From positions 1-53,701 of the forward strand of contig MEYT01000042.1 of assembly GCA_001774105.1 (NCBI GenBank): a stretch of 53,701 nt of DNA. The letters run 5' to 3'. Source of the DNA: Candidatus Azambacteria bacterium RIFCSPLOWO2_01_FULL_46_26. GTDB lineage: Bacteria > Patescibacteriota > Minisyncoccia > UBA9936. Below the pieces are notes generated by a model. The model saw nothing but the letters and a program-made list of their open reading frames with translations, was not told the DNA's origin and did not search any database. Made by a program: the position numbers and the translations under genes. Shown here one piece after another: positions 1-53,701 of the stretch (positions within the stretch are counted from its first letter, which is position 1; every line of letters starts with the position of its first letter).

Positions 1-1
1 C

Positions 2-529
2 TTGTTCCAGTTCAAAGAATTCGCGCTTGGCAAAGCCGAAGGTGTTGGCAATGAGGTTATTGGGAAAACTTTCAATGGCGGTGTTGTAGTCCATTACCGT
101 GCCGTTGTAAAATCTTCTGGCCGCCTGAATTTTGTTTTCCGTGTCCGTCAAATCCATCTGGAGATGGGTAAAATTCTCGGAGGCCCGCAAGTTCGGATAA
201 TTTTCCGAAACCGCGAACAACGTCTTAAGCGCGCCGGCCAGCATGTTTTCCGCGGCCGCCAATTCTTTCACGTCTCCCGACGCCTCGGCGCTGAGAGCTC
301 TTGTTCTGGCTTCGGTCACGTTTTCCAAAACTCCTTTTTCGTGCGCCGCGTAGCCCTTAACCGTCTCAACCAGATTCGGAATCAAGTCATATCTCCTTTT
401 TAACTGCACGTCAATGTCCGACCATCCCTCGCTGACGCGATTTCTTCTTTTGACGAGGCCGTTGTAAATCGTTATCAGCCAGACGATCGCGACGGCCACT
501 ATAATTAAAATAACCCATAATGGATTCAT
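2..529 (-). CDS. lemA: LemA family protein (C-terminus runs off the window edge)
   Basis: This ORF is open at the window edge and absent from the supplied ORF track. My reverse translation from the ATG at 529 reads [71 protein letters not shown]... It has an N-terminal TM helix plus the [22 protein letters not shown] LemA signature. Plus-strand ORF 2..403 is its antisense shadow. Confidence 0.85.
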
Positions 530-640
530 GATGATTTTTACTTACAACTCGCAACTCGCAACCGACAATATTTCCATTGTTAGTTGTAAATTGTTAGTTA
601 TTAGTTGTTTATTATAGTATACCACGACTGACTTAATTTT

Positions 641-673
641 AAAAAAAGCTCCAATGCGATTTCGCATTGGAGC
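641..673 (-). terminator. Rho-independent terminator after the aminotransferase gene
   Basis: Stem GCTCCAATGCGA/TCGCATTGGAGC (648-673) is followed on the minus strand by a T7 run (641-647). Confidence 0.85.
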
Positions 674-691
674 GTCTGTTAAAATATTTTA

Positions 692-2005
692 TTAAACTAT
701 GACTCCGTCGGGAACGGTCGGCGGCGCAACCGTCTTGATCGCGTCCGTTATAATATTCATTCCTTCCGCGATTTCATCGGCGGTGATTGTCAGAGGCGGC
801 ATTATCCGCAACACCGACTCGCCCGCCCCTATCACTATCAATTTTCTCTTGTAGCACTCTTCCGCCACTTTATTCCTGGTCGCGCCGTCGGTAAATTCAA
901 TTCCCCACATCGCGCCCAATCCCCTAACGGACACGATTGTCCAACCGAAGGCGATTTTCAATTGATAAAGATAAGCGGAAATTTCTTTGGAAACGCGTTT
1001 AACATCATCGCCAAAGCCATCTTCAAGCATTATCTCAATCGTCTCGCGTGCCGCGGCCGCCGCCAGCAGATTTCCGCCGTTGGTCGTTGAATGCCGGCCG
1101 TTTTCGTCCCAATTGAGGTCGGCCCTGAATACCATCGCGCCTATAGGAGCGACCCCGGAACCCAAGGCCTTTGCCAGCGTCATAATGTCGGGCTCAATTC
1201 CGTAATGCTCGCTCGCGAACATTTTGCCGGTCCTGTACATTCCGGTCTGGATTTCGTCAATCGCGACGAGAATATTATGCTCCCTGCAAATTTCAATCAA
1301 CGCTTTCACCGCTTTCGGATCCGCGGGAATTATTCCCCCTTCTCCCTGAACGAGTTCCATTATCATCACATTGACTTCTTCGGGCGGAAGCAATTTCTTA
1401 AACTGCCGCTTCATCGCGCCGACGCAGTTGTTTTTCCAATCGCTCCCTTGGGCCGGAAAAGGAAAATGATGAGCCTTATAAGCCAACGGATAATTACGAA
1501 CGTGTATTTCTTTGCTCGCCATCAACGGAATCACGCCTAAAGTTCTGCCGTGAAAAGCGCCTTCAAAAGCGATAACTCTTTTGCGCTCCGGCCTTTTGGC
1601 AAAACAAAGTTTCAAAGCCGCTTCGTTCGCCTCGGCGCCCGAGGAACACAAAAACACTTTTTTCGGAAAATCTCCGGGAGTGATTTCCGCCAGGCGCCGG
1701 CACAACTCGGCCGGCCTGTGGCTCGCCCAATCATGGTACAAAAACTGGGTCAAGCCCGTAGTCATCTGGTTCAGCACCGCGTCGTAAATTCTTTCAGGCC
1801 GGTATCCGAGATTGCTTACCCCGACGCCGGAAGTGAAATCCAAATACCATTCGCCGTCAATGCTCTGAACTTTTACACCCCTTCCCTTCACGGGCACGAA
1901 CGGAGAACAGATTGTGGTCCTCGCGGAATATTCAAAAGCATCCCGCAAAATAAGTTTGGCTTTCGGCCCTGCCAATTCAATAAGCCGTTTTTCATGCTCT
2001 TTCAT
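692..2005 (-). CDS. Class-III PLP-dependent aminotransferase (acetylornithine/GABA aminotransferase-like)
   Basis: 437 aa. Motifs SSGAEANEAALKL, DEIQTGMYRTGKMFA and the PLP-lysine context TLAKALGSG are present. A rho-independent terminator lies downstream. Confidence 0.85.
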   Translation of the reverse strand: MKEHEKRLIELAGPKAKLILRDAFEYSARTTICSPFVPVKGRGVKVQSIDGEWYLDFTSGVGVSNLGYRPERIYDAVLNQMTTGLTQFLYHDWASHRPAELCRRLAEITPGDFPKKVFLCSSGAEANEAALKLCFAKRPERKRVIAFEGAFHGRTLGVIPLMASKEIHVRNYPLAYKAHHFPFPAQGSDWKNNCVGAMKRQFKKLLPPEEVNVMIMELVQGEGGIIPADPKAVKALIEICREHNILVAIDEIQTGMYRTGKMFASEHYGIEPDIMTLAKALGSGVAPIGAMVFRADLNWDENGRHSTTNGGNLLAAAAARETIEIMLEDGFGDDVKRVSKEISAYLYQLKIAFGWTIVSVRGLGAMWGIEFTDGATRNKVAEECYKRKLIVIGAGESVLRIMPPLTITADEIAEGMNIITDAIKTVAPPTVPDGVIV

Positions 2006-2059
2006 TTTTTAACCTCGCAACCATCATTTTAAGGTGCTTTTCAATGCCCCAACGATAAC

Positions 2060-2088
2060 AAAAAAGGTTGATTATGTCAACCTTTTTT
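2060..2088 (-). terminator. Rho-independent terminator after groEL
   Basis: AAAAAAGGTTGA-ttatg-TCAACCTTTTTT is symmetric, with U-runs in both directions. Confidence 0.8.
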
Positions 2089-2116
2089 GTTCAGAAATAA
2101 TAATAAACGCGTTCTA

Positions 2117-3772
<1,656 letters not shown>

Positions 3773-3842
3773 CTAGCCGGTAGTTTGTAGGTGAGAAAAA
3801 AATTCTTCTTCCTAAAAAGCTACAAGCTAATAAGCTGTCTTG

Positions 3843-4133
3843 CTATTCTAAAATTGCGAGTATGTCTTCCTCTTTCGCCACCAGATACTCTTTATTATCG
3901 ATTTTAATTTCGTTCGGCCCGTACTTCGTGAAAAGCACGACGTCGCCTTTCTTGACGCTCATCGGAATTCTTTTGCCGTCCTCGTTCAATTTGCCCGGAC
4001 CGACGGCGATGATCTTGCCCTGCATCGGTTTTTCTTTGCTTACCGTCTCCGGTAAAACGATGCCCGAGGCGGTTTTTTCTTCCTTGGACATAGGCTCAAT
4101 GAAAACATGATCGTTTAATGGTTGTATTTTCAT
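3843..4133 (-). CDS. groES: Co-chaperonin GroES (10 kDa)
   Basis: 96 aa. Starts MKIQPLNDHVFIEP, contains GKIIAVGPG, lies directly upstream of groEL, and has CIRCE in its leader. Confidence 0.97.
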   Translation of the reverse strand: MKIQPLNDHVFIEPMSKEEKTASGIVLPETVSKEKPMQGKIIAVGPGKLNEDGKRIPMSVKKGDVVLFTKYGPNEIKIDNKEYLVAKEEDILAILE

Positions 4134-4184
4134 AAAAGGATTGTTCTTGTTGTTAGTTATCGGTTGTTAATTATTGGTTTGAAT

Positions 4185-4211
4185 TTAGCACTCCCGACCT
4201 TTGAGTGCCAA
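4185..4211 (-). promoter_or_regulatory. CIRCE operator (HrcA binding site) in the groES leader
   Basis: TTAGCACTC-CCGACCTTT-GAGTGCCAA compared with the consensus TTAGCACTC-N9-GAGTGCTAA has one mismatch. Confidence 0.92.
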
Positions 4212-4223
4212 TTTTACTTTCTA

Positions 4224-4251
4224 ATTTTATGCGCTTTAACGGACTTGTCAA
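4224..4251 (-). promoter_or_regulatory. Sigma70-type promoter of groES-groEL
   Basis: On the minus strand, TTGACA (4246-4251), a 16-nt spacer and TAAAAT (4224-4229) lie just upstream of CIRCE. Confidence 0.75.
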
Positions 4252-4266
4252 GTCCTTGTCCAAAAA

Positions 4267-4294
4267 TTAAAAAACGACGGCTTTTTTGCCGTCG
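4267..4294 (-). terminator. Rho-independent terminator after ORF 4323-4745
   Basis: Stem CGACGGC/GCCGTCG has a T6 loop and a T-run on the minus strand. Confidence 0.75.
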
Positions 4295-4322
4295 CTCAAC
4301 TGAATAATTATTTCTTAAACTC

Positions 4323-4745
4323 TTAAAACTTCTCCAGCAACTTCAATTCCTTAATGATTCTTTGCTTAAACTCTTCCAGGGCTTCATCCGTTTTCACCAA
4401 AATCGGAATCGTCGCCCGTTCTCCCATTTCTTTCCCTTTCTCAAGATGCTCGTTCACTCCCGCCCGCGAACTCTTAAAGTCGATCGGGATTTTATCGCCA
4501 TTCAAAGCGTAAACCATCGCATCAATACCTTGCCGGTCCCAATCGTCCCATTTTTTGCTGAAATGAACCCTGGTAATCAGGCCGTCCTGCTCCAGTTCCT
4601 CAAGCGCTTGCCGTCCTTTTTTCTCGCGCGTATCCCCCTTTTTTTTGGATTGAATCCTTATTTGTCTTAAAACAGAAAAACCTTGTTTTGTCGTTTTGTT
4701 GCGCGAATGAAAGCCGTGCCTTCTTTTATCCTTTTCGCGGCGCAC
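4323..4745 (-). CDS. Hypothetical small protein with a very basic N-terminus and a possible PD-(D/E)xK-like motif
   Basis: 140 aa ORF with its own terminator (4267-4294). The N-terminal 45 aa are Lys/Arg-rich. The stretch GIDAMVYALNGDKIPIDFKSS resembles a D...DxK nuclease core. I recognise no family. Confidence 0.55.
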   Translation of the reverse strand: MRREKDKRRHGFHSRNKTTKQGFSVLRQIRIQSKKKGDTREKKGRQALEELEQDGLITRVHFSKKWDDWDRQGIDAMVYALNGDKIPIDFKSSRAGVNEHLEKGKEMGERATIPILVKTDEALEEFKQRIIKELKLLEKF

Positions 4746-4797
4746 TCTCTCTTTTTCCTCCTTTCATTCAATCAAAATGAATATCTTGAATTTATTT

Positions 4798-5853
4798 TTA
4801 AACGCGTCCCAACTCGGACAAGCCAAACTTTATCATGGTCTCTTTATACTTGTCAAGCACCGCGCTTTCGGGCGACTCCGGATGAAATCTCAAACGATCG
4901 TCCGAAACGAAAATGCCGGCTGACGACTGATGGGTCATTGGATTTTTCCGTATTTTGCTCCCTTGAACGCGCCTCAAAAACATTTCCAGACGGCCGCCCA
5001 AATAACCTTTCAGGACAAATTCCGCGGCGCGGGCCAAAAAAAGCAAAACCCGTATTTCTTTGATTCGCTTCAAGTTCATTTCAGCCAAATCGTCCCCGTT
5101 TCGCTTCGCGGATGAAACCGCTTGAAAATAATTTTTAATCCAGCCGTTTTCCTCCCTGAAGCGCGAGAAAAGATTCGGCTCTTTTTCAAATAAAAGAACA
5201 AGCTGATTGTAAATCTGGGCCGTGTAAAGAGACCGTCCGGCTTGAGGAATTTGAAGCGATTTGTCGGTGATGTAATGATTCAGACAAACTCTGTCTTTAA
5301 TTTTTTCGCCGTGCCGGCGCAAACCGAGAACGTGAGTCAAAATCGTGGCAAAGAAACGGGCCGTCCAGATTCTGCCGCTCTTGGCGACAATCAGCAAATC
5401 CAAGTCGCTTTCGGAATGACAGCTGTTTTGCGCCAGCGACCCGCTGACGAAAATCAAGCGCAAAAAAGGAACTGCCTGCAACAAGACGGCGGCGTGCCGG
5501 AGCTTTTTCCATTTTTTGGAGGAAATTTTTTCCCGTTCAATCCTCTGCTCAACCAAATAACTTCGGCCGTTTAAAAAATAAAAACCGTTTTTTTCTTCAA
5601 TAAAATTTTTTAACGCGCTGTTTGAAAAAAGAGCCGAGCAAACTTGCCCATAATCAATTTTTTTCGGTCCCTTTTCCTCGGGGTTTTTCGTCAAATATTC
5701 ATAAACCTCGAACGAAGTCAGGGGGAAATTCAAACAATCGTAATAAACAATCGTCCTTAAAATGGAATGTTCCACATTTGACATGGATTTTATTTGCATT
5801 AATCTGAAGTTAATAGTTCTTTTTAATTCTAACATTATGAAAGGGGGTGGCAA
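4798..5853 (-). CDS. Nucleotidyltransferase-domain (Pol-beta superfamily) protein
   Basis: 351 aa. VSGSLAQNSCHSESDLDLLIV matches the GS-x(n)-DxD minimal NTase motif. The start is uncertain: internal Met codons (MQIKSMSNVEH) would remove the 7-nt overlap with the divergent gene. Confidence 0.65.
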   Translation of the reverse strand: MPPPFIMLELKRTINFRLMQIKSMSNVEHSILRTIVYYDCLNFPLTSFEVYEYLTKNPEEKGPKKIDYGQVCSALFSNSALKNFIEEKNGFYFLNGRSYLVEQRIEREKISSKKWKKLRHAAVLLQAVPFLRLIFVSGSLAQNSCHSESDLDLLIVAKSGRIWTARFFATILTHVLGLRRHGEKIKDRVCLNHYITDKSLQIPQAGRSLYTAQIYNQLVLLFEKEPNLFSRFREENGWIKNYFQAVSSAKRNGDDLAEMNLKRIKEIRVLLFLARAAEFVLKGYLGGRLEMFLRRVQGSKIRKNPMTHQSSAGIFVSDDRLRFHPESPESAVLDKYKETMIKFGLSELGRV

Positions 5854-6722
5854 GAGTGCCTTCGGAATTGAAAAAAACGCTGATTGAGATGCTCACCGAA
5901 GAAGAAAAAAAGAAAAGGGACAACTGGTGGCTGACAAAATGGATTCTGGCGATTATCCCGTTTTGGCTTAAACCGAACGTTCTGACTTTTTTAAGAGTTT
6001 TCCTGGTTATCGTATCTTATAAATTGTGGCAGACGCAAAACGAGATTTCTTCTCTTCAGCTCTTAATCCTCGGCTTTGCCGCCATAACCGACTGGATTGA
6101 CGGCTCAATGGCAAGAACGAGAAATCAAATCACGGCTTTGGGCACGATTTTGGACCCCGTTGCCGACGACCTCCTTGGATTCTGGATTATTCTTCTTCTT
6201 GTTTACAGCAACGCCCTTTCCCCTCTGCCGGGATTCGGATTAATCTTCTGCGAACTCGCCCTGGCCACGGGAGCCGGCGTTTGGCTGCTGGTTGAATTGA
6301 TTAAATCCCGCAAAAGCGGGGCGGCCTCGCGCGTGCGAGTGTCCGCAATAGTGCTTGACAACGTCAAAGTCAACATAATCGGCCGCTACCGTTTCGGATT
6401 CATGCTCGGCGGTTTGGGACTTCTGATTTTGGCTTTCGCTCGCGATCGGGCAACGCTCTTTTTTTATTTCGGCCATCTCTATCCTCCGCTCATTTTAATC
6501 GGCATTGCCTTGCTGGTTCTCGGGTTCATTGACAACAAAGGGCGTTTAATAAACATCGGCAAATTCGTCACCAGCATCGCCATAATAATGACAATCCTCT
6601 CCGTCATTGAACCCTTCGCCCTAATCGCCGGCCGCCTGCTTGTCTATCTCTCTTTCGCCGCTTTCGCGCTGGAAATAGTCGGCTATTTAAAAAACATACA
6701 TGACGCGCAAAAAGCCGCTTGA
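5847..6722 (+). CDS. CDP-alcohol phosphatidyltransferase family membrane protein
   Basis: 291 aa, polytopic. DWIDGSMARTRNQITALGTILDPVADDL matches DG-x2-AR-x8-G-x3-D-x3-D. GTG 5856, about 8 nt after AAGGGGG, is an alternative start. Confidence 0.85.
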   Translation: MARVPSELKKTLIEMLTEEEKKKRDNWWLTKWILAIIPFWLKPNVLTFLRVFLVIVSYKLWQTQNEISSLQLLILGFAAITDWIDGSMARTRNQITALGTILDPVADDLLGFWIILLLVYSNALSPLPGFGLIFCELALATGAGVWLLVELIKSRKSGAASRVRVSAIVLDNVKVNIIGRYRFGFMLGGLGLLILAFARDRATLFFYFGHLYPPLILIGIALLVLGFIDNKGRLINIGKFVTSIAIIMTILSVIEPFALIAGRLLVYLSFAAFALEIVGYLKNIHDAQKAA

Positions 6723-6807
6723 AAAATCAAGCGGTTTTTATTTGCCATTTTTATCTAAATTTTCAAGTCCTAAAAGGACGAAGAAAATTTAGTCATAAAA
6801 CTTAGCA

Positions 6808-6848
6808 CCCTGTTAAATAATTTTGCTTCGCAAAATTATTTAACAGGG
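6808..6848. terminator. Perfect 19-bp hairpin between convergent genes (bidirectional terminator candidate)
   Basis: CCCTGTTAAATAATTTTGC-ttc-GCAAAATTATTTAACAGGG. A second nested hairpin lies at about 6755-6800 (CTAAATTTTC...GTCCTaaaAGGAC...GAAAATTTAG). Confidence 0.7.
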
Positions 6849-6877
6849 TAAAGGTTTTGTTACCAAAAATCCTGCGC

Positions 6878-9715
6878 CTACAGCTTGGATTTTTGGACAA
6901 AGCCCTTTAAATACTCCCCGGTGTAAGATTTTGTATTCTTGGCGATTTCTTCCGGGCTTCCTTCGGCAATGACGCGTCCGCCGCCCTCTCCTCCTTCCGG
7001 CCCCAAATCAATAAGCCAGTCCGCCGAACGCAGCACGTCAAGATTGTGTTCTATAACCAGCACGGTGTTTCCTTTGTTGACAAGTTCACTCAAGACGCCG
7101 AGGAGCCGCCTGATGTCGTCAAAGTGCAGGCCGGTCGTCGGTTCGTCCAAAATGTAAAAAGTCCGGCCGGTCCCGCGGCGCGAAAGCTCGGACGCCAATT
7201 TTATCCGCTGGGCTTCGCCGCCGGAAAGAGTCGTGGCCGGCTGTCCAAGTTCAACGTAGCCCAAACCCACTTCAAAAAGCGTTGTCAGTTTTTGATGAAG
7301 AGCCGGAATCTTTTCAAAAAATTTCATAGCGTCCTCAACCGTCATCTTCAAGACCTGGGCGATGTTCTTTCCTTTATATTCGATTTCCAAGGCCTCTTGA
7401 TTATAACGGCTGCCGCGGCATTCTTCGCATTCAACGTAGACGTCGGGCAAAAAGTGCATTTCAATTTTTTTCAACCCCTGGCCTTCGCAATGTTCGCACC
7501 GGCCGCCTTTGACGTTAAAGCTGAATCTTCCGGCGCCGTAACCGCGAATCTTCGCTTCGTGGCTTTTGGCGAAAAGATCGCGGATGACGGTAAAAATTCC
7601 GGTGTAAGTCGCCGGATTTGAACGGGGCGTCCGGCCGATCGGCGACTGGTCAACGCTGATTACCTTGTCGATATGTTCAATCCCTAAAATTTCTTCGTGC
7701 CTCCCGGGAATCACCTGGGCGCGATAAAATTTCGCCGCCAGGGCCTTGGCCAAAATGTCGTTCACCAAAGTGCTTTTGCCCGAACCTGACACGCCGCTGA
7801 CGCAGACGAATTTTCCCAGAGGAATTTTAACGTCAATATTTTTCAAATTATGTTCAGCCGCGCCTTTGACAACCAAATTTTTTTCATTCTCTTTTTCATT
7901 CAGCGCCGGCGCTTCCCGCCTTTTCATAACCGCGGTCTTTCGTCCGAAAAGATAATCGGCGGTCAGGGTCTTGGCTTTCTTTAAATCGGCGGACGTACCC
8001 TGAAAAATGACTTCTCCGCCGTGGCGGCCGGCGCCCGGACCAAGATCAACCACCCAATCCGCGGCTAAAATGGTCTGCGCGTCGTGCTCAACGACCAAAA
8101 CCGTGTTTCCCAAATCGCGCAAGCGTCTGAGCGTTTCAATCAAACGCGCGTGATCCCGCGGATGCAAACCGACTGACGGCTCGTCCAGAATGTAAAGCAC
8201 CCCGACCAACCGGGAGCCGATCTGGGTCGCGAGCCGTATTCTCTGTGCCTCTCCGCCAGCCAGAGTCGTTGACTCGCGCTCCAGCGTCAGATATTCGAGC
8301 CCCACATCAATTAAAAATTGCAGACGGCCGATGATTTCTTTGACAATCGGGGCGGCAATCGGCTTTTCCGAAACTTTTAAACCGCCGTCCAAAAGATTTT
8401 CAAAAAAATTTTTTGCGGCGCTGATATCCAAAGAACTTGTGTCATAAATGTTTTTTCCGGCTAAAAGCACGGCCAGTGCTTCTCTCATCAGCCGCCTGCC
8501 GCCGCAGGCCGGACATTTTTGAATCACCATGTATTTTTCAAGCTCGGCTCTTGTCCATTCCGACTCGGTTTCTTTCCAACGCCTTTTGAGATTCGGAATA
8601 ACCCCCTCGAACTTTCCGTCCTTTTCTCCGTTCAAAATCAAGTCAATAACCTCCTTAGGCAATTCCTTGACCGGCACATTCAAAGAAAAATTATGGCGTT
8701 CCGCGAGTTCGGAGAGAATGTACCAGTACCAGCTTTGGCGGCCGACCCGATGGGACGCCGAAGCCCACGGCCTGATCGCTCCTTCGGCCAAGGTCAAATT
8801 TTTATTCGGAATGACCAGTTCCTGCGAAACCTCAAGCTGCGTTCCGAGTCCTGTGCAGGCCGGACAAGCGCCGTAAGGACTGTTAAATGAGAAAAGCCGC
8901 GGTTCTATCTGAGGCAAATTAATTTCGCATTCCGGGCAGGCGAACATTTCCGAAAAAATCAAATCATCGGACTTCCGCGCTTTTTTTCCGCTCTTAAAAA
9001 CATTCGCCATCACCAATCCTTTGCCGATCTTCAGTCCGGTTTCCAGCGAATCGACAAGCCGCGGCTTGTCGATTCGCTTGTCAACGACCAGGCGATCGAT
9101 GACCGCCTCAATGTCGTGAATTTTATATCTGTCCAATTTAAGCTCGATTGCTTCTTCAACGAGATGAATCGTCTTGTCGACTCTTACCCTTAAATAACCC
9201 GCCCTTTGAATTTCCTCCAAAATTCCGCGATGTTCGCCTTTCTTCCCGCGGATGACCGGCGCTAAAATCGCGATTTCGCTTTTAGCGGGCAATTTTAAAA
9301 TTTGATCCGCGATTTGCGAAACGCTCTGTTTTGAAACCAGCCGGCCGCATTTGGGGCAGTGCGGTTTGCCGATTCTGGCGAAAAGAAGCCGGAGATAATC
9401 GTAAATTTCCGTAATCGTCCCGACGGTTGAACGCGGATTTTTTGAAATGCTTTTCTGGTCAATGGCGATGGCCGGACTCAAACCCTCTATCTTGTCCACG
9501 TCCGGCTTGTCCATCACGCCGAGGAACTGTCTGGCGTAAGAAGAAAGCGACTCAATGTAGCGGCGCTGGCCTTCGGCGTAGATCGTGTCAAAAGCCAAAG
9601 AGGATTTTCCGGAACCGGAAAGCCCCGTGATAACCACCAACTTGTCGCGGGGAATCTCAAGATCAATGTTTTTGAGATTATGAACCCTCGCGCCTTTAAT
9701 AACGATTTTATCCAT
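6878..9715 (-). CDS. uvrA: Excinuclease ABC subunit A
   Basis: Two ABC ATPase modules ([23 protein letters not shown]), zinc-finger Cys clusters and LSGGEAQR signatures are present. I place the start at ATG 9715 ([17 protein letters not shown]) because an extended -10 TGTATAAT lies at 9728-9735, inside the longer ORF-track version. Confidence 0.95.
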
Positions 9716-9727
9716 ATTTAGTTTCGC

Positions 9728-9735
9728 ATTATACA
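9728..9735 (-). promoter_or_regulatory. Extended -10 promoter (TGTATAAT) of uvrA
   Basis: TGTATAAT lies 12 nt upstream of ATG 9715, which implies a very short or absent leader. Confidence 0.6.
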
Positions 9736-9803
9736 TTAAACGTCCGAAACAGTAAAGTCCTGCATTAATATGAATCAATTTGCTCAATCAGCTCTTCCTA
9801 TAA

Positions 9804-9832
9804 TAAAAAGCCCGCACATAGTTGTGTGCGGG
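9804..9832 (-). terminator. Rho-independent terminator after the secreted coiled-coil protein gene
   Basis: Stem CCCGCACA/TGTGCGGG (9811-9832) is followed by CTTTTTATT on the minus strand. Confidence 0.8.
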
Positions 9833-9850
9833 TATTTTGAAAAATTCAAT

Positions 9851-10576
9851 TTATTGCGCGCCATCCCAGACGCGTTGAAGACAGCGATGCGCGCGTTCCA
9901 TTCCGGTGTTTAGGTTGGGACTGGAAGCGTCGCCGGGCATTATTTCTATGGCTGTGCACTCTTGACTCAGGCCATTTCGTTTAATGAGGTCACGGAATGA
10001 CGGCGAGGACAGAAGCCGGTTGATGCGTTCGGTAAGCGCCTGTTGCTGCGCGTAAATATCGTTCAATGCGGCATTATTTTCTTTTGTTCTCTTTGCCCAA
10101 TCCAGCGTTGCGTTGCTCAAATCGTTAATGCGTTCATTGAGTCCTGCCGCGTACATATCCAGAGTGTCCGCGTGGGCGTTTATTCTGCCCCCCCAGTCGT
10201 TCAATTGCCCGGCTTTTGTGTTGCAGGCATTCACAAAGTTCTCGTCTTCAAATGTGCCCGTGCATTGAGCGTTATGAGCGATGACTTGCGCGTTTTGGTT
10301 GGCTGCCTCTGCGTCATGAGCGGCTAGATCTTTTTTGTAATTTGCGATCGCCCCGCTCAAAAGCTCGTCGGTGGCAATCAGCCGTTGTTCTTCCTGCGCG
10401 AGCGTCGCGGCTTTGGCTTCAGCGCTGTTTTTATCTTTTTGCAATTGCTCCAACTGACCCTTAAGATCATTTACGCGTTCAAGAATGTCGTTTGGAACCG
10501 CGGCAAACGAGTAATTCACCGTCAGCAAAAAAACAAAAACCATTGCCGTTTTCAACCACATTTTCACCAATTTCAC
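9851..10576 (-). CDS. Secreted coiled-coil protein with conserved cysteines, unknown function
   Basis: 241 aa. It has a signal peptide (MKLVKMWLKTAMVFVFLLTVNYSFA), a long Ala/Gln/Asn-rich helical region and 4 Cys. It has its own promoter, an AAGGAGG RBS and a terminator. Confidence 0.7.
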   Translation of the reverse strand: MKLVKMWLKTAMVFVFLLTVNYSFAAVPNDILERVNDLKGQLEQLQKDKNSAEAKAATLAQEEQRLIATDELLSGAIANYKKDLAAHDAEAANQNAQVIAHNAQCTGTFEDENFVNACNTKAGQLNDWGGRINAHADTLDMYAAGLNERINDLSNATLDWAKRTKENNAALNDIYAQQQALTERINRLLSSPSFRDLIKRNGLSQECTAIEIMPGDASSPNLNTGMERAHRCLQRVWDGAQ

Positions 10577-10648
10577 CTCCTTGTTAAGGTTCTCGTTACG
10601 GTCGGATATTCCGACTGCGACAACCGGCCTATTCCGGTTGTGATTGGT

Positions 10649-10676
10649 AAATTAACACAACAAAAAAATATGTCAA
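10649..10676 (-). promoter_or_regulatory. Sigma70-type promoter of the secreted coiled-coil protein gene
   Basis: On the minus strand, TTGACA (10671-10676), 16 nt and TAATTT (10649-10654) are followed by a leader of about 70 nt with two hairpins and AAGGAGG. Confidence 0.6.
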
Positions 10677-10710
10677 GACCCCTGACGGTTCATCGGGGGT
10701 CTTTTGTTTG

Positions 10711-11292
10711 TTAGATAATTTCATCGGCCAGGCCGTAGTCAATCGCCTCTTTCGCGGTAAATATCTTTTCCGTCGCCATGTCTTTATAAATCGCGGCGAT
10801 CTTTTTTCCGGTCTTTTCGGTAAGCAGTTCGCATATCTCTTTTTCAAATTCCTGAAGCATTTCGTCCTCATACTTCAAATCGCCCCTGTCAAGAGAATCG
10901 CCGCCCGAAAAAGTGAATCTTGGGCGATGAAGCAGCAGTTTGGCGTGGCGAAACATTTTTCGCTCATGGCCGCCTTGAAGAATAATCAAAGCCGCGGAAA
11001 ACGCCTGTCCTGTCGCGACTGTGGTAATCTTAAAAGGATAACGGCCGGAAGTGAACATGTCGTAAATCGCTAAAGCCGAGGTCAGATTTCCTCCCTGGCT
11101 GTTAATGTAAACCGTTACGTCTGTGTCAGATTCGGACAAACGATTCAAACAATCTATCATTGCAAGATGAACCGCGGGCGTGATTTCGCCGAAAATGCAA
11201 ATCATCCTTGCCTCTAAATCGGCACGGACGATTGAATCAGCCGATATTTTCTCGCCGTCGCATTTCGTCCTCTTCTGCGGTTTATCGTTCAT
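10711..11292 (-). CDS. clpP: ATP-dependent Clp protease proteolytic subunit (S14 family)
   Basis: YINSQGGNLTSALAIYDMF, GQAFSAA (Ser) and LLLHRP (His) match the ClpP catalytic context, and the protein ends DYGLADEII. ATG 11292 lies 6 nt after AAGGAGG. No clpX is in the window. Confidence 0.85.
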   Translation of the reverse strand: MNDKPQKRTKCDGEKISADSIVRADLEARMICIFGEITPAVHLAMIDCLNRLSESDTDVTVYINSQGGNLTSALAIYDMFTSGRYPFKITTVATGQAFSAALIILQGGHERKMFRHAKLLLHRPRFTFSGGDSLDRGDLKYEDEMLQEFEKEICELLTEKTGKKIAAIYKDMATEKIFTAKEAIDYGLADEII

Positions 11293-11410
11293 CACTCACC
11301 TCCTTATGAAAATTGTTAAAGGCCAGTTGCTTTGATTCTAAAACGGACAAAGGGAGAAGTCAACAATATTTGAACATTTGCGGAATATGCGGTATATTTC
11401 AAGCCGTTCA

Positions 11411-11506
11411 CCCCGTTAGATATCCTTTACTCAATATATACGCATTAAATATCAAAACGGGAAAAATGGCCAGCCATGCAAGAATTATCAAAAATATCTA
11501 ACGGGG
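11411..11506. repeat. CCCCGTTAGATAT...ATATCTAACGGGG inverted repeat enclosing the uvrC start codon
   Basis: Perfect 13-nt arms lie at 11411-11423 and 11494-11506, 70 nt apart. The uvrC ATG (11476) lies in the loop, and the right arm encodes ISNGV. Confidence 0.85.
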
Positions 11507-12816
11507 TAAAAAAATTAACGACAAAGAAAAAAATACCGGCCTTGCCGGGAGTATATTTTTTCAAAGATTCCCGCGGAAAGATAATGTATATCGGCAAGGC
11601 GGCAAATCTCCGCTCAAGGATCGGCTCTTATTTCAACAAAAGCGCTTCTTTAAACGCGGTCAAGTCCGCCATGCTTGAAAAAGCCGCTGAAATTGACTGG
11701 CAAATTTACGATTCCGAAATTGAAGCGCTCGTTTTGGAGGCGCGGCTGATTAAACGGCACCGCCCGAAATATAATGTCTTAATGAAAGACGACAAAAATT
11801 ACTTTTTCGTCGGCGTTACGAAAGAAGAATGGCCGAGGGTTTTTATTACACATCAACCATTCGCCCGCGCTCAAAATTCACTCCCCGCTCACCACAAACT
11901 ACTCACTAAGTATGTTGGCCCGTTTACGGACGGAGGAGCGTTAAAAATGACGCTCAAACTTTTAAGAAAAAACTTTCCGTACAAAACTTGTAAAAATCCT
12001 GTTTCAAAACCTTGCTTTTATCATCACCTCTCGCTTTGTCCCGCTCACTCCTCCGATAAAAACGCCGGGAAGAAATATCTGAGCGATTTAAAAAATTTAA
12101 TTGCCGTTCTGAAAGGCGAAAAAAAATCGGTTCTGGTCAATTTAAAAAAGCGAATGAAAAACTTCGCCGCGCGAGAAGAATTTGAAAAAGCAGCCGACTT
12201 AAGAAACCAGCTGTTAAGTTTGGAAAATATTTTCAGTCATCGTCGGGTTGTTCTCGGCGCCGAAAATTTTACGGCCGAAAACAAAGAACAAAAAACCGAA
12301 AAACTGACGCAAGAACTGAAACAACTTTTCAATGCCGACATCAAGCAAATAGAATGTTATGATGTCTCAAACACTCAAGGTCAAAACGCAGTGGGCTCAA
12401 TGGTTATTTTTTCCGCTAAAGATGGAAACTTTAAACCAAAAAAGAGCGATTACAGAAAATTCAAAATCAAGACCGTCGTGAGAATTGACGATCCTGCGAT
12501 GATGGCGGAAATTCTGGAACGCCGCTTGAAACACGCCGAATGGCCATTACCTCAGCTTATCGTCCTTGATGGCGGTAAAGGACAATTAAGCGCGGGGCTG
12601 AAAATTCTTAAAAAACTTAAACTTTCCATACCTGTCTGCGCTCTCGCGAAAAAGGAGGAGGAATTATATTTGCCGGGACGGAAAAATCCCCTGCCTCTCA
12701 AATCCCTTTCATCCGAACTCGCCTTCCTTTTTCAAAGAATCCGCGACGAAGCCCACCGCTTCGCCGTTTCTTACCATCGCGCGCTCAGAAGCCGGGGGCT
12801 TGCCAAGTCGGGATAA
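11476..12816 (+). CDS. uvrC: Excinuclease ABC subunit C, short form without the C-terminal (HhH)2 domain
   Basis: 446 aa. It has GIY-YIG (PGVYFFKDSRGKIMYIGKAANLRSR), a UVR motif (REEFEKAADLRNQLLSLENI) and an RNase H-like endonuclease region (DVSNTQG...LDGGKGQL). It ends right after RDEAHRFAVSYHR. Confidence 0.9.
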   Translation: MQELSKISNGVKKLTTKKKIPALPGVYFFKDSRGKIMYIGKAANLRSRIGSYFNKSASLNAVKSAMLEKAAEIDWQIYDSEIEALVLEARLIKRHRPKYNVLMKDDKNYFFVGVTKEEWPRVFITHQPFARAQNSLPAHHKLLTKYVGPFTDGGALKMTLKLLRKNFPYKTCKNPVSKPCFYHHLSLCPAHSSDKNAGKKYLSDLKNLIAVLKGEKKSVLVNLKKRMKNFAAREEFEKAADLRNQLLSLENIFSHRRVVLGAENFTAENKEQKTEKLTQELKQLFNADIKQIECYDVSNTQGQNAVGSMVIFSAKDGNFKPKKSDYRKFKIKTVVRIDDPAMMAEILERRLKHAEWPLPQLIVLDGGKGQLSAGLKILKKLKLSIPVCALAKKEEELYLPGRKNPLPLKSLSSELAFLFQRIRDEAHRFAVSYHRALRSRGLAKSG

Positions 12817-12819
12817 GTC

Positions 12820-13188
12820 GTGCTATGCTTAAAATTAATGCTTGTCCGACTTGCCGCTCATATCATATCAAACGCCTTAGGAATCATAGCCGCCGGCTAT
12901 TTTGTTCCTGGTTTTATTTTCAGCGGCGATTATTGGGATATTCTCAAAGTCGCTCTGATTTTAGCGGCCGTTAATTTCGCCCTGAAGCCGCTTTTGAAGC
13001 TGGTTTCGGGTTTCTTCATTTTTATCACCCTCGGCTTCTTCAATATAGTCATCAACATGTTCCTTTTGTGGCTCGTTGATTACTATTCGGCCGAGCTTAC
13101 CATCCAAGGACTGACTCCGCTTTTTTGGAGCACTCTTATTTTAAGCGCCGTGAATATAATCATTTATTCTTCCGCTAAAAGAAAATAA
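12820..13188 (+). CDS. Phage holin family 4_2 / YvlD-like four-TM membrane protein
   Basis: The pattern VPGF..G.W..L..AL.L..VN...KPLL.L......ITLG.F..VIN...LWLV is typical of the YvlD family. ATG 12838 is an alternative start. Confidence 0.75.
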   Translation: MLCLKLMLVRLAAHIISNALGIIAAGYFVPGFIFSGDYWDILKVALILAAVNFALKPLLKLVSGFFIFITLGFFNIVINMFLLWLVDYYSAELTIQGLTPLFWSTLILSAVNIIIYSSAKRK

Positions 13189-13193
13189 ATAAC

Positions 13194-13409
13194 ATGCAAA
13201 CCTTATTATCCGTCATACAAATTGTTGTTTCCGTTCTTCTGATTGCCACGATTTTAATCCAACAGCGGGGAGAAGGACTCTCCTCCGTCTTTGGCGGCGG
13301 CGAAAGCATTTATCAGACCCGCCGGGGCATTGAAAAATGGCTTCATTACGCGACTATCGTTCTCGCGGTGTTATTTCTTGTTTCGGCTTTCGCCAATCTC
13401 GTTATTTAA
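13194..13409 (+). CDS. secG: Preprotein translocase subunit SecG
   Basis: 71 aa with two TM helices. LLIATILIQQRGEGLSSVFGGG is the SecG signature. Confidence 0.85.
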   Translation: MQTLLSVIQIVVSVLLIATILIQQRGEGLSSVFGGGESIYQTRRGIEKWLHYATIVLAVLFLVSAFANLVI

Positions 13410-13433
13410 TAATTTACAAAATTTATAACGGCC

Positions 13434-15194
13434 TTGTTTCACTTTCTTGAAAATACAATTTCTTTTTTCCGTTCAAAAATAACGGGAGAATGGCCGAGTT
13501 TAAAGCAATGGCGGCGCCTGCCTCATGTTCTAAACAAGAGCGAGCGGTTTTTCATCGTCATTTTCATTTTTCTCTTCGTCGCTTCCTCAATCGCCCTTAT
13601 CTATGGTTATTATCAAAGCAGAACGGTAGTTGTGCCGGCGGAAGGCGGGCAATACGCCGAAGGAATAGTCGGCCAACCGCGCTTCATCAATCCTATCCTG
13701 AGCCAGGCCAGCGACGCGGACCGCGATCTTGCCGAACTTATCTTTTCCGGACTTTTAAAATACGATTCCTCGGGAGAACTTAAACCGTTTTTAGCCGAAA
13801 GTTATAAAATAGAAGGCAATAAAGTTTATATTTTTTCGCTCAAACCGGGCGTAAAATGGCACGACAACGAAAATTTCTCGGCCGACGACGTAATTTTTAC
13901 GATCGGGCTGATTCAAAACCCGGATTACAAAAGCCCTTTGCGGCCGAATTGGCAGGGAGTTCAAGTTGAAAAAATTGACGATCTGACGGTAAAATTCACC
14001 CTGCCCGCGCCTTACGCTCCGTTTTTGGAAAATCTGACCGTCGGCATTCTGCCCAAGCATCTTTGGCAAAATATTTCCGCGTCGGCTTTTCCTCTGGCCG
14101 ATTACAATTTGCAGCCAATCGGCACCGGCCCTTTCCGGTTTAAAAACATCCAGAAAGACAAAATGGGTTCGGTAAATTCTTTGACTCTTGAAGTATGGCC
14201 TCAATATCACGGCCAAAAGCCGTATCTCGCGCAAATAATTTTTAAATTTTTTGACGGCGAAGACGAACTTTTGAACGCTTTTGAAAAAAGAGAGATTGAA
14301 GGGGTGAGCTTCGTGTCGGCAATAAACCTTGAACGAATAAACAAGTCGGGAGAGATCAACGTCTACTCTCTGAATCTTCCCAGATACTACGCCGTATTTT
14401 TCAATCAAACCAATTCAAAGCCGTTGGCCGACAGAAACGTCCGGCTGGCGCTCCAGTACGCGACGAACAAACAAGAGATTATTGAAAAAGTCCTTTTGGC
14501 CAAAGGAACGCCGGTTGATTCGCCGCTTCCCAAAGAACTTTTAAATCTCGCGCAGGACACCGCCAAAAAATACGATTTTTCAATTGAGAAAGCTAAAGAG
14601 ATTCTGGCCGCCGGCGGCTGGCGGGATTCAAACAACGACGGCGTTTTGGAAAAGGCGTTTGAGAATGAAAATACTCCGACGCCGCTTGAGATTAACATCG
14701 TCACGACGCAATGGCCGGAACTGGTACAGGCGGCTCAAATCATACAAGAACAGTGGCAAAAAATCGGCGCCAAAATCAATCTTGAAATTCTCGACATCGG
14801 CGAAATTCAGCAAAATAAAATAATTCCGAGAAATTATCAGGCGATCCTGTTCGGCGAAGTCCTGGGACTGATACCCGATCCGTTTTCTTTCTGGCACTCC
14901 TCTCAGAAAAAATATCCGGGGCTGAATTTGGCGCTTTACGACAACCGCGACGCCGACAAACTTTTGGAAGACGCGCGCCAGATTTTGGACGCGGAGGAAC
15001 GAGTAAAAAAATACGCGGAATTTCAAAAACTGGTGGTGAACGACGTTCCGGCCGTCTTCCTGTACAGCCCGTCCTATTTATACGCGGTCGGCAAAAAAAT
15101 CAAAGGCGTTGATATTAAAAACATAGCCACGCCGTCTCAAAGATTCAACGGCGTTGAAAACTGGCACATCCAAACCAAAAGGGGTTGGAAATAA
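13434..15194 (+). CDS. ABC transporter substrate-binding protein, family 5 (peptide/nickel type), N-terminally membrane-anchored
   Basis: 586 aa. It has an N-terminal TM helix followed by the typical OppA/DppA-like layout (NPIL...SD.D..L..LIFSGLLKYD, WHDN..F.ADDV.FT). TTG start. Confidence 0.8.
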   Translation: MFHFLENTISFFRSKITGEWPSLKQWRRLPHVLNKSERFFIVIFIFLFVASSIALIYGYYQSRTVVVPAEGGQYAEGIVGQPRFINPILSQASDADRDLAELIFSGLLKYDSSGELKPFLAESYKIEGNKVYIFSLKPGVKWHDNENFSADDVIFTIGLIQNPDYKSPLRPNWQGVQVEKIDDLTVKFTLPAPYAPFLENLTVGILPKHLWQNISASAFPLADYNLQPIGTGPFRFKNIQKDKMGSVNSLTLEVWPQYHGQKPYLAQIIFKFFDGEDELLNAFEKREIEGVSFVSAINLERINKSGEINVYSLNLPRYYAVFFNQTNSKPLADRNVRLALQYATNKQEIIEKVLLAKGTPVDSPLPKELLNLAQDTAKKYDFSIEKAKEILAAGGWRDSNNDGVLEKAFENENTPTPLEINIVTTQWPELVQAAQIIQEQWQKIGAKINLEILDIGEIQQNKIIPRNYQAILFGEVLGLIPDPFSFWHSSQKKYPGLNLALYDNRDADKLLEDARQILDAEERVKKYAEFQKLVVNDVPAVFLYSPSYLYAVGKKIKGVDIKNIATPSQRFNGVENWHIQTKRGWK

Positions 15195-15196
15195 AA

Positions 15197-16204
15197 ATGA
15201 GATTAGATACCACGAAATTAGACAAATCGAATATGCGCGGGGTGATCGTCAATTTCCCGAGTCAATTTAAATTCGGCATTGAAGCGGCCGGAACCATAAA
15301 ACTCAAAACCGGATTTGAAAAGATATTCGTCTGCGGCATGGGCGGTTCGGCTCTGGCCGGCCTTTTGGCCGGAACATGGCTCCGGCTTGAGAAAAAACAT
15401 TGTCCGATTCACGTCCTGCGTCAATATGATTTGCCGAAAATAGGCGGCAAAAAACCGTTAATCGTCTGCGTTTCCTATTCCGGCAACACGGAAGAAACTA
15501 TTTCAAATTATAAGCAGGCCTTAAAAAACAAATATCAAACCGTTTCAGTAAGCGTCGGCGGTAAATTAAAGGCGCTGTGCGAAAAAAACAAAACTCCGTT
15601 CATTGCCCTGCCTTCAGACGACATTCCGCCCCGTCTGGCGGTCGGCTATATATTCGGAGCGCTCGCGGCGATCCTTGAAAAAAGCGGTTTCGCGGAAAAT
15701 TTAAGTAAAAAGATTCTGACCGGCGCGGAAAAAATCAGGCCGATTGAATCGGAAAAATACGGCCGGACTCTGGCGGAAAAAATCAGCAAAAAAATTCCTA
15801 TAATTTATTCTTCTTCGGATTATCATTCACTGGCTTATAACTGGAAAATACAATTCAACGAAAACGCCAAAATTCCGGCTTTTTGCAATTTTTTTCCGGA
15901 ATTGAATCATAATGAAATGCTCGGCTTTAACTTTAAAGAATATGCCGACAAATTTCATATTTTAGTTTTGAAATCCGACAAGGAACACCCAAGAAACGCC
16001 AAGCGCGTGAATCTTACAGCCGAAATTCTGAAAAAAAACGGAGCCGCGCTTGATGTCGTGGCTCTCAAAGGCAAATCAAACTTTGAAAAAATTTTTAACG
16101 CCCTGATTCTCGGACACTGGACTTCTTATTATTTGGCTTTGCAAAAAGGCATTGATCCGGCGCCGATTGAAATGATTGAAGAATTTAAAAAGAAAATGGC
16201 CTGA
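15197..16204 (+). CDS. Bifunctional phosphoglucose/phosphomannose isomerase (SIS domain)
   Basis: GMGGSALAG and SYSGNTEET SIS motifs are present, and the C-terminal part matches bacterial PGI/PMI (NENAKIPAF...PELNHNE). ATG 15197 is preferred to the TTG at 15185. Confidence 0.8.
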   Translation: MRLDTTKLDKSNMRGVIVNFPSQFKFGIEAAGTIKLKTGFEKIFVCGMGGSALAGLLAGTWLRLEKKHCPIHVLRQYDLPKIGGKKPLIVCVSYSGNTEETISNYKQALKNKYQTVSVSVGGKLKALCEKNKTPFIALPSDDIPPRLAVGYIFGALAAILEKSGFAENLSKKILTGAEKIRPIESEKYGRTLAEKISKKIPIIYSSSDYHSLAYNWKIQFNENAKIPAFCNFFPELNHNEMLGFNFKEYADKFHILVLKSDKEHPRNAKRVNLTAEILKKNGAALDVVALKGKSNFEKIFNALILGHWTSYYLALQKGIDPAPIEMIEEFKKKMA

Positions 16205-16271
16205 TTTGATATAGATATATCACTCAGTTTATTATATAATAAAGTTTTACCTCAATAGACGCTTTATAATT

Positions 16272-16355
16272 GCCCAGGTGGTGGAATTGGCAGACACGCA
16301 GCGTTCAGGGCGCTGTGGGAGCAATCTCGTGGGAGTTCAAATCTCCCCCTGGGCA
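16272..16355 (+). tRNA. tRNA-Leu (anticodon CAG)
   Basis: Hand-folded cloverleaf. The acceptor GCCCAGG pairs with CCTGGGC, followed by discriminator A. The anticodon stem is CAGCG/CGCTG with loop TTCAGGG (CAG at 16306-16308). There is a long variable arm and a T arm GGGAG-TTCAAAT-CTCCC. CCA is not encoded. Confidence 0.93.
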
Positions 16356-16442
16356 CATAATTAAACAAATAACTGATAACTGACGGCTGACGACGCTGCG
16401 AATTATCGCGAGTCGTGAGTGGTAAGTTGTAAGTTAGTTTTT

Positions 16443-18374
16443 ATGACTCCATACAAACAACCTCAGAGACATTATCGCCGTTTTGAACGACGACCTGCCT
16501 CGCCGACGAGTCAAGGCGGGCCTGCCTCGCCAGCAAGCGGGAGTGCCCATTCGGCAAGCGGGCTAACGCACGCAGGCGGGCTTACCCGCCAACGGCCTCA
16601 ACCGCAGGCGATAATACGCAGGGATTTTCGTCCGTCCGGCTTGCCTCGCCAGCAGGCGGGCCTGCCCGCGCAGACAGGCCAAAAAATCGTCCGTCGCGAC
16701 TTGGATAAAACCCTCAGGATCATTCCTTTGGGGGGAGTTGAAGAAGTCGGACGCAACATGACCGTTGTCGAATACCAGGACGACATCATAATCATCGACA
16801 TGGGCTTGCAATTTCCGGAAGAGGACATGCCAGGCATTGATTACATCATTCCAAACGTCAAATATCTTCAGGGAAAAGAAAAAAACATCCGTGGAGTGAT
16901 AATCACCCACGCCCATTACGACCACATAGGCGCCATCCCTCATTTGATTCCCAAGCTCGGCAATCCCCCGATTTACAGCGCGGACCTGACTTTGGCGATC
17001 ATTCGCAAACGACTTGAAGAGTATAAAACCTATCCGATCAAACTGGAAGCTCATATTATAAACAAAGATTCCAAATTGAAATTGGGCGCTTTTAACGTTG
17101 AATTTTTCGGCGTCAGCCATAACGTCCCGGCCTCGTTCGGCGTCATCGTCCGCACGCCGGCGGGAATCGTCCTCCATACCGGAGATTTCAAAATTGACGA
17201 ACGCTCCCCGATCGCCGGAGTGACGGAATTGGACAAACTGAGCCGGATAAGCAGAGAAAAACCGCTCTTGCTGATGGCCGACAGCACCAACGCGCGCGAA
17301 ATAGGAAAACAAGCCAGCGAATTGGACATTATGACCGACATTGAAGAAATCGTCAAAAGCGCCAAAGGCCGCCTGATTTTCGGCACTTTTTCTTCCCTGC
17401 TCGGCCGATTGAACGAAATCATTCAGGTCGGAGCGCGGCACGGAAAAAAGATAATCATTGAAGGACGGAGCATGAAGATAAACGTTGAAATCGCGAAACA
17501 ACTGGGCTACATCACAATACCGAAAAATACCGTGATTCCGGTTGAAGAAATGAAGCGCTATCCCGACGACAAAATCATGGTTTTGGCGACCGGCGCTCAG
17601 GGCGAAGACAGGGCGGTTTTGATGAGAATCGCCAACCGCGAGCATCGCTTTATTGAGCCGGAACCCGGCGACACGTTCGTGTTTTCTTCCTCCGTCATTC
17701 CCGGAAATGAACGCACAGTCCAACGGCTGACGGACAAACTTTATCGGGAAGGAATAGAAGTTATTAACTATCGAATGATGGATATTCATGCCGGCGGCCA
17801 CGCGAAACAGGAAGATTTGAAAAAAATGATTGAGACGGTTCAGCCGAAATTCTTCATGCCGATTGAGGGAAATCATTCATTTTTGCGGATTCACGCCAAA
17901 GTCGCGAAAAGAGCCGGCTATGACGATAAAAACATTTTGGTCGCGGATAACGGGCAAGTCGTCGCTTGCAAAGACGGCGTCTGCGCGCTGACCAAGGAGC
18001 GGGTGCCGACCGACTATGTTTTCGTTGACGGACTCGGAGTCGGCGATGTCGGACAGGTCGTCATTCGCGACCGCCAGATGCTGGCGGAAGACGGCATTTT
18101 CGTCGTGATTGCCGTGGTTGATTCAAAAACCGGCAAGGTTAAAGGGAGTCCGGATATTATTTCACGCGGCTTTATCTATCTTCGCGAATCAAAAGATCTT
18201 CTCCAGCAGGTCAGGAAAAGAATAAGGGATATTGTTGACAGATCGGCCCCGCCGGGACAGGAAACCGTAAACTGGGCTTACGTCCGGGACAACATCAGGG
18301 AACAAATCGGGCAATTTTTGTATTCCAAAACCCAGCGCAGACCAATGGTTCTGCCGGTGGTTATAGAAGTATAA
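16443..18374 (+). CDS. rnj: Ribonuclease J (beta-CASP metallo-beta-lactamase) with a repeat-derived N-terminal extension
   Basis: LRIIPLGGVEEVGRNMTVVEY, the HAHYDH metal motif, and beta-CASP and C-terminal domains are present. The start is uncertain: ATG 16443 gives an ~86-aa Pro/Ala/Gly/Gln-rich extension, while in-frame TTG 16701 would remove it. Confidence 0.9.
   Translation: MTPYKQPQRHYRRFERRPASPTSQGGPASPASGSAHSASGLTHAGGLTRQRPQPQAIIRRDFRPSGLPRQQAGLPAQTGQKIVRRDLDKTLRIIPLGGVEEVGRNMTVVEYQDDIIIIDMGLQFPEEDMPGIDYIIPNVKYLQGKEKNIRGVIITHAHYDHIGAIPHLIPKLGNPPIYSADLTLAIIRKRLEEYKTYPIKLEAHIINKDSKLKLGAFNVEFFGVSHNVPASFGVIVRTPAGIVLHTGDFKIDERSPIAGVTELDKLSRISREKPLLLMADSTNAREIGKQASELDIMTDIEEIVKSAKGRLIFGTFSSLLGRLNEIIQVGARHGKKIIIEGRSMKINVEIAKQLGYITIPKNTVIPVEEMKRYPDDKIMVLATGAQGEDRAVLMRIANREHRFIEPEPGDTFVFSSSVIPGNERTVQRLTDKLYREGIEVINYRMMDIHAGGHAKQEDLKKMIETVQPKFFMPIEGNHSFLRIHAKVAKRAGYDDKNILVADNGQVVACKDGVCALTKERVPTDYVFVDGLGVGDVGQVVIRDRQMLAEDGIFVVIAVVDSKTGKVKGSPDIISRGFIYLRESKDLLQQVRKRIRDIVDRSAPPGQETVNWAYVRDNIREQIGQFLYSKTQRRPMVLPVVIEV
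16480..16690 (+). repeat. GC-rich short-palindrome repeats forming the 5' extension of rnj
   Basis: CCTGCCTCGCC occurs twice and the one-mismatch variant CTTGCCTCGCC once. The near-identical 20-mers CTGCCTCGCCAGCAAGCGGG and TTGCCTCGCCAGCAGGCGGG are present, along with the palindromes GGCGGGcttaCCCGCC and GCGGGCctGCCCGC. Confidence 0.8.
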
Positions 18375-18460
18375 GAAATGCCACGGCATTTCTTGAATTT
18401 CCGTCGCTCGGCCATCACGAAAATAAATTTTCGCGTGGCCTCGTTAGGAAATATAACACT

Positions 18461-19441
18461 ATGCGCGTTCTCTCAGGCGTACAACCAAGCGGCGCCCTTC
18501 ACATAGGAAATTATCTGGCCGCGATTAAACAATGGATTCCGCTCCAGGAAAAACACGAGTGCTTATTTTTTATCGTTGACTTGCATGCCGTCACCGTCCC
18601 CTACAAACCCCAAGACCTCAGGCAGAACGTCTGGAACGCGGCGCTTGACTATCTCGCTTTGGGGCTTGATCCGGCCAAAAGCACGATTTTCATCCAATCC
18701 CACGTCCATCAGCACGCGGAACTCGCCTGGCTTTTGGAAACAATAACGCCTCTCGGCGAACTTGAACGGATGACGCAATTCAAAGAAAAATCCAAGCACC
18801 GGCAAAAAGCGAACGTCGGACTCGGACTTTTCGCCTACCCGGCGCTTATGGCGGCCGATATTCTTTTATATAAAACCGAACTCATGCCGGTCGGCGAAGA
18901 TCAGCTTCAGCACGTGGAACTGGCGAGAACACTGGCCAGAAAATTCAATCATCTTTTCGGCAGGACGTTTCCCGAACCGAAATCGCAAGTCGCGAAAATC
19001 GGCGCCAGAATAATGTCGCTGGCCGATCCGACAAAAAAAATGAGCAAGTCGCTTGGACCCGCCCATTTTCTCGCTATTTTTGAACCGGAAGAAGACATCC
19101 GTCAAAAAATCAAAAGCGCGGTTACGGACTCGGGAAAAGAAATAGTTTACGACGTCAAGAAAAAACCGGCAATTTCCAATCTTTTGACGATTTATTCTCT
19201 TTGCGCCGACAAACCGATAAGCGAAATAGAAAAACAATATCAAGGCAAGGGCTACGCTGGGTTTAAATCGGATTTGGCCGAAGTCGTCATTGAAACATTC
19301 CGTCCTTTCCGCAGAAAACGGGAGGAACTGCTCCAAAACATCACCGAAGTCAGAAACATTCTTAGCCGGGGCGCGGAAACGGCGCGAAGCATTGCCGAAA
19401 AAACAATGAAAGAGGTTAAGGAAAAAATGGGGCTCTTATAG
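18461..19441 (+). CDS. trpS: Tryptophan--tRNA ligase
   Basis: 326 aa. Contains SGVQPSGALHIGNYL (HIGH-type) and KMSKS. Confidence 0.95.
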   Translation: MRVLSGVQPSGALHIGNYLAAIKQWIPLQEKHECLFFIVDLHAVTVPYKPQDLRQNVWNAALDYLALGLDPAKSTIFIQSHVHQHAELAWLLETITPLGELERMTQFKEKSKHRQKANVGLGLFAYPALMAADILLYKTELMPVGEDQLQHVELARTLARKFNHLFGRTFPEPKSQVAKIGARIMSLADPTKKMSKSLGPAHFLAIFEPEEDIRQKIKSAVTDSGKEIVYDVKKKPAISNLLTIYSLCADKPISEIEKQYQGKGYAGFKSDLAEVVIETFRPFRRKREELLQNITEVRNILSRGAETARSIAEKTMKEVKEKMGLL

Positions 19442-19467
19442 CAAAAGGTCATCTCCGAACCCCAATT

Positions 19468-19496
19468 GAAAAACCGGTCATTTTGACCGGTTTTTT
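19468..19496. terminator. Bidirectional terminator shared by trpS and the convergent small ORF
   Basis: GAAAAACCGGTC-atttt-GACCGGTTTTTT. Confidence 0.85.
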
Positions 19497-19508
19497 AAAA
19501 TTTAATTT

Positions 19509-19694
19509 TTATTTAAGGACTCCCGCTACGTTAAGGAAAATTACGCTTGAAAAAAAGAAAAAACCGCACCCTAGCAGTGACATTGGTAAAAGCGCTATCC
19601 CTTCCCTTCTTGCGTAAATTATAGCGCCCGCGCCGACCACTGCGGAAGCAATCCCCGCAATAACACACAAGGCCAAAAACAGCATTTTCTTCAC
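19509..19694 (-). CDS. Small two-TM membrane protein, unknown function
   Basis: 61 aa and hydrophobic. A strong TTGACA-16-TATACT promoter lies at 19760-19787, with a GAGGTG RBS and a shared terminator at 19468-19496. Confidence 0.6.
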   Translation of the reverse strand: MKKMLFLALCVIAGIASAVVGAGAIIYARREGIALLPMSLLGCGFFFFSSVIFLNVAGVLK

Positions 19695-19759
19695 CTCGTC
19701 TTTCTCTCCGCGCCGAAACGAACGGAGACGATTGTTAAAGACCCTTTATTTTAACATTT

Positions 19760-19787
19760 AGTATAAAGAAAATTCAAATTATGTCAA
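19760..19787 (-). promoter_or_regulatory. Sigma70-type promoter of small membrane protein gene 19509-19694
   Basis: On the minus strand: TTGACA (19782-19787), 16 nt, TATACT (19760-19765). Confidence 0.65.
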
Positions 19788-19814
19788 CACACCCTGCACA
19801 CTCAAACAAGACAA

Positions 19815-20147
19815 TCACCACTTCATCTGGAAATGCCCGAGAAATTCCTTATCGCTCTCTGACAAATGTGAGGCGTCAAAGTCGGAAAAATTTTCTTTGC
19901 CATCAGATGGGCTTTTTTCCTTTGCATCGTCTTCCCTATAATTTTTTTCTGCCATGGGCCGGTAACGGGGAAATGTGGCTTTATACGGGAGCAGTCCGAC
20001 TTTCTGAGGATTTTTTTCCGCATCCGACTTTGTCAATCCTTTTTTTGCCTCATCTTCCTCCATCTTACGAGAAGCTATCAATCTAAAAAGCACAAAACCA
20101 AGATTAATCAATACCACGACCAAGACTATGTGCTTAAAAATTTGCAT
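19815..20147 (-). CDS. Small N-terminally anchored, charged protein, unknown function
   Basis: 110 aa. One TM helix is followed by a Lys/Glu/Asp-rich tail. AAGGAGG lies 8 nt upstream of the ATG. Confidence 0.6.
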   Translation of the reverse strand: MQIFKHIVLVVVLINLGFVLFRLIASRKMEEDEAKKGLTKSDAEKNPQKVGLLPYKATFPRYRPMAEKNYREDDAKEKSPSDGKENFSDFDASHLSESDKEFLGHFQMKW

Positions 20148-20412
20148 CTTTTGTTTTCCTCCTTTTTTAATTTTATTCCTTACTTCCGGGAAAACCGCAC
20201 CGCAAAAAGGATCGCGCCTGCCAAGAGCGCGTGTGCAACCAGCAACATCGCAATCTCCGACGACATTCCGGCGGCGAAGCTGATAAACCCTCCGATAGAC
20301 AATCCGTACAGATAATGTGCCATTCTTTCACCCCTCTCAATCATATTTAATTGTTAAACTTCTTTCACAAAGTATAACAAAATTTAAAGCTTCTGTCAAG
20401 TAGCATGCTCTA

Positions 20413-20440
20413 TTGACTTTAACGGCAAATATGATATTAT
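20413..20440 (+). promoter_or_regulatory. Sigma70-type promoter of the histidine phosphatase gene
   Basis: TTGACT (20413-20418), 16 nt, TATTAT (20435-20440). Confidence 0.6.
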
Positions 20441-20486
20441 ACACATAAACAGAGTATGAACTTTTACAAGAAAGCGGGGTGGATGA

Positions 20487-21173
20487 GTGGCACACATAAT
20501 TTTAGTCAGGCACGGCGAGACCGAAGCCAACCGGCTGGGCATTTATCAAGGAAAGATTACCGACCCTTTTTTAAACTTGACCGGCAATCGTCAGGCGGAT
20601 GCGGCTTCCGAAGCGCTGAAAGATTTTCAAATTGAAAAAATCTATTCAAGCACGAGTATGAGAGCCATAGAAACCGCGGAAAACATCAATAATTATCACG
20701 AAAAAAGCATTTTCGCGACCGACGAACTGTTGGAAATAGACCACGGCCTTTTTGACGGCAAAACCTTAGAGCAGATAAAGATTGAATATCCCGAGATTTT
20801 GGAGGTTTGGTGGAATCACCCGGAAAAAGTCAAATTTCCGAAGGGCGAAACGCTTAAAGGCGCGCACCGACGGGTCACACAATTCATTAACGACGTCATT
20901 ACTGGCATAACGCGGGAGATTCGCTCCGTAAACGACAATAGCGACGTTCTTATCGTCTCCCACGGTGGAGCAATTACCTTAATGCTGATGAGTATTTTGG
21001 AAATCCCGCTTCGCAATTTCAGAAAATTTCCGCGCATCTCAAATACCGGCGTAACTTTAATCAAGGTAACGGAAAAAGGCCCTTCAATTATCGCCGTCAA
21101 TAATACCTGTCATTGGAACTGCCGCACCAACAATCTCCGCCAACTCATTAAACCTAAAAAAACCGAGCAATAA
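20487..21173 (+). CDS. Histidine phosphatase family protein (phosphoglycerate mutase-like)
   Basis: LVRHGETEAN (RHG motif) and VSHGGAI are present. GTG start. The promoter TTGACT-16-TATTAT lies at 20413-20440. Confidence 0.8.
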   Translation: MAHIILVRHGETEANRLGIYQGKITDPFLNLTGNRQADAASEALKDFQIEKIYSSTSMRAIETAENINNYHEKSIFATDELLEIDHGLFDGKTLEQIKIEYPEILEVWWNHPEKVKFPKGETLKGAHRRVTQFINDVITGITREIRSVNDNSDVLIVSHGGAITLMLMSILEIPLRNFRKFPRISNTGVTLIKVTEKGPSIIAVNNTCHWNCRTNNLRQLIKPKKTEQ

Positions 21174-21185
21174 AAAATCAGCAAT

Positions 21186-21210
21186 AAAATCCTCTTTTTA
21201 AGAGGATTTT
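21186..21210. terminator. Bidirectional terminator between the histidine phosphatase and PMM/PGM genes
   Basis: AAAATCCTCT-tttta-AGAGGATTTT. It overlaps the PMM/PGM stop codon. Confidence 0.75.
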
Positions 21211-22562
21211 TTAATTATTATCGTCAGCATTTTCTTTTTTTCTTCAAGTATTTTCTTTGTTTTCGCTTCAAGGTTCAACCGCAACAGCGGCTCGGTATTG
21301 GAAGACCGGACGTTAAACCACCAGTCCTTGTATTCCACGGACAAGCCATCAACTTTGGAAACGCGACCGTCAGAAAATTTCTTTTCCAAGTTTTTTATTA
21401 TCCCGAACTTATCCTTAACTTCAAAATTTATCTCGCCGGAAGCGAAATACCGCTCAAACGGCTTTATCAGCTCCGAGAGCGGCTTTTTTTCTTGAGCCAC
21501 GATTTTTAATACTTTCATCATCGTGAAAATTCCGGAATCGGCGTTGAAAAAATCTCTGAAATAATAATGCCCCGAAAGTTCTCCGCCAAAAACAACGCCT
21601 TCTTTCCATAAGTGCTCCTTGAAAAAACTATGCCCTATCCGGCTGACGAACGGTCGTCCCCCTTTTTCCGCGATTGCCTCCCTCACGACCCGGCTTGAAT
21701 TGACGCCGAAAGCGATTTTTGCTTTGGGGTATTTTTTAAGATATTCGCCGGCCAGCAAAGCGGTTATAAAATCGGCCCTCGCCGGCCGGCCTTCGGCGGT
21801 CAAAAAAACAACCCTATCGCCGTCTCCGTCAAAAGCAATGCCCGCGTCGGCTTTCTTTTTTCGCATTAAATTCTTCAAGTCATTCAGCGTATCTTCCTTC
21901 AAAGGATTGGCTTCGTGGTTCGGAAAACCGCAATCAATCTTAAAATATAGAGGAAAAACTTTAATTCTTTTGATTTTTTTAAAAAGCTTGGGCAAAATTA
22001 AACCGGCCATGCCGTTGCCGCTGTCTATGGCTATTTTCAAATCCGGCATTTCAATATTTTTAATTTGCCAAAGCATAAAATTAACATATTTTTTAAAAAG
22101 CAATTTCTTTTTTAAAGTTCCTTTTTTGACAGACGCCGCAAATTTTGCTCTTAAAGCAAATGCTTTTATCTCTTCAAGCCCGGTTTCCTCTCCAACCGGC
22201 CTTGCTTGTTTCAATGTGAATTTTAAGCCGTTATATTTGGCCGGGTTATGGGAAGCGGTAACCATCGCTCCGCCGTCCGCTTTTGCTTTATTTACGGCAA
22301 AATAAAACATCGGCGTCGTCGCAAGCCCGATGTCAATAATTTTTCCGCCTTGTTCCAAAATGCCGCGGACAAGCGCCTTTTTTAATCCGGGTGAGGAAAT
22401 CCTCGCGTCGGAACCGACAACAATTACCGGTTGCTTCCTTGCTTTTTTTGTCAGCCACACGGCGAAGGCCCTGCCGACAAGATAAACCGTCTCCTCGTTA
22501 ATCTCTCCGGGATAAACCCCCCTGACGTCGTACGCCTTAAAAATTGACGGATTGATGGACAT
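21198..22562 (-). CDS. Phosphomannomutase/phosphoglucomutase (alpha-D-phosphohexomutase)
   Basis: 454 aa. Contains the active-site loop TASHNPAKYNGLK, the metal loop FDGDGDR and the sugar loop GGELSGH. Confidence 0.9.
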   Translation of the reverse strand: MSINPSIFKAYDVRGVYPGEINEETVYLVGRAFAVWLTKKARKQPVIVVGSDARISSPGLKKALVRGILEQGGKIIDIGLATTPMFYFAVNKAKADGGAMVTASHNPAKYNGLKFTLKQARPVGEETGLEEIKAFALRAKFAASVKKGTLKKKLLFKKYVNFMLWQIKNIEMPDLKIAIDSGNGMAGLILPKLFKKIKRIKVFPLYFKIDCGFPNHEANPLKEDTLNDLKNLMRKKKADAGIAFDGDGDRVVFLTAEGRPARADFITALLAGEYLKKYPKAKIAFGVNSSRVVREAIAEKGGRPFVSRIGHSFFKEHLWKEGVVFGGELSGHYYFRDFFNADSGIFTMMKVLKIVAQEKKPLSELIKPFERYFASGEINFEVKDKFGIIKNLEKKFSDGRVSKVDGLSVEYKDWWFNVRSSNTEPLLRLNLEAKTKKILEEKKKMLTIIIKKSS

Positions 22563-22571
22563 ATAGTTATA

Positions 22572-22585
22572 TGTATATTATACCA
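22572..22585. promoter_or_regulatory. Overlapping divergent extended -10 promoters (ychF on plus, PMM/PGM on minus)
   Basis: The plus strand has TGTATATT at 22572-22579, 7 nt before the ychF ATG. The minus strand has TGGTATAAT at 22577-22585, 14 nt before the PMM/PGM ATG. The whole intergenic region is 24 nt. Confidence 0.55.
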
Positions 22586-22586
22586 T

Positions 22587-23687
22587 ATGTCATTTTCCAT
22601 AGGCATCGTCGGCCTTCCAAACGTAGGCAAATCAACGCTGTTCAAGGCGCTGACGAAAAAACAAGTCGACATCGCCAATTACCCTTTTTGCACCATTGAT
22701 CCCAATGTCGGCGTTGTCGCGGTCCCGGACGAGCGGCTTGAAAAATTAGCCGCTTTTTCCCGTTCCAAAAAAATTGTCCCGACGGCCATTGAATTCGTTG
22801 ACATCGCCGGACTGGTCGCCGGAGCCCACAAAGGCGAGGGGCTGGGCAATCAATTCCTCTCTCACATCAGGGAAGTTGCCGCCATCGCCGAAGTCGTAAG
22901 AATTTTTGAAGATCAAAACATCATCCACACTTCCGGAAAAATCAATCCCCTGAGCGACGTTGAAACGATTAATCTTGAATTAATTCTCGCCGATTTGGCG
23001 GCGGTTTCCAAGCGCCTGGAAAAAATAAGCCGGGAAGCGAAAAGCGGCAGGAAAGAAGCGATTTTGGAGCGCGATCTTTTGGAAAAAATCAAAAAAGTCA
23101 TTGAAGAACAAAAATTCGCCTCGCAGGTTGACGTTTCGCAAGCCGAGGAACCGATTTTAAAAAGCCTGAATTTGCTTACCGTAAAGCCGATTCTTTACGT
23201 TTTAAACAAAAAATCAGGCGGGGTGAATTTGGATGAAATGAACGATCCTCGCTATTCGGAACTTATGGATTTTTTCAGAAACAATAACGCGGTCTGGACG
23301 GTTGTCGACGCAAAAATCGAAGAAGAACTAAGTGAAATATCCGACGATGAAAAAGAGGAATATCAGAAAGCGTTGAATTTAAAAGACGACGGCGGTGTCG
23401 GACGGTTGATAGTTAAAAGCTACGAACTCCTGAATTTAATCACTTTTCTGACCACCGGCGAAGACGAGACGCGCGCCTGGACCATTCCCGCCGGCTCGAC
23501 GGCTCCCCGCGCCGGACGCGCGATTCACGGCGATTTTGAGGAAAAATTCATCAAAGCCGAAATCGTCAATTGGCGAACGCTACTTGAAATCGGTTCTTAC
23601 GCCGCGGCCCGCGAAAAAGGTTTAATCAAAACCGAAGGCCGAGAATACGTCGTTCAAGACGGCGATGTAATTGAATTTAAAATTTAA
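22587..23687 (+). CDS. ychF: Redox-regulated ATPase YchF
   Basis: 366 aa. Contains GIVGLPNVGKSTLFKALT and a C-terminal TGS-like end (GDFEEKFIKAEIV...DGDVIEFK). Confidence 0.93.
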   Translation: MSFSIGIVGLPNVGKSTLFKALTKKQVDIANYPFCTIDPNVGVVAVPDERLEKLAAFSRSKKIVPTAIEFVDIAGLVAGAHKGEGLGNQFLSHIREVAAIAEVVRIFEDQNIIHTSGKINPLSDVETINLELILADLAAVSKRLEKISREAKSGRKEAILERDLLEKIKKVIEEQKFASQVDVSQAEEPILKSLNLLTVKPILYVLNKKSGGVNLDEMNDPRYSELMDFFRNNNAVWTVVDAKIEEELSEISDDEKEEYQKALNLKDDGGVGRLIVKSYELLNLITFLTTGEDETRAWTIPAGSTAPRAGRAIHGDFEEKFIKAEIVNWRTLLEIGSYAAAREKGLIKTEGREYVVQDGDVIEFKI

Positions 23688-23762
23688 ATTTGACTAATTA
23701 TTTTTTCGTTGTAAAATCAAAACAACGGTTCATTAATAACTTTTAAAAAGGAGGTGGTTCGT

Positions 23763-24668
23763 TTGAGCGGTTTTCATTGGCTGATTTTGCCGGCCGCCCT
23801 GTTGATATCCGCGTTATTTATCCCATTCCTGTTCAAGCACAGATTCATCGCCGGAAAAACGATTGGCTCGGCTTTGCGTCGGGCCCGTAAATGCGAAAAA
23901 AGCGGAATTGCCGCTTCCATTGATCATTTAGGCGAAGACATTAGATCGGTTGAACAAGTAGCGGTTGAGATAGAGGAATATCTTAATTTAATTGACAAAA
24001 TTAAAAAGAACGGCTTAAAAGCGAACATTGCCGTTAAACCAACTTCTCTCGGACTCGCGCTGCCGGCCGCCAATCGCCCGGCTGGAAAAATGATTTTCGC
24101 CGTCGCGATTGAAATCATCACCCAAAAAGCGAAACGGGAAAATATGTCGGTCTGGCTTGACATGGAAGATTCGCGCTTCACTCATAATACCGTTGATATC
24201 GCGATTTGGCTGAACGAACTCGGGTGTCGGAACATTGGAGTAGCCATTCAGGCCTATTTGAAGCGGAGCAAAGCGGATGTTGAACTGCTGTGCCGCCATA
24301 AAATCCCGATACGTCTATGTAAGGGAATTTACCGCGAAAAACCGGACATTGCGCTTCAAAAAGACGGCGAAATCAGAAACAACTTCCTGGAACTGGCGCG
24401 ATTCATTCTCGAAAACAAAAGCCCGATCGCCGTCGCGACTCACGATCCTTTAATTATTCGGGAAATCGTCGATCTCACGAAAAAGGGCGACGACATCGGC
24501 CAACTGATTGAATTTCAAATGCTGCTCGGAAAACGAACCCGTCTTCTGCGAAAACTCACCGCGGAAGGCCATCAAACGCGGATTTACATTCCTTACGGCA
24601 AACGCTGGCTGCGCTACGCCTTTCGGCGCCTCAAAGAAGGCAAACTCCTGAAATTATTATTTTCTTAA
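23763..24668 (+). CDS. Proline dehydrogenase family protein
   Basis: PRODH barrel motifs are present: VKPTSLGL, VWLDMEDS, IQAYLKRS, RLCKGIY, VATHD, EFQMLLG, YIPYG..W..Y..RRL.E. TTG 23763 lies 8 nt after AAGGAGG; the ORF-track start is GTG 23754. Confidence 0.75.
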   Translation: MSGFHWLILPAALLISALFIPFLFKHRFIAGKTIGSALRRARKCEKSGIAASIDHLGEDIRSVEQVAVEIEEYLNLIDKIKKNGLKANIAVKPTSLGLALPAANRPAGKMIFAVAIEIITQKAKRENMSVWLDMEDSRFTHNTVDIAIWLNELGCRNIGVAIQAYLKRSKADVELLCRHKIPIRLCKGIYREKPDIALQKDGEIRNNFLELARFILENKSPIAVATHDPLIIREIVDLTKKGDDIGQLIEFQMLLGKRTRLLRKLTAEGHQTRIYIPYGKRWLRYAFRRLKEGKLLKLLFS

Positions 24669-24691
24669 CCCTCTATTAAATAGAGGGTTTT
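24667..24691 (+). terminator. Terminator hairpin after the proline dehydrogenase gene
   Basis: AACCCTCTA-ttaaa-TAGAGGGTT followed by TT. The short U-run makes this moderate confidence. Confidence 0.6.
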
Positions 24692-24697
24692 AAATTA

Positions 24698-24726
24698 TTG
24701 ACATCCTTTTATTTAACTGCTAAACT
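24698..24726 (+). promoter_or_regulatory. Sigma70-type promoter of rpsF-ssb-rpsR
   Basis: TTGACA (24698-24703), 17 nt, TAAACT (24721-24726). The ATG is at 24734, so the leader is very short. Confidence 0.65.
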
Positions 24727-24733
24727 GGATTTC

Positions 24734-25240
24734 ATGACAAACGAAAAGAAACAGAATTTCTACGAACTTGGCTACCATCTTTCTCCGGAAATCCCGGAGG
24801 CGGAATTGTCGCCGTCAACGGATAAAATCAAGTCCCTAATTGAAAAATTGAACGGCGAAGTTAAATTCGGCGACGTGAAAAAAAGACGGCTCGCTTATCC
24901 GCTTCAAAAACACGCCGAGAGTTATTTCGGTTTCGTTAAATTCATTCTGGAGCCTGAAAAAATGGAAAAACTGAAAAACGAATTGAAACTGGACAAGCAA
25001 GTTCTTCGTTTTCTTGTTCTCTCCCTGAAACCGGAAGAAGCCGAGCAAAAGCCGGGCTTGCCTCCGTTTTTGGCGTCGATCGCCGCCGTTCCGCCCATGT
25101 CTCAAAAGAAAAGAACGGTAAGCGAACCGAAACAGCCGGAAACCGCGGCCCCGACGGCAGCCGAAACCAAAAAAGCCATGGAAGAACTTGACGTAACATT
25201 GGAAAAAATTTTGGGAAACGAACCTCCCAAAAATAATTAA
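24734..25240 (+). CDS. rpsF: 30S ribosomal protein S6 with a long acidic/Pro-rich C-terminal extension
   Basis: YELGYHLSPEIPE...KRRLAYPLQK matches S6, in the gene order rpsF-ssb-rpsR. ATG 24734 is chosen because TTGACA-17-TAAACT (24698-24726) occupies the 5' end of the longer ORF. Confidence 0.88.
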   Translation: MTNEKKQNFYELGYHLSPEIPEAELSPSTDKIKSLIEKLNGEVKFGDVKKRRLAYPLQKHAESYFGFVKFILEPEKMEKLKNELKLDKQVLRFLVLSLKPEEAEQKPGLPPFLASIAAVPPMSQKKRTVSEPKQPETAAPTAAETKKAMEELDVTLEKILGNEPPKNN

Positions 25241-25259
25241 TTACTAATTTTTCAAAAAA

Positions 25260-25703
25260 ATGAACCTCAATAAAGTGATGATTTTAGGAAATATCACCCG
25301 CGACCCGGAGATGCGGACAACGCCCGCAGGAAAAGCCGTGGTAACGCTCGGAGTCGCGACGAATCGGCGCTGGACGAACGCGAGCGGCCAGAAACAGGAA
25401 CAGGCCGAATTTCATAATGTCGTGCTTTGGGGCCGGCTCGCCGAAATAGCCAATCAATATCTTGCCAAAGGCGCTTTGGTCCTCATCGAAGGCCGGCTTC
25501 AGACAAGAACATGGGAGGGACAGGACGGAGTAAAAAGATACCGGACCGAAATCATCGCCGAGAACATGCAGATGGGGCCAAGACTGGCGGGTGCGGCAAA
25601 AGCGACCGCCAATAACGATATTTCGCGTGAAGAAAAAATGGATGATTTGCCTATAATTGAAGAAGAAACCGGAGAAATAGAAGCAAAAGACATACCGTTT
25701 TAA
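25260..25703 (+). CDS. ssb: Single-stranded DNA-binding protein
   Basis: MNLNKVMILGNITRDPEMRTTPAGKAV and FHNVVLWGRLAE form the OB fold, with an acidic tail ending DIPF. Confidence 0.95.
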   Translation: MNLNKVMILGNITRDPEMRTTPAGKAVVTLGVATNRRWTNASGQKQEQAEFHNVVLWGRLAEIANQYLAKGALVLIEGRLQTRTWEGQDGVKRYRTEIIAENMQMGPRLAGAAKATANNDISREEKMDDLPIIEEETGEIEAKDIPF

Positions 25704-25716
25704 GAATTAAAAATAT

Positions 25717-25929
25717 ATGAATTTTCAGGAAAAATCTTGTTATTTTTGCAAAAATAACATCAAGTACGTCGATTACAAAGAATCGGAATTTTTAAGAAAT
25801 TTCATCAATTTCCAGGGAAAAATATATCCGAGAAAAAAAACCGGCGTTTGCACGAAACATCAGCGTTCGCTTGTTCAGGCCGTAAAACGCGCCAGGACCA
25901 TGGCTCTCTTGTCCGCCACTTCAAGATAA
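25717..25929 (+). CDS. rpsR: 30S ribosomal protein S18
   Basis: 70 aa. Contains CYFCKNNIKYVDYKE and GVCTKHQRSLVQAVKRARTMALL. Confidence 0.95.
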   Translation: MNFQEKSCYFCKNNIKYVDYKESEFLRNFINFQGKIYPRKKTGVCTKHQRSLVQAVKRARTMALLSATSR

Positions 25930-25940
25930 TGTTCCATAAA

Positions 25941-25975
25941 AAAAATCTCTCCCTTGAACAAGGGAGAGATTTTTT
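25941..25975. terminator. Bidirectional terminator between rpsR and recA
   Basis: AAAAATCTCTCCCTT-gaac-AAGGGAGAGATTTTT is a perfect 15-bp stem that includes the flanking A/T runs. Confidence 0.9.
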
Positions 25976-25980
25976 ATTTT

Positions 25981-26982
25981 CTATTTTTCTATTTTATTCA
26001 AATCGGCCAATATCTGTTTCGTCACTTGCGGGTTTTCTTTGAGAAATTGTTTTGACACTTCCATGCCCTGGCCGAGCTTCGCGTCGTGATAATTAAGCCA
26101 ACTGCCGCTCTTGTTTATAACGCCGTATTTAATCGCGGTATTGATGATATCGCCTTCGTAAGAAATCCCTTCGTTGTACATAATGTCGAATTCCGCGGTC
26201 TTAAAAGGGGGGGCGACTTTATTTTTCACCACCTTCGCGTTCACGCGGTTGCCGACGATATCCTCCCCTTTCTTAATCTGAGCCGACCGCCTGACTTCAA
26301 TTCTTACCGAAGAATAAAATTTCAGGGCTTTGCCGCCGGGCGTCGTTTCCGGATTGCCGAACATCACGCCGATTTTTGTTCTGATCTGATTAATAAAAAT
26401 AATGGTTGATCCGCTTTTGCTGGCGATTGAAGTCAATTTTCTCAATGCCTGCGACATCAAACGCGCCTGAAGGCCGATGTGCTGATCGCCGATTTCGCCC
26501 TCAATCTCGGCTCGCGGCGTCAAAGCGGCCACGGAGTCAACGACAATCACGTCAACGGCCCCGGACTTGACCAAGCTCTCCACGATTTGAAGCGCCTGCT
26601 CCCCGGAATCCGGCTGAGAAATTAGCAGATCGTCAACTTTAACGCCGATTTTTTTGGCGTATTCCGGATCAAGAGCGTGTTCGGCGTCAATAAACGCCGC
26701 AAGTCCCTTTTTCTTCTGCGCTTCGGCCACAATATGAAGAGCTAGGGTCGTCTTGCCGGAACTTTCATGACCGTAAATTTCAATTATTCGGCCTTTCGGC
26801 ACGCCGCCAACGCCCAAAGCAATATCCAAAGAAATTGAACCCGTGGGGATAGCGTCAACGTCAACTTTTTTGACTTCGCCCAATTTCATAATCGTCCCTT
26901 CGCCGAACCGCTCGCGAAGCTCTTTTACCGTCTCGGACAACACCCTGACTTTTTCGTTTTTTTCTTCGTTTGACGTAGCCAT
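25981..26982 (-). CDS. recA: Recombinase RecA
   Basis: [19 protein letters not shown] (Walker A), FIDAEHALD and IIFINQIR are present. ATG 26982 (MATSNEEK) is preferred; the TTG at 27000 lies inside the upstream palindromic repeat. Confidence 0.97.
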
Positions 26983-26991
26983 AAATTGTAT

Positions 26992-27090
26992 CGATGCCAA
27001 TATACGAATTTATACTAATTATACGAATGCGGAAATTTAAAACAGTATTTTATTCGTATTATTAGTATGCATTAGTATATTAGTATCGCG
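26992..27090. repeat. ATACGAAT/ATACTAAT-unit palindrome, copy A (5' of recA)
   Basis: The left arm is CGATGCCAATATACGAATTTATACTAATTATACGAAT. The right arm is ATTCGTATTATTAGTATGCATTAGTATATTAGTATCGCG. It fills the gap between the rodZ-like stop and the recA start. Confidence 0.9.
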
Positions 27091-27091
27091 T

Positions 27092-27769
27092 TTATTGCTG
27101 TAATATTATTTTTCTGCTTATTAATTTGCTTTTGCCGAATTTATTGGCGGCTTTAATTTCAATCAAATTCAGACCGGCGCTTAAATTGACGTAATCGAAA
27201 AATTTTCCTTCTTTGGAGACCTCCAGCCGCCTGCCGTTAACGGTCAGATCGGCGCCAATCTCCGCCAATCCTTTCAGAGTCAAACTCGGATTCAAGGTTA
27301 CGAAATCATTCGCCGGATCCTCAAGAATCAGCTTCGGCGGGCCGATTAAAAATTTCATTTGATGCCAGAAGAACAAAAATATCGCCAAAAAAACGAGTAA
27401 AGCGACAAAAACGGAAAAAATTTTCGGAGTAATGACAAAAACCGATTTATTTCCGGACAGAATTTTTCCTGATTTAACCCCGCCAAACCCGTCCGTCTGC
27501 CGATCTTTTTGGTCCGATAAACCCCGTTCCTTCCTATATTGATCGATTATTTCATTCGCGTCAAGATTCAAGACCTTGGCGCATCTTTTCAAGAAACCGA
27601 CGATAAAAACGCCTGACGGCAATTTGTCGTATTGGCCGCTTTCCAGCCGCGTCAAATATTTTTTTTGAATTTTAGTCAAAATCGCCAGATTCTCAAGAGC
27701 CAAACCCATTGACTCTCTGGCTTGTTTCAGTCGCTCGGCTAATTTTTTGTCCGACTCAATATTCACCAT
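27092..27769 (-). CDS. Helix-turn-helix (XRE-type) membrane protein, RodZ-like architecture
   Basis: It has an N-terminal HTH (LAERLKQARESMGLALENLAILTKIQKKYLTRLESG), one TM helix and an extracytoplasmic beta-rich C-terminus. ATG 27769 overlaps the ftsK stop by 14 nt. Confidence 0.65.
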   Translation of the reverse strand: MVNIESDKKLAERLKQARESMGLALENLAILTKIQKKYLTRLESGQYDKLPSGVFIVGFLKRCAKVLNLDANEIIDQYRKERGLSDQKDRQTDGFGGVKSGKILSGNKSVFVITPKIFSVFVALLVFLAIFLFFWHQMKFLIGPPKLILEDPANDFVTLNPSLTLKGLAEIGADLTVNGRRLEVSKEGKFFDYVNLSAGLNLIEIKAANKFGKSKLISRKIILQQ

Positions 27770-30080
27770 ATTCTTCTTTTGAAACCAATATCTCGCGCGG
27801 CTTGGCGCCGTCACCCGGACCTATGACTCCTTCTTCTTCAAGCATATCCAGCAGCCGTGCCGCCCTGGCGTAACCGATTCTTAAGCGCCTTTGAAGCAAT
27901 GAAGCCGAGGCCTTGCCTGCTTCAACGACCAGTTTCCTTGCCTGCAAATAAAGTTCATCGTCTCCTCCCTGGCCGGAATCGTCGTCAAAATTCAATTCTT
28001 TCGGAAAATCCTTTTGTTCCAAAGCGCTGCTCAAGCCGCCGGTTTCGCTTTGGACCTCGCCGCTTTCTCCGAATATCCCGCTCGCGTTTTTCATGTATTC
28101 AACGACCTTTTTAATTTCCTGCTCGGTTAAAAAACTTCCCTGAATGCGCCGGGGTTTGAGCGAATCGGCGGACAGGAAAAGCATATCGCCGCTGCCGAGC
28201 AATTTTTCCGCTCCGGCCATGTCAAGAATCGTCCGTGAATCGATTTGGCTGGCGACTTGAAAAGCAATACGGCTTGTGATGTTCGCTTTGATCAAACCGG
28301 TAATGACTTCAACCGACGGCCGCTGGGTTGAAACAATCAAATGAATGCCCACGGCCCGGGCCATTTGGGCCAGCCGGACGATTGAACCTTCCACCTCTCT
28401 CGGAAAAGCGGCCATTAAATCCGCCAATTCGTCAATCATAATGACGATATACGGCAGACGTCCATCTTGGGGATTTTTTCCGTTGATTTTGGAATTGTAT
28501 GAACCGATGTCTCTGGCTCCGACCTGTTCCAATTTCTCGTATCTCCTTTCCATTTCTCCGACCGCCCAGCGCAAAGCATTGATTGCTTTGCGGCCTTCGG
28601 TAATCACCGGACTCAAAAGATGCGGAATTCCGTTGTAAACCGAAAGTTCCACTCTTTTGGGATCAATAAAAATAAATTTCAAAACTTTGGGGGAATTGCG
28701 GTAAAGAAAACTGATGATGATGTCGTGGATGCAGACCGATTTTCCGGAACCAGTGCTGCCGGCGATCAAAAGATGAGGCATTCGGCCCAAATCGGCGTAT
28801 ACCGGACTGCCGGTGACGTCCCTGCCGAGCGCGAAAGTCAGAGACGAAGGCGCTTCGTTAAACGCTTCAATTTCCAACAAATTTTTCAGACGGACGAGCG
28901 AGGCGATCTTATTCGGAATTTCAATGCCGACCAGGGATCTCCCCGGAATCGGCGCTTCTATTCTGATGGGGTGCGCCGCCAAAGCGAGAGCCAAATCGTT
29001 TTGAAGAGCCATGATGCGGGATAATTTGATGCCCTGAGCCGGCTTTAAAGTATATTGGGTGACGGTCGGGCCGACGTTGACCTCGCCCATTTCAACGTCA
29101 ATTCCGAAATTTTCAAGCGTCCGCTTGATTATGTTGGCGTTGGCTCTGATGTCTCCGCTTGAAGGAACTCCTCTTTCCTCGTCCAAAAATTTTAAAGACG
29201 GCGGCGAATAATCGTCTTCCATGGGCGAGGCCGCGCTTTCGACTGTTTCAAATTCTCCTTCTTCGTCCGTCAATTCGCGCTCAACTCCTTTTTCTTCTTG
29301 TTCCGAGCCGATTTTCTTTATCTCAAAAACCGGCGGATTGGAAAAAAAACTGGTTACAAAATTGCCTCGCCCCGTTTCGTTTTGAATTTGAGGCGGCGCG
29401 GGCTCGGATTCGCGCGCTTCAATAATCTTGTCGCTACCCGAAGGCGAAAAAAACGGCAACGCCTTAATCGGCGCCGAAGATGCGACTTCCGATTCCGCCG
29501 CTTCCTCCTGGATTATTTTCTCCTCACCAACCGTTTCGCGTTTTTGCCAAAAATCGCGAGGCGAAACATTCGCGGCGATTAAAACGGAGATTAAAAATCC
29601 GGCGGCGAAAATCACCAGCGCGGCCCAAAATCCGAAGAAATGCAAAAAGGGATAAGCAAAAAGAAATCCCAGCCACCCGCCCTGAAAATTTTGGCCGAAA
29701 AGCTCAAAAAGCCCCAAAAGAGTCAAAAGAAAAAGACCGGCGCCGAAAAGAGTATGAAAAAAAACGCTCTTCTTTTTTTCGCCCAGCTCCTCAACCGGAC
29801 TTTTACCGAATAAAAAAATGATTCCGATTGCCGCGAACACGGCCGGCAAAACATAGTATCCCCATCCGAAAATCAAAGTCGTTAAATTATAAAAAATTTC
29901 TCCGCCCCTGCCGGTGAGATTGAAAAAACTTAGCGCGACAAGCGCCGCGCCGGCGAGAAAAATAACGCCCCAGACCGCTCTTTTGGTGTCATGCGAAAGA
30001 TTAAACCGGCTTCGCGCTTCGCCCCGTCTCGGCGGGACCTCGCTCTGTTCGCTTTTGTTTTTATTGCTTCTGAACGCCAT
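27756..30080 (-). CDS. ftsK: DNA translocase FtsK/SpoIIIE
   Basis: It has N-terminal TM helices, a linker, a motor domain (LLIAGSTGSGKSVCI, IVIMIDELADL) and a C-terminal gamma winged helix (ASASLLQRRLRIGYARAARLLD). ATG 30080 is preferred. Confidence 0.93.
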   Translation of the reverse strand: MAFRSNKNKSEQSEVPPRRGEARSRFNLSHDTKRAVWGVIFLAGAALVALSFFNLTGRGGEIFYNLTTLIFGWGYYVLPAVFAAIGIIFLFGKSPVEELGEKKKSVFFHTLFGAGLFLLTLLGLFELFGQNFQGGWLGFLFAYPFLHFFGFWAALVIFAAGFLISVLIAANVSPRDFWQKRETVGEEKIIQEEAAESEVASSAPIKALPFFSPSGSDKIIEARESEPAPPQIQNETGRGNFVTSFFSNPPVFEIKKIGSEQEEKGVERELTDEEGEFETVESAASPMEDDYSPPSLKFLDEERGVPSSGDIRANANIIKRTLENFGIDVEMGEVNVGPTVTQYTLKPAQGIKLSRIMALQNDLALALAAHPIRIEAPIPGRSLVGIEIPNKIASLVRLKNLLEIEAFNEAPSSLTFALGRDVTGSPVYADLGRMPHLLIAGSTGSGKSVCIHDIIISFLYRNSPKVLKFIFIDPKRVELSVYNGIPHLLSPVITEGRKAINALRWAVGEMERRYEKLEQVGARDIGSYNSKINGKNPQDGRLPYIVIMIDELADLMAAFPREVEGSIVRLAQMARAVGIHLIVSTQRPSVEVITGLIKANITSRIAFQVASQIDSRTILDMAGAEKLLGSGDMLFLSADSLKPRRIQGSFLTEQEIKKVVEYMKNASGIFGESGEVQSETGGLSSALEQKDFPKELNFDDDSGQGGDDELYLQARKLVVEAGKASASLLQRRLRIGYARAARLLDMLEEEGVIGPGDGAKPREILVSKEEYGEY

Positions 30081-30116
30081 GTTCTTTCTTCCTTTATACC
30101 ACAAAATCAAAAACAA

Positions 30117-30141
30117 TAAAAGCCCCGTTTATTGAGGGGCT
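30117..30141 (-). terminator. Rho-independent terminator after the HExxH protein gene
   Basis: Stem AGCCCC/GGGGCT is followed by TTTTATTGTTTTT on the minus strand. Confidence 0.7.
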
Positions 30142-30143
30142 TT

Positions 30144-30551
30144 TCATTTTTTTTGTCTGTACTTTTTGGGAATGAAGCTTAAAAGCGCTTTCCGCTGATT
30201 CTCGGAAAATCTGTCCCAAATTTTTTCAATTTGATAAATGTTTCTGTGGCTGACGAATTTATCGTCTTCGCTGCTGTTAAAAAGAATGTGGGCAAGTTCA
30301 TGAACAAGGGTCTTGGCAAGGTCATCGCAAGTGGGATGTTCTTTTCGCGAAGGATTCAGATAGATGATATTATTGCCGAAATCTGTCATGCCGCACAGGA
30401 CTTCGGATGGCCCTTCTCCTTCATATCGCAAATTCGGTTTCATCTGGATTTGCCATTCCTCGCTCCTAAGTATTTGGATGAATCTCCGAAAAAACCAATT
30501 TACAAGCCAATCGCCGCTGCTTAACTTCCTGTCTCTCTTCTCCCGCGGCAC
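30144..30551 (-). CDS. Small putative zinc metallopeptidase-like protein (HExxH), unknown family
   Basis: 135 aa with VHELAHILF. It is a monocistronic unit with terminator 30117-30141 and structured repeats upstream. Confidence 0.55.
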   Translation of the reverse strand: MPREKRDRKLSSGDWLVNWFFRRFIQILRSEEWQIQMKPNLRYEGEGPSEVLCGMTDFGNNIIYLNPSRKEHPTCDDLAKTLVHELAHILFNSSEDDKFVSHRNIYQIEKIWDRFSENQRKALLSFIPKKYRQKK

Positions 30552-30650
30552 TTTTTCATCACCCCCTTTTAATCGCCAAAGACAAGTTCGCGCCTTTAAA
30601 ATTTTTAAATAACTAATGTCAGAATAATATTAAAATAAACAAAAAGCAAG

Positions 30651-30680
30651 CCCCGTTAGAAGCCGTGGCTTCTAACGGGG
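30651..30680. repeat. CCCCGTTAGA...TCTAACGGGG inverted repeat, tight hairpin copy
   Basis: CCCCGTTAGAAGCC-gtg-GCTTCTAACGGGG. Only 13 of the 14 nt pair, so the stem is a perfect 13 bp with a 4-nt loop (CGTG). Confidence 0.9.
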
Positions 30681-30717
30681 CAAGACCCGACACAAAACTT
30701 ATTACGTGCGGGATAAA

Positions 30718-30778
30718 CCCCGTTAGAAATAAGACGCTTTTGGCGTCTGCCGCAGCTTTGTGCGGATTTCTAACGGGG
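30718..30778. repeat. CCCCGTTAGA...TCTAACGGGG inverted repeat enclosing two inner hairpins
   Basis: CCCCGTTAGAAAT-[AGACGCttttGGCGTCT]-[CCGCAgctttgTGCGG]-ATTTCTAACGGGG. Confidence 0.88.
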
Positions 30779-30794
30779 TAAACCCGTCGCGTTG

Positions 30795-33700
30795 CTATTT
30801 CTTTGGAGCGACTTCTTTGATTTCCGGCAATTTGACGTTGACCGGGATGGATTTGTTCAAGAGACAGCTGAAGCCGTCGCTGTCGGTAACTTTCAACGAA
30901 ACCGATTTGTTTGATTTTTCCGCGACTTCATTGAAAGTAATTTTCGGATTTTGAACTGTCTCGCATCCGGTCGCCGGGGTCTTGCAAATCGCGTCTTGGA
31001 AAGTCCAGAGCCAATCCGAGATTGACGTTCCGCCGTAAACAATTGATTTGTCTTTGAATTCCACCGTTTCAAGAGCCGAAGGAGTTTTGGGTGTCCATTC
31101 AAAATCAACTCTTGGATATTGATGAGCGGCTGTGCCGAACGACGGGCCGTTAACCCAGGAAGATTCGCTGTTTTCGGTGTCCCAGATCTTGGCTCGCCAA
31201 TAATAAGTCGTGCCATAATTTAACTTTCCCGAAGGGACGGTGTAGGTACGGCCGCTTGACGCGACTTTCCCGGTATCAACTTCGGCCGGGAACGGAAAAA
31301 CGGGATCGCTGTCAACCTGAACCTGATAAGCGCTCTGGGTGGGAACGACAACCGTTACGCCGTAATTTGTTCCATTGAAGCGAATCCAGCCAATGTTTTC
31401 CGAACCCCAGACATACCCTTCCAGATTGTTGCCGTTTTTGTAGATGCCATAGGTTGAGCCGTTTGTGGCGGTGCCGGAAAGTTTTATCCAGCCGCGGTCG
31501 CCGCCGAAACTTTTGTAACGAAGCACTCTTGCCCAACCGGTTACCTGATTGTTTGACAAGTTCAATTTCGCGCGGCAATTACCCGAGCAGGGCGCGCCGG
31601 AGATATTTTCATCGCTTGAGTTAATCGCGCCGTCGCCGTTATAATCGCCGAAACTGATCCAGCCGATTCTTGAAGACCATGCGTAACCGGAAAAATTTCC
31701 GTTCCCGGAATCAATTTTAACGCTGTAAGCGGACATGGCGGTTCCGGCCGCCGGACAGCCGGAGCTGCCGTTTGATTTGCCGTCATTGTCCGTATCGCAA
31801 TTTGACGAGTTGAAGCTTATCCAGCGGATGTTTGTTGACCATGCCCATCCTTTTGAAAACCACATGGCGGAGGAAAGATCCCAGGAAAGCGTCGGCTGCA
31901 AAGCGGCAACACAAGAGTCGCCGGGAATAACGGTTAGATTGGTTGGAACAACGCTTACGCCTGGCGCGGCCACCGCCACGGTCGTAAAATTTAAAATCGT
32001 TCCTTTTGAAGTGCCTGAACTGTTTGAAGCCGCGGCTCTGAAGTAATAGGTTGCGCCGGAGGAAAGACCGGAAATTGACGCGCTGTAACTAACGGCCGAT
32101 GTTCCGCTACCGAGATTTTGAGTCGGCGAGGTGGTGTTAAAAGTTGAAAGGGAAGCGGAAGTCCCCCATTCAAACCAGGCGCTTGTTGCCAAGCCGTTCG
32201 GATTTGCCGAACCATTTAAAGCGGCGCCGTTGGCCGTAACCGAACTTACGGGATTTGTCGATACGCCTGGAGAGTTCGCGTTAAAATTCGCGGTTACCGA
32301 TTGAGCGGAATTCATCGTTACGACGCAGATGCCGGTCCCGGAACATCCGGCGCCGGACCAGCCGGTGAAGGTTGAGCCGCCGGATACCGAAGCGGTGAGA
32401 GTGACCGATGTGCCGTCAATATAGTTTTCGGAACAATCAGCGCCGCAATTTATACCCGCCGGAGACGAAGTCACGGTGCCGGAACCGGAGCCTGATTTGG
32501 AAACGGTAAGGGTTTTTGTGTTAAAAGTTTGGCCGAAAGCCGCGTTCACCGATTTATCCGCGTCAATATTAACGGTACAGGTTGTCCCGCTCCCCGTACA
32601 AGCACCCGTCCAGTTTAAAAATACGGCGCCGTTGGTATTAGAAGCGGTTAATGTCACCGAAGTTCCATAATTGTAGACCTCGGAACAATCAGCGCCGCAA
32701 TTTATGCCCGAGGGAGAGGAGGTCACGGTGCCGTTGGCGGCGCCCGCGGAAGATTTGGTGACCGTAAGAGTTCTTTTAGCTATTGTCAAAGTATAAGTTG
32801 TTTTATAGATCTGCTTTATACTAAGATACTTATCTGTTGCCTCAATTGTAATAGGATAAACTCCCGGTGTTGCTCCTCCGCCGGCAGTAAAGGTTAAAGT
32901 TGAATTGCAAGTAGGCGTGCACGAAGATAAAGAAAAAGCAGCGGTGACTCCTGACGGCAAACCGGAAATACTAAAATCAACAGGACCAACATTTGGCCCG
33001 CCGCTTACATGAGTGACGGTTACAGTCGTTGAAACAGCAGTTTCTTTTCCTAAAACTATTTGTCCTGAAGCGGGATTAACTCCTGTTGAAACATCGCGAG
33101 TGGTGTAAGAAACAATTGAACCAAAACCCTTCCCTCCAGAATTTTCGGCAATAGCGCAGTAGTAATAGGTAGTAGTGCGGGAATGAGAAAGACCTACGCC
33201 CGCGGTATTAAAAGAAACTGAACTTGTCCCGCTGCCAAGAGATTTTTGAGTGTTAGTGAGTTCAGGATACCTGTATCCAAAAGTATCATTACAAGAACCG
33301 GGATTGGTGGAACTGTACCGAAACCAAGCTGTCGTGGCGAAGCCATTGGGATTAGCCGTGCCATTAAGTTGCGCGTAGTAGGAAGAAACATCACTAGCCG
33401 GAGAAGTGGTAACCGTAGGGGGCACGGGGAGAGAAGGCCCAAAAGCTCTGAGTTCGTAAGTATAATGCCTGGCGACCGCGTTATACGGCGAACCATAATT
33501 CGCCTTTCCTGTCGCTTTGATTCTGATTGCCGAAACATTGGACCACGAACCCGTTTGTGTGTTTGTTTTCGTGGACGCCAAATTTATCGTATTTTCGGTT
33601 CCAGTCATTACATCTAGCCAATTACCTCCGATGTTTAACGCCACGATCCACGATACTGAAGGGCTATACTGGCCTAATTCAAATCTGTGGGCAATTTCTA

Positions 33701-34007
33701 CTTTATTCAAGCTAACCGCTTGAGGAAAAGTTACCAAAGCACTGTACGAAAAATTACAATTTGTAATATATGATACGCATTCGCCTTCATAATAAGTGGT
33801 GGTACTATCATTATCTCTGATATTATTAGGTACGCCATTAACTTTCGCAACAGATGTGCCGGAATCTAATGCGCCGGAAGCTGTTGAACCGGGATCAAGA
33901 CTCCAATTCACGTCAGCCGCCAGAACACCGTTAATTCCAAAAAAACCGAAGCCGATAAGGGCGGTGAAAATAATTACCGAAAATAAAAGCGCGAGGTTCT
34001 TTTTCAT
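30795..34007 (-). CDS. Giant secreted multidomain surface protein (lectin-like N-terminal domain, Fn3-like domains, two InlB-B-repeat-like Cys modules, four GW repeats, PKD-like C-terminus)
   Basis: 1070 aa.
- Signal/anchor MKKNLALLFSVIIFTALIGFGFF.
- The N-terminal domain ends HYTYELRAFG (discoidin-like).
- Two Fn3-like units: LNG.ANPNG.AT.AWF...GTTYY.
- Two units G.VTSSP.GINCGADCSE.Y..GTSVTLTAS...F..W.G.C.G...C.V.
- Four G[WY][AV]W[SG]xxIGWI[SR]F-type repeats.
- C-terminal FEWTPKTPSALETVEFKD (PKD-like). Confidence 0.8.
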   Translation of the reverse strand: MKKNLALLFSVIIFTALIGFGFFGINGVLAADVNWSLDPGSTASGALDSGTSVAKVNGVPNNIRDNDSTTTYYEGECVSYITNCNFSYSALVTFPQAVSLNKVEIAHRFELGQYSPSVSWIVALNIGGNWLDVMTGTENTINLASTKTNTQTGSWSNVSAIRIKATGKANYGSPYNAVARHYTYELRAFGPSLPVPPTVTTSPASDVSSYYAQLNGTANPNGFATTAWFRYSSTNPGSCNDTFGYRYPELTNTQKSLGSGTSSVSFNTAGVGLSHSRTTTYYYCAIAENSGGKGFGSIVSYTTRDVSTGVNPASGQIVLGKETAVSTTVTVTHVSGGPNVGPVDFSISGLPSGVTAAFSLSSCTPTCNSTLTFTAGGGATPGVYPITIEATDKYLSIKQIYKTTYTLTIAKRTLTVTKSSAGAANGTVTSSPSGINCGADCSEVYNYGTSVTLTASNTNGAVFLNWTGACTGSGTTCTVNIDADKSVNAAFGQTFNTKTLTVSKSGSGSGTVTSSPAGINCGADCSENYIDGTSVTLTASVSGGSTFTGWSGAGCSGTGICVVTMNSAQSVTANFNANSPGVSTNPVSSVTANGAALNGSANPNGLATSAWFEWGTSASLSTFNTTSPTQNLGSGTSAVSYSASISGLSSGATYYFRAAASNSSGTSKGTILNFTTVAVAAPGVSVVPTNLTVIPGDSCVAALQPTLSWDLSSAMWFSKGWAWSTNIRWISFNSSNCDTDNDGKSNGSSGCPAAGTAMSAYSVKIDSGNGNFSGYAWSSRIGWISFGDYNGDGAINSSDENISGAPCSGNCRAKLNLSNNQVTGWARVLRYKSFGGDRGWIKLSGTATNGSTYGIYKNGNNLEGYVWGSENIGWIRFNGTNYGVTVVVPTQSAYQVQVDSDPVFPFPAEVDTGKVASSGRTYTVPSGKLNYGTTYYWRAKIWDTENSESSWVNGPSFGTAAHQYPRVDFEWTPKTPSALETVEFKDKSIVYGGTSISDWLWTFQDAICKTPATGCETVQNPKITFNEVAEKSNKSVSLKVTDSDGFSCLLNKSIPVNVKLPEIKEVAPKK

Positions 34008-34040
34008 GATAATGTCTCTTAAAACTTGAAATATGAATTG

Positions 34041-34589
34041 CTAAGGCAAGACCAACAATGACACTTTTACGGCGTTGAATTCCTGCTTTGTTTTGATGTT
34101 TTCCGCGGCTTCAGCCGTGACGGTATCCCCGACTTTAAGGTCGGATAGCGGAATTTTCTTTTCTTCAGGCCCGACCGGCACGCCTTCCGGCCCTATTATC
34201 GGAGAGGGCGGCATAGTTAAATCAACCTTGACTATCGGCGCATCCTTGCCGACGGTAATTTTCCTTATTTCTTTTTTCGGCTCCTTGCCCGGCAAAATCC
34301 TTTCGGTCAAAGAAGAAATTTCAAGTTCAATCACATCGCCTTGAATTGATTTTATCTCGCCCGAAACCGAGCGGATGTCCTCCGGCAGTGGCGGATAAAA
34401 CACCTCCAGCGCCCTGTTGAGCTCGGAGACCTCTTGGGCGCTTTCTTGCTTGCCCGTCTCTACCCCGGCCTGCTTGCCGGATTCATACCCCGATTTTTGG
34501 CCATACCAAAAACCCGCGCCAAAACCAACGGCACAACCGACAGTAATCGCGACAACCGCGATAAGAACGTATTTCAAATAATTTTTCAT
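34041..34589 (-). CDS. N-terminally anchored hypothetical protein
   Basis: 182 aa with one TM helix. It is co-directional with the pilus cluster. No family recognised. Confidence 0.6.
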   Translation of the reverse strand: MKNYLKYVLIAVVAITVGCAVGFGAGFWYGQKSGYESGKQAGVETGKQESAQEVSELNRALEVFYPPLPEDIRSVSGEIKSIQGDVIELEISSLTERILPGKEPKKEIRKITVGKDAPIVKVDLTMPPSPIIGPEGVPVGPEEKKIPLSDLKVGDTVTAEAAENIKTKQEFNAVKVSLLVLP

Positions 34590-34629
34590 ATTGTGTCTTA
34601 AAACTTATAACTTAAAACTGACATGAGGT

Positions 34630-34694
34630 GTCATCCTGAACGCAGTGAAGGATCTCAAGAGATTCTTCCCCCGCCTTGGCGGGGTCAGAATGAC
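34630..34694. repeat. GTCATYCTGA...TCAGAATGAC multi-hairpin element, intergenic copy
   Basis: GTCATCCTGAACGCAGTGAAGGATCTCaagaGATTCTTCCCCCGCCTTGGCGGGGTCAGAATGAC. Confidence 0.85.
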
Positions 34695-34711
34695 AGCTCG
34701 CTTTTATTATA

Positions 34712-34957
34712 TCACTTTTTAATCAATTTCGGTACTATCTGCTCGTAATCCTCCAGATTGAAACGGACAACCTGGCTCTGAACCGCGATTTCGTCAACTT
34801 CAAAACTCTTTACGATCGCGCCGGCGATGAAAGCAATCGCCTTATAAAAAGTAAAAAATATCAGCGATATCACAATCAAAGACACTATCAGATAAACCTG
34901 TTCGCGAAGTTTAATCTGCTTTAATTTCGTTAAAATGTTTAAATTTTGCACTATCAT
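34712..34957 (-). CDS. Small single-TM protein downstream of the pilO-like gene
   Basis: 81 aa with a central TM helix. It lies 15 nt after the preceding gene. Confidence 0.55.
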   Translation of the reverse strand: MIVQNLNILTKLKQIKLREQVYLIVSLIVISLIFFTFYKAIAFIAGAIVKSFEVDEIAVQSQVVRFNLEDYEQIVPKLIKK

Positions 34958-34972
34958 TTTAATTTTTATTAA

Positions 34973-35506
34973 TTACGGGGCCGTATATATTTTCCCCGAA
35001 TAATTGATTCTTGAAGGATTGTAAAGCCCCTGAAGTCCGACCAATGCAATCTCGGAAAATTTGACGAAATGAGGCAATTTTTCCGCCTCTTTCAAATAGT
35101 TCAAAAAATTGGGCAATGTTCCGTCAATCGTCGCCCGGAAAACCATTCCGGCCGGCTCGCCGCCTTCAGCCGAAGTTATCTGCTGGCCGATGGCCAACTG
35201 GGCGGCCAAACCGTTCTTCTCCGCCAGTTTGTCCAATTTATTGAAATAAACGAACAAATCGTCGGCTTTGGGCAGGGCGCTTTCCAAAACCGGGAGATTG
35301 GGCTCTATGATTTTATAATCGGCCTGAAGGCGCGTCAATGATTCGGCTTTTTGATCCCAAACCGCGATAAGGGTTCTTTTTGTCCTTACGGCCTCGCTAT
35401 TGACGGCAATCTGTCTTGATGTATAAAAAACCACTCCGCCGGTCAAAATCAAAACCAGCGTTAATCGCAAAACGACGGATAAAAGATATTCTTTAAAAAT
35501 ATTCAT
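34973..35506 (-). CDS. pilO: PilO-like type IV pilus alignment protein
   Basis: 177 aa. An N-terminal TM helix is followed by a coiled segment and an alpha/beta C-terminal domain. It lies immediately after pilM/N. The call rests on architecture and position, not on a strict motif. Confidence 0.6.
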   Translation of the reverse strand: MNIFKEYLLSVVLRLTLVLILTGGVVFYTSRQIAVNSEAVRTKRTLIAVWDQKAESLTRLQADYKIIEPNLPVLESALPKADDLFVYFNKLDKLAEKNGLAAQLAIGQQITSAEGGEPAGMVFRATIDGTLPNFLNYLKEAEKLPHFVKFSEIALVGLQGLYNPSRINYSGKIYTAP

Positions 35507-35524
35507 ATTTTCTGGCGAATTTAT

Positions 35525-37036
35525 TTATCTTGCTTTCCATTTGAATGAAATCGTGAATAGGATATTCTGCGTTTGAACCAAACTTCCCAGCGGCAAATTC
35601 ACGTCGGAGAAATCGGGAGAGTTTTCAAGCTTATTTTTGAAAAGCAGGGCCGCGTCGCGGCTTGACGCGATGCCGGTAATGCTTATGGGCTGGTCCAAAG
35701 AGCTTAAACCTAACTGCGTCAGATTGATACCCGGAGGTGCCAAAGCCAAGATTTTTTCAATGACAGGAGAAACGAAATTGGCGTTTTCGGCGGCCGGAAC
35801 CATTATTTTCAGTTTTTCGTTGATTTCCGACGCTTTCTGTTCCAAATCGCCCAAAGTAACGGGTCCAGAAATAATTCCTCTTGTTTCAAGCTGCCGATCC
35901 ACTCCCGTCAAAATAGAGTTAAGAAAAAAATGCGAGCCGACGAAAAGAATCATAATCGCGATGGACAGCGCGGCGATTATGTCGCTCCATAAAGTAAAGT
36001 AAGAAACAAACTTTCTCTTCGCGTAAGCCGCTTCGGTTCCCACGGGCATTAAACTGTTTATCGCGTCCTCAACTCTCGGAATCAATCCTCTTAGAGCCGT
36101 GCCGACCGCTATCAACCATGAATCGTCAAACAAAGGAAAATTTTTGGCCCTATGAATCTTTAATTTAAACGGCTGATGCTCAAGGCCGGTTTTGGTTTGC
36201 AATTGATCAAGAATTCCCGCTTTCACGGCTTCCGGAGCGAGCAATGTAAATTTTTTAAGAACGGTTTCCTTGTGTTCCGACTGAAAAAAATTCACGGTTA
36301 AATTTATCTCTTTCGCCAAAACATCCAAAATGCGTTCCCGGGTTAATTCGGCTTCTTTTTCCTTAGCGAGATGAGCCGACCAAGCAACAAAGCGATTAAA
36401 TCTTACGAAATTTTTCTGCGTGATAACCAAATTAATTCCCTCTTCGTTCAAATACGCGATTAATCCCGCCTCGTCTTCAAAATTTTCAACCAGCCGAGCC
36501 AAACTTTGCGACGGCGATTCAAAAGCCAAAGCCATAAAACCCGCTTTATTCAGCGCGTCAATGTAAGCGTCCGCTCTCTCTTTTCTGACCGCTTCCAGCA
36601 GGACTTCCCTGCTTATGACGGAATCAATCTGAAACTCGCTCTGTTCCTGCCAATCAAGATAAGTATCTGATGGAGCAACCGGCAAGACCGTGCTGATGTT
36701 CAAATTCATCGCGTCTTTTATTTGCTCCGGGTTTAAATTCGGAAATTGAAAAACTTTTGAATAAATGCCTTCCGGTGGCAGGGAAACGATCACGTAAGGC
36801 GTTTTATCCAAATATCCGCCCGCTTTTTCTTTTATTTTTTTCAAGGCCGAAATTAAGCCCTCTTTATCTTTGACTTCGCCGTTTTCAAGAATTGACGGCG
36901 CCAAGCGAACGCCGGCTTGAACAATTAAGGATATTGTTGAATCCGTTTTATGAAAAAGCAAAAGCCGCAGGGACGAATCCGATATCGCCAGCCCCGCGAT
37001 TTTTTCTCCCGGATAAAATAGGTTAACTATATTCAT
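35525..37036 (-). CDS. pilM: PilM-PilN fusion (actin-like ATPase domain + TM + PilN-like domain)
   Basis: 503 aa. The N-terminal ~330 aa is PilM/FtsA-like (GLAISDSSLRLLL, two subdomains). This is followed by the TM helix LWSDIIAALSIAIMILFVGSHFF and a periplasmic-type PilN-like tail. Confidence 0.7.
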   Translation of the reverse strand: MNIVNLFYPGEKIAGLAISDSSLRLLLFHKTDSTISLIVQAGVRLAPSILENGEVKDKEGLISALKKIKEKAGGYLDKTPYVIVSLPPEGIYSKVFQFPNLNPEQIKDAMNLNISTVLPVAPSDTYLDWQEQSEFQIDSVISREVLLEAVRKERADAYIDALNKAGFMALAFESPSQSLARLVENFEDEAGLIAYLNEEGINLVITQKNFVRFNRFVAWSAHLAKEKEAELTRERILDVLAKEINLTVNFFQSEHKETVLKKFTLLAPEAVKAGILDQLQTKTGLEHQPFKLKIHRAKNFPLFDDSWLIAVGTALRGLIPRVEDAINSLMPVGTEAAYAKRKFVSYFTLWSDIIAALSIAIMILFVGSHFFLNSILTGVDRQLETRGIISGPVTLGDLEQKASEINEKLKIMVPAAENANFVSPVIEKILALAPPGINLTQLGLSSLDQPISITGIASSRDAALLFKNKLENSPDFSDVNLPLGSLVQTQNILFTISFKWKAR

Positions 37037-37051
37037 ACGCGCTTCGCTCGT

Positions 37052-37156
37052 GCGATACTAATATACTAATGCATACTAATGATACGAATGGATACTAATG
37101 TTTTTTTATTCGTATTTATTAGTATAATTCGTATGCATTCGTATATTGGCATCGCG
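37052..37156. repeat. ATACGAAT/ATACTAAT-unit palindrome, copy B (5' of pilM/N)
   Basis: GCGATACTAATATACTAATGCATACTAATGATACGAATGGATACTAAT ... ATTCGTATTTATTAGTATAATTCGTATGCATTCGTATATTGGCATCGCG. Confidence 0.9.
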
Positions 37157-37582
37157 TTATTCAATTTCTTCCCAACTCTGGTGGGTCACTTTTCCGTAAG
37201 TGTCCACGTTTACGACATTGCTGATTTTTCTTTTTATGTTTCCGACCGAACCAATGACGATTACGGTCTTTGGGTCGGTCCCGGTTACGGTAATTTCGGC
37301 CTTTTTATTGTCGTCAAAAGTCAGGGTGCAAACGCCGGCCGAACAGGTTAAATCATCCGCGCTCGTGTAATTTTTGTTCCGCGTGATTTTCATTAAAGCG
37401 TCTTTAAGCCCGGCTTCGGTCAGATAAAAACTCTCAAGCGATTTTCTCTGCGCGAAAGAAATTGTGCTCTCAATCACGCTGGTGGTCGTTAATATCAAGC
37501 CGACGGCCAGGAGGATGAGAGTAATTATTAGGATGGAAGGGAGAGCGGCTATGCCCTTTTGAGAACATATAACATTTGACAT
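37157..37582 (-). CDS. PilX-like minor pilin (non-canonical prepilin N-terminus, no Glu5)
   Basis: 141 aa. MSNVICSQKGIAALPSILIITLILLAVGL resembles the PilX_N pattern (RG.AL...L..L). Confidence 0.6.
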   Translation of the reverse strand: MSNVICSQKGIAALPSILIITLILLAVGLILTTTSVIESTISFAQRKSLESFYLTEAGLKDALMKITRNKNYTSADDLTCSAGVCTLTFDDNKKAEITVTGTDPKTVIVIGSVGNIKRKISNVVNVDTYGKVTHQSWEEIE

Positions 37583-37592
37583 ATGACATTTG

Positions 37593-38081
37593 TTAATTCC
37601 TCAGAACGGCCGTTGTCGTGGCCGAAGACGAATAAATATAATCAGGCCGTTCTTTCGCGTCGTAATCAACCGTCACGCTTAGCTGAACGCTCTTCTTCGC
37701 CGGAGAGGGGTTGTTAATTGAGGCAAAAAAAAGTTTGCCGATGATAACTTTGTCGCTTGTCAAAGCCGTTGCAGGCGAAGCCCCTTCCTGAATGGTTAAT
37801 GCGTTTCCGGTGACGGTGAAGATCGTGGGATTTTTCGCGGAATCGGTCATTGCCAGCGAAAGAGTGTTTCCCGAAGCGGAATTCACGCCGGAAGCCGAGT
37901 GAATTACCTGTGACAGGCGTTCCATTGTTCTTGCCAAATTCTGCCTCACCTCTCCCCTTGCTTCCGTCTGCGCCCTCACCTTCGCCAAAGTTATGAAGAA
38001 ATCGGTCAAGACAAGCGAAATAACGGCGAAGATGGCGATGTAAATTATCAATTCAATAAAAGTAAACCCTTTTTGATTCAT
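37593..38081 (-). CDS. Prepilin-type N-terminal cleavage/methylation domain protein (minor pilin)
   Basis: MNQKG|FTFIELIIYIAIFAVISL is a class III signal with Glu at +5. Confidence 0.85.
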   Translation of the reverse strand: MNQKGFTFIELIIYIAIFAVISLVLTDFFITLAKVRAQTEARGEVRQNLARTMERLSQVIHSASGVNSASGNTLSLAMTDSAKNPTIFTVTGNALTIQEGASPATALTSDKVIIGKLFFASINNPSPAKKSVQLSVTVDYDAKERPDYIYSSSATTTAVLRN

Positions 38082-38083
38082 AT

Positions 38084-38899
38084 TTATGGAGACCAGTTGA
38101 TAATCACGTCATCCACCCTCGGGCTTGCAAGGCCCGTGTTGCTCGGCTTTAAAATAATTCTGTATCTGAAATAACGCATATTATTGTGATAAGCCGGGCT
38201 GATTCGGATCGGAATATCAGGCCCGCTCGGTTCGTAGTAGCTCGTCGGCAAGCCGTCAGGACCTAAAAAATTCCAGGGGCCGTTCGGGTCGTTTGAGGTG
38301 GCGAACTGAAATAGGACGCGCGAGGTCGCGGGCAGTTGCCCTTTCCACATTATCGCGTTGTACCCAGCGCCTTCGGGAACCTGCGTATCATAAGTTGAAG
38401 AATCAAGCTGACCGGAGGTCAAAAATTTCGGCAAAAAAGTGTAAGTGAGCCGGATTTTTGCGGAAAGCAAGGACGCAGCGGCTCCGTCAAGCTTCAAATT
38501 AAGCGTAAAAGACCAATTACCTCCCTCGTTAATAACCGAAGCCAGATAAGAAGTGGCGTCATATCGTATCTTGAAAGGATCTGTTCTTTGCACGGAATCA
38601 AGAACGAACGTTTTTGCTCTTGCTTGAGCAAAAGTCGGATCGTCTATTGAGACCTGAAGGGTGGGGTTGGGAGTTACTTGATTTGTCGCAACACCGCGTA
38701 TCTCAACTTCCGCGCTTTTGATGAGCGGCTGGATTTCTCCGATAAACACGGTGAAAGGCATGTCTATCTGATCCCCGGGATTACGCAAAACCGTCTCCTG
38801 TCCGACAAAATACTGGATTTGCTTCATCGCGGCGGCGTGCGCCGAGAACGCGGCAAGAAATAAGAACGACAGTGATAGAAGGAAAAGTTTCAACTTCAT
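38084..38899 (-). CDS. Secreted protein of unknown function (pilus-cluster embedded)
   Basis: 271 aa with signal peptide MKLKLFLLSLSFLFLAAFSAHA. Its N-terminal domain is homologous to the C-terminus of the upstream 902-aa protein. The gap to its neighbours is 2-4 nt. Confidence 0.75.
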   Translation of the reverse strand: MKLKLFLLSLSFLFLAAFSAHAAAMKQIQYFVGQETVLRNPGDQIDMPFTVFIGEIQPLIKSAEVEIRGVATNQVTPNPTLQVSIDDPTFAQARAKTFVLDSVQRTDPFKIRYDATSYLASVINEGGNWSFTLNLKLDGAAASLLSAKIRLTYTFLPKFLTSGQLDSSTYDTQVPEGAGYNAIMWKGQLPATSRVLFQFATSNDPNGPWNFLGPDGLPTSYYEPSGPDIPIRISPAYHNNMRYFRYRIILKPSNTGLASPRVDDVIINWSP

Positions 38900-38903
38900 A
38901 ATT

Positions 38904-41612
38904 CTACGGACTATAATAATACGTTACCACCACTTTCGCGCTCAAAAGCGAAATGTTTGAAGTGCCGGTTAAATTCATATACAGGGTATTTGTCGGCGAA
39001 GGATTATTTTCGCTGGCGACAAGAAGCGTGGTATTCGGATTAGGGATGTTATACATCAAATTAAACGCCGTAACATTGTTCGCGGACAAATTCGCGGTCA
39101 TTGAAGCCGCACTGTTCACTTTTACATCAATGCCCGCGCCCGCGGACGACACGCCGGAAACCTCAACAAACGCGTTTTGGATGTTCGGACTTGCGTCGGA
39201 AATGTAAATCTGAAATGTCGTACCCGGGTCGGTGTAAGGCGCGGTAATCGTGGTTGTCTGCTGTTTCGCGAAAAATTCAAGGGTCTTCATCGCCTTGACC
39301 TCGGGAGCAACGGTCAGGAACGAATTACAACTCGGGGCGGAAGGAGAGATCGTTTCGTTATTTGCCAGGTCCTTTGAACGGACGCGATAATAGTAGGTTG
39401 TGTTTGAGGAAAGTCCAAGGAGCGTTATGGAATGAGAAGTCCCCGAACCCGCGCCGCTGGACGGTTCAAAATACGCGCCCGGGTCGCAGGTTGAAATTCC
39501 GTATTCAACCTGCTGGGTCGCACTTTCGTTTGTCGTCCATTCAATGGTTGCCGTGTTACCAGCGATATTGGTCGCGTTGACCGCGGAAATAATCGGAAAA
39601 GTAGTGTCAATGTAAAAGTCGGTGTCTCCGGGGTCAGCATTGCCGCCGAATGAAATCCAATTGCTCACATCATTCGTGCTTTGATTTTTAACCCGAGCGC
39701 GCCAATGATAGGAAGTTCCGTCGCTTAAGCTACCTGCATTAACCCATCCAAGAACCGGCGCGCCGCTGTAAGCAACACCGGTACCGTCCGCAATTCCGGT
39801 TCCGTCAAACGCGACGCCAACCGCCTTTACCTCAACTTGCGGAATGAGCGTAACGTTCACAACCGCGCTCATTGTCATCCTAAACCACACGTTTGTCTGG
39901 TTAATTCCTCCGTTGACCGCGATGTTGGTTGTGGGCGGCTCTAGCGTATCTGTGTTTGTTTTGAATTGGTATAACGTGGCCGAACTTGGGTCATTGGGAA
40001 TCGGCGTCAAGATAACAAACGGAAACGCGTTGCTTAAATCATTAAAACTCTCAACGGTCACGGTGATGTTTCCCACCGGAGTTCCGACTGGGACATTCGC
40101 GTTAATCACCGTATTTGTCCATCCTGTTACATTGGCATCTGAAACCTGAACGGACTCGAACACCACGTTGTCGCTTGCCGTGCTTCTTGAACCAACACCC
40201 GGACAGATTTGGCTCGGCTGACAAAGATGATTTCCCGAAATCGTAACAGGGTCATTGGCGACGCCGCTTGAAGGAGTAATTCCCGTAATTCGCGGCAAAA
40301 TACGGAATGTTGACCATGTCGCGGTTCTGTTGTCCGGCGGATCGGTTCTCGTAAGCGTGATGGAACCCTGATAAAGATTGTCGGCAATGGAGGTTGGCAC
40401 GCGGACTTCAATCGCGGTATCGCTGTAACTGTTTACGGTTGCCGGCTGGTTCAAAATTGTTACTGTGCCGCCTAATCCGAATGCCGTGCCGGTTAGCGTA
40501 ATTACCCCGTCGGTATCGCCGGCGCTGTATTCTCTGGCGCAATTCGCGCAAGGGACGCCGGGAGGACTTTGCAAAGCCCCCGCGGTTGGATACACGTAAA
40601 AATCCAGCGGCGTGGGATCGGAAGTTCCAGCGGCAAAAACCACAAGGGCTCCCACCCCGCCGTACACATTAATAGTGGCGGGAATCGTAAACACAATACT
40701 TGTATTTTGCCACGATATAATATTGTCGCAGGGAATATCAAAGGTCTGGATTGAAACTTTATAATCGGAGCCGGTGCAAACATTATTTCTAAAACTGTTT
40801 CCCGTAATTGTAATTTGATCTCCGATTTTACCGCCCAAATTGTTCATCGCCGGATTGGTGTCATTGGTGTAAGAAGTCGCGTCAGGATTAACGGTTGATG
40901 TCCAACTGGTCGTCAAAACCGCCTCTTCGCCGCTTGACTCGTCAACAACGAATTGAAACCCGGCGGCGGAATTGTTCGCCTTGGCGCTGATATACCAAAC
41001 ATACTCAACATAAAACCATTCATTGTTTAGATTGGGTCCACCGGGATTATAAGTAAAAACATCTGTTTTGATTTCTCCGGATGTCGCGGAAAAGTTAATC
41101 GTGTTCGGGCTCGCGAACCAGTCCGTGACGGCGGTCGGCGAAGTCATGTCCGCGTTCACCGCTTTCCAGAGCCGGACATAAACTTTGCCGGAATGGGCGT
41201 ACGCGGCCCTGTTTCTTAATTTTACCTTAAAAGTCCAGTTGCCGTTGTTGTAGCCGCCCTTTAACAAGGTGGAACTGCGGAAACCGGCGGTCGTTATGTT
41301 TGTCGGCAGAGCGGTTCCGAAAGGCGTGCTGTTTATTTGTCCGGGGGTGATAATAAAATATCTTCCGGTATTGGTATTTCCGGTATTGATGTCGGTGGTC
41401 GTGTCGGTTGAAGGCGTGGCGTTCGTCTCATCAAAGCTGAACGATTGGAGCGGCGGAATACTGAAAGACAAGTCGTTGCTCAAAAGCAGGGTCTGAACCG
41501 CGCCCCGGGCTTTTTGGACGCCGGAAAAATAAAATACCGCGCCGGCCGCCGCGACAAGAATCGCCAATGTTATAACGAATGGAAATTTGTGTTTTTTTAT
41601 TATTTTTGTCAT
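38904..41612 (-). CDS. Large membrane-anchored/secreted protein with IPT/TIG-like and Fn3-like domains (candidate pilus-associated adhesin)
   Basis: 902 aa.
- N-terminal TM helix FVITLAILVAAAGAVFYF.
- Three IPT/TIG-like units: ITITGNSF, ITLTGTAFG, VTISGNHL.
- Fn3-like units: GTSYHWRARV; TIEWTTNESATQQVEYG...TTYYYRVRSKD. Confidence 0.8.
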   Translation of the reverse strand: MTKIIKKHKFPFVITLAILVAAAGAVFYFSGVQKARGAVQTLLLSNDLSFSIPPLQSFSFDETNATPSTDTTTDINTGNTNTGRYFIITPGQINSTPFGTALPTNITTAGFRSSTLLKGGYNNGNWTFKVKLRNRAAYAHSGKVYVRLWKAVNADMTSPTAVTDWFASPNTINFSATSGEIKTDVFTYNPGGPNLNNEWFYVEYVWYISAKANNSAAGFQFVVDESSGEEAVLTTSWTSTVNPDATSYTNDTNPAMNNLGGKIGDQITITGNSFRNNVCTGSDYKVSIQTFDIPCDNIISWQNTSIVFTIPATINVYGGVGALVVFAAGTSDPTPLDFYVYPTAGALQSPPGVPCANCAREYSAGDTDGVITLTGTAFGLGGTVTILNQPATVNSYSDTAIEVRVPTSIADNLYQGSITLTRTDPPDNRTATWSTFRILPRITGITPSSGVANDPVTISGNHLCQPSQICPGVGSRSTASDNVVFESVQVSDANVTGWTNTVINANVPVGTPVGNITVTVESFNDLSNAFPFVILTPIPNDPSSATLYQFKTNTDTLEPPTTNIAVNGGINQTNVWFRMTMSAVVNVTLIPQVEVKAVGVAFDGTGIADGTGVAYSGAPVLGWVNAGSLSDGTSYHWRARVKNQSTNDVSNWISFGGNADPGDTDFYIDTTFPIISAVNATNIAGNTATIEWTTNESATQQVEYGISTCDPGAYFEPSSGAGSGTSHSITLLGLSSNTTYYYRVRSKDLANNETISPSAPSCNSFLTVAPEVKAMKTLEFFAKQQTTTITAPYTDPGTTFQIYISDASPNIQNAFVEVSGVSSAGAGIDVKVNSAASMTANLSANNVTAFNLMYNIPNPNTTLLVASENNPSPTNTLYMNLTGTSNISLLSAKVVVTYYYSP

Positions 41613-41617
41613 GGCGC

Positions 41618-42178
41618 TTATCTTATCTCAAAACCCGTCACTCCCTTCTCCGTCCTGACAGCCCAGAACCATTTTTGAAACGCGCGGTCGTAATATAAAT
41701 TCATTTCCTTAATTGTCTCGTTTTTAAAATTCGGCAAGGCCAAGAATTGGCCGGCGACTTCCGCACTGTCGCGCCAGTCGGAAGGCAAACCCGAACCCCA
41801 TATCCCGCTTTCCGCAATTTCGGTATTCTCAATTTTTTTATTTTTTACCGTTACCAGATAATTATATTTCGTCGGACTGCCCACGGGACCGCCTTGCGCC
41901 TCCGTGTAACTCTTTGAATAAAACTCCGCCTGCCACGCTTCGCTCTTTCCTTCCTTCACCTCGCCGATTGTTTTCAAAAAGACCGGCTGAACGTCCGCCT
42001 GCCATTTTTTCGCTTCCGCGGACGCCAAATCATACGCCTGCTTTGCCGTCATTGATTCCTTCGGCGGAGTTTTTTCTATCGTGTATTGCTTCTCTCCAAG
42101 CGTGGCGAAATACAGCACTGCGACTAAAATTAAAACAAACAACAATCCAAAAATAATAAGGTTTCGTTTGGTAAACAT
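41618..42178 (-). CDS. N-terminally anchored hypothetical protein (pilus-cluster embedded)
   Basis: 186 aa with one TM helix. There is a 1-nt gap to the upstream minor pilin gene and 5 nt to the downstream gene. Confidence 0.65.
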   Translation of the reverse strand: MFTKRNLIIFGLLFVLILVAVLYFATLGEKQYTIEKTPPKESMTAKQAYDLASAEAKKWQADVQPVFLKTIGEVKEGKSEAWQAEFYSKSYTEAQGGPVGSPTKYNYLVTVKNKKIENTEIAESGIWGSGLPSDWRDSAEVAGQFLALPNFKNETIKEMNLYYDRAFQKWFWAVRTEKGVTGFEIR

Positions 42179-42179
42179 A

Positions 42180-42833
42180 CTATTGTTCCCTTCTTAATGT
42201 AATGCTCCATGGCGGAGTGTTATAATCCAGATTCGCGTCGTCGGTAAAAAAATCATAGCCGAAGTTCGTAACCGGGCCCGCCACGCCGATGGCGCCGAAC
42301 CAAGCGCTCTGAATTGCGGTTTCGTTAGGCCAGCGGCTGAAATAATCGTTTAGAGTTATTAAACCTTCGTTCCAAGTTACGATTGCCGCCATTTTTTGGG
42401 TTGAAGGGTCTTCGTAAGTTCCGGTGCCGGAGGGGGTAATTTTTTCGGTTATTTCGTCGCGATACGCGTTTTCAAAATACAAATACCGCGTGTAAGTTAC
42501 ACCTCCTATTATAACATTTTCCTGCCCCGCCTGTAACACCCACTTATCAACCGGCGTTGTTTGGTGAACAGGATAATATGTGTTTGTCTGGCTTTTGTTT
42601 AACAAATAAATATTGTGCCACTTCTCGCCGCTGACCGCCCGAACGGTTTCCATCATTTCTTCCGCCAGATTTTTGGCAATCGTTTCCCTGCCGCTTATCT
42701 GAACCGACCGCAAACTCACGCCGATCATTTGAGCCGCGAGACCCGCGATAACGGCTGTAATGGCGACGACAAGAAGAAGCTCTATTAAAATTTGTCCGCG
42801 GTGATTGAGAAACATAAAAATTTTTAAATCCAA
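42180..42833 (-). CDS. Prepilin-type N-terminal cleavage/methylation domain protein (minor pilin)
   Basis: ...NHRG|QILIELLLVVAITAVIAGL is a class III signal with Glu at +5. 217 aa. Confidence 0.8.
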   Translation of the reverse strand: MDLKIFMFLNHRGQILIELLLVVAITAVIAGLAAQMIGVSLRSVQISGRETIAKNLAEEMMETVRAVSGEKWHNIYLLNKSQTNTYYPVHQTTPVDKWVLQAGQENVIIGGVTYTRYLYFENAYRDEITEKITPSGTGTYEDPSTQKMAAIVTWNEGLITLNDYFSRWPNETAIQSAWFGAIGVAGPVTNFGYDFFTDDANLDYNTPPWSITLRREQ

Positions 42834-42837
42834 AATT

Positions 42838-43302
42838 CTATTCCGAGATTCTCCCTTCCCTGCTCACCGTAATCGTCCTGATGTTCGCCGTGTCGCTTGT
42901 CAGAAAAACCGCGACTGAAACATCGGCGGCGACCTTGCCGGTGTTTTTTAAAAACACGACATCAAGAGTGTTTTCGGAGGACGGCTGGCTGAAATTCACG
43001 CGCTCGTCAAGATAAATCATTTCCTGAATTTGACCCGCGCTGAAATCGCTCGCGGTTGAAAAAAGCTGATAATAATGGGCGCCGGAAACCGGATTAACGA
43101 AATGAATTCCCCATCTCAAGCCGTTCTCTCCCGACATTGCTTTTGCCTGCGCTTTTCTTAACTGCAGAATTATTTCTCCCGCTCCCTGATCCAGCGAAGC
43201 CGAACGAAAATAACCGACCCCAAGCATTGTGGTAAGAGAGGCCAAGATCGCCAAAATTCCGACGACGATAATAAGTTCAAGCAAAGAAAAACCCTTTTGC
43301 AT
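42838..43302 (-). CDS. Prepilin-type N-terminal cleavage/methylation domain protein (minor pilin)
   Basis: MQKG|FSLLELIIVVGILAILASL. 154 aa. Confidence 0.85.
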   Translation of the reverse strand: MQKGFSLLELIIVVGILAILASLTTMLGVGYFRSASLDQGAGEIILQLRKAQAKAMSGENGLRWGIHFVNPVSGAHYYQLFSTASDFSAGQIQEMIYLDERVNFSQPSSENTLDVVFLKNTGKVAADVSVAVFLTSDTANIRTITVSREGRISE

Positions 43303-43317
43303 AAACGCTTCGCTTAC

Positions 43318-43452
43318 GCGATGCCAATATACCGCGATGCTAATATACTAATGCATACGAATTATACCAATAAATGCGAATAAGAAATACCGGTCTTCAT
43401 TCGTATTATTAGTATGAATTCGTATATTGGCATCGCGGTATATTAGTATCGC
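43318..43452. repeat. ATACGAAT/ATACTAAT-unit palindrome, copy C (between pilC and the minor-pilin operon), with doubled termini
   Basis: GCGATGCCAATATACCGCGATGCTAATATACTAATGCATACGAAT ... ATTCGTATTATTAGTATGAATTCGTATATTGGCATCGCGGTATATTAGTATCGC. Confidence 0.9.
43361..43369 (-). promoter_or_regulatory. Extended -10 (TGGTATAAT) in the centre of the pilC/minor-pilin palindrome
   Basis: The plus strand reads ATTATACCA. It lies 58 nt upstream of ATG 43302. Confidence 0.5.
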
Positions 43453-43456
43453 ACTA

Positions 43457-44674
43457 TTACCCTATCGCTCCCAACATTTGGTAAATCGGAAGGATTACCG
43501 ACAACGCGATAAAAGCGACTATCAATCCCATAATCAAAAGCAATATCGGCTCAAGAAGAGTAACCATGTTCTTTAGAGTGGCGTCAACCTCTTCGTCGTA
43601 AAAAACGCTTAGAGTGTCCAAAATAAGGTCCAAACTTCCGGCCTTTTCGCCGATGCCCACCATGTTGCTGATTAAACGCGGAAAAAATTTTTCGTGATGC
43701 CGAAACGCCGAACCCAAAGAAATCCCCCTTGCGACGTCTTCCTCGGCGATTTTTATGAAGATTTCTTTGTATCTGATGTTGCCGATGGAATTAGCCGTAA
43801 TGTTCAAAGCCTCAATAATCGGGATGCCACTTTTTAGCAAAATCGCCAAAGTGTGCAAACTGCGCGCGAAAATTATTTTTTTCATCAGACCTTTGATAAT
43901 CGGCGCCCTGAACATAATCTCGGTCAGCAATTTTTGCCCGAGTATCGTTCTCCATGCGAAAATCAAGGAGACAACAAGGATGGCGAAAAATACGCCAAGC
44001 ACCGTAACGTGAGCGGAAACCCAATTGCTCGCGTCTATCAAAAACTGGGTAATGGCCGGCAGTTTTATTCCGGTTTCCTGAAAGGTCTTGGTCAGGCGCG
44101 GCAAAACCACGGTCAAAAGCAGGACGACGATGCCGAAACTGGCCGTTAGCAAAATAGCCGGATAAACCATCGCGCTCCTGATTCGGCTTTTGAGCTCATA
44201 CTCGGTTTTCATCTGAACGCTCAACCGCTCAAGAACCTCAATCAAATTGCCGCTTTTTTCTCCGGCGCTGACAACGCTGATGAAGAGCGTGGAAAAATGG
44301 CGGGGAAAATCGCCCAGAGCCGAAGACAGAGTCCGGCCTTTTTCAAGGTTCGCTTTGATACTCGCGTAAATTTTTTTCAAAACCGCTTTTTCGGTGTCAA
44401 AAATCAGAATGTCCATCGCTTCAATGACTCCCACGCCCGCTTTAAGCATTATCGCGAGATGCTTGGTAAAAAAAATTTTGTCCAAAAGAGTGATTCTCTG
44501 CAAAAAAACAATCTCTCTCTTCACGGCGGCCGCTCCGGCTTTTTTTTCTTTCACCGAAATCGGCGTCAATCCCTGCCGCGAAAGATAGTTCAAAACCGCC
44601 TCCTTGTTGGAGGCGTCGTATTCGCCTTCCTTCATTATGCCGCGTCCGTCAACGGCGGTATAGAAATATAACAT
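43457..44674 (-). CDS. pilC: Type IV pilus platform protein PilC (GspF family)
   Basis: 405 aa with two GspF-type repeats, three TM segments and the typical C-terminus LPIYQMLGAIG. Confidence 0.9.
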   Translation of the reverse strand: MLYFYTAVDGRGIMKEGEYDASNKEAVLNYLSRQGLTPISVKEKKAGAAAVKREIVFLQRITLLDKIFFTKHLAIMLKAGVGVIEAMDILIFDTEKAVLKKIYASIKANLEKGRTLSSALGDFPRHFSTLFISVVSAGEKSGNLIEVLERLSVQMKTEYELKSRIRSAMVYPAILLTASFGIVVLLLTVVLPRLTKTFQETGIKLPAITQFLIDASNWVSAHVTVLGVFFAILVVSLIFAWRTILGQKLLTEIMFRAPIIKGLMKKIIFARSLHTLAILLKSGIPIIEALNITANSIGNIRYKEIFIKIAEEDVARGISLGSAFRHHEKFFPRLISNMVGIGEKAGSLDLILDTLSVFYDEEVDATLKNMVTLLEPILLLIMGLIVAFIALSVILPIYQMLGAIG

Positions 44675-44684
44675 TTGATATTTG

Positions 44685-46403
44685 TTATTCTTTTATCACT
44701 CTAAGCACTTCTTCAATCGAAGTGACTCCTTTTTCCACCTTGGTCAAACCGTCTTCAAACATAAAAATCATTCCTTCCTCCATGGCTATCTTTTTCAATT
44801 CCGACGCCGTTAGTCCTTTGTTAATTAAATCCCTGATGCGCGGCGAAACGTTCAACGCCTCAAAAATTCCGATCTGTCCGGAATATCCCGTGTGTCCGCA
44901 CACGTCGCAACCGGCGCCCTGAAAAATAATCGCCGGGATGACTCTTTTAATTTTTCCCTCCCCATAGACGCTCCTCAATTGCTTTTCAATTTCTTTTTTC
45001 ACCTCCGCCGGCGTCTCAATCGAACGAACGCAATGAATGCAATTTTTTCTGACCAATCGCTGGGCAATGATAACGTTAAGGGTTGAGGAAATAAGAAACG
45101 CCGGAATTCCCAAATCCAAAAATCTCGGTATGGCGGAAATCGCGTCGTTGGTGTGCAGGGTTGAAAGCATGAGATGTCCGGTCAGGGCCGAATTAATGGC
45201 TATGTCCGCCGTTTCATTATCGCGGATTTCTCCGACCATAATAATGTCCGGATTTTGCCTCATCAAAGAACGTAAACCGTTCGCGAAAGTAATATTTGCC
45301 CTTGGATTAACCTGCGTCTGGCTGATGCCCTGAATGTCGTATTCAATCGGGTCTTCAATCGTGGAAATGCTCACTTCCGGCTTGTTGAGAATTTGCAGCA
45401 GGGCGTAAAGCGTCGTTGTTTTTCCGCTTCCGGTCGGCCCGGTCACCAGAATCATGCCGTGCGTTTTTGTTATATTTTCTTCAATAATCGCTTTTGTTTC
45501 GCTCAATATCCCAAGATCCGTCAAATTCAGCGGCCGCGCCGAACTTCTTAAAAGACGCATAACGGCTTTTTCGCCGTAAAACGTCGGCATTATGGAAACG
45601 CGGATGTCAACCGGCTGCTCTTCGGCCTTGAACTTAAACCTCCCGTCCTGGGGCGCCCTGTGTTCGTCAATTTTCAACGCGGCTAAAATTTTAATTCGGG
45701 CGATAATCCCCGGGTGGACTTCTTTCGGCATGGCAACGATGTCCCTCAGAATCCCGTCTATGCGATAGCGCACCGTGACCCCTTCCGCCGACCGTTCAAA
45801 AAAAATATCCGAGGCGTTTGAAATCGTCGCGTACTCGACAATGTTATCCACCATTGAGATGACCGGCATATTTTCCGCCAGGCGTTCGAGATCTTTCCCT
45901 TCTTTTGTCTGAGTCAGCGTCTGGGCGATGTTTTCTTCAATAATTTTTTTAAATTCTTTGGCAATGTCTTTTTTGTAAATCTTGAAGGCAAACCTTAAAT
46001 CCGAAGGCGTTGCCAGATACGGCTCAATCTCTCCACCTAATTTTTGCTTTAAATATTCAATCGTTTCCAAATCCGCCGGATCTTCCATTGCCACCCTTGT
46101 CAAACCGGGCTCTTTTTCAAAAACAACGACTCTTTTCTCCTTGGCCAGCGATTCCGGCAAAAGCGCCAAATTTTTCGGGTCAGGAGTCCGTTCTTTCAAA
46201 TTCGCGAGCGGCACGTTAAGATACTGGGACAAAAGTTCGGCAAAATATTCCTCGGTCATCTCTCCTCTGCCGATGAGAATATTGATTATGGTCTGACCGG
46301 AACGCGCCGCTTCGGTCTTGGCATTCTCAAATGTCTCCTCGCTTATAAGGCCGGATTCAAGAAGAATTTGTTTTAATTTTTGTTCGGGTAAATGCATGCT
46401 CAA
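44685..46403 (-). CDS. pilB: Type IV pilus assembly ATPase PilB (GspE family)
   Basis: It has an N-terminal GSPII_E_N-like domain, Walker A (VTGPTGSGKTTTLYA), Asp box, Walker B (IMVGEIRD), His box (LSTLHTND) and a tetracysteine motif (CIHC...CDVCGHTGY). Confidence 0.95.
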   Translation of the reverse strand: MSMHLPEQKLKQILLESGLISEETFENAKTEAARSGQTIINILIGRGEMTEEYFAELLSQYLNVPLANLKERTPDPKNLALLPESLAKEKRVVVFEKEPGLTRVAMEDPADLETIEYLKQKLGGEIEPYLATPSDLRFAFKIYKKDIAKEFKKIIEENIAQTLTQTKEGKDLERLAENMPVISMVDNIVEYATISNASDIFFERSAEGVTVRYRIDGILRDIVAMPKEVHPGIIARIKILAALKIDEHRAPQDGRFKFKAEEQPVDIRVSIMPTFYGEKAVMRLLRSSARPLNLTDLGILSETKAIIEENITKTHGMILVTGPTGSGKTTTLYALLQILNKPEVSISTIEDPIEYDIQGISQTQVNPRANITFANGLRSLMRQNPDIIMVGEIRDNETADIAINSALTGHLMLSTLHTNDAISAIPRFLDLGIPAFLISSTLNVIIAQRLVRKNCIHCVRSIETPAEVKKEIEKQLRSVYGEGKIKRVIPAIIFQGAGCDVCGHTGYSGQIGIFEALNVSPRIRDLINKGLTASELKKIAMEEGMIFMFEDGLTKVEKGVTSIEEVLRVIKE

Positions 46404-46407
46404 AACT

Positions 46408-47013
46408 TTAAATCTTAAACTGCCCTATCCCAAGATAAGGCGCGAGATAATCGCCGAAAATCAGAATTATCAGCGCCGCGACGATAATGAACAATCCCGA
46501 AGGCAAGCGGTATTGGGAATCCCGATAAATAATCAGATTTCCGAAATTGACCAAAATCATCAGAATAATCGCGAGTCCAAGATACATCAAAAAATTCGGC
46601 CAGCCGGAAGTCAAACCCGCGAGTGCCAGCAAAAATATTTCTTCTTTTTCAAAAAAACGCTCGCCCCTCAAATAGTTTAAAACCCAAGCCGCGAAACCGG
46701 AAACCAGCGAAAATCCGACGGCCGCGACCGGGCCTGCCCAAAAATGAAGCCAGACATAGGAGAGGAAATAAGTGATTGGCTGATACGGCGGCAGCAGATA
46801 CATTCCCGGCGGAGTGGACTTAAAAGAAAAATACTGCAAAAAAGTCAAAAAACCGGCTTGAAAAAAAAGAAAGACGATGACCAGCAAGACAAAAATTTGA
46901 GCCAATTTGACCGAGAGCCGTTTGGAATAAAAAAACCAGCCGGCGATGAGCAGAATCAGGGCGTATAAAACCAGTGAAATTATCGAAAGATTGTTGTATA
47001 AAACGGCGAGCAT
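46408..47013 (-). CDS. Polytopic membrane protein of unknown function between pilin and pilB
   Basis: 201 aa with about 6 TM helices, tightly packed (4-5 nt gaps). It occupies the slot where a prepilin peptidase is often found, but I could not find the two-Asp/GxGD A24 pattern. Confidence 0.65.
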   Translation of the reverse strand: MLAVLYNNLSIISLVLYALILLIAGWFFYSKRLSVKLAQIFVLLVIVFLFFQAGFLTFLQYFSFKSTPPGMYLLPPYQPITYFLSYVWLHFWAGPVAAVGFSLVSGFAAWVLNYLRGERFFEKEEIFLLALAGLTSGWPNFLMYLGLAIILMILVNFGNLIIYRDSQYRLPSGLFIIVAALIILIFGDYLAPYLGIGQFKI

Positions 47014-47018
47014 GCGAT

Positions 47019-47738
47019 TTAAAAGTCATTCGTGTCCGGCAAAATCGTCAAATTGCTTCCCACTTCAAACAATTTCGCGTTGTTTCCTCCGTCTTTCGCG
47101 GCCTTGTCGTCTTCGCCGCTTTCGCCGTAAAACTCGGATTCCAGCCGGCCGTTGATTTCAAACGTATGCGGCTTTGTTGACGCCAAACCGGTTCGGCAGG
47201 CATAACGGTAAATTAAATCAAGATTCGTGATATTGCTGACGGAGTTAACTCTATTGACCGGATCAACCGGCAAATTGGAAATAGGCGCGCCGCCCTTGAT
47301 TGAATCCAAAGGAGTCGGAATCCAGCCGCTGCCGTCAACTTTGTAAATGTCGGTGTTTGAAACCTGTTTAAAAGCGACGAAGGCCGAACCGACTGGCGGC
47401 AGGTCGGTTATGACGGCCCCCGGGCTATCCGAAGGATAACTTACCCAAATTAAATCGCTTCCGGTTCCGCCGGCGCAATAAGTGTCCGAATTAACCGCGT
47501 TGTCAAGTTTCGGCTGATTCGTTGAAACAACATACAAACCGAGAGCGGCCCGCAATGTCGTCATGTCCGAAAGCCGCTGGGCGTCGCGGCTCTTTCTCAA
47601 AATCTCGGCCGGGTTCAGCAAAAAAACGACCATTGATATCAATATCGCCAAAATGGCGATGGTTATCAAAAGCTCCAACAACGTGAATCCCTTTTTTGAA
47701 TTTTGAACTACCTTTTTATTTGTATCTATTTGTATCAT
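47019..47738 (-). CDS. Type IV pilin (paralog 1)
   Basis: MIQIDTNKKVVQNSKKG|FTLLELLITIAILAILISMVV. ATG 47738 is preferred because the longer ORF translates the promoter and repeat. The extended -10 lies at 47773-47781. Confidence 0.88.
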   Translation of the reverse strand: MIQIDTNKKVVQNSKKGFTLLELLITIAILAILISMVVFLLNPAEILRKSRDAQRLSDMTTLRAALGLYVVSTNQPKLDNAVNSDTYCAGGTGSDLIWVSYPSDSPGAVITDLPPVGSAFVAFKQVSNTDIYKVDGSGWIPTPLDSIKGGAPISNLPVDPVNRVNSVSNITNLDLIYRYACRTGLASTKPHTFEINGRLESEFYGESGEDDKAAKDGGNNAKLFEVGSNLTILPDTNDF

Positions 47739-47767
47739 TAGTATGCATTCGTATATTGGTATCGCAT
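47739..47767. repeat. Half copy (one arm) of the same element, forming the 5' UTR of pilin paralog 1
   Basis: The plus strand reads TTAGTATGCATTCGTATATTGGTATCGCA. Degenerate units ATTTGTATC x2 continue into the first codons of the pilin (MIQIDTNK). Confidence 0.8.
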
Positions 47768-47772
47768 TATTT

Positions 47773-47781
47773 ATTATACCA
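47773..47781 (-). promoter_or_regulatory. Extended -10 (TGGTATAAT) of pilin paralog 1
   Basis: The plus strand reads ATTATACCA. It lies directly after terminator 47797-47820 and 34 nt before ATG 47738. Confidence 0.6.
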
Positions 47782-47796
47782 AATCCCGCGCAAAAC

Positions 47797-47820
47797 AAAA
47801 AGCCCCTCAAGGGGCTTTTT
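47797..47820 (-). terminator. Rho-independent terminator after pilin paralog 2
   Basis: AAAAAGCCCC-tcaa-GGGGCTTTTT. Confidence 0.88.
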
Positions 47821-47840
47821 GTGTTTAAGGCCTAAAAACA

Positions 47841-48602
47841 TTAGAATCCGTCGGTGCCCGGCAGAATTGACAGGTCTGTGCCGACCTCATACAGATTTGA
47901 GTTGTTTCCTCCGTCTTTAGCCGCTTTGTCGGAAGCGCCGCCCGGTTTGAAGTCGTCGGACTCCATTCTGGCGTTAAGCTCAAAAGTCGTGGAATTGCTC
48001 GCGGCCCTGCTTGAACGGCAGGAGTAGCGATAAATAAGGTCTTCGTTGGCAACCGAAGCAAGATCGGTCACCGCGTTTGTCGGATCAACCGGCAAATTGG
48101 CAATCGGAGGTCCGCCTTGAATGGCATTAAACTGAACCGGAATCCAGCCGTTTCCGTTGGTCTTATACAAGTCCGCGACTACGATTTGATTGAAGTCAGC
48201 AGATGCAAGATTTGCCATGTTCGTGCTAATGCTGGTATCCGTGATATCGCTGGAATCAGGCAAACTCACCCAAATCTTTCTCAAATTGGAAGCCGCTCCG
48301 TTAAGCGGTTCGCCGAAATCCGGCGTATTACCGTCAAACCTATCAAGACAATTTGTGTCGCTGAAGGCGGTTCCGTCCAATTTCGGTTGGCCTATCTGGG
48401 TAACGTACAAAGCAATGGCCGCCCGCAAGGTGTTCATGTCCGAAAGCCGCTGGGAATCGCGGGTCTTCTTCAGGGTTTCGGCCGGGTTTAAGACCAGCAC
48501 CACGACGGTTGCCAAAATCGCGAGTATCGCGATAACTATCAAAAGCTCAAGCAAAGTAAAACCTTTGGTTCTCTTTGCGATTGTTAAATTTAAATTTCGC
48601 AT
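47841..48602 (-). CDS. Type IV pilin (paralog 2)
   Basis: MRNLNLTIAKRTKG|FTLLELLIVIAILAILATVVV. It shares SRD.QRLSDM.TLRAA..LYV and the C-terminal DKAAKDGGNN..L.EVG..L.ILP.T..F with paralog 1. It has its own promoter and terminator. Confidence 0.9.
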   Translation of the reverse strand: MRNLNLTIAKRTKGFTLLELLIVIAILAILATVVVLVLNPAETLKKTRDSQRLSDMNTLRAAIALYVTQIGQPKLDGTAFSDTNCLDRFDGNTPDFGEPLNGAASNLRKIWVSLPDSSDITDTSISTNMANLASADFNQIVVADLYKTNGNGWIPVQFNAIQGGPPIANLPVDPTNAVTDLASVANEDLIYRYSCRSSRAASNSTTFELNARMESDDFKPGGASDKAAKDGGNNSNLYEVGTDLSILPGTDGF

Positions 48603-48691
48603 GTTATTATGTTACTTAGGTTGAATTATTCGACCTTTTTAAACTTTATTTTTATTTTTCGACTTTTTATCGCCTTTCGGCTTTATTTTTA

Positions 48692-48700
48692 ATTATACCA
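48692..48700 (-). promoter_or_regulatory. Extended -10 (TGGTATAAT) of pilin paralog 2
   Basis: The plus strand reads ATTATACCA. It lies about 89 nt upstream of ATG 48602. Confidence 0.5.
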
Positions 48701-48745
48701 CCATCACCCCGCCTTGGAAAGTTTTTTTTGGGAGGGCTGTGGATA

Positions 48746-48893
48746 ACTCAAGGGCTTTGTCCCCGCTTAGCGGGGTTACAAAACCTTGATCCCGAGCGAA
48801 GCGAGGGATCTCACAAGGGCTTTCTCCCCGCCTTGGCGGGGGAAGAAAACCTTGATCCCGAGTCCGCCGGCTGGCGGACGAGGGATCTCTGAC
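48746..48893. repeat. Tandem array of related GC-rich hairpin units upstream of the Wzy_C gene
   Basis: CTCAAGGGCTTTGTCCCCGCTTAGCGGGG, CCTTGATCCCGAGCGAAGCGAGGGATCTCACAAGGGCTTTCTCCCCGCCTTGGCGGGGG and CCTTGATCCCGAGTCCGCCGGCTGGCGGACGAGGGATCTC. Confidence 0.85.
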
Positions 48894-48894
48894 T

Positions 48895-50820
48895 ATGGAA
48901 AAAATTTTGCTCAAATTAATACGCGCCGCTGTTATATTGGCCGTTTTTGTCCCCCTCGCCGGCGGCTATGTTTATTTCTTTCCTCTGGAGTTCGCTAAAA
49001 CGACTCTTCTCAAAATCATCATTGAAGCCGCTGTGGTTCTTTATTTAATCCTGCTCGTCATTGATTCAAATTGGCTCCCGTGGAAGAAAATTCGATTCGG
49101 CGCGCTTGAAATCGCGCTTCTTGGTTATTTCGCCACTGTGATTGCCGCGGCCGTCTTTGCTCAAAATCCTTATCTTGCTTTCTGGGGCGAGCCGGAACGC
49201 GGAGGCGGAGTTTTTTCTTTGATCCACTACGGTCTGCTGTTTTTCCTTGCCTTAATTTTTTTTGACGACGAAAAAAAACGGCGAAAGCTCTGGAATTGCG
49301 CGATTGCCGTCAGCGTCTTCATTGCCGCGATTGCCGTTGAACAAAAATTCAATTTTTTCGGCATCCCCTTTCTTAACTATTACGAGCGCTCGGCCTCAAC
49401 CATCGGCAATGCCAATTTTTTGGCCGCCTATCTTTTGCTTTTGATATTCCCCACTTTTGCTTTCGCGCTTCGCTCAGAAAAAAAACGCGAGGCGGCGTTC
49501 TATTTCTCGGCCGCGATTATTCAGGGAACCGCGATTATCTCAAGCGCTTCCCGCGGAGCGTTTCTCGGCTTGATCGCTGGCGCGCTTTTATTTCTTTTTT
49601 TGTATCCGACAAAAGCCGAGCTTGGCTTCGCGAAAAGACATATTCCAAAATTGGCAGCCGTCTTTCTCATTCTCGCGCTTGCCGGTTTTTTTTATTTCGC
49701 GAAAACAAACGAATCCGGCAATTTCTCGGCCCCGGAAGACAATATCATCAGGCGATTGACGACGATTTCTTTAAGCGAACACACCACCCAAACCCGGCTT
49801 CTTGCGTGGCAAATCTCCTGGAACGCGTTTAAAGAAAAACCGCTTCTTGGCTGGGGACCGGAAAATTTTTCAATCGGTTTTGACAAACATTTCAACCCGG
49901 AACTGGAAAAATGGGGCAAAACCGAAACATGGTTTGACCGCGCTCATAATTTTATTTTTGACATCGGCGTCACTTCGGGCATTGTCGGACTCGTTGCCTA
50001 TCTTGCGATTTTTGCCGCTACTTTTTATAAACTCTCTCTGAAGAAACGGCGACTTTTATCAAACCCTCAATCTACCATTTACAATCTAAAATCTAAAATC
50101 ATCATATTAACCGGACTTCAAAGCGCGTGGGTTGCCTATCTGGTTCAAAACCTCTTTAACTTTGACACGGTGTCAACATACATCATTTTATTTTTACTTT
50201 TGGCTTACACAATTAATGTTATTGATTTGTCCACACCGCCCAAAACCGTCATTCTGAGCGAAGCGAAGAATCTCGCAGAACAAGAAGATTCTTCGGTCGC
50301 TCCGCGACCTCAGAATGACAATCAACAAACAATTTATAAACCTTTTATTATTTTTATCTTTAAAACAATCAGCATGTTGATAATCATTCTCCTCTTCTCA
50401 AAACTCATTTTTTTTGCCTCTCTTCGTCCGTTTTGGACAAATTCCGAAGTCAATCGCCTCGTCAGTTTAATCCAAATTAATTATCCCCGAAACGCTGAGC
50501 GCGTATTTGGTCAATTTTCAAAACTCGCCGAGACGCAAACGCCGTATGACCATTATTTTTACCTTTTAAAACAAAGCCCGTGGGAATTCGCGTACGCCAA
50601 AACTTTAAGAGACCGTGACCCGAAAAAAAGCGAAAAAATAGTCCGAGAAACAATTGAAAAAGTAAAAAAATACGGCCGACTAAGGCCGCATTACGCCAGG
50701 AACTACACGTTTTTGGCTGATCTTTACGATTTTTTGATTCAACAAGGACACTCGGAATTTCAAAAAGACAAAGACGAGGCGTTGAGAAAAGCAAAAGAAT
50801 TAAGCCCGTTTCGCTACTAA
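48895..50820 (+). CDS. O-antigen ligase/Wzy_C family membrane protein with a helical-repeat C-terminal domain
   Basis: 641 aa with more than 10 TM helices. SSASRGAFLGLIAGALLF is the typical Wzy_C loop context. The C-terminal soluble part is TPR-like. It contains an in-frame 72-nt palindromic repeat at 50248-50319. Confidence 0.8.
   Translation: MEKILLKLIRAAVILAVFVPLAGGYVYFFPLEFAKTTLLKIIIEAAVVLYLILLVIDSNWLPWKKIRFGALEIALLGYFATVIAAAVFAQNPYLAFWGEPERGGGVFSLIHYGLLFFLALIFFDDEKKRRKLWNCAIAVSVFIAAIAVEQKFNFFGIPFLNYYERSASTIGNANFLAAYLLLLIFPTFAFALRSEKKREAAFYFSAAIIQGTAIISSASRGAFLGLIAGALLFLFLYPTKAELGFAKRHIPKLAAVFLILALAGFFYFAKTNESGNFSAPEDNIIRRLTTISLSEHTTQTRLLAWQISWNAFKEKPLLGWGPENFSIGFDKHFNPELEKWGKTETWFDRAHNFIFDIGVTSGIVGLVAYLAIFAATFYKLSLKKRRLLSNPQSTIYNLKSKIIILTGLQSAWVAYLVQNLFNFDTVSTYIILFLLLAYTINVIDLSTPPKTVILSEAKNLAEQEDSSVAPRPQNDNQQTIYKPFIIFIFKTISMLIIILLFSKLIFFASLRPFWTNSEVNRLVSLIQINYPRNAERVFGQFSKLAETQTPYDHYFYLLKQSPWEFAYAKTLRDRDPKKSEKIVRETIEKVKKYGRLRPHYARNYTFLADLYDFLIQQGHSEFQKDKDEALRKAKELSPFRY
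50248..50319. repeat. GTCATTCTGA...TCAGAATGAC element inserted in frame (72 nt = 24 codons) in the Wzy_C gene
   Basis: GTCATTCTGAGCGAAGCGAAGAATCTCgcagaacaaGAAGATTCTTCGGTCGCTCCGCGACCTCAGAATGAC encodes VILSEAKNLAEQEDSSVAPRPQND. Confidence 0.88.
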
Positions 50821-51186
50821 CTCTTTTATCCTTTCAACCATCTCCTCAATTTTAACTTTCGCCTTGACGAAATAGGTCTCCGCGCCCATATCCATTCCGC
50901 GCTTAACGTCTTCGTCCTGCCCCAAATTGGAAATGATGACAATCGGTATGTCTTTTGTTTCCGGATTTTCCTTTATCACCTTTAAATATTCAAAACCGCT
51001 GACCACGGGCAGCATCAAATCAAGCAAAACAAGGTCCGGCTTTTCGGTTTTTGTCAGCTCAATCGCCTCTCCGCCGTCAATGGCGGTAATTACCGCAAAG
51101 CCGGCGAGCGTCAATTTCGCTTCGTAGGCCTTGCGCACGAATCTGTCGTCTTCAATAATTAAAATTTTGCCCAAAGATTGAGTCAT
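50800..51186 (-). CDS. Single-domain response regulator (CheY-like receiver)
   Basis: 128 aa. Contains ILIIEDD, PDLVLLDLMLP (phospho-acceptor Asp), and Ser/Lys positions (IVIISN, FVKAK). Its 3' end overlaps the convergent Wzy_C gene by 21 nt. Confidence 0.9.
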   Translation of the reverse strand: MTQSLGKILIIEDDRFVRKAYEAKLTLAGFAVITAIDGGEAIELTKTEKPDLVLLDLMLPVVSGFEYLKVIKENPETKDIPIVIISNLGQDEDVKRGMDMGAETYFVKAKVKIEEMVERIKELVAKRA

Positions 51187-51188
51187 GT

Positions 51189-53258
51189 TTATTTCTTTAT
51201 TTTAGGGCTTATAGGTTGGAGGGCGAACGGCAATGTGAAATAAAAAGTCGTCCCCTTGTTTTCTTCGCTTTCAAACCAGACCCTCCCTCCGCTCATCTCG
51301 ACGATCTGTTTCACGATATAAAGTCCCAGCCCCGAGCCGACGGTTTGGCGCATGACGACGTTGTCTCCCCTGAAGAATTTGGTAAAAATTTTATCTTGCT
51401 GATGTTTTGGGATTCCCCAGCCGTTATCGGAAACCCTGAACAAAATTTCATTCGTTTCTTTTGAAATTTGAAAAACAATGCTTCCGCCTTCGGAATTGTA
51501 TTTTGAAGCGTTTGTCAAAAGATTGCTGATGACCTGAAAAATAAGTCTCGCGTCAAGGGCCGCTCGCGGCGATTCGGCGGGTTTGATAAACTCAAATTTC
51601 TGCTTTCGCTCCTTTATTAGCGGCATTACTTCTTCAATTACTTCCTCGCTTAATTTAATCAAATCAACCGGCCGCGGCTCAAGAACCAGCTGGCCGCTTT
51701 CTATTTTTGAAACATTCAAAAGCGCTTCAACCAGCTCTATCATCCGTTCGTTTGATTGATAAATTTCGTTTAAATAATCTGTCTGCGTCTCGGTAAGAGG
51801 TCCGGCGTCTCCTCCTAAAATAAGTTCCAAAAACGCTTTAATGCCGCTTGAGGGCGTTCTGAGCTGGTGCGAAGTTAAAGAAACAAATTCCAATCTCGCC
51901 TTTTCAAGTTCTTTTTGGTTGGACATGTCCGAAAATACCCAAATCCGGCCCATCATCGTCATTTCTATTGACCATGCCGGGGTGGTAAATAATTTAAAAG
52001 TCGGTTTTGCCGTACCCGCGACAATACCATACTCGGTTAAAGGACGATTCAAGGTCAATTCTTTTTCAAGTATGGCATAACTTGAAAACGCCTTTCTGAA
52101 CCAATTTTCCAGCGCCTCCGGCGCGCTATTATTTTTTTTATCCGCGGAATTCTCCGGCGGCTGGTTCGCCCCCCCGCTATTTTTGGCGGGCAAATTCGCC
52201 GCGGCCTGAGCGAAAGAATTTTTTATCAACTCAATAAACGCGTCGAATGGCCGATTTATTATTTCTTTGGCCGCCGGCTTAAAAACCTTTTCAAACATTT
52301 TGTTCACGGCAACGACAACGCCCTCCGTGTCCGTAAGAACAACCGCGTCGTTAATGTTGGTCAAAATAGTTTCGGTTTTTGATTTTTCGCGCAGGGTATT
52401 TTTTTTCTCCTGCTCCGCGTCCTGCAAGGCGTTTAAAAGCAAGAGCCGATAGGATTCCTCGCTTTCGCCCTTTTGCTTCAAGGCCCGACGCATAAAATCA
52501 AGGTTCTCCGCCAGATGTCCGATTTCGTCTTTCGCGGACGGCTTAATCTCAAAATCAAAATCCCCTTTGGCAATCTTTCCGGCGCCCTCGCCGAGCGAAG
52601 CCAGAGGACGATGAACAAGATATTGCAATATCACGGCAAAAACGAAAAATAAAATCAGGAATTCGGCGGCCAAAATCAAAATGAAAAATCTCGCCGTGTC
52701 GGCAAAGAGCAGATTAAAAATTCGCGCGCTTTGATAAATCTCAACCACTCCGACCGGCTTATTTTGGCCGGGAAACATTATCGGAACATAAATCTCAAAA
52801 ACTTCTCCCAGTCCAAGATCGTATATATGTTCGGGTTTTCCGGCAAACTCTTCCGCCTCCTCTCTCTCAAAACCCGTCTGTCCTGTTTGGAACGCCCGTT
52901 TGACCGATTCATTTTCCGGAAATCGCTTACCCATAAGCCCTTCCGCTCCGGGGTCTGTAAAAAGCACTTCAAGCTCCGGACTCCAAATTTTAATTCGCAA
53001 AGTGTCCGGAAAAAACAGGACCTCCTCAACCAAGTCGTTAAATTTTTCTTTTGCCGAGACGGTCTTTGGATTGAGCCAGTTCTCATGCGTTGTTTCATGA
53101 AGCGCGTGTCCCACGACATGCGTTTCCTGCTGAATTTTAAGGAACATAATCAGATTGTTCTCTATCATCCGGTTGGTAGTGAAAAACAAAGCAACGCCGA
53201 CTGCCGCGATAAAGGCAATCAAAAAAAGTGAAATTTTATTGGCGAGGTTTAACCGCAT
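51189..53258 (-). CDS. Sensor histidine kinase (TM-sensor-TM, HAMP, PAS-like, HisKA, HATPase_c)
   Basis: 689 aa. Contains the H box SLTSHQLRTPSSGI, an N box, G boxes (DNGWGIP, GSGLGLYIVKQIV) and a HAMP-like LVHRPLASLGEGAGKIAKGDFD. Confidence 0.9.
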   Translation of the reverse strand: MRLNLANKISLFLIAFIAAVGVALFFTTNRMIENNLIMFLKIQQETHVVGHALHETTHENWLNPKTVSAKEKFNDLVEEVLFFPDTLRIKIWSPELEVLFTDPGAEGLMGKRFPENESVKRAFQTGQTGFEREEAEEFAGKPEHIYDLGLGEVFEIYVPIMFPGQNKPVGVVEIYQSARIFNLLFADTARFFILILAAEFLILFFVFAVILQYLVHRPLASLGEGAGKIAKGDFDFEIKPSAKDEIGHLAENLDFMRRALKQKGESEESYRLLLLNALQDAEQEKKNTLREKSKTETILTNINDAVVLTDTEGVVVAVNKMFEKVFKPAAKEIINRPFDAFIELIKNSFAQAAANLPAKNSGGANQPPENSADKKNNSAPEALENWFRKAFSSYAILEKELTLNRPLTEYGIVAGTAKPTFKLFTTPAWSIEMTMMGRIWVFSDMSNQKELEKARLEFVSLTSHQLRTPSSGIKAFLELILGGDAGPLTETQTDYLNEIYQSNERMIELVEALLNVSKIESGQLVLEPRPVDLIKLSEEVIEEVMPLIKERKQKFEFIKPAESPRAALDARLIFQVISNLLTNASKYNSEGGSIVFQISKETNEILFRVSDNGWGIPKHQQDKIFTKFFRGDNVVMRQTVGSGLGLYIVKQIVEMSGGRVWFESEENKGTTFYFTLPFALQPISPKIKK

Positions 53259-53284
53259 GCGACAGAAAATCTATACGCTATAAG

Positions 53285-53698
53285 CTAAAACGTAAAATTT
53301 GAAAAAGAATTAACGAATTTGATGAATTGCCTGCCGACAGAGCTAAGCTCGGCTTTGCCGGAAGAAATTTTATTTTCCTTCGCGCTTTCTTCTTTCGCGC
53401 CCTCATTTGTTTCCTCCGCCGTTCGCGAGCGGCGAATAAAAGAAATTCCGGAAACAATAATCACAAACCCGCCCAAAACCCAGAGCCGATGCTGTACTTC
53501 ATTCAGTTCATAGGATATATGAAAGACTTCCCCAAACAATGTTTCCGTTACGTGGCCAAGCCCCAATATAAAAAGACCAAACACCACCAGCCACCACCCT
53601 TTTTCATTCCTCGTCTCCGCACTCGACGCCGTAATCGCGCCCAAGGCCGCGACAATAAGCAACGAGATGTCCAGCACTACGACAAATGTTTCCAACAT
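53285..53698 (-). CDS. Membrane protein of unknown function, first gene of the kinase operon
   Basis: 137 aa with 3-4 TM helices and a charged tail. It lies 26 nt upstream of the kinase gene. Confidence 0.6.
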   Translation of the reverse strand: MLETFVVVLDISLLIVAALGAITASSAETRNEKGWWLVVFGLFILGLGHVTETLFGEVFHISYELNEVQHRLWVLGGFVIIVSGISFIRRSRTAEETNEGAKEESAKENKISSGKAELSSVGRQFIKFVNSFSNFTF

Positions 53699-53701
53699 TA
53701 T

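Follow-up and report, generated by a model that had tools for sequence, protein, structure and literature searches.

Genes nested among the minor-pilin genes of an Azambacteria type IV pilus cluster most likely encode a sticky pilus tip

A type IV pilus gene cluster of Candidatus Azambacteria (Parcubacteria/Patescibacteria), an ultra-small groundwater bacterium, carries genes for unrecognized proteins among those for its minor pilins, which raises the question of what these proteins contribute to the pilus. Judged from sequence, the nested genes most likely specify the sticky tip of the pilus, a reading adopted because relatives fuse the family of the 271-aa protein directly to a tip pilin. 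The window, by which we mean the whole stretch of DNA analyzed (53,701 nucleotides), contains 17 tightly packed minus-strand ORFs between 30795 and 48602, all at the coordinates listed here and below. They encode two pilins, PilB, PilC, four minor pilins, a PilM-PilN fusion and a PilO-like protein, among others. The original prediction counted nineteen consecutive ORFs, but its list comprises 17 ORFs plus three non-coding elements; all three elements (palindromes C and B and a hairpin element) are present.

48692-48720, minus strand: sigma-70-like promoter, best match of the gene strand (10/12, TG-extended), ~90 nt ahead of pilin 2
47841-48602, minus strand: pilin 2, 253 aa; PF07963 N_methyl, E 1.6e-8; class III signal KG↓FTLLE
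47019-47810, minus strand: pilin 1; PF07963, E 6e-9; class III signal KG↓FTLLE
44685-46403, minus strand: PilB/GspE assembly ATPase; PF00437 (T2SSE), E 2.7e-127, and PF05157 (MshEN)
43457-44674, minus strand: PilC/GspF platform protein; PF00482 (T2SSF), E 1.4e-54, two stretches
43318-43452, no strand: palindrome C, 57-nt arms, in the spacer between pilC and a minor pilin
42838-43302, minus strand: minor pilin m154, 154 aa; PF07963; MQKG↓FSLLE
42180-42833, minus strand: PilV-like minor pilin m217, 217 aa; weak N_methyl and PilV matches; non-canonical G↓QILIE
37593-38081, minus strand: minor pilin m162, 162 aa; PF07963, E 1.2e-7; NQKG↓FTFIE
37157-37582, minus strand: PilX/GspK-like minor pilin, 141 aa; PF14341 PilX_N, E 2.6e-5; without Glu5
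37052-37155, no strand: palindrome B, 48-nt arms
35525-37036, minus strand: PilM-PilN fusion, 503 aa; PF11104 (PilM_2) and PF05137 (PilN)
34973-35506, minus strand: PilO-like protein, 177 aa; weak PF04350 PilO match on its homologue in L001
34625-34699, no strand: hairpin element inside the 122-nt spacer
30650-30681, minus strand: strongest terminator-like hairpin, 14-bp stem and T run, 3' of the gene for a 1070-aa protein

In transcription order the intergenic gaps measure 30, 5, 4, 10, 154, 4, 1, 5, 4, 2, 10, 120, 18, 15, 122, and 33 nt; 11/16 are 18 nt or shorter, in agreement with the earlier description of genes mostly separated by 1-18 nt. Elsewhere in the window, about 3/17 co-directional gene pairs are equally tight (≤18 nt; counted from coordinates). 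Tight spacing is frequent in reduced genomes and does not prove translational coupling. The promoter match is at most suggestive, since the total site counts of the region were not above those of shuffles.

Pfam searches were run across the cluster ORFs, with NCBIfam added for the small or unrecognized proteins. Each of the pilins, the minor pilins, PilB, PilC, and the PilM-PilN fusion returned a match, confirming the identities first proposed for them. For the class III signal (G↓F/M-x-x-x-E), N_methyl was matched on five proteins (weakly on m217) and PilX_N on a sixth. The PilO-like label stands on the weak match of the L001 homologue, but the 177-aa protein itself has no Pfam match. Pilins 1 and 2 are the two candidates for major pilins; pilin 1 probably starts at an internal ATG (about 47738) and not at the TTG at 47810. 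The position of m154 directly after PilC is kept in related loci. Across all ORFs of the window (53.7 kb) the searches detected neither a secretin nor a PilT-like second ATPase nor a Peptidase_A24, and a single T2SSE protein is encoded there. The reported lack of a recognizable secretin, PilT or prepilin peptidase therefore holds within the window, and PilT and PilD are also absent from related clusters; 86 related loci had no A24 among their polytopic ORFs. The locus is best explained as a chromosomal type IV pilus locus of type IVa or Com-type build, with no secretin gene in the window.

One conserved polytopic membrane protein occupies the slot between the pilins and PilB:

46408-47013, minus strand: p201, polytopic membrane protein without an A24 peptidase signature

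The same slot is filled by p201 in 18/44 related loci holding PilB, and the family numbers 901 cluster representatives. Its identity as a Peptidase A24 was rejected: there was no PF01478 match, no A24 match in 15 members at E≤10 or by PDB profile search, and the two catalytic Asp residues, including that of GxGD, are missing. In an alignment of 144 members, acidic residues are conserved only at E124 and E125, of which E125 alone is invariant.

Between m217 and m162 lie the three genes at the center of the question:

41618-42178, minus strand: p186, N-terminally anchored, in Ndom-type loci only; candidate assembly helper
38904-41612, minus strand: p902, with an N-terminal anchor or signal, an unknown domain, three IPT/TIG domains, an Fn3-like domain, and a C-terminal Ndom (775-902)
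38084-38899, minus strand: p271, non-pilin pilus-associated protein, 271 aa, with a Sec signal, Ndom (25-157), and Cdom (162-271)

The 186-, 271-, 182-, 81-, and 201-aa proteins gave no significant Pfam or NCBIfam match, consistent with the earlier remark that the first four were not recognized as pilus components. The AF2 model of p271 consists of two β-sandwiches (pLDDT 91.6). Its Cdom, which ends in ...DDVIINWSP, has a fold resembling the β-sandwiches of carbohydrate-binding modules (6sgf, TM 0.59). By sequence comparison, Cdom defines an unannotated, Patescibacteria-wide family for which there is no Pfam model; the sources of the 30 homologues and 80 genome loci were all Patescibacteria MAGs, except for two short contigs that had been assigned to bins with other names. 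Loci were collected with Cdom as bait, so that the counts describe the pilus context of Cdom genes: pilus genes lie within six genes of 74/78 non-redundant Cdom proteins. The usual Cdom slot is between the genes for the PilV-like (m217-type) and PilX-like minor pilins. An m217- or m154-type pilin gene is directly upstream in 40/78, and in 55/78 one of the next two genes downstream is PilX-like; the gap from m217 to Cdom has a median of 2 nt and is ≤20 nt in 25/31. Cdom is the constant part of these proteins, and the partner modules vary (GW, Ndom, NHL, LamG, and Fn3 arrays).

The trio is also found together in relatives. Pfam confirmed three TIG domains and an Fn3-like domain in p902, as described originally, and its Ndom was detected with the Ndom profile (E 1.2e-26) and by BLASTP against p271 (E 8e-6). 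A giant Ndom protein is present in 13/17 Ndom-type loci versus 0/61 other loci, with Ndom always at the extreme C-terminus in the giant proteins of relatives, and p186, which has no Pfam or PDB relative, is present in 14/17 versus 0/61 (p=6.6e-13). Gene order in one relative (L008) is identical to that of the window. A lack of synteny with pilus genes in relatives had been named as an outcome that would refute the proposal; the trio is syntenic with minor-pilin genes there, given the pilus context of the 271-aa family and the co-occurrence of its two companions.

The most informative relatives encode an m217-type minor pilin and Cdom as one polypeptide. Such proteins occur in at least nine genomes, as pilin-Cdom (L036, L055, L060, and L070), pilin-GW-Cdom (L027 and L053), pilin-NHL-Cdom (L038 and L034), or a pilin with a LamG insert followed by Cdom (L013). 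Dozens more were recovered as database clusters from a set of 5.8 billion proteins, some labeled prepilin or PilV by their sources. NHL, LamG, Fn3, or Gly-Trp repeat modules are often inserted between pilin and Cdom, and the GW module is also joined directly to canonical pilins. When m217 is aligned, the stand-alone proteins stop where the fusions carry on. The AF2 model of the L060 fusion (pLDDT 86.5) begins with an N-terminal helix of 65 residues, followed by a pilin head and, after a flexible linker, Cdom; the pTM of only 0.57 leaves the placement of the domains relative to each other uncertain. The minor pilin-Cdom fusion is stronger support for the pilus link than synteny. Since Cdom is kept even when fused to a pilin, docking to m217 cannot be its sole role, and Cdom itself may bind a ligand, as its CBM-like fold would allow, or other tip subunits. 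Pilin and effector share a polypeptide in relatives only; within the window, p271 and p902 have Sec-type N-termini and no pilin module.

These Sec-type signals or anchors, which are not class III, are what might be expected if p186, p902, and p271 were ordinary surface adhesins or envelope proteins, co-transcribed for host attachment and residing on the cell surface without being mounted on the pilus. The N-terminal hydrophobic anchor of p902 fits this account, many cell-surface proteins have Fn3, TIG, or CBM-like folds, and the compactness of Patescibacteria genomes makes tight spacing weak evidence for anything closer. We nevertheless consider it unlikely, because many genomes encode Cdom in covalent fusion with a genuine pilin, because the GW module is likewise fused to canonical pilins, and because the slot between two minor-pilin genes is fixed across distant lineages. 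The same fusion places Cdom on a filament subunit, which argues against a second account in which Cdom proteins form a passage through the cell wall or its anchor, replacing the secretin and its peptidoglycan-binding partners, with Cdom binding wall glycans. The window without a secretin, the carbohydrate-binding-module-like fold, and the conservation of Cdom, as for a structural component, would suit that role. However, highly variable adhesion-type N-terminal modules are unexpected in a conduit, and we know of no need for one in monoderm type IV pili; we regard this account as quite improbable. Very improbable is a third, that the trio is exported cargo of a pilus machine working as a type II secretion-like piston, like TcpF and CofJ of type IVb pili. 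The genes do lie inside the pilus operon, and CofJ-type cargo binds the tip minor pilin (PMC8179133). Pilin fusions, however, cannot be released cargo, and p902 and p186 seem to be anchored in the membrane. Sec export alone would release the proteins, given that the window has no secretin gene and that Patescibacteria probably lack an outer membrane.

We therefore return to the tip reading, in which the trio rather probably forms a tip adhesin assembly on a secretin-less pilus, PilY1-like in function but non-homologous, and present here in a split version. A minor-pilin priming complex at the tip is established for type IVa pili and type II secretion. In the cluster, m154, m217, m162, and the PilX-like protein would form this complex and end at the pilus tip. 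Exported by Sec, p271 would join it beside m217 through Cdom, which would act as carrier, like the PilY1 C-terminal domain in other bacteria, and Ndom would be the displayed module in the Azambacteria-type lineage. Through its matching terminal Ndom, p902 would probably attach and expose its TIG and Fn3 domains, which would bind a host cell or surface. p186, with its membrane anchor and its restriction to the Ndom variant, would probably help fold or load these proteins. A broader scheme, which we offer as possible and not yet probable, is a Parcubacteria-type two-piece exchangeable tip. Cdom, fused to or docked on a PilV-like pilin, would carry swappable host-binding modules and replace PilY1 with an unrelated fold, and the Azambacteria type would be a chain from pilin through an Ndom-Cdom adaptor to a giant Ndom adhesin, loaded by p186.

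The Sec-type, not pilin-type, signals of p271 and p902 and the split of the window version count against a tip location.

Among known systems, PilC/PilY1 of type IVa pili (Neisseria, Pseudomonas, and Myxococcus) is closest: like p271 it is a non-pilin with a Sec-type signal encoded among core minor-pilin genes, and, as in the Cdom family, its C-terminal carrier domain is constant while the effector modules at its N-terminus vary. The two are not homologous, as p271, p902, and p186 have no PilY1 or Neisseria_PilC Pfam match, and PilY1 has a β-propeller whereas p271 has two β-sandwiches (AF2). Cdom is also covalently fused to a minor pilin, an arrangement that to our knowledge is not described for PilY1. 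The fusions of relatives, a pilin module with grafted LamG, NHL, Fn3, or GW, are also like modular type IV pilins. Carrier-plus-effector logic is common to PilY1 and modular pilins (PMC8179133); modular pilins include two of Streptococcus sanguinis, PilB, which bears a vWA module, and PilC, which bears a ConA-like lectin (Raynaud et al., 2021, PMC8179133), and CPR pilins are already in the modular-pilin catalogue (PMC8179133). In contrast, the module-bearing proteins of the window are separate polypeptides, and the Cdom family adds a constant terminal domain without a database signature. PilX1 and PilX2 of Nanosynbacter lyticus TM7x (Saccharibacteria) are likewise Patescibacteria minor pilins with extra C-terminal domains (a β-jelly-roll and a propeller, respectively) and have non-canonical signal peptides; PilX2 is needed for host binding and has been proposed as a PilY1-like adhesin (PMC12206443). 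TM7x locus 1 encodes PilT and PilD, whereas the Azambacteria cluster encodes neither. In the type IVb pairs CofB/CofJ and TcpB/TcpF, a β-sandwich-extended tip minor pilin similarly adapts a separately encoded partner (PMC8179133), but the pilus class differs, the sequences are unrelated, and the partner proteins are released colonization factors.

Three genes follow the PilO-like gene:

34712-34957, minus strand: p81, small single-pass membrane protein
34041-34589, minus strand: p182, anchored, lineage-specific
30795-34007, minus strand: p1070, surface protein carrying a Gly-Trp repeat module (about 719-900) besides InlB-B repeats and Fn3/Ig-like domains

p81 was found in 10/17 Ndom-type loci, and L001 and L088 encode an 81-aa product at the same position. 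p182, listed originally as part of the supercluster, is not a conserved member: none of the 86 related loci searched contains a homologue, and a same-size product occurs only in L088, a near-identical strain, and in one other sample. p1070 had been described as a lectin/Fn3/PKD protein; the Fn3/Ig-like part stood, since Pfam identified Ig/Fn3-like domains and two InlB-B repeats, but no lectin or PKD model matched at E<0.01. Its orthologues are confined to close relatives, and that of a 75%-identical relative (L087) adjoins an unrelated gene and FtsK, not pilus genes, which weakens its proposed role as second adhesin of the cluster. Like p182, p1070 is not conserved in such clusters and its membership is doubtful; both are neighbors rather than proven parts of the system. 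The Gly-Trp module of p1070 (GW profile E 2e-17) is the only feature it has in common with the Cdom family.

The pilus cluster comprises 17 consecutive ORFs on the minus strand (30795-48602), separated in transcription order by intergenic gaps of 30, 5, 4, 10, 154, 4, 1, 5, 4, 2, 10, 120, 18, 15, 122 and 33 nt. The coordinates of the original prediction are exactly borne out, but its count of nineteen consecutive minus-strand ORFs is not; the list behind it contains 17 ORFs and three non-coding elements. All three elements were confirmed and lie inside the three large gaps. Features referred to below by position are as follows.

46408-47013, minus strand: p201 (proteins are named by length in aa), a polytopic ORF between the pilin and PilB genes
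43318-43452: palindrome C, with 57-nt arms, occupying one of the three large gaps
37052-37155: palindrome B, occupying one of the three large gaps
34625-34699: hairpin element, occupying one of the three large gaps

Palindromes C and B are long and related to one another, are built from ATAC(T/G)AAT-like units, and divide the cluster into three blocks; they could function as RNA-stability or attenuation elements. Operon boundaries were taken solely from consensus scans, which overall were not above chance, because no RNA run containing the window sequence was found; the sequence is present in DNA metagenomes only, from groundwater, soil and sediment. The window outside the cluster carries housekeeping genes, including GroEL, UvrA, UvrC, ClpP, RNase J, TrpRS, RecA and FtsK, and the pilus locus is therefore chromosomal. 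Near homologues carry the name Candidatus Azambacteria.

Pfam searches confirmed two pilins with canonical KG|FTLLE signals, PilB (T2SSE plus MshEN), PilC (T2SSF), minor pilins of 154, 217 and 162 aa (m154, m217 and m162), a 141-aa PilX_N protein lacking Glu5, and a PilM-PilN fusion; the 177-aa protein is PilO-like solely through a weak match of its homologue. The four minor pilins of the window correspond to the core set of four by which type IVa pili, and also type II pseudopili, are primed. The predicted absence of a secretin, a second T2SSE ATPase and an A24 peptidase was upheld by Pfam searches of all ORFs across the 53.7-kb window. No A24 peptidase was found among the polytopic ORFs of 86 related loci (up to ~20 kb each), and PilT-sized PilB paralogues were essentially absent from them; pilus clusters of this clade therefore lack PilD and PilT as a rule. 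pilT is reported to be well conserved across Patescibacteria, and in TM7x both pilT and pilD are located in T4P locus 1 (PMC12206443). An exhaustive profile search with p201 returned a family of 901 cluster representatives of uniform length (~190-200 aa) with an invariant Glu within an FFEPEE motif; a second conserved acidic residue is absent. With a single conserved acidic position and no A24 match, p201 was rejected as a degenerate prepilin peptidase on the defining features of A24. p201 has no significant Pfam or NCBIfam match, and its family profile matched no PDB sequence.

The homologues of p271, which together with p186 and p902 forms a trio of genes among the minor pilins, are all hypothetical proteins from Patescibacteria. 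Their N-terminal halves differ, and the part common to them is a C-terminal domain of ~110 residues (Cdom, residues 162-271 in the window) with the almost invariant ending ...RYFRY...P.VDDVIINWSP. p271 has no significant Pfam or NCBIfam match, Cdom is without a model in either database, the Cdom family profile found no relative among PDB sequences, and no prior description of the family was found in the literature. For Patescibacteria, the literature already covers type IV pili, modular pilins and candidates for PilY1-like proteins. A scan of the genome collection found 131 relatives, and domain HMMs and gene maps were built from the best 80 of these loci, which belong to Lipton-, Harrison-, Wolfe-, Yonath-, Nomura-, Azam-, Terry- and Falkowbacteria and other Patescibacteria MAGs. 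These best 80 of 131 loci encode 78 non-redundant Cdom proteins, 74 of which have pilus genes no more than six genes away. An m217- or m154-type pilin gene lies immediately upstream of the Cdom gene in 40/78 and a PilX-like gene at most two genes downstream in 55/78. The canonical order is pilin, p201, PilB, PilC, m154, m217, Cdom protein, PilX-like, PilMN, with a median m217-to-Cdom distance of 2 nt and several 4-nt overlaps.

More direct evidence comes from at least nine fetched genomes in which an m217-type minor pilin and Cdom form one protein. Their arrangements are listed here by related locus (L numbers).

L036, L055, L060, L070: pilin + Cdom
L027, L053: pilin + Gly-Trp repeats + Cdom
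L038, L034: pilin + NHL propeller + Cdom
L013: pilin with a Laminin_G_3 insert + Cdom

Alignment revealed that stand-alone m217 proteins, including that of the window, end just past a conserved ...GSIxL strand, and that the fusions run on from the same point. Dozens more full-length fusions were recovered by profile search of a 5.8-billion-protein set, where variants bear LamG, NHL, Kelch, LVIVD or PA14 modules; several fusions are named prepilin-type, PilV or PulG at their source. In the AF2 model of the L060 fusion (pLDDT 86.5, pTM 0.57), an N-terminal helix of 65 residues leads into a pilin head, which a disordered linker joins to Cdom.

Cdom thus occurs both fused to and split from a PilV-like minor pilin. 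PilY1 and modular pilins follow a "carrier plus effector" logic, in which variable binding modules are carried on the tip complex by a constant one (PMC8179133). The observations made here agree with this logic, Cdom being the constant module; Cdom is unrelated to the PilY1 propeller. If the trio were surface proteins co-regulated with the pilus but otherwise independent of it, or secreted cargo, or if Cdom proteins formed a wall conduit, the joining of pilin and Cdom in one polypeptide would be less readily accommodated; each of these three explanations is less consistent with the fusions than is a Cdom mounted on the pilus tip. Docking to m217 cannot be the sole task of Cdom, since the fusions retain it; contact with other tip subunits, or glycan binding by Cdom itself, may be further roles. 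AF2 predicts p271 as a signal helix followed by two beta-sandwich domains (pLDDT 91.6, pTM 0.76). Foldseek with the whole model returned generic double-beta-sandwich matches alone (TM <=0.35), while Cdom from the fusion model gave domain-level matches to sandwiches of the carbohydrate-binding-module (CBM) type, namely CBM86 6sgf (TM 0.59, rmsd 4.0), 4zxe and 7d2a (both CBM32) and the PNGase C-terminal domain.

p902 ends in 128 residues that are homologous to the N-terminal domain of p271, named Ndom (residues 25-157; BLASTP E 8e-6, profile E 1.2e-26). Relatives encode giant proteins of 950-1900 aa in which Ndom, with the motif SAK...TY.Y.P, is always last and is followed by 0-2 residues; the Cdom protein in such loci carries one or two Ndoms. 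p186 is present in 14/17 Ndom-type loci and a giant Ndom protein in 13/17, and both are found in 0/61 loci elsewhere (p about 1e-12). Locus L008 reproduces the window order exactly (m217, p186, giant, Ndom+Cdom, m162, PilX-like, PilMN, PilO, p81), and other loci have p186 and the giant in swapped order. In relatives, too, the trio is syntenic with the minor pilins, as the original prediction required. In 10/17 loci p81, a small membrane ORF, is likewise retained behind the PilO-like gene. Neither p186 nor p81 has a significant Pfam or NCBIfam match, and the p186 family profile matched no PDB sequence. The contact chain that we envisage would begin with a minor-pilin complex containing m217; the Cdom-Ndom protein p271 would be next, the Ndom-TIG/Fn3 protein p902 would follow, and p186 may serve as a membrane-anchored helper.

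Patescibacteria constitute a large part of bacterial diversity, and to our knowledge every cultivated member lives attached to a host cell. The sole attachment or motility organelle experimentally shown in the group is the type IV pilus (PMC12206443, PMC11665869), and host recognition is little understood except in one Saccharibacteria strain. A domain that is conserved, can be searched for and marks the pilus-borne adhesin across Parcubacteria would allow host-binding modules to be catalogued from metagenomes and would supply targets for pull-downs, nanobodies or CRISPRi; the natural split/fused pair would lend itself to asking how a non-pilin protein comes to be carried at the pilus tip.

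p182 and p1070, encoded by the last two genes of the cluster, were also evaluated. p182 has no homologues among the 86 related loci and no significant Pfam or NCBIfam match; a 182-aa product occupies the same position in the near-identical Azambacteria strain (L088). A FliH-like match was discarded, as it covers a low-complexity coiled segment and is far below cut-off. Full-length orthologues of p1070 were found solely at >=75% identity. In the 75%-identity relative (L087), a 137-aa gene and FtsK are conserved on the downstream side, the upstream neighbour being an unrelated Gly-rich repeat protein; with orthologues confined to close relatives, p1070 was rejected as a conserved cluster member. 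The L088 gene (4176-7197) is called as 176 + 847 aa, with the same split in a second sample, and over the first 588 nt no alignment with the window (33420-34007) is seen; the N-terminal domain there has been either swapped or frameshifted. The link of p1070 to pili is its Gly-Trp repeat (GW) module at residues ~719-900. In most other Parcubacteria the Cdom protein has GW as its N-terminal half, and GW is fused directly to canonical minor pilins, without Cdom, in L034 (5236-6741, GW + Fn3) and L040 (an m217-type protein with GW, 390 aa). By these fusions, GW is shown to be displayed on pili in some lineages. The distribution of GW supports a putative ligand-binding module common to p1070 and pilus proteins, not operon membership of p1070. 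Between the p1070 gene and FtsK, a 135-aa ORF (30144-30551, minus strand) contains an HExxH motif with weak SprT-like/WLM matches; its position is taken in L087 by a gene of similar size (137 aa) and in L088 by a 101-aa ORF.

Divergent to the pilin genes, 48895-50820 (plus strand) encodes a protein of 641 aa that matches Wzy_C (O-antigen ligase-like; PF04932, E 1.7e-22) and may be a PglL/TfpO-type O-glycosyltransferase acting on pilin; the related loci searched contained no homologue of it. Read off their translations, the ORFs just past the pilins at 50800-53258 (minus strand) are a 128-aa response regulator and a 689-aa histidine kinase. A response-regulator-sized gene lies directly upstream of the pilin gene in L003 (3998-4297), L004 and L030, with a Pfam Response_reg match in L003 and L004, so a two-component regulator may have been part of the ancestral pilus cluster. 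ORFs of the four-helix-bundle family PF05635 (23S_rRNA_IVP) are inserted in the pilus clusters of L003 (5513-5839) and L005 (4551-5597), one between p201 and PilB and another within or adjoining an m217-type gene.

Follow-up and report, generated by a model that had tools for sequence, protein, structure and literature searches.

Why does the gap between pilC and a minor pilin gene of a Candidatus Azambacteria (Patescibacteria) genome hold a long imperfect palindrome, and why do related palindromes stand beside recA, a pilM/pilN fusion gene and a second pilin gene in the same 53,701-nt stretch of DNA (hereafter, the window)? [quoted passage not shown] A preliminary description took the palindromes to partition the pilus cluster, either as an RNA hairpin serving for processing or attenuation or as a multi-site operator of a DNA-binding regulator. 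The results presented here point elsewhere. The four window copies, A to D, probably belong, as non-autonomous copies devoid of an ORF, to a family of selfish cassettes with hairpin ends that is widespread in Patescibacteria/CPR. Copy C is best read as a selfish element akin to intervening sequences (IVSs) and MITEs, tolerated by its host as an RNA fold-out.

The coordinates of the copies and of their neighbours are collected in Table 1. Copy C is built of a cap and ATAC[G/T]AAT units. Its arms (43318-43374 and 43396-43452) are 57 nt long, 84% complementary and 21 nt apart, and the doubled cap reported earlier is borne out, with two caps in each arm. The centre, formerly put at about 45 nt, is much shorter (17-21 nt). 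The TGGTATAAT sequence is present at 43361-43369 (minus strand) as described, only not in the centre: because the left arm runs on through ATACCAAT and ATGCGAAT, it is a unit junction internal to that arm. That a true repeat family is at hand is clear from the counts, which far exceed chance expectation: the cap GCGATRCYAATATAC matches 9 times in the window against 0.21 expected and the unit ATACKAAT 24 times against 2.5, the latter always within the four copy sites. A profile of 172 arms taken from other genomes recovers the seven arms of copies A-D and the extra cap, and no further copy in the 53.7-kb window. The elements are non-coding and 99-135 nt in size, with arms of 35-57 nt as terminal inverted repeats.

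Pfam agrees with the earlier identification of the flanking genes as recA, pilM/N, pilC and pilins (N-methyl). All four copies had been placed immediately 5' of a minus-strand start codon; this holds for A, B and C, with ACGAGCGAAGCGCGT (37037-37051) separating copy B from the pilM/N ATG, but copy D contains the pilin start instead. Arm D holds the ATG of the second pilin (47738-47736) inside ATACTAATG, which yields the leader MIQIDTNKKVVQNSKKG followed by FTLLE, and this start matches a 239-aa gene call in relatives (L001-L006). Directly upstream lie a terminator-like hairpin and TGGTATAAT, both conserved in strains devoid of the arm; judged by its sequence, this TGGTATAAT region is likely the promoter of the second pilin gene. 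The elements themselves include no intrinsic terminator, their stems being rich in AT with no T run behind them, and the whole window gave no match to an Rfam family at gathering score.

Table 1. Palindromic elements of the window and genes adjacent to them.
Feature	Position	Strand	Remark
recA	25981-26982	-	downstream of copy A; true start is ATG 26982, 8 nt past cap
Copy A, full palindrome	26991-27089	.	HTH_25 stop (27092) to recA ATG (26982)
HTH_25 / Glucodextran_B protein gene	27092-27814	-	upstream of copy A
pilM/pilN fusion gene	35525-37036	-	downstream of copy B
Copy B, full palindrome	37052-37155	.	PilX-like stop (37157) to pilM/N ATG (37036)
Minor pilin (N_methyl)	42838-43302	-	downstream of copy C
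Segment without counterpart in empty allele	43297-43452	-	blastn break points and alignment
Copy C, full palindrome	43318-43452	.	left arm 43318-43381, right arm 43399-43452
Copy C, left-arm caps	outer 43318-43332, inner 43334-43348		followed by units
Copy C, centre	43382-43398		between arms
Copy C, right-arm caps	inner 43422-43436, outer 43438-43452
pilC (T2SSF)	43457-44674	-	upstream of copy C; stop codon 4 nt from outer cap
Second pilin gene	47019-47738	-	start codon within arm D
Copy D, lone arm	47718-47765	-	cap 47751-47765 and 4-5 units
Terminator-like hairpin, then TGGTATAAT	47773-47821	-	hairpin 47798-47821, TGGTATAAT 47781-47773; directly upstream of arm D

The family extends far beyond pilus genes. 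A 19-mer of cap plus unit was located in no fewer than 118 stretches of MAG DNA, the majority of them labelled as CPR lineages, and 101 of these 118 loci contain arrays of three or more units. Altogether 180 arms were detected in 895 kb of sequence and none in shuffled sequence. Nearly all elements (131 of 134) are intergenic and take up the gap between a stop codon and a start codon, the outermost units lying at a median distance of 5 nt from the former and 12 nt from the latter. The earlier remark that no copy lies 3' of a convergent gene pair generalises to the whole family: convergent gaps hold none of the 42 full elements, although they make up 11.5% of the background (P=0.006). Genes downstream of the element in various genomes encode EF-Tu, DnaK, ribosomal proteins, RNase III, MreB and MraW, and arm types show no polarity relative to them. 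Two fixed arm haplotypes were considered and rejected, arm signatures being very diverse. Besides operon junctions, the family resides in rRNA: one element occupies the helix-45 loop of 23S rRNA, a classical IVS site (L031), and other members are found inside 23S (L110) and in the 23S-5S spacer. Copies embedded in rRNA carry an additional GC-rich stem outside the caps, which mRNA copies do not have. No match was obtained in IMG/VR; preservation of the 19-mer across deep CPR lineages with nothing to indicate carriage by phages is not what a purely selfish MITE usually shows. The preliminary description had also considered a generic REP/MITE scattered at random; the family does behave as a generic mobile palindrome, but its placement relative to gene starts is non-random.

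What the arms belong to is revealed by longer members of the family, in which they enclose a gene. Six cassettes with a GxxExxY ORF between the arms were present among motif-selected loci, and when GxxExxY homologues were picked by protein similarity only, five of five turned out to be bounded by arms with caps outward, which makes 11 GxxExxY loci bounded by cap and unit arms. The palindromes and the nuclease cassettes thus have their arms in common. A full-length cassette consists of an outer cap, ATAC[G/T]AAT-type units (3-5 in each arm), the gene of a GxxExxY PD-(D/E)XK nuclease of about 134 aa, and the array again in inverted orientation. The ORF matches TIGR04256 (E 1e-18 to 1e-20) and also PF13366. 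The catalytic residues (E, D and ExK) do not vary, and by sequence the active site is intact; the N-terminus MHTNxTN, encoded by the arm, is nearly invariant and disordered in the predicted structure. Sequence search found no homologue of solved structure, and by fold the model resembles PD-(D/E)XK enzymes no more than weakly (Cas4, lambda-exonuclease and Hjc-type nucleases). The 53.7-kb window encodes no GxxExxY gene. All 11 cassette ORFs are co-oriented with the host operon, unlike the ORF-less copies, which show no orientation bias; simple loss of the ORF in situ does not account for all palindromes. Searches in Rfam and in the literature (unit strings, GxxExxY, PDDEXK_3, CPR MITE/REP, IVP cassettes) found no description of the family, in agreement with the earlier impression that it is not a recognised one.

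Comparison with close relatives demonstrates that copies C and D are dispensable. Copy C is absent from strains L213-L216 and arm D from L213 and L215, in each case with flanks about 98% identical. In the empty allele the gap between pilC and the pilin gene measures 11 nt, and 20 nt of that allele (L213 11222-11241) are replaced in the occupied one by 43297-43452, a segment made up of the palindrome, a GTAAGCGAAGCGTTT module (43303-43317) and the minor-pilin ATG CAA (43302-43297). Alignment and blastn reveal no target-site duplication. The insertion thus exchanged the host spacer and start codon for element-linked sequence, and the start codon and first codons of the minor pilin are unlike in the two alleles. 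The same GTAAGCGAAGCGTTT module stands 5' of rplF in another genome (L007).

At the recA locus, copy A is present in all 10 RecA contigs, these being near-clonal. Synteny of the HTH_25 gene and recA is kept in several CPR relatives, and their junction carries a palindrome in L084, as it does in the window, and an ORF-containing cassette in L054; syntenic L138 and L158 have no inverted repeat there. The upstream region of recA in L099 was rejected as an empty site, its gene context being different. The junctions after pilC, upstream of recA and between rpsF and ssb are occupied by the element recurrently in distant genomes. Some of them are filled by other palindromes: unrelated ones at the pilC-pilin junction of L130, whose PilC is 86% identical, and at the HTH-recA junction of L189 and L133. 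In L131 and L132 the same junctions carry IVP cassettes, whose inverted repeats are different. Such recurrence, together with the unrelated palindromes, could equally mean that a hairpin at these positions is useful to the host.

These observations suggest how such an element could persist. Its spread would be driven, through homing or recombination, by the nuclease working either in cis or in trans, and the unit array would plausibly be the site that the element's own nuclease binds. Because it lies inside operons, the element would be transcribed together with its host operon. In the resulting RNA the paired arms would fold the insert out, and at the base of the stem the stop codon upstream would come to lie next to the start codon downstream, so that operon expression (or, in rRNA, folding of helix 45) survives. 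In a full-length cassette the start codon of the nuclease lies in the arm and would be buried by the same stem. Folding predictions agree with the earlier proposal that read-through RNA forms a long hairpin: sense-strand elements reach -31 to -65 kcal/mol (z -5 to -7) and copy C -64.8 kcal/mol (z -7.2). Compensatory covariation between the arms was looked for and the opposite pattern was found. Variable positions are anti-correlated, the two arms being systematically unlike at every one of them, and the longest stretch of perfect pairing between arms is 8 nt in the median case. This systematic mismatch weakens the pairing and is only partly explained.

The hairpin may instead have been selected by the host in the pilus or recA transcript, as an RNase III processing site, stability barrier or attenuator, the element family being merely a source of such hairpins. 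The strong predicted folds, the convergent gaps that are never occupied and the unrelated palindromes at the same junctions speak for this, and RNase III excises comparable 23S rRNA stems in other bacteria (PMC4990558). We nevertheless consider it unlikely. Strains with nearly identical flanks dispense with copies C and D, two syntenic genomes have no inverted repeat before recA, and the anti-correlated arms with their short perfect runs are not what selection for pairing would leave; moreover, the extra GC-rich stem confined to rRNA copies suggests that the arms alone may not be a cleavage substrate. Less probable still is that the element is a portable expression module, providing outward TATAAT or TGGTATAAT promoters and/or a start codon for short-leader or leaderless mRNA. 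About half of the arms do have an outward TATAAT, copy C includes TGGTATAAT, the start codon follows 3-9 nt beyond the cap, too near for a Shine-Dalgarno sequence, the second pilin starts inside arm D, and GTAAGCGAAGCGTTT-ATG, a module found also before rplF, takes the place of the original start in the occupied allele. But TATAAT faces outward in 20 of 38 start-proximal arms and just as commonly, in 15 of 38 distal arms, backwards into the upstream gene, so it is a symmetric by-product of the unit sequence. A scan for consensus promoters returned weak 9/12 matches only, elements sit in rRNA genes and mid-operon, where promoters are unneeded, and the conserved TGGTATAAT next to arm D lies upstream of it and is found also in strains without the arm.

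The multi-site operator, which would serve a host transcription factor governing a competence-like regulon of type IV pilus genes and recA, has very little probability in our estimation. All four window copies do lie at pilus genes or recA, the units repeat at about one helical turn, and about 9 of the 118 motif loci contain pilB or pilC, where random 8-kb loci would give roughly 1-2. The units resemble the streptococcal ComX cin-box TACGAATA; readings as such a box, as a LexA box or as DNA-uptake sequences were rejected in view of the diverse housekeeping and rRNA neighbours and of copies that are too sparse. The housekeeping genes listed above and the copies inside 23S rRNA also count against an operator, as do arms that bound a nuclease ORF, near-identical strains without C and D, the absence of polarity toward a regulated gene, and sites linked to no alternative sigma factor or regulator. 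A host regulatory role of the palindromes is thus unsupported, and neither a site specific to the pilus cluster nor its partitioning agrees with a family found in so many stretches, in rRNA, beside varied housekeeping genes and as the termini of a nuclease cassette. If the copies are selfish, whatever they do to pilus or recA expression would be incidental or co-opted later, and would not account for their presence.

A broader reading, which the sequences make conceivable and which we put forward only tentatively, is that the cassettes represent an unrecognised class of Patescibacteria mobile elements. Here the GxxExxY nuclease would bind the arrays and carry the cassette into rRNA loops and operon junctions by homing or recombination, the arms would fold out of RNA and so hide the insert from the host, and ORF-less palindromes would spread or persist and could provide host genes, pilins among them, with start codons. 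Kin to them, as parallel families of a larger class, would be the 23S_rRNA_IVP cassettes and the other unit-array palindromes that occupy the same junctions; if true, this would account for how classical 23S IVSs arose.

As selfish cassettes the elements would matter in several respects. Operon junctions of CPR would be recurrently colonised by hairpin-ended cassettes and their gene-less remnants, including junctions at type IV pilus and recA genes, which are thought to be central to DNA scavenging in CPR. The large GxxExxY / PDDEXK_3 family of unknown function would gain a concrete, testable role, and classical 23S intervening sequences would be linked to elements living outside rRNA. On the practical side, assemblies break at the palindromes and start-codon calls are displaced by them (in the window, two pilin genes start in or next to element sequence), and strains that differ in nothing but an insert provide a natural experiment on operon-expression effects.

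Among the closest known parallels is the 23S IVS of Coxiella, Leptospira, Salmonella and other bacteria, likewise a small selfish insert with complementary termini, a long stem and an optional ORF (about 120 aa), which host RNA tolerates by fold-out; a mobile origin of IVSs, with the ORF needed for mobility, has already been hypothesised (PMC4990558). IVSs occur in rRNA, in helix 9, 25 or 45, whereas most copies of the present element, including all four in the window, lie at protein-coding operon junctions; one family member does sit in helix 45. The IVS ORF is an S23p / 23S_rRNA_IVP four-helix bundle and not a GxxExxY PD-(D/E)XK protein (TIGR04256 / PF13366), and the IVS stem is a near-perfect 28 bp, while the element ends in arrays of 8-nt units with systematic mismatches. 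MITEs and similar repeats (Correia/NEMIS of Neisseria, ERIC, RUP, Rickettsia palindromic elements) are likewise non-coding, about 100-150 bp long, multi-copy, intergenic, presumably co-transcribed and present or absent among strains; they too have terminal inverted repeats common to a longer ORF-bearing element and possibly outward -10-like sequences. The element differs from them in replacing the host start-codon region without target-site duplication, in an ORF for a small PD-(D/E)XK nuclease and not a DDE or Y1 transposase, and in its spread across a superphylum and not one genus. Further parallels are free-standing homing genes (seg/mob of T-even phages, for instance) and homing enzymes of the PD-(D/E)XK type, among them I-Ssp6803I. 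In homing genes, too, a small nuclease gene lies between conserved host genes, co-oriented with them and patchy among relatives, and the neighbours of the element (recA, rRNA, EF-Tu, RNR, ATP synthase) are of the typical homing-target type; homing genes, however, normally lack long inverted repeats and leave no ORF-less palindromes, and the element has both. REP/BIME sequences with RAYT transposases (PMC3733652) are likewise short, imperfect, numerous and extragenic palindromes with a proposed effect on mRNA stability, but are 20-40 nt long with a GTAG/CGTC tag and lie mostly at 3' ends, whereas the element has a GCGAT cap and 100-135 nt, lies at gene starts and mid-operon, and is without RAYT.

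The arms of the palindrome between pilC and the first minor pilin gene (copy C) are 57 nt each, 84% complementary and spaced by 21 nt, in agreement with the preliminary description of this 154-nt gap as essentially one imperfect palindrome. Its centre, put there at about 45 nt, measures just 17-21 nt, so that TGGTATAAT, formerly placed in the centre, falls inside an arm as a unit junction. Each arm combines a cap with an array of ATACKAAT units. In the window, the cap GCGATRCYAATATAC is matched 9 times (0.21 expected) and the unit 24 times (2.5 expected), confirming the three related sites proposed earlier: all matches are confined to copy C, two further full palindromes, at the junction of a HTH_25 gene with recA (copy A) and 5' of a pilM/N fusion (copy B), and a lone arm at the second pilin gene (copy D). 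A window scan with a profile of 172 arms from other genomes returned the seven known arms and an extra outer cap in copy C, and no more. Pfam assigned the neighbours to recA, a HTH_25 protein, the pilM/N fusion, pilB, pilC and several N-methyl pilins. The lone arm had been taken to lie 5' of its pilin gene; in fact the ATG (47738-47736) is inside it, and the leader reads MIQIDTNKKVVQNSKKG followed by FTLLE.

Coordinates of the elements, neighbouring genes and other repeats in the window and in loci fetched from other genomes (L numbers)
Feature	Sequence	Position	Remark
Copy A, cap and unit matches	window	26991-27089	
Copy B, cap and unit matches	window	37052-37155	
Copy C, cap and unit matches	window	43318-43452	
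Copy C, arms	window	43318-43374 / 43396-43452	
Copy D, cap and unit matches	window	47737-47765	
pilC	window	43457-44674	minus strand, upstream of copy C
Minor pilin (first)	window	42838-43302	minus strand, downstream of copy C
GCGAAGC module GTAAGCGAAGCGTTT	window	43303-43317	copy C
GCGAAGC module ACGAGCGAAGCGCGT	window	37037-37051	copy B
GCGAAGC module	L007	~180-195	5' of rplF
Terminator-like hairpin	window	47773-47821	between two major pilin genes
Perfect palindrome	window	6807-6849	
Palindrome, 37-nt arms	window	9025-9098	apparently within ORF 6878-9787
Inverted repeat, 27-nt arms	window	30704-30792	
TGAAACW palindrome	L130	1288-1375	pilC-pilin junction
CTAAGCAC palindrome	L189	263-411	HTH_25/recA junction
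TTCTTAAT-type palindrome	L133	1131-1272	HTH_25/recA junction
23S_rRNA_IVP genes	L131	5563-5994, 7222-7695	outside rRNA
23S_rRNA_IVP gene	L132	5544-5982	outside rRNA
23S_rRNA_IVP gene	L125	11572-12000	outside rRNA, between host genes
23S_rRNA_IVP gene	L126	8300-8718	outside rRNA, between host genes
GC-clamped palindrome	L128	~9950-10016	in cassette left arm
ATGTCAAAT direct repeat	L213	~6935-6990	pilin-2 5' region, no arm D

Comparison with other genomes showed that the arms seen in the window serve as the inverted ends of a GxxExxY nuclease cassette. Six genomes have a "+" arm and, 372-403 nt further on, a "-" arm, with a single ORF between them; the arm encodes its first codons (…MHTN[DY]TN…). 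The protein belongs to the GxxExxY family (TIGR04256, E 1e-18 to 1e-20; Pfam PDDEXK_3), which numbers 837 clusters at E ≤ 1e-10; the best 120 of the matches are 61-72% identical to the query, and the named ones among them span several CPR classes. As an unbiased test for arms, five homologues were picked solely on protein similarity and size of contig. All five possess arms on both sides with caps outward and sit between host genes oriented as they are, the next host ATG following a few bases past the cap; altogether, 11/11 cassette ORFs point the same way as the host operon. The site of copy A carries a palindrome in L084 (RecA 65% identical) and an ORF cassette in L054 (RecA 73%), with near-identical element boundaries in all three. 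L128 has a cassette directly 5' of pilB and a lone arm between pilB and pilC; the left arm of this cassette contains a nested insertion, a small GC-clamped palindrome (cccgcc…ggcggg).

Residues E38, D70 and E80-x-K82 of the nuclease are invariant across 30 homologues. In its AlphaFold model (pLDDT 85) the arm-encoded N-terminus is disordered, and matches to Cas4, lambda-exonuclease-like, AdnAB, tRNA-endonuclease and Hjc folds are weak (E ≥ 1e-3); sequence search detected no homologue of solved structure. PDDEXK_3 is listed as a family of unknown function with multiple horizontal transfers.

The window makes up the entire 53,701-nt contig of a Candidatus Azambacteria MAG from Rifle groundwater, and the family reaches well past this genome. 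An exact scan for the cap with the first unit (GCGATRCYAATATACKAAT) in one genome per GTDB species matched at least 118 stretches, the majority from MAGs labelled CPR, where our rough, uncomputed estimate of the chance expectation across the whole collection is ~35. CPR labels among the matches listed are Jorgensen-, Harrison-, Staskawicz-, Taylor-, Woese-, Magasanik-, Lipton-, Nealson-, Wolfe-, Sung-, Doudna-, Komeili- and Levybacteria, "Saccharibacteria" and Paceibacterota. About 20 of the matches listed bear other labels, chiefly "uncultured Gammaproteobacteria" from automated binning (~16 MAGs), with one each of Bacteroidota, Rikenella, Elusimicrobia, Omnitrophota and a delta proteobacterium. 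Several of these MAGs have full elements and CPR-like gene content, so mis-binning or coarse automatic naming may lie behind such labels; L010, L079 and L121 have the appearance of chance single matches. Arrays of at least three generalised units (ATRCNAAT) occur in 101 of the 118 loci listed, and the motif-found loci (895 kb) hold 180 arms, as against none in shuffled sequence. The arm layout is conserved: the cap unit abuts unit 1, followed by a 2-nt spacer, unit 2, a 1-nt spacer, unit 3 and occasionally units 4-5. The arms form 134 elements, 46 full palindromes and 88 lone arms, part of the latter being paired ends of longer elements.

Two of the four window copies are insertion/deletion polymorphisms within the species. 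Four independent Azambacteria assemblies (L213-L216) from the 90%-identity PilC cluster of the window are 98.0-98.3% identical to it over the flanking pilus genes; in them copy C is absent and the pilC-to-minor-pilin gap is just 11 nt. The empty allele reads TAA-AGTCACGAAAT-ATGAAATACGAGAAGGG… and the occupied one TAA-TAGT-[135-nt palindrome]-GTAAGCGAAGCGTTT-ATGCAAAAGGG…, the segment without counterpart being 156 nt (43297-43452) versus 20 nt in L213; no target-site duplication is seen when the two alleles are compared. Element-linked sequence with a new start (MQKG before F) stands in place of the original spacer, start codon and first leader codons (MKYEKG before F). A GTAAGCGAAGCG-T(n)-ATG module also follows the cap 5' of rplF in L007, a Jorgensenbacteria MAG, and a variant follows copy B. 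Copy D is absent from L213 and L215, which keep the upstream terminator and TGGTATAAT and differ in 5' UTR, start codon and leader. Ten near-clonal contigs that encode identical RecA all have an identical copy A. The window copies adjoin, include or supply the start codon of the gene downstream.

Several details of these loci deserve mention. Between outer cap and host ATG, copies B and C have a GC-rich module with GCGAAGC, found again 5' of rplF in L007 and of another gene in L029; in copy C, where the prediction is a 9-bp hairpin taking in the start codon, the module belongs to the sequence that the empty allele lacks. The bidirectional-looking terminator hairpin AAAAAGCCCCTTGAGGGGCTTTTT, followed by TGGTATAAT, is kept in strains with and without arm D. 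In L213 the pilin-2 5' region has ATGTCAAAT twice plus GGATGT, a short direct repeat that another unit array might have left behind.

As to placement, 131 of the 134 elements lie outside ORFs. The avoidance of convergent gene pairs, reported earlier from the window copies, holds family-wide (0/42 full palindromes versus 11.5% of background gaps, P=0.006). The outermost units are a median of 5 nt from the upstream stop codon and 12 nt from the downstream start codon; measured from the caps, these distances are 1-5 and 3-9 nt, so that a Shine-Dalgarno sequence has no space. Downstream genes include RecA, Hsp70, EF-Tu, SSB, RNase III and DivIC (two each), PilB, MreB, MraW, S7, L6, CTP synthase, RNR and ATP synthase; upstream genes include PilC and S6 (three each), M16 peptidases and the HTH_25/Glucodextran_B protein (two each), S12, S19, L23, L7/L12, RpoA and NusB. 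In L031 an element lies inside 23S rRNA and occupies precisely the terminal loop found at Rfam model positions ~1206-1226, which we take to be helix 45. Helix 45 is the classical 23S intervening-sequence site (PMC4990558). L110 holds two identical copies inside its 23S match and probably a third, to judge from 23S-like flanks; L043 has an element in the 23S-5S spacer. These rRNA-linked copies, including both in L110 (where a group I intron is also present), and the post-pilC copy of L085 have an extra ~20-bp GC-rich stem outside the caps (cgctcctgctcgtcgctacc / ggtagcgacgagcaggagcg), absent from the remaining mRNA-context copies.

The pilus neighbours in the window would suit a host operator or competence regulon, and the preliminary description treated the palindrome as a pilus-cluster element. 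The varied housekeeping neighbours and the 23S rRNA copies rule out a pilus- or competence-specific regulon, and we regard this reading as highly improbable. A portable promoter or start module would agree with start codons brought by the elements. Outward-facing TATAAT occurs in 15/38 distal versus 20/38 proximal arms, no polarity of arm type toward the downstream gene was found, and such a module seems quite improbable. An RNA hairpin selected by the host for processing or stability, compatible with a selfish element, has the predicted folds on its side: as anticipated for read-through RNA, the three full window copies are predicted to form long hairpins from either strand (-31 to -65 kcal/mol, z -4.9 to -7.2), with 1x1 mismatches every few base pairs. 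Against it, variable positions of mirrored units are anti-correlated in the 46 full elements (identical in 42/176 versus 70 ± 6 expected; as low in 0/10,000 permutations), spacers seldom match between arms (spacer 2 in 1/38 elements versus 13.7 expected), and the longest inter-arm perfect run has a median of 8 nt. This anti-correlation suggests that the sequence of the conserved unit positions is what is constrained, with protein recognition the probable reason, rather than their pairing, and we think host selection of the hairpin unlikely.

The asymmetry of the arms is explained in part only. Two fixed arm haplotypes were rejected, arm signatures being highly diverse. The 'gc' spacer that creates the ATG of ORF cassettes is limited to the ORF-5' arm (6/10 versus 0/10), so the asymmetry may be inherited in part from cassettes. 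Selection against long perfect palindromes is a candidate cause, with DNA instability, inter-arm recombination or RNase III cleavage of host mRNA as candidate grounds.

The same junctions are occupied by unrelated elements. L130 (PilC 86% identical) keeps the ancestral TAAAGTCA at the pilC-pilin junction; after it comes a TGAAACW-heptad palindrome (32-nt arms, 81% complementary, z -5.0) that extends into a new ATG. This points to two independent insertions at the junction, in the window and in L130. Its tandem GTTTCAA run ends in the pilin ATG, and the gene caller set the pilin start ~30 nt early. L131 and L132 (PilC 44% identical, matching cluster gene order) have 23S_rRNA_IVP genes (PF05635, Avd/S23p-like) between pilB and pilC, and L131 another immediately after pilC, each flanked by 18-26-nt inverted repeats of other units (TAAC-, GAGTAG- and CTGGT-type). 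One of the L131 genes was fused to the next pilin by the gene caller, and the L125 and L126 genes likewise carry their own 18-26-nt inverted repeats of reiterated short units. At the HTH_25/recA junction none of eight further syntenic relatives has ATACKAAT arms; L189 has a palindrome of octamers (46-nt arms, 80% complementary), L133 one with 30-nt arms, and L138 and L158 have no palindrome. Several families of one design, unrelated in sequence, thus share these junctions, either because such gaps are permissive or because a hairpin there is useful.

The window holds other repeats too. A perfect palindrome with 20-nt arms (ACCCTGTTAAATAATTTTGC / GCAAAATTATTTAACAGGGT) has kin (CCCTGTTAAAT…ATTTAACAGGG) nested within ATACKAAT elements of L087 and L092; it may represent another mobile palindrome family, or else a kind of terminator. 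A 37-nt-arm palindrome (zero spacer, 76% complementary) apparently lies within a 969-aa ORF. An inverted repeat 5' of a 1070-aa surface-protein gene (78% complementary, arms 35 nt apart) has no sequence kinship with the ATACKAAT family.

We consider it likely that the window copies belong to the nuclease-cassette family and are selfish elements. The individual steps proposed below are more tentative, and somewhat doubtful. The nuclease would mobilise cassettes, and possibly ORF-less copies in trans, via homing or recombination, the unit arrays being its putative binding sites. Elements would be co-transcribed with host genes, and arm pairing would fold the insert out of host RNA, bringing stop and start codons together at the stem base; in rRNA, helix 45 would merely be lengthened. 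In read-through transcripts of full cassettes, the start codon of the nuclease would be concealed by the stem. IS elements hide start codons as a device against outside transcription.

The earlier remark that the palindrome matches no described element family agrees with Rfam and the searchable literature, where we found no description of it; a dedicated survey of CPR rRNA insertions mentions no palindromes or inverted repeats. The elements are not classical intervening sequences, as the window copies lie outside rRNA and the ORF family differs, nor canonical MITEs, as they have neither target-site duplication nor known transposase, nor REPs or BIMEs, as they lack the tag and their size and position are wrong. 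The family works like 23S intervening sequences and like MITEs of the Correia/ERIC type, and in genomic habit it resembles free-standing homing endonuclease genes.
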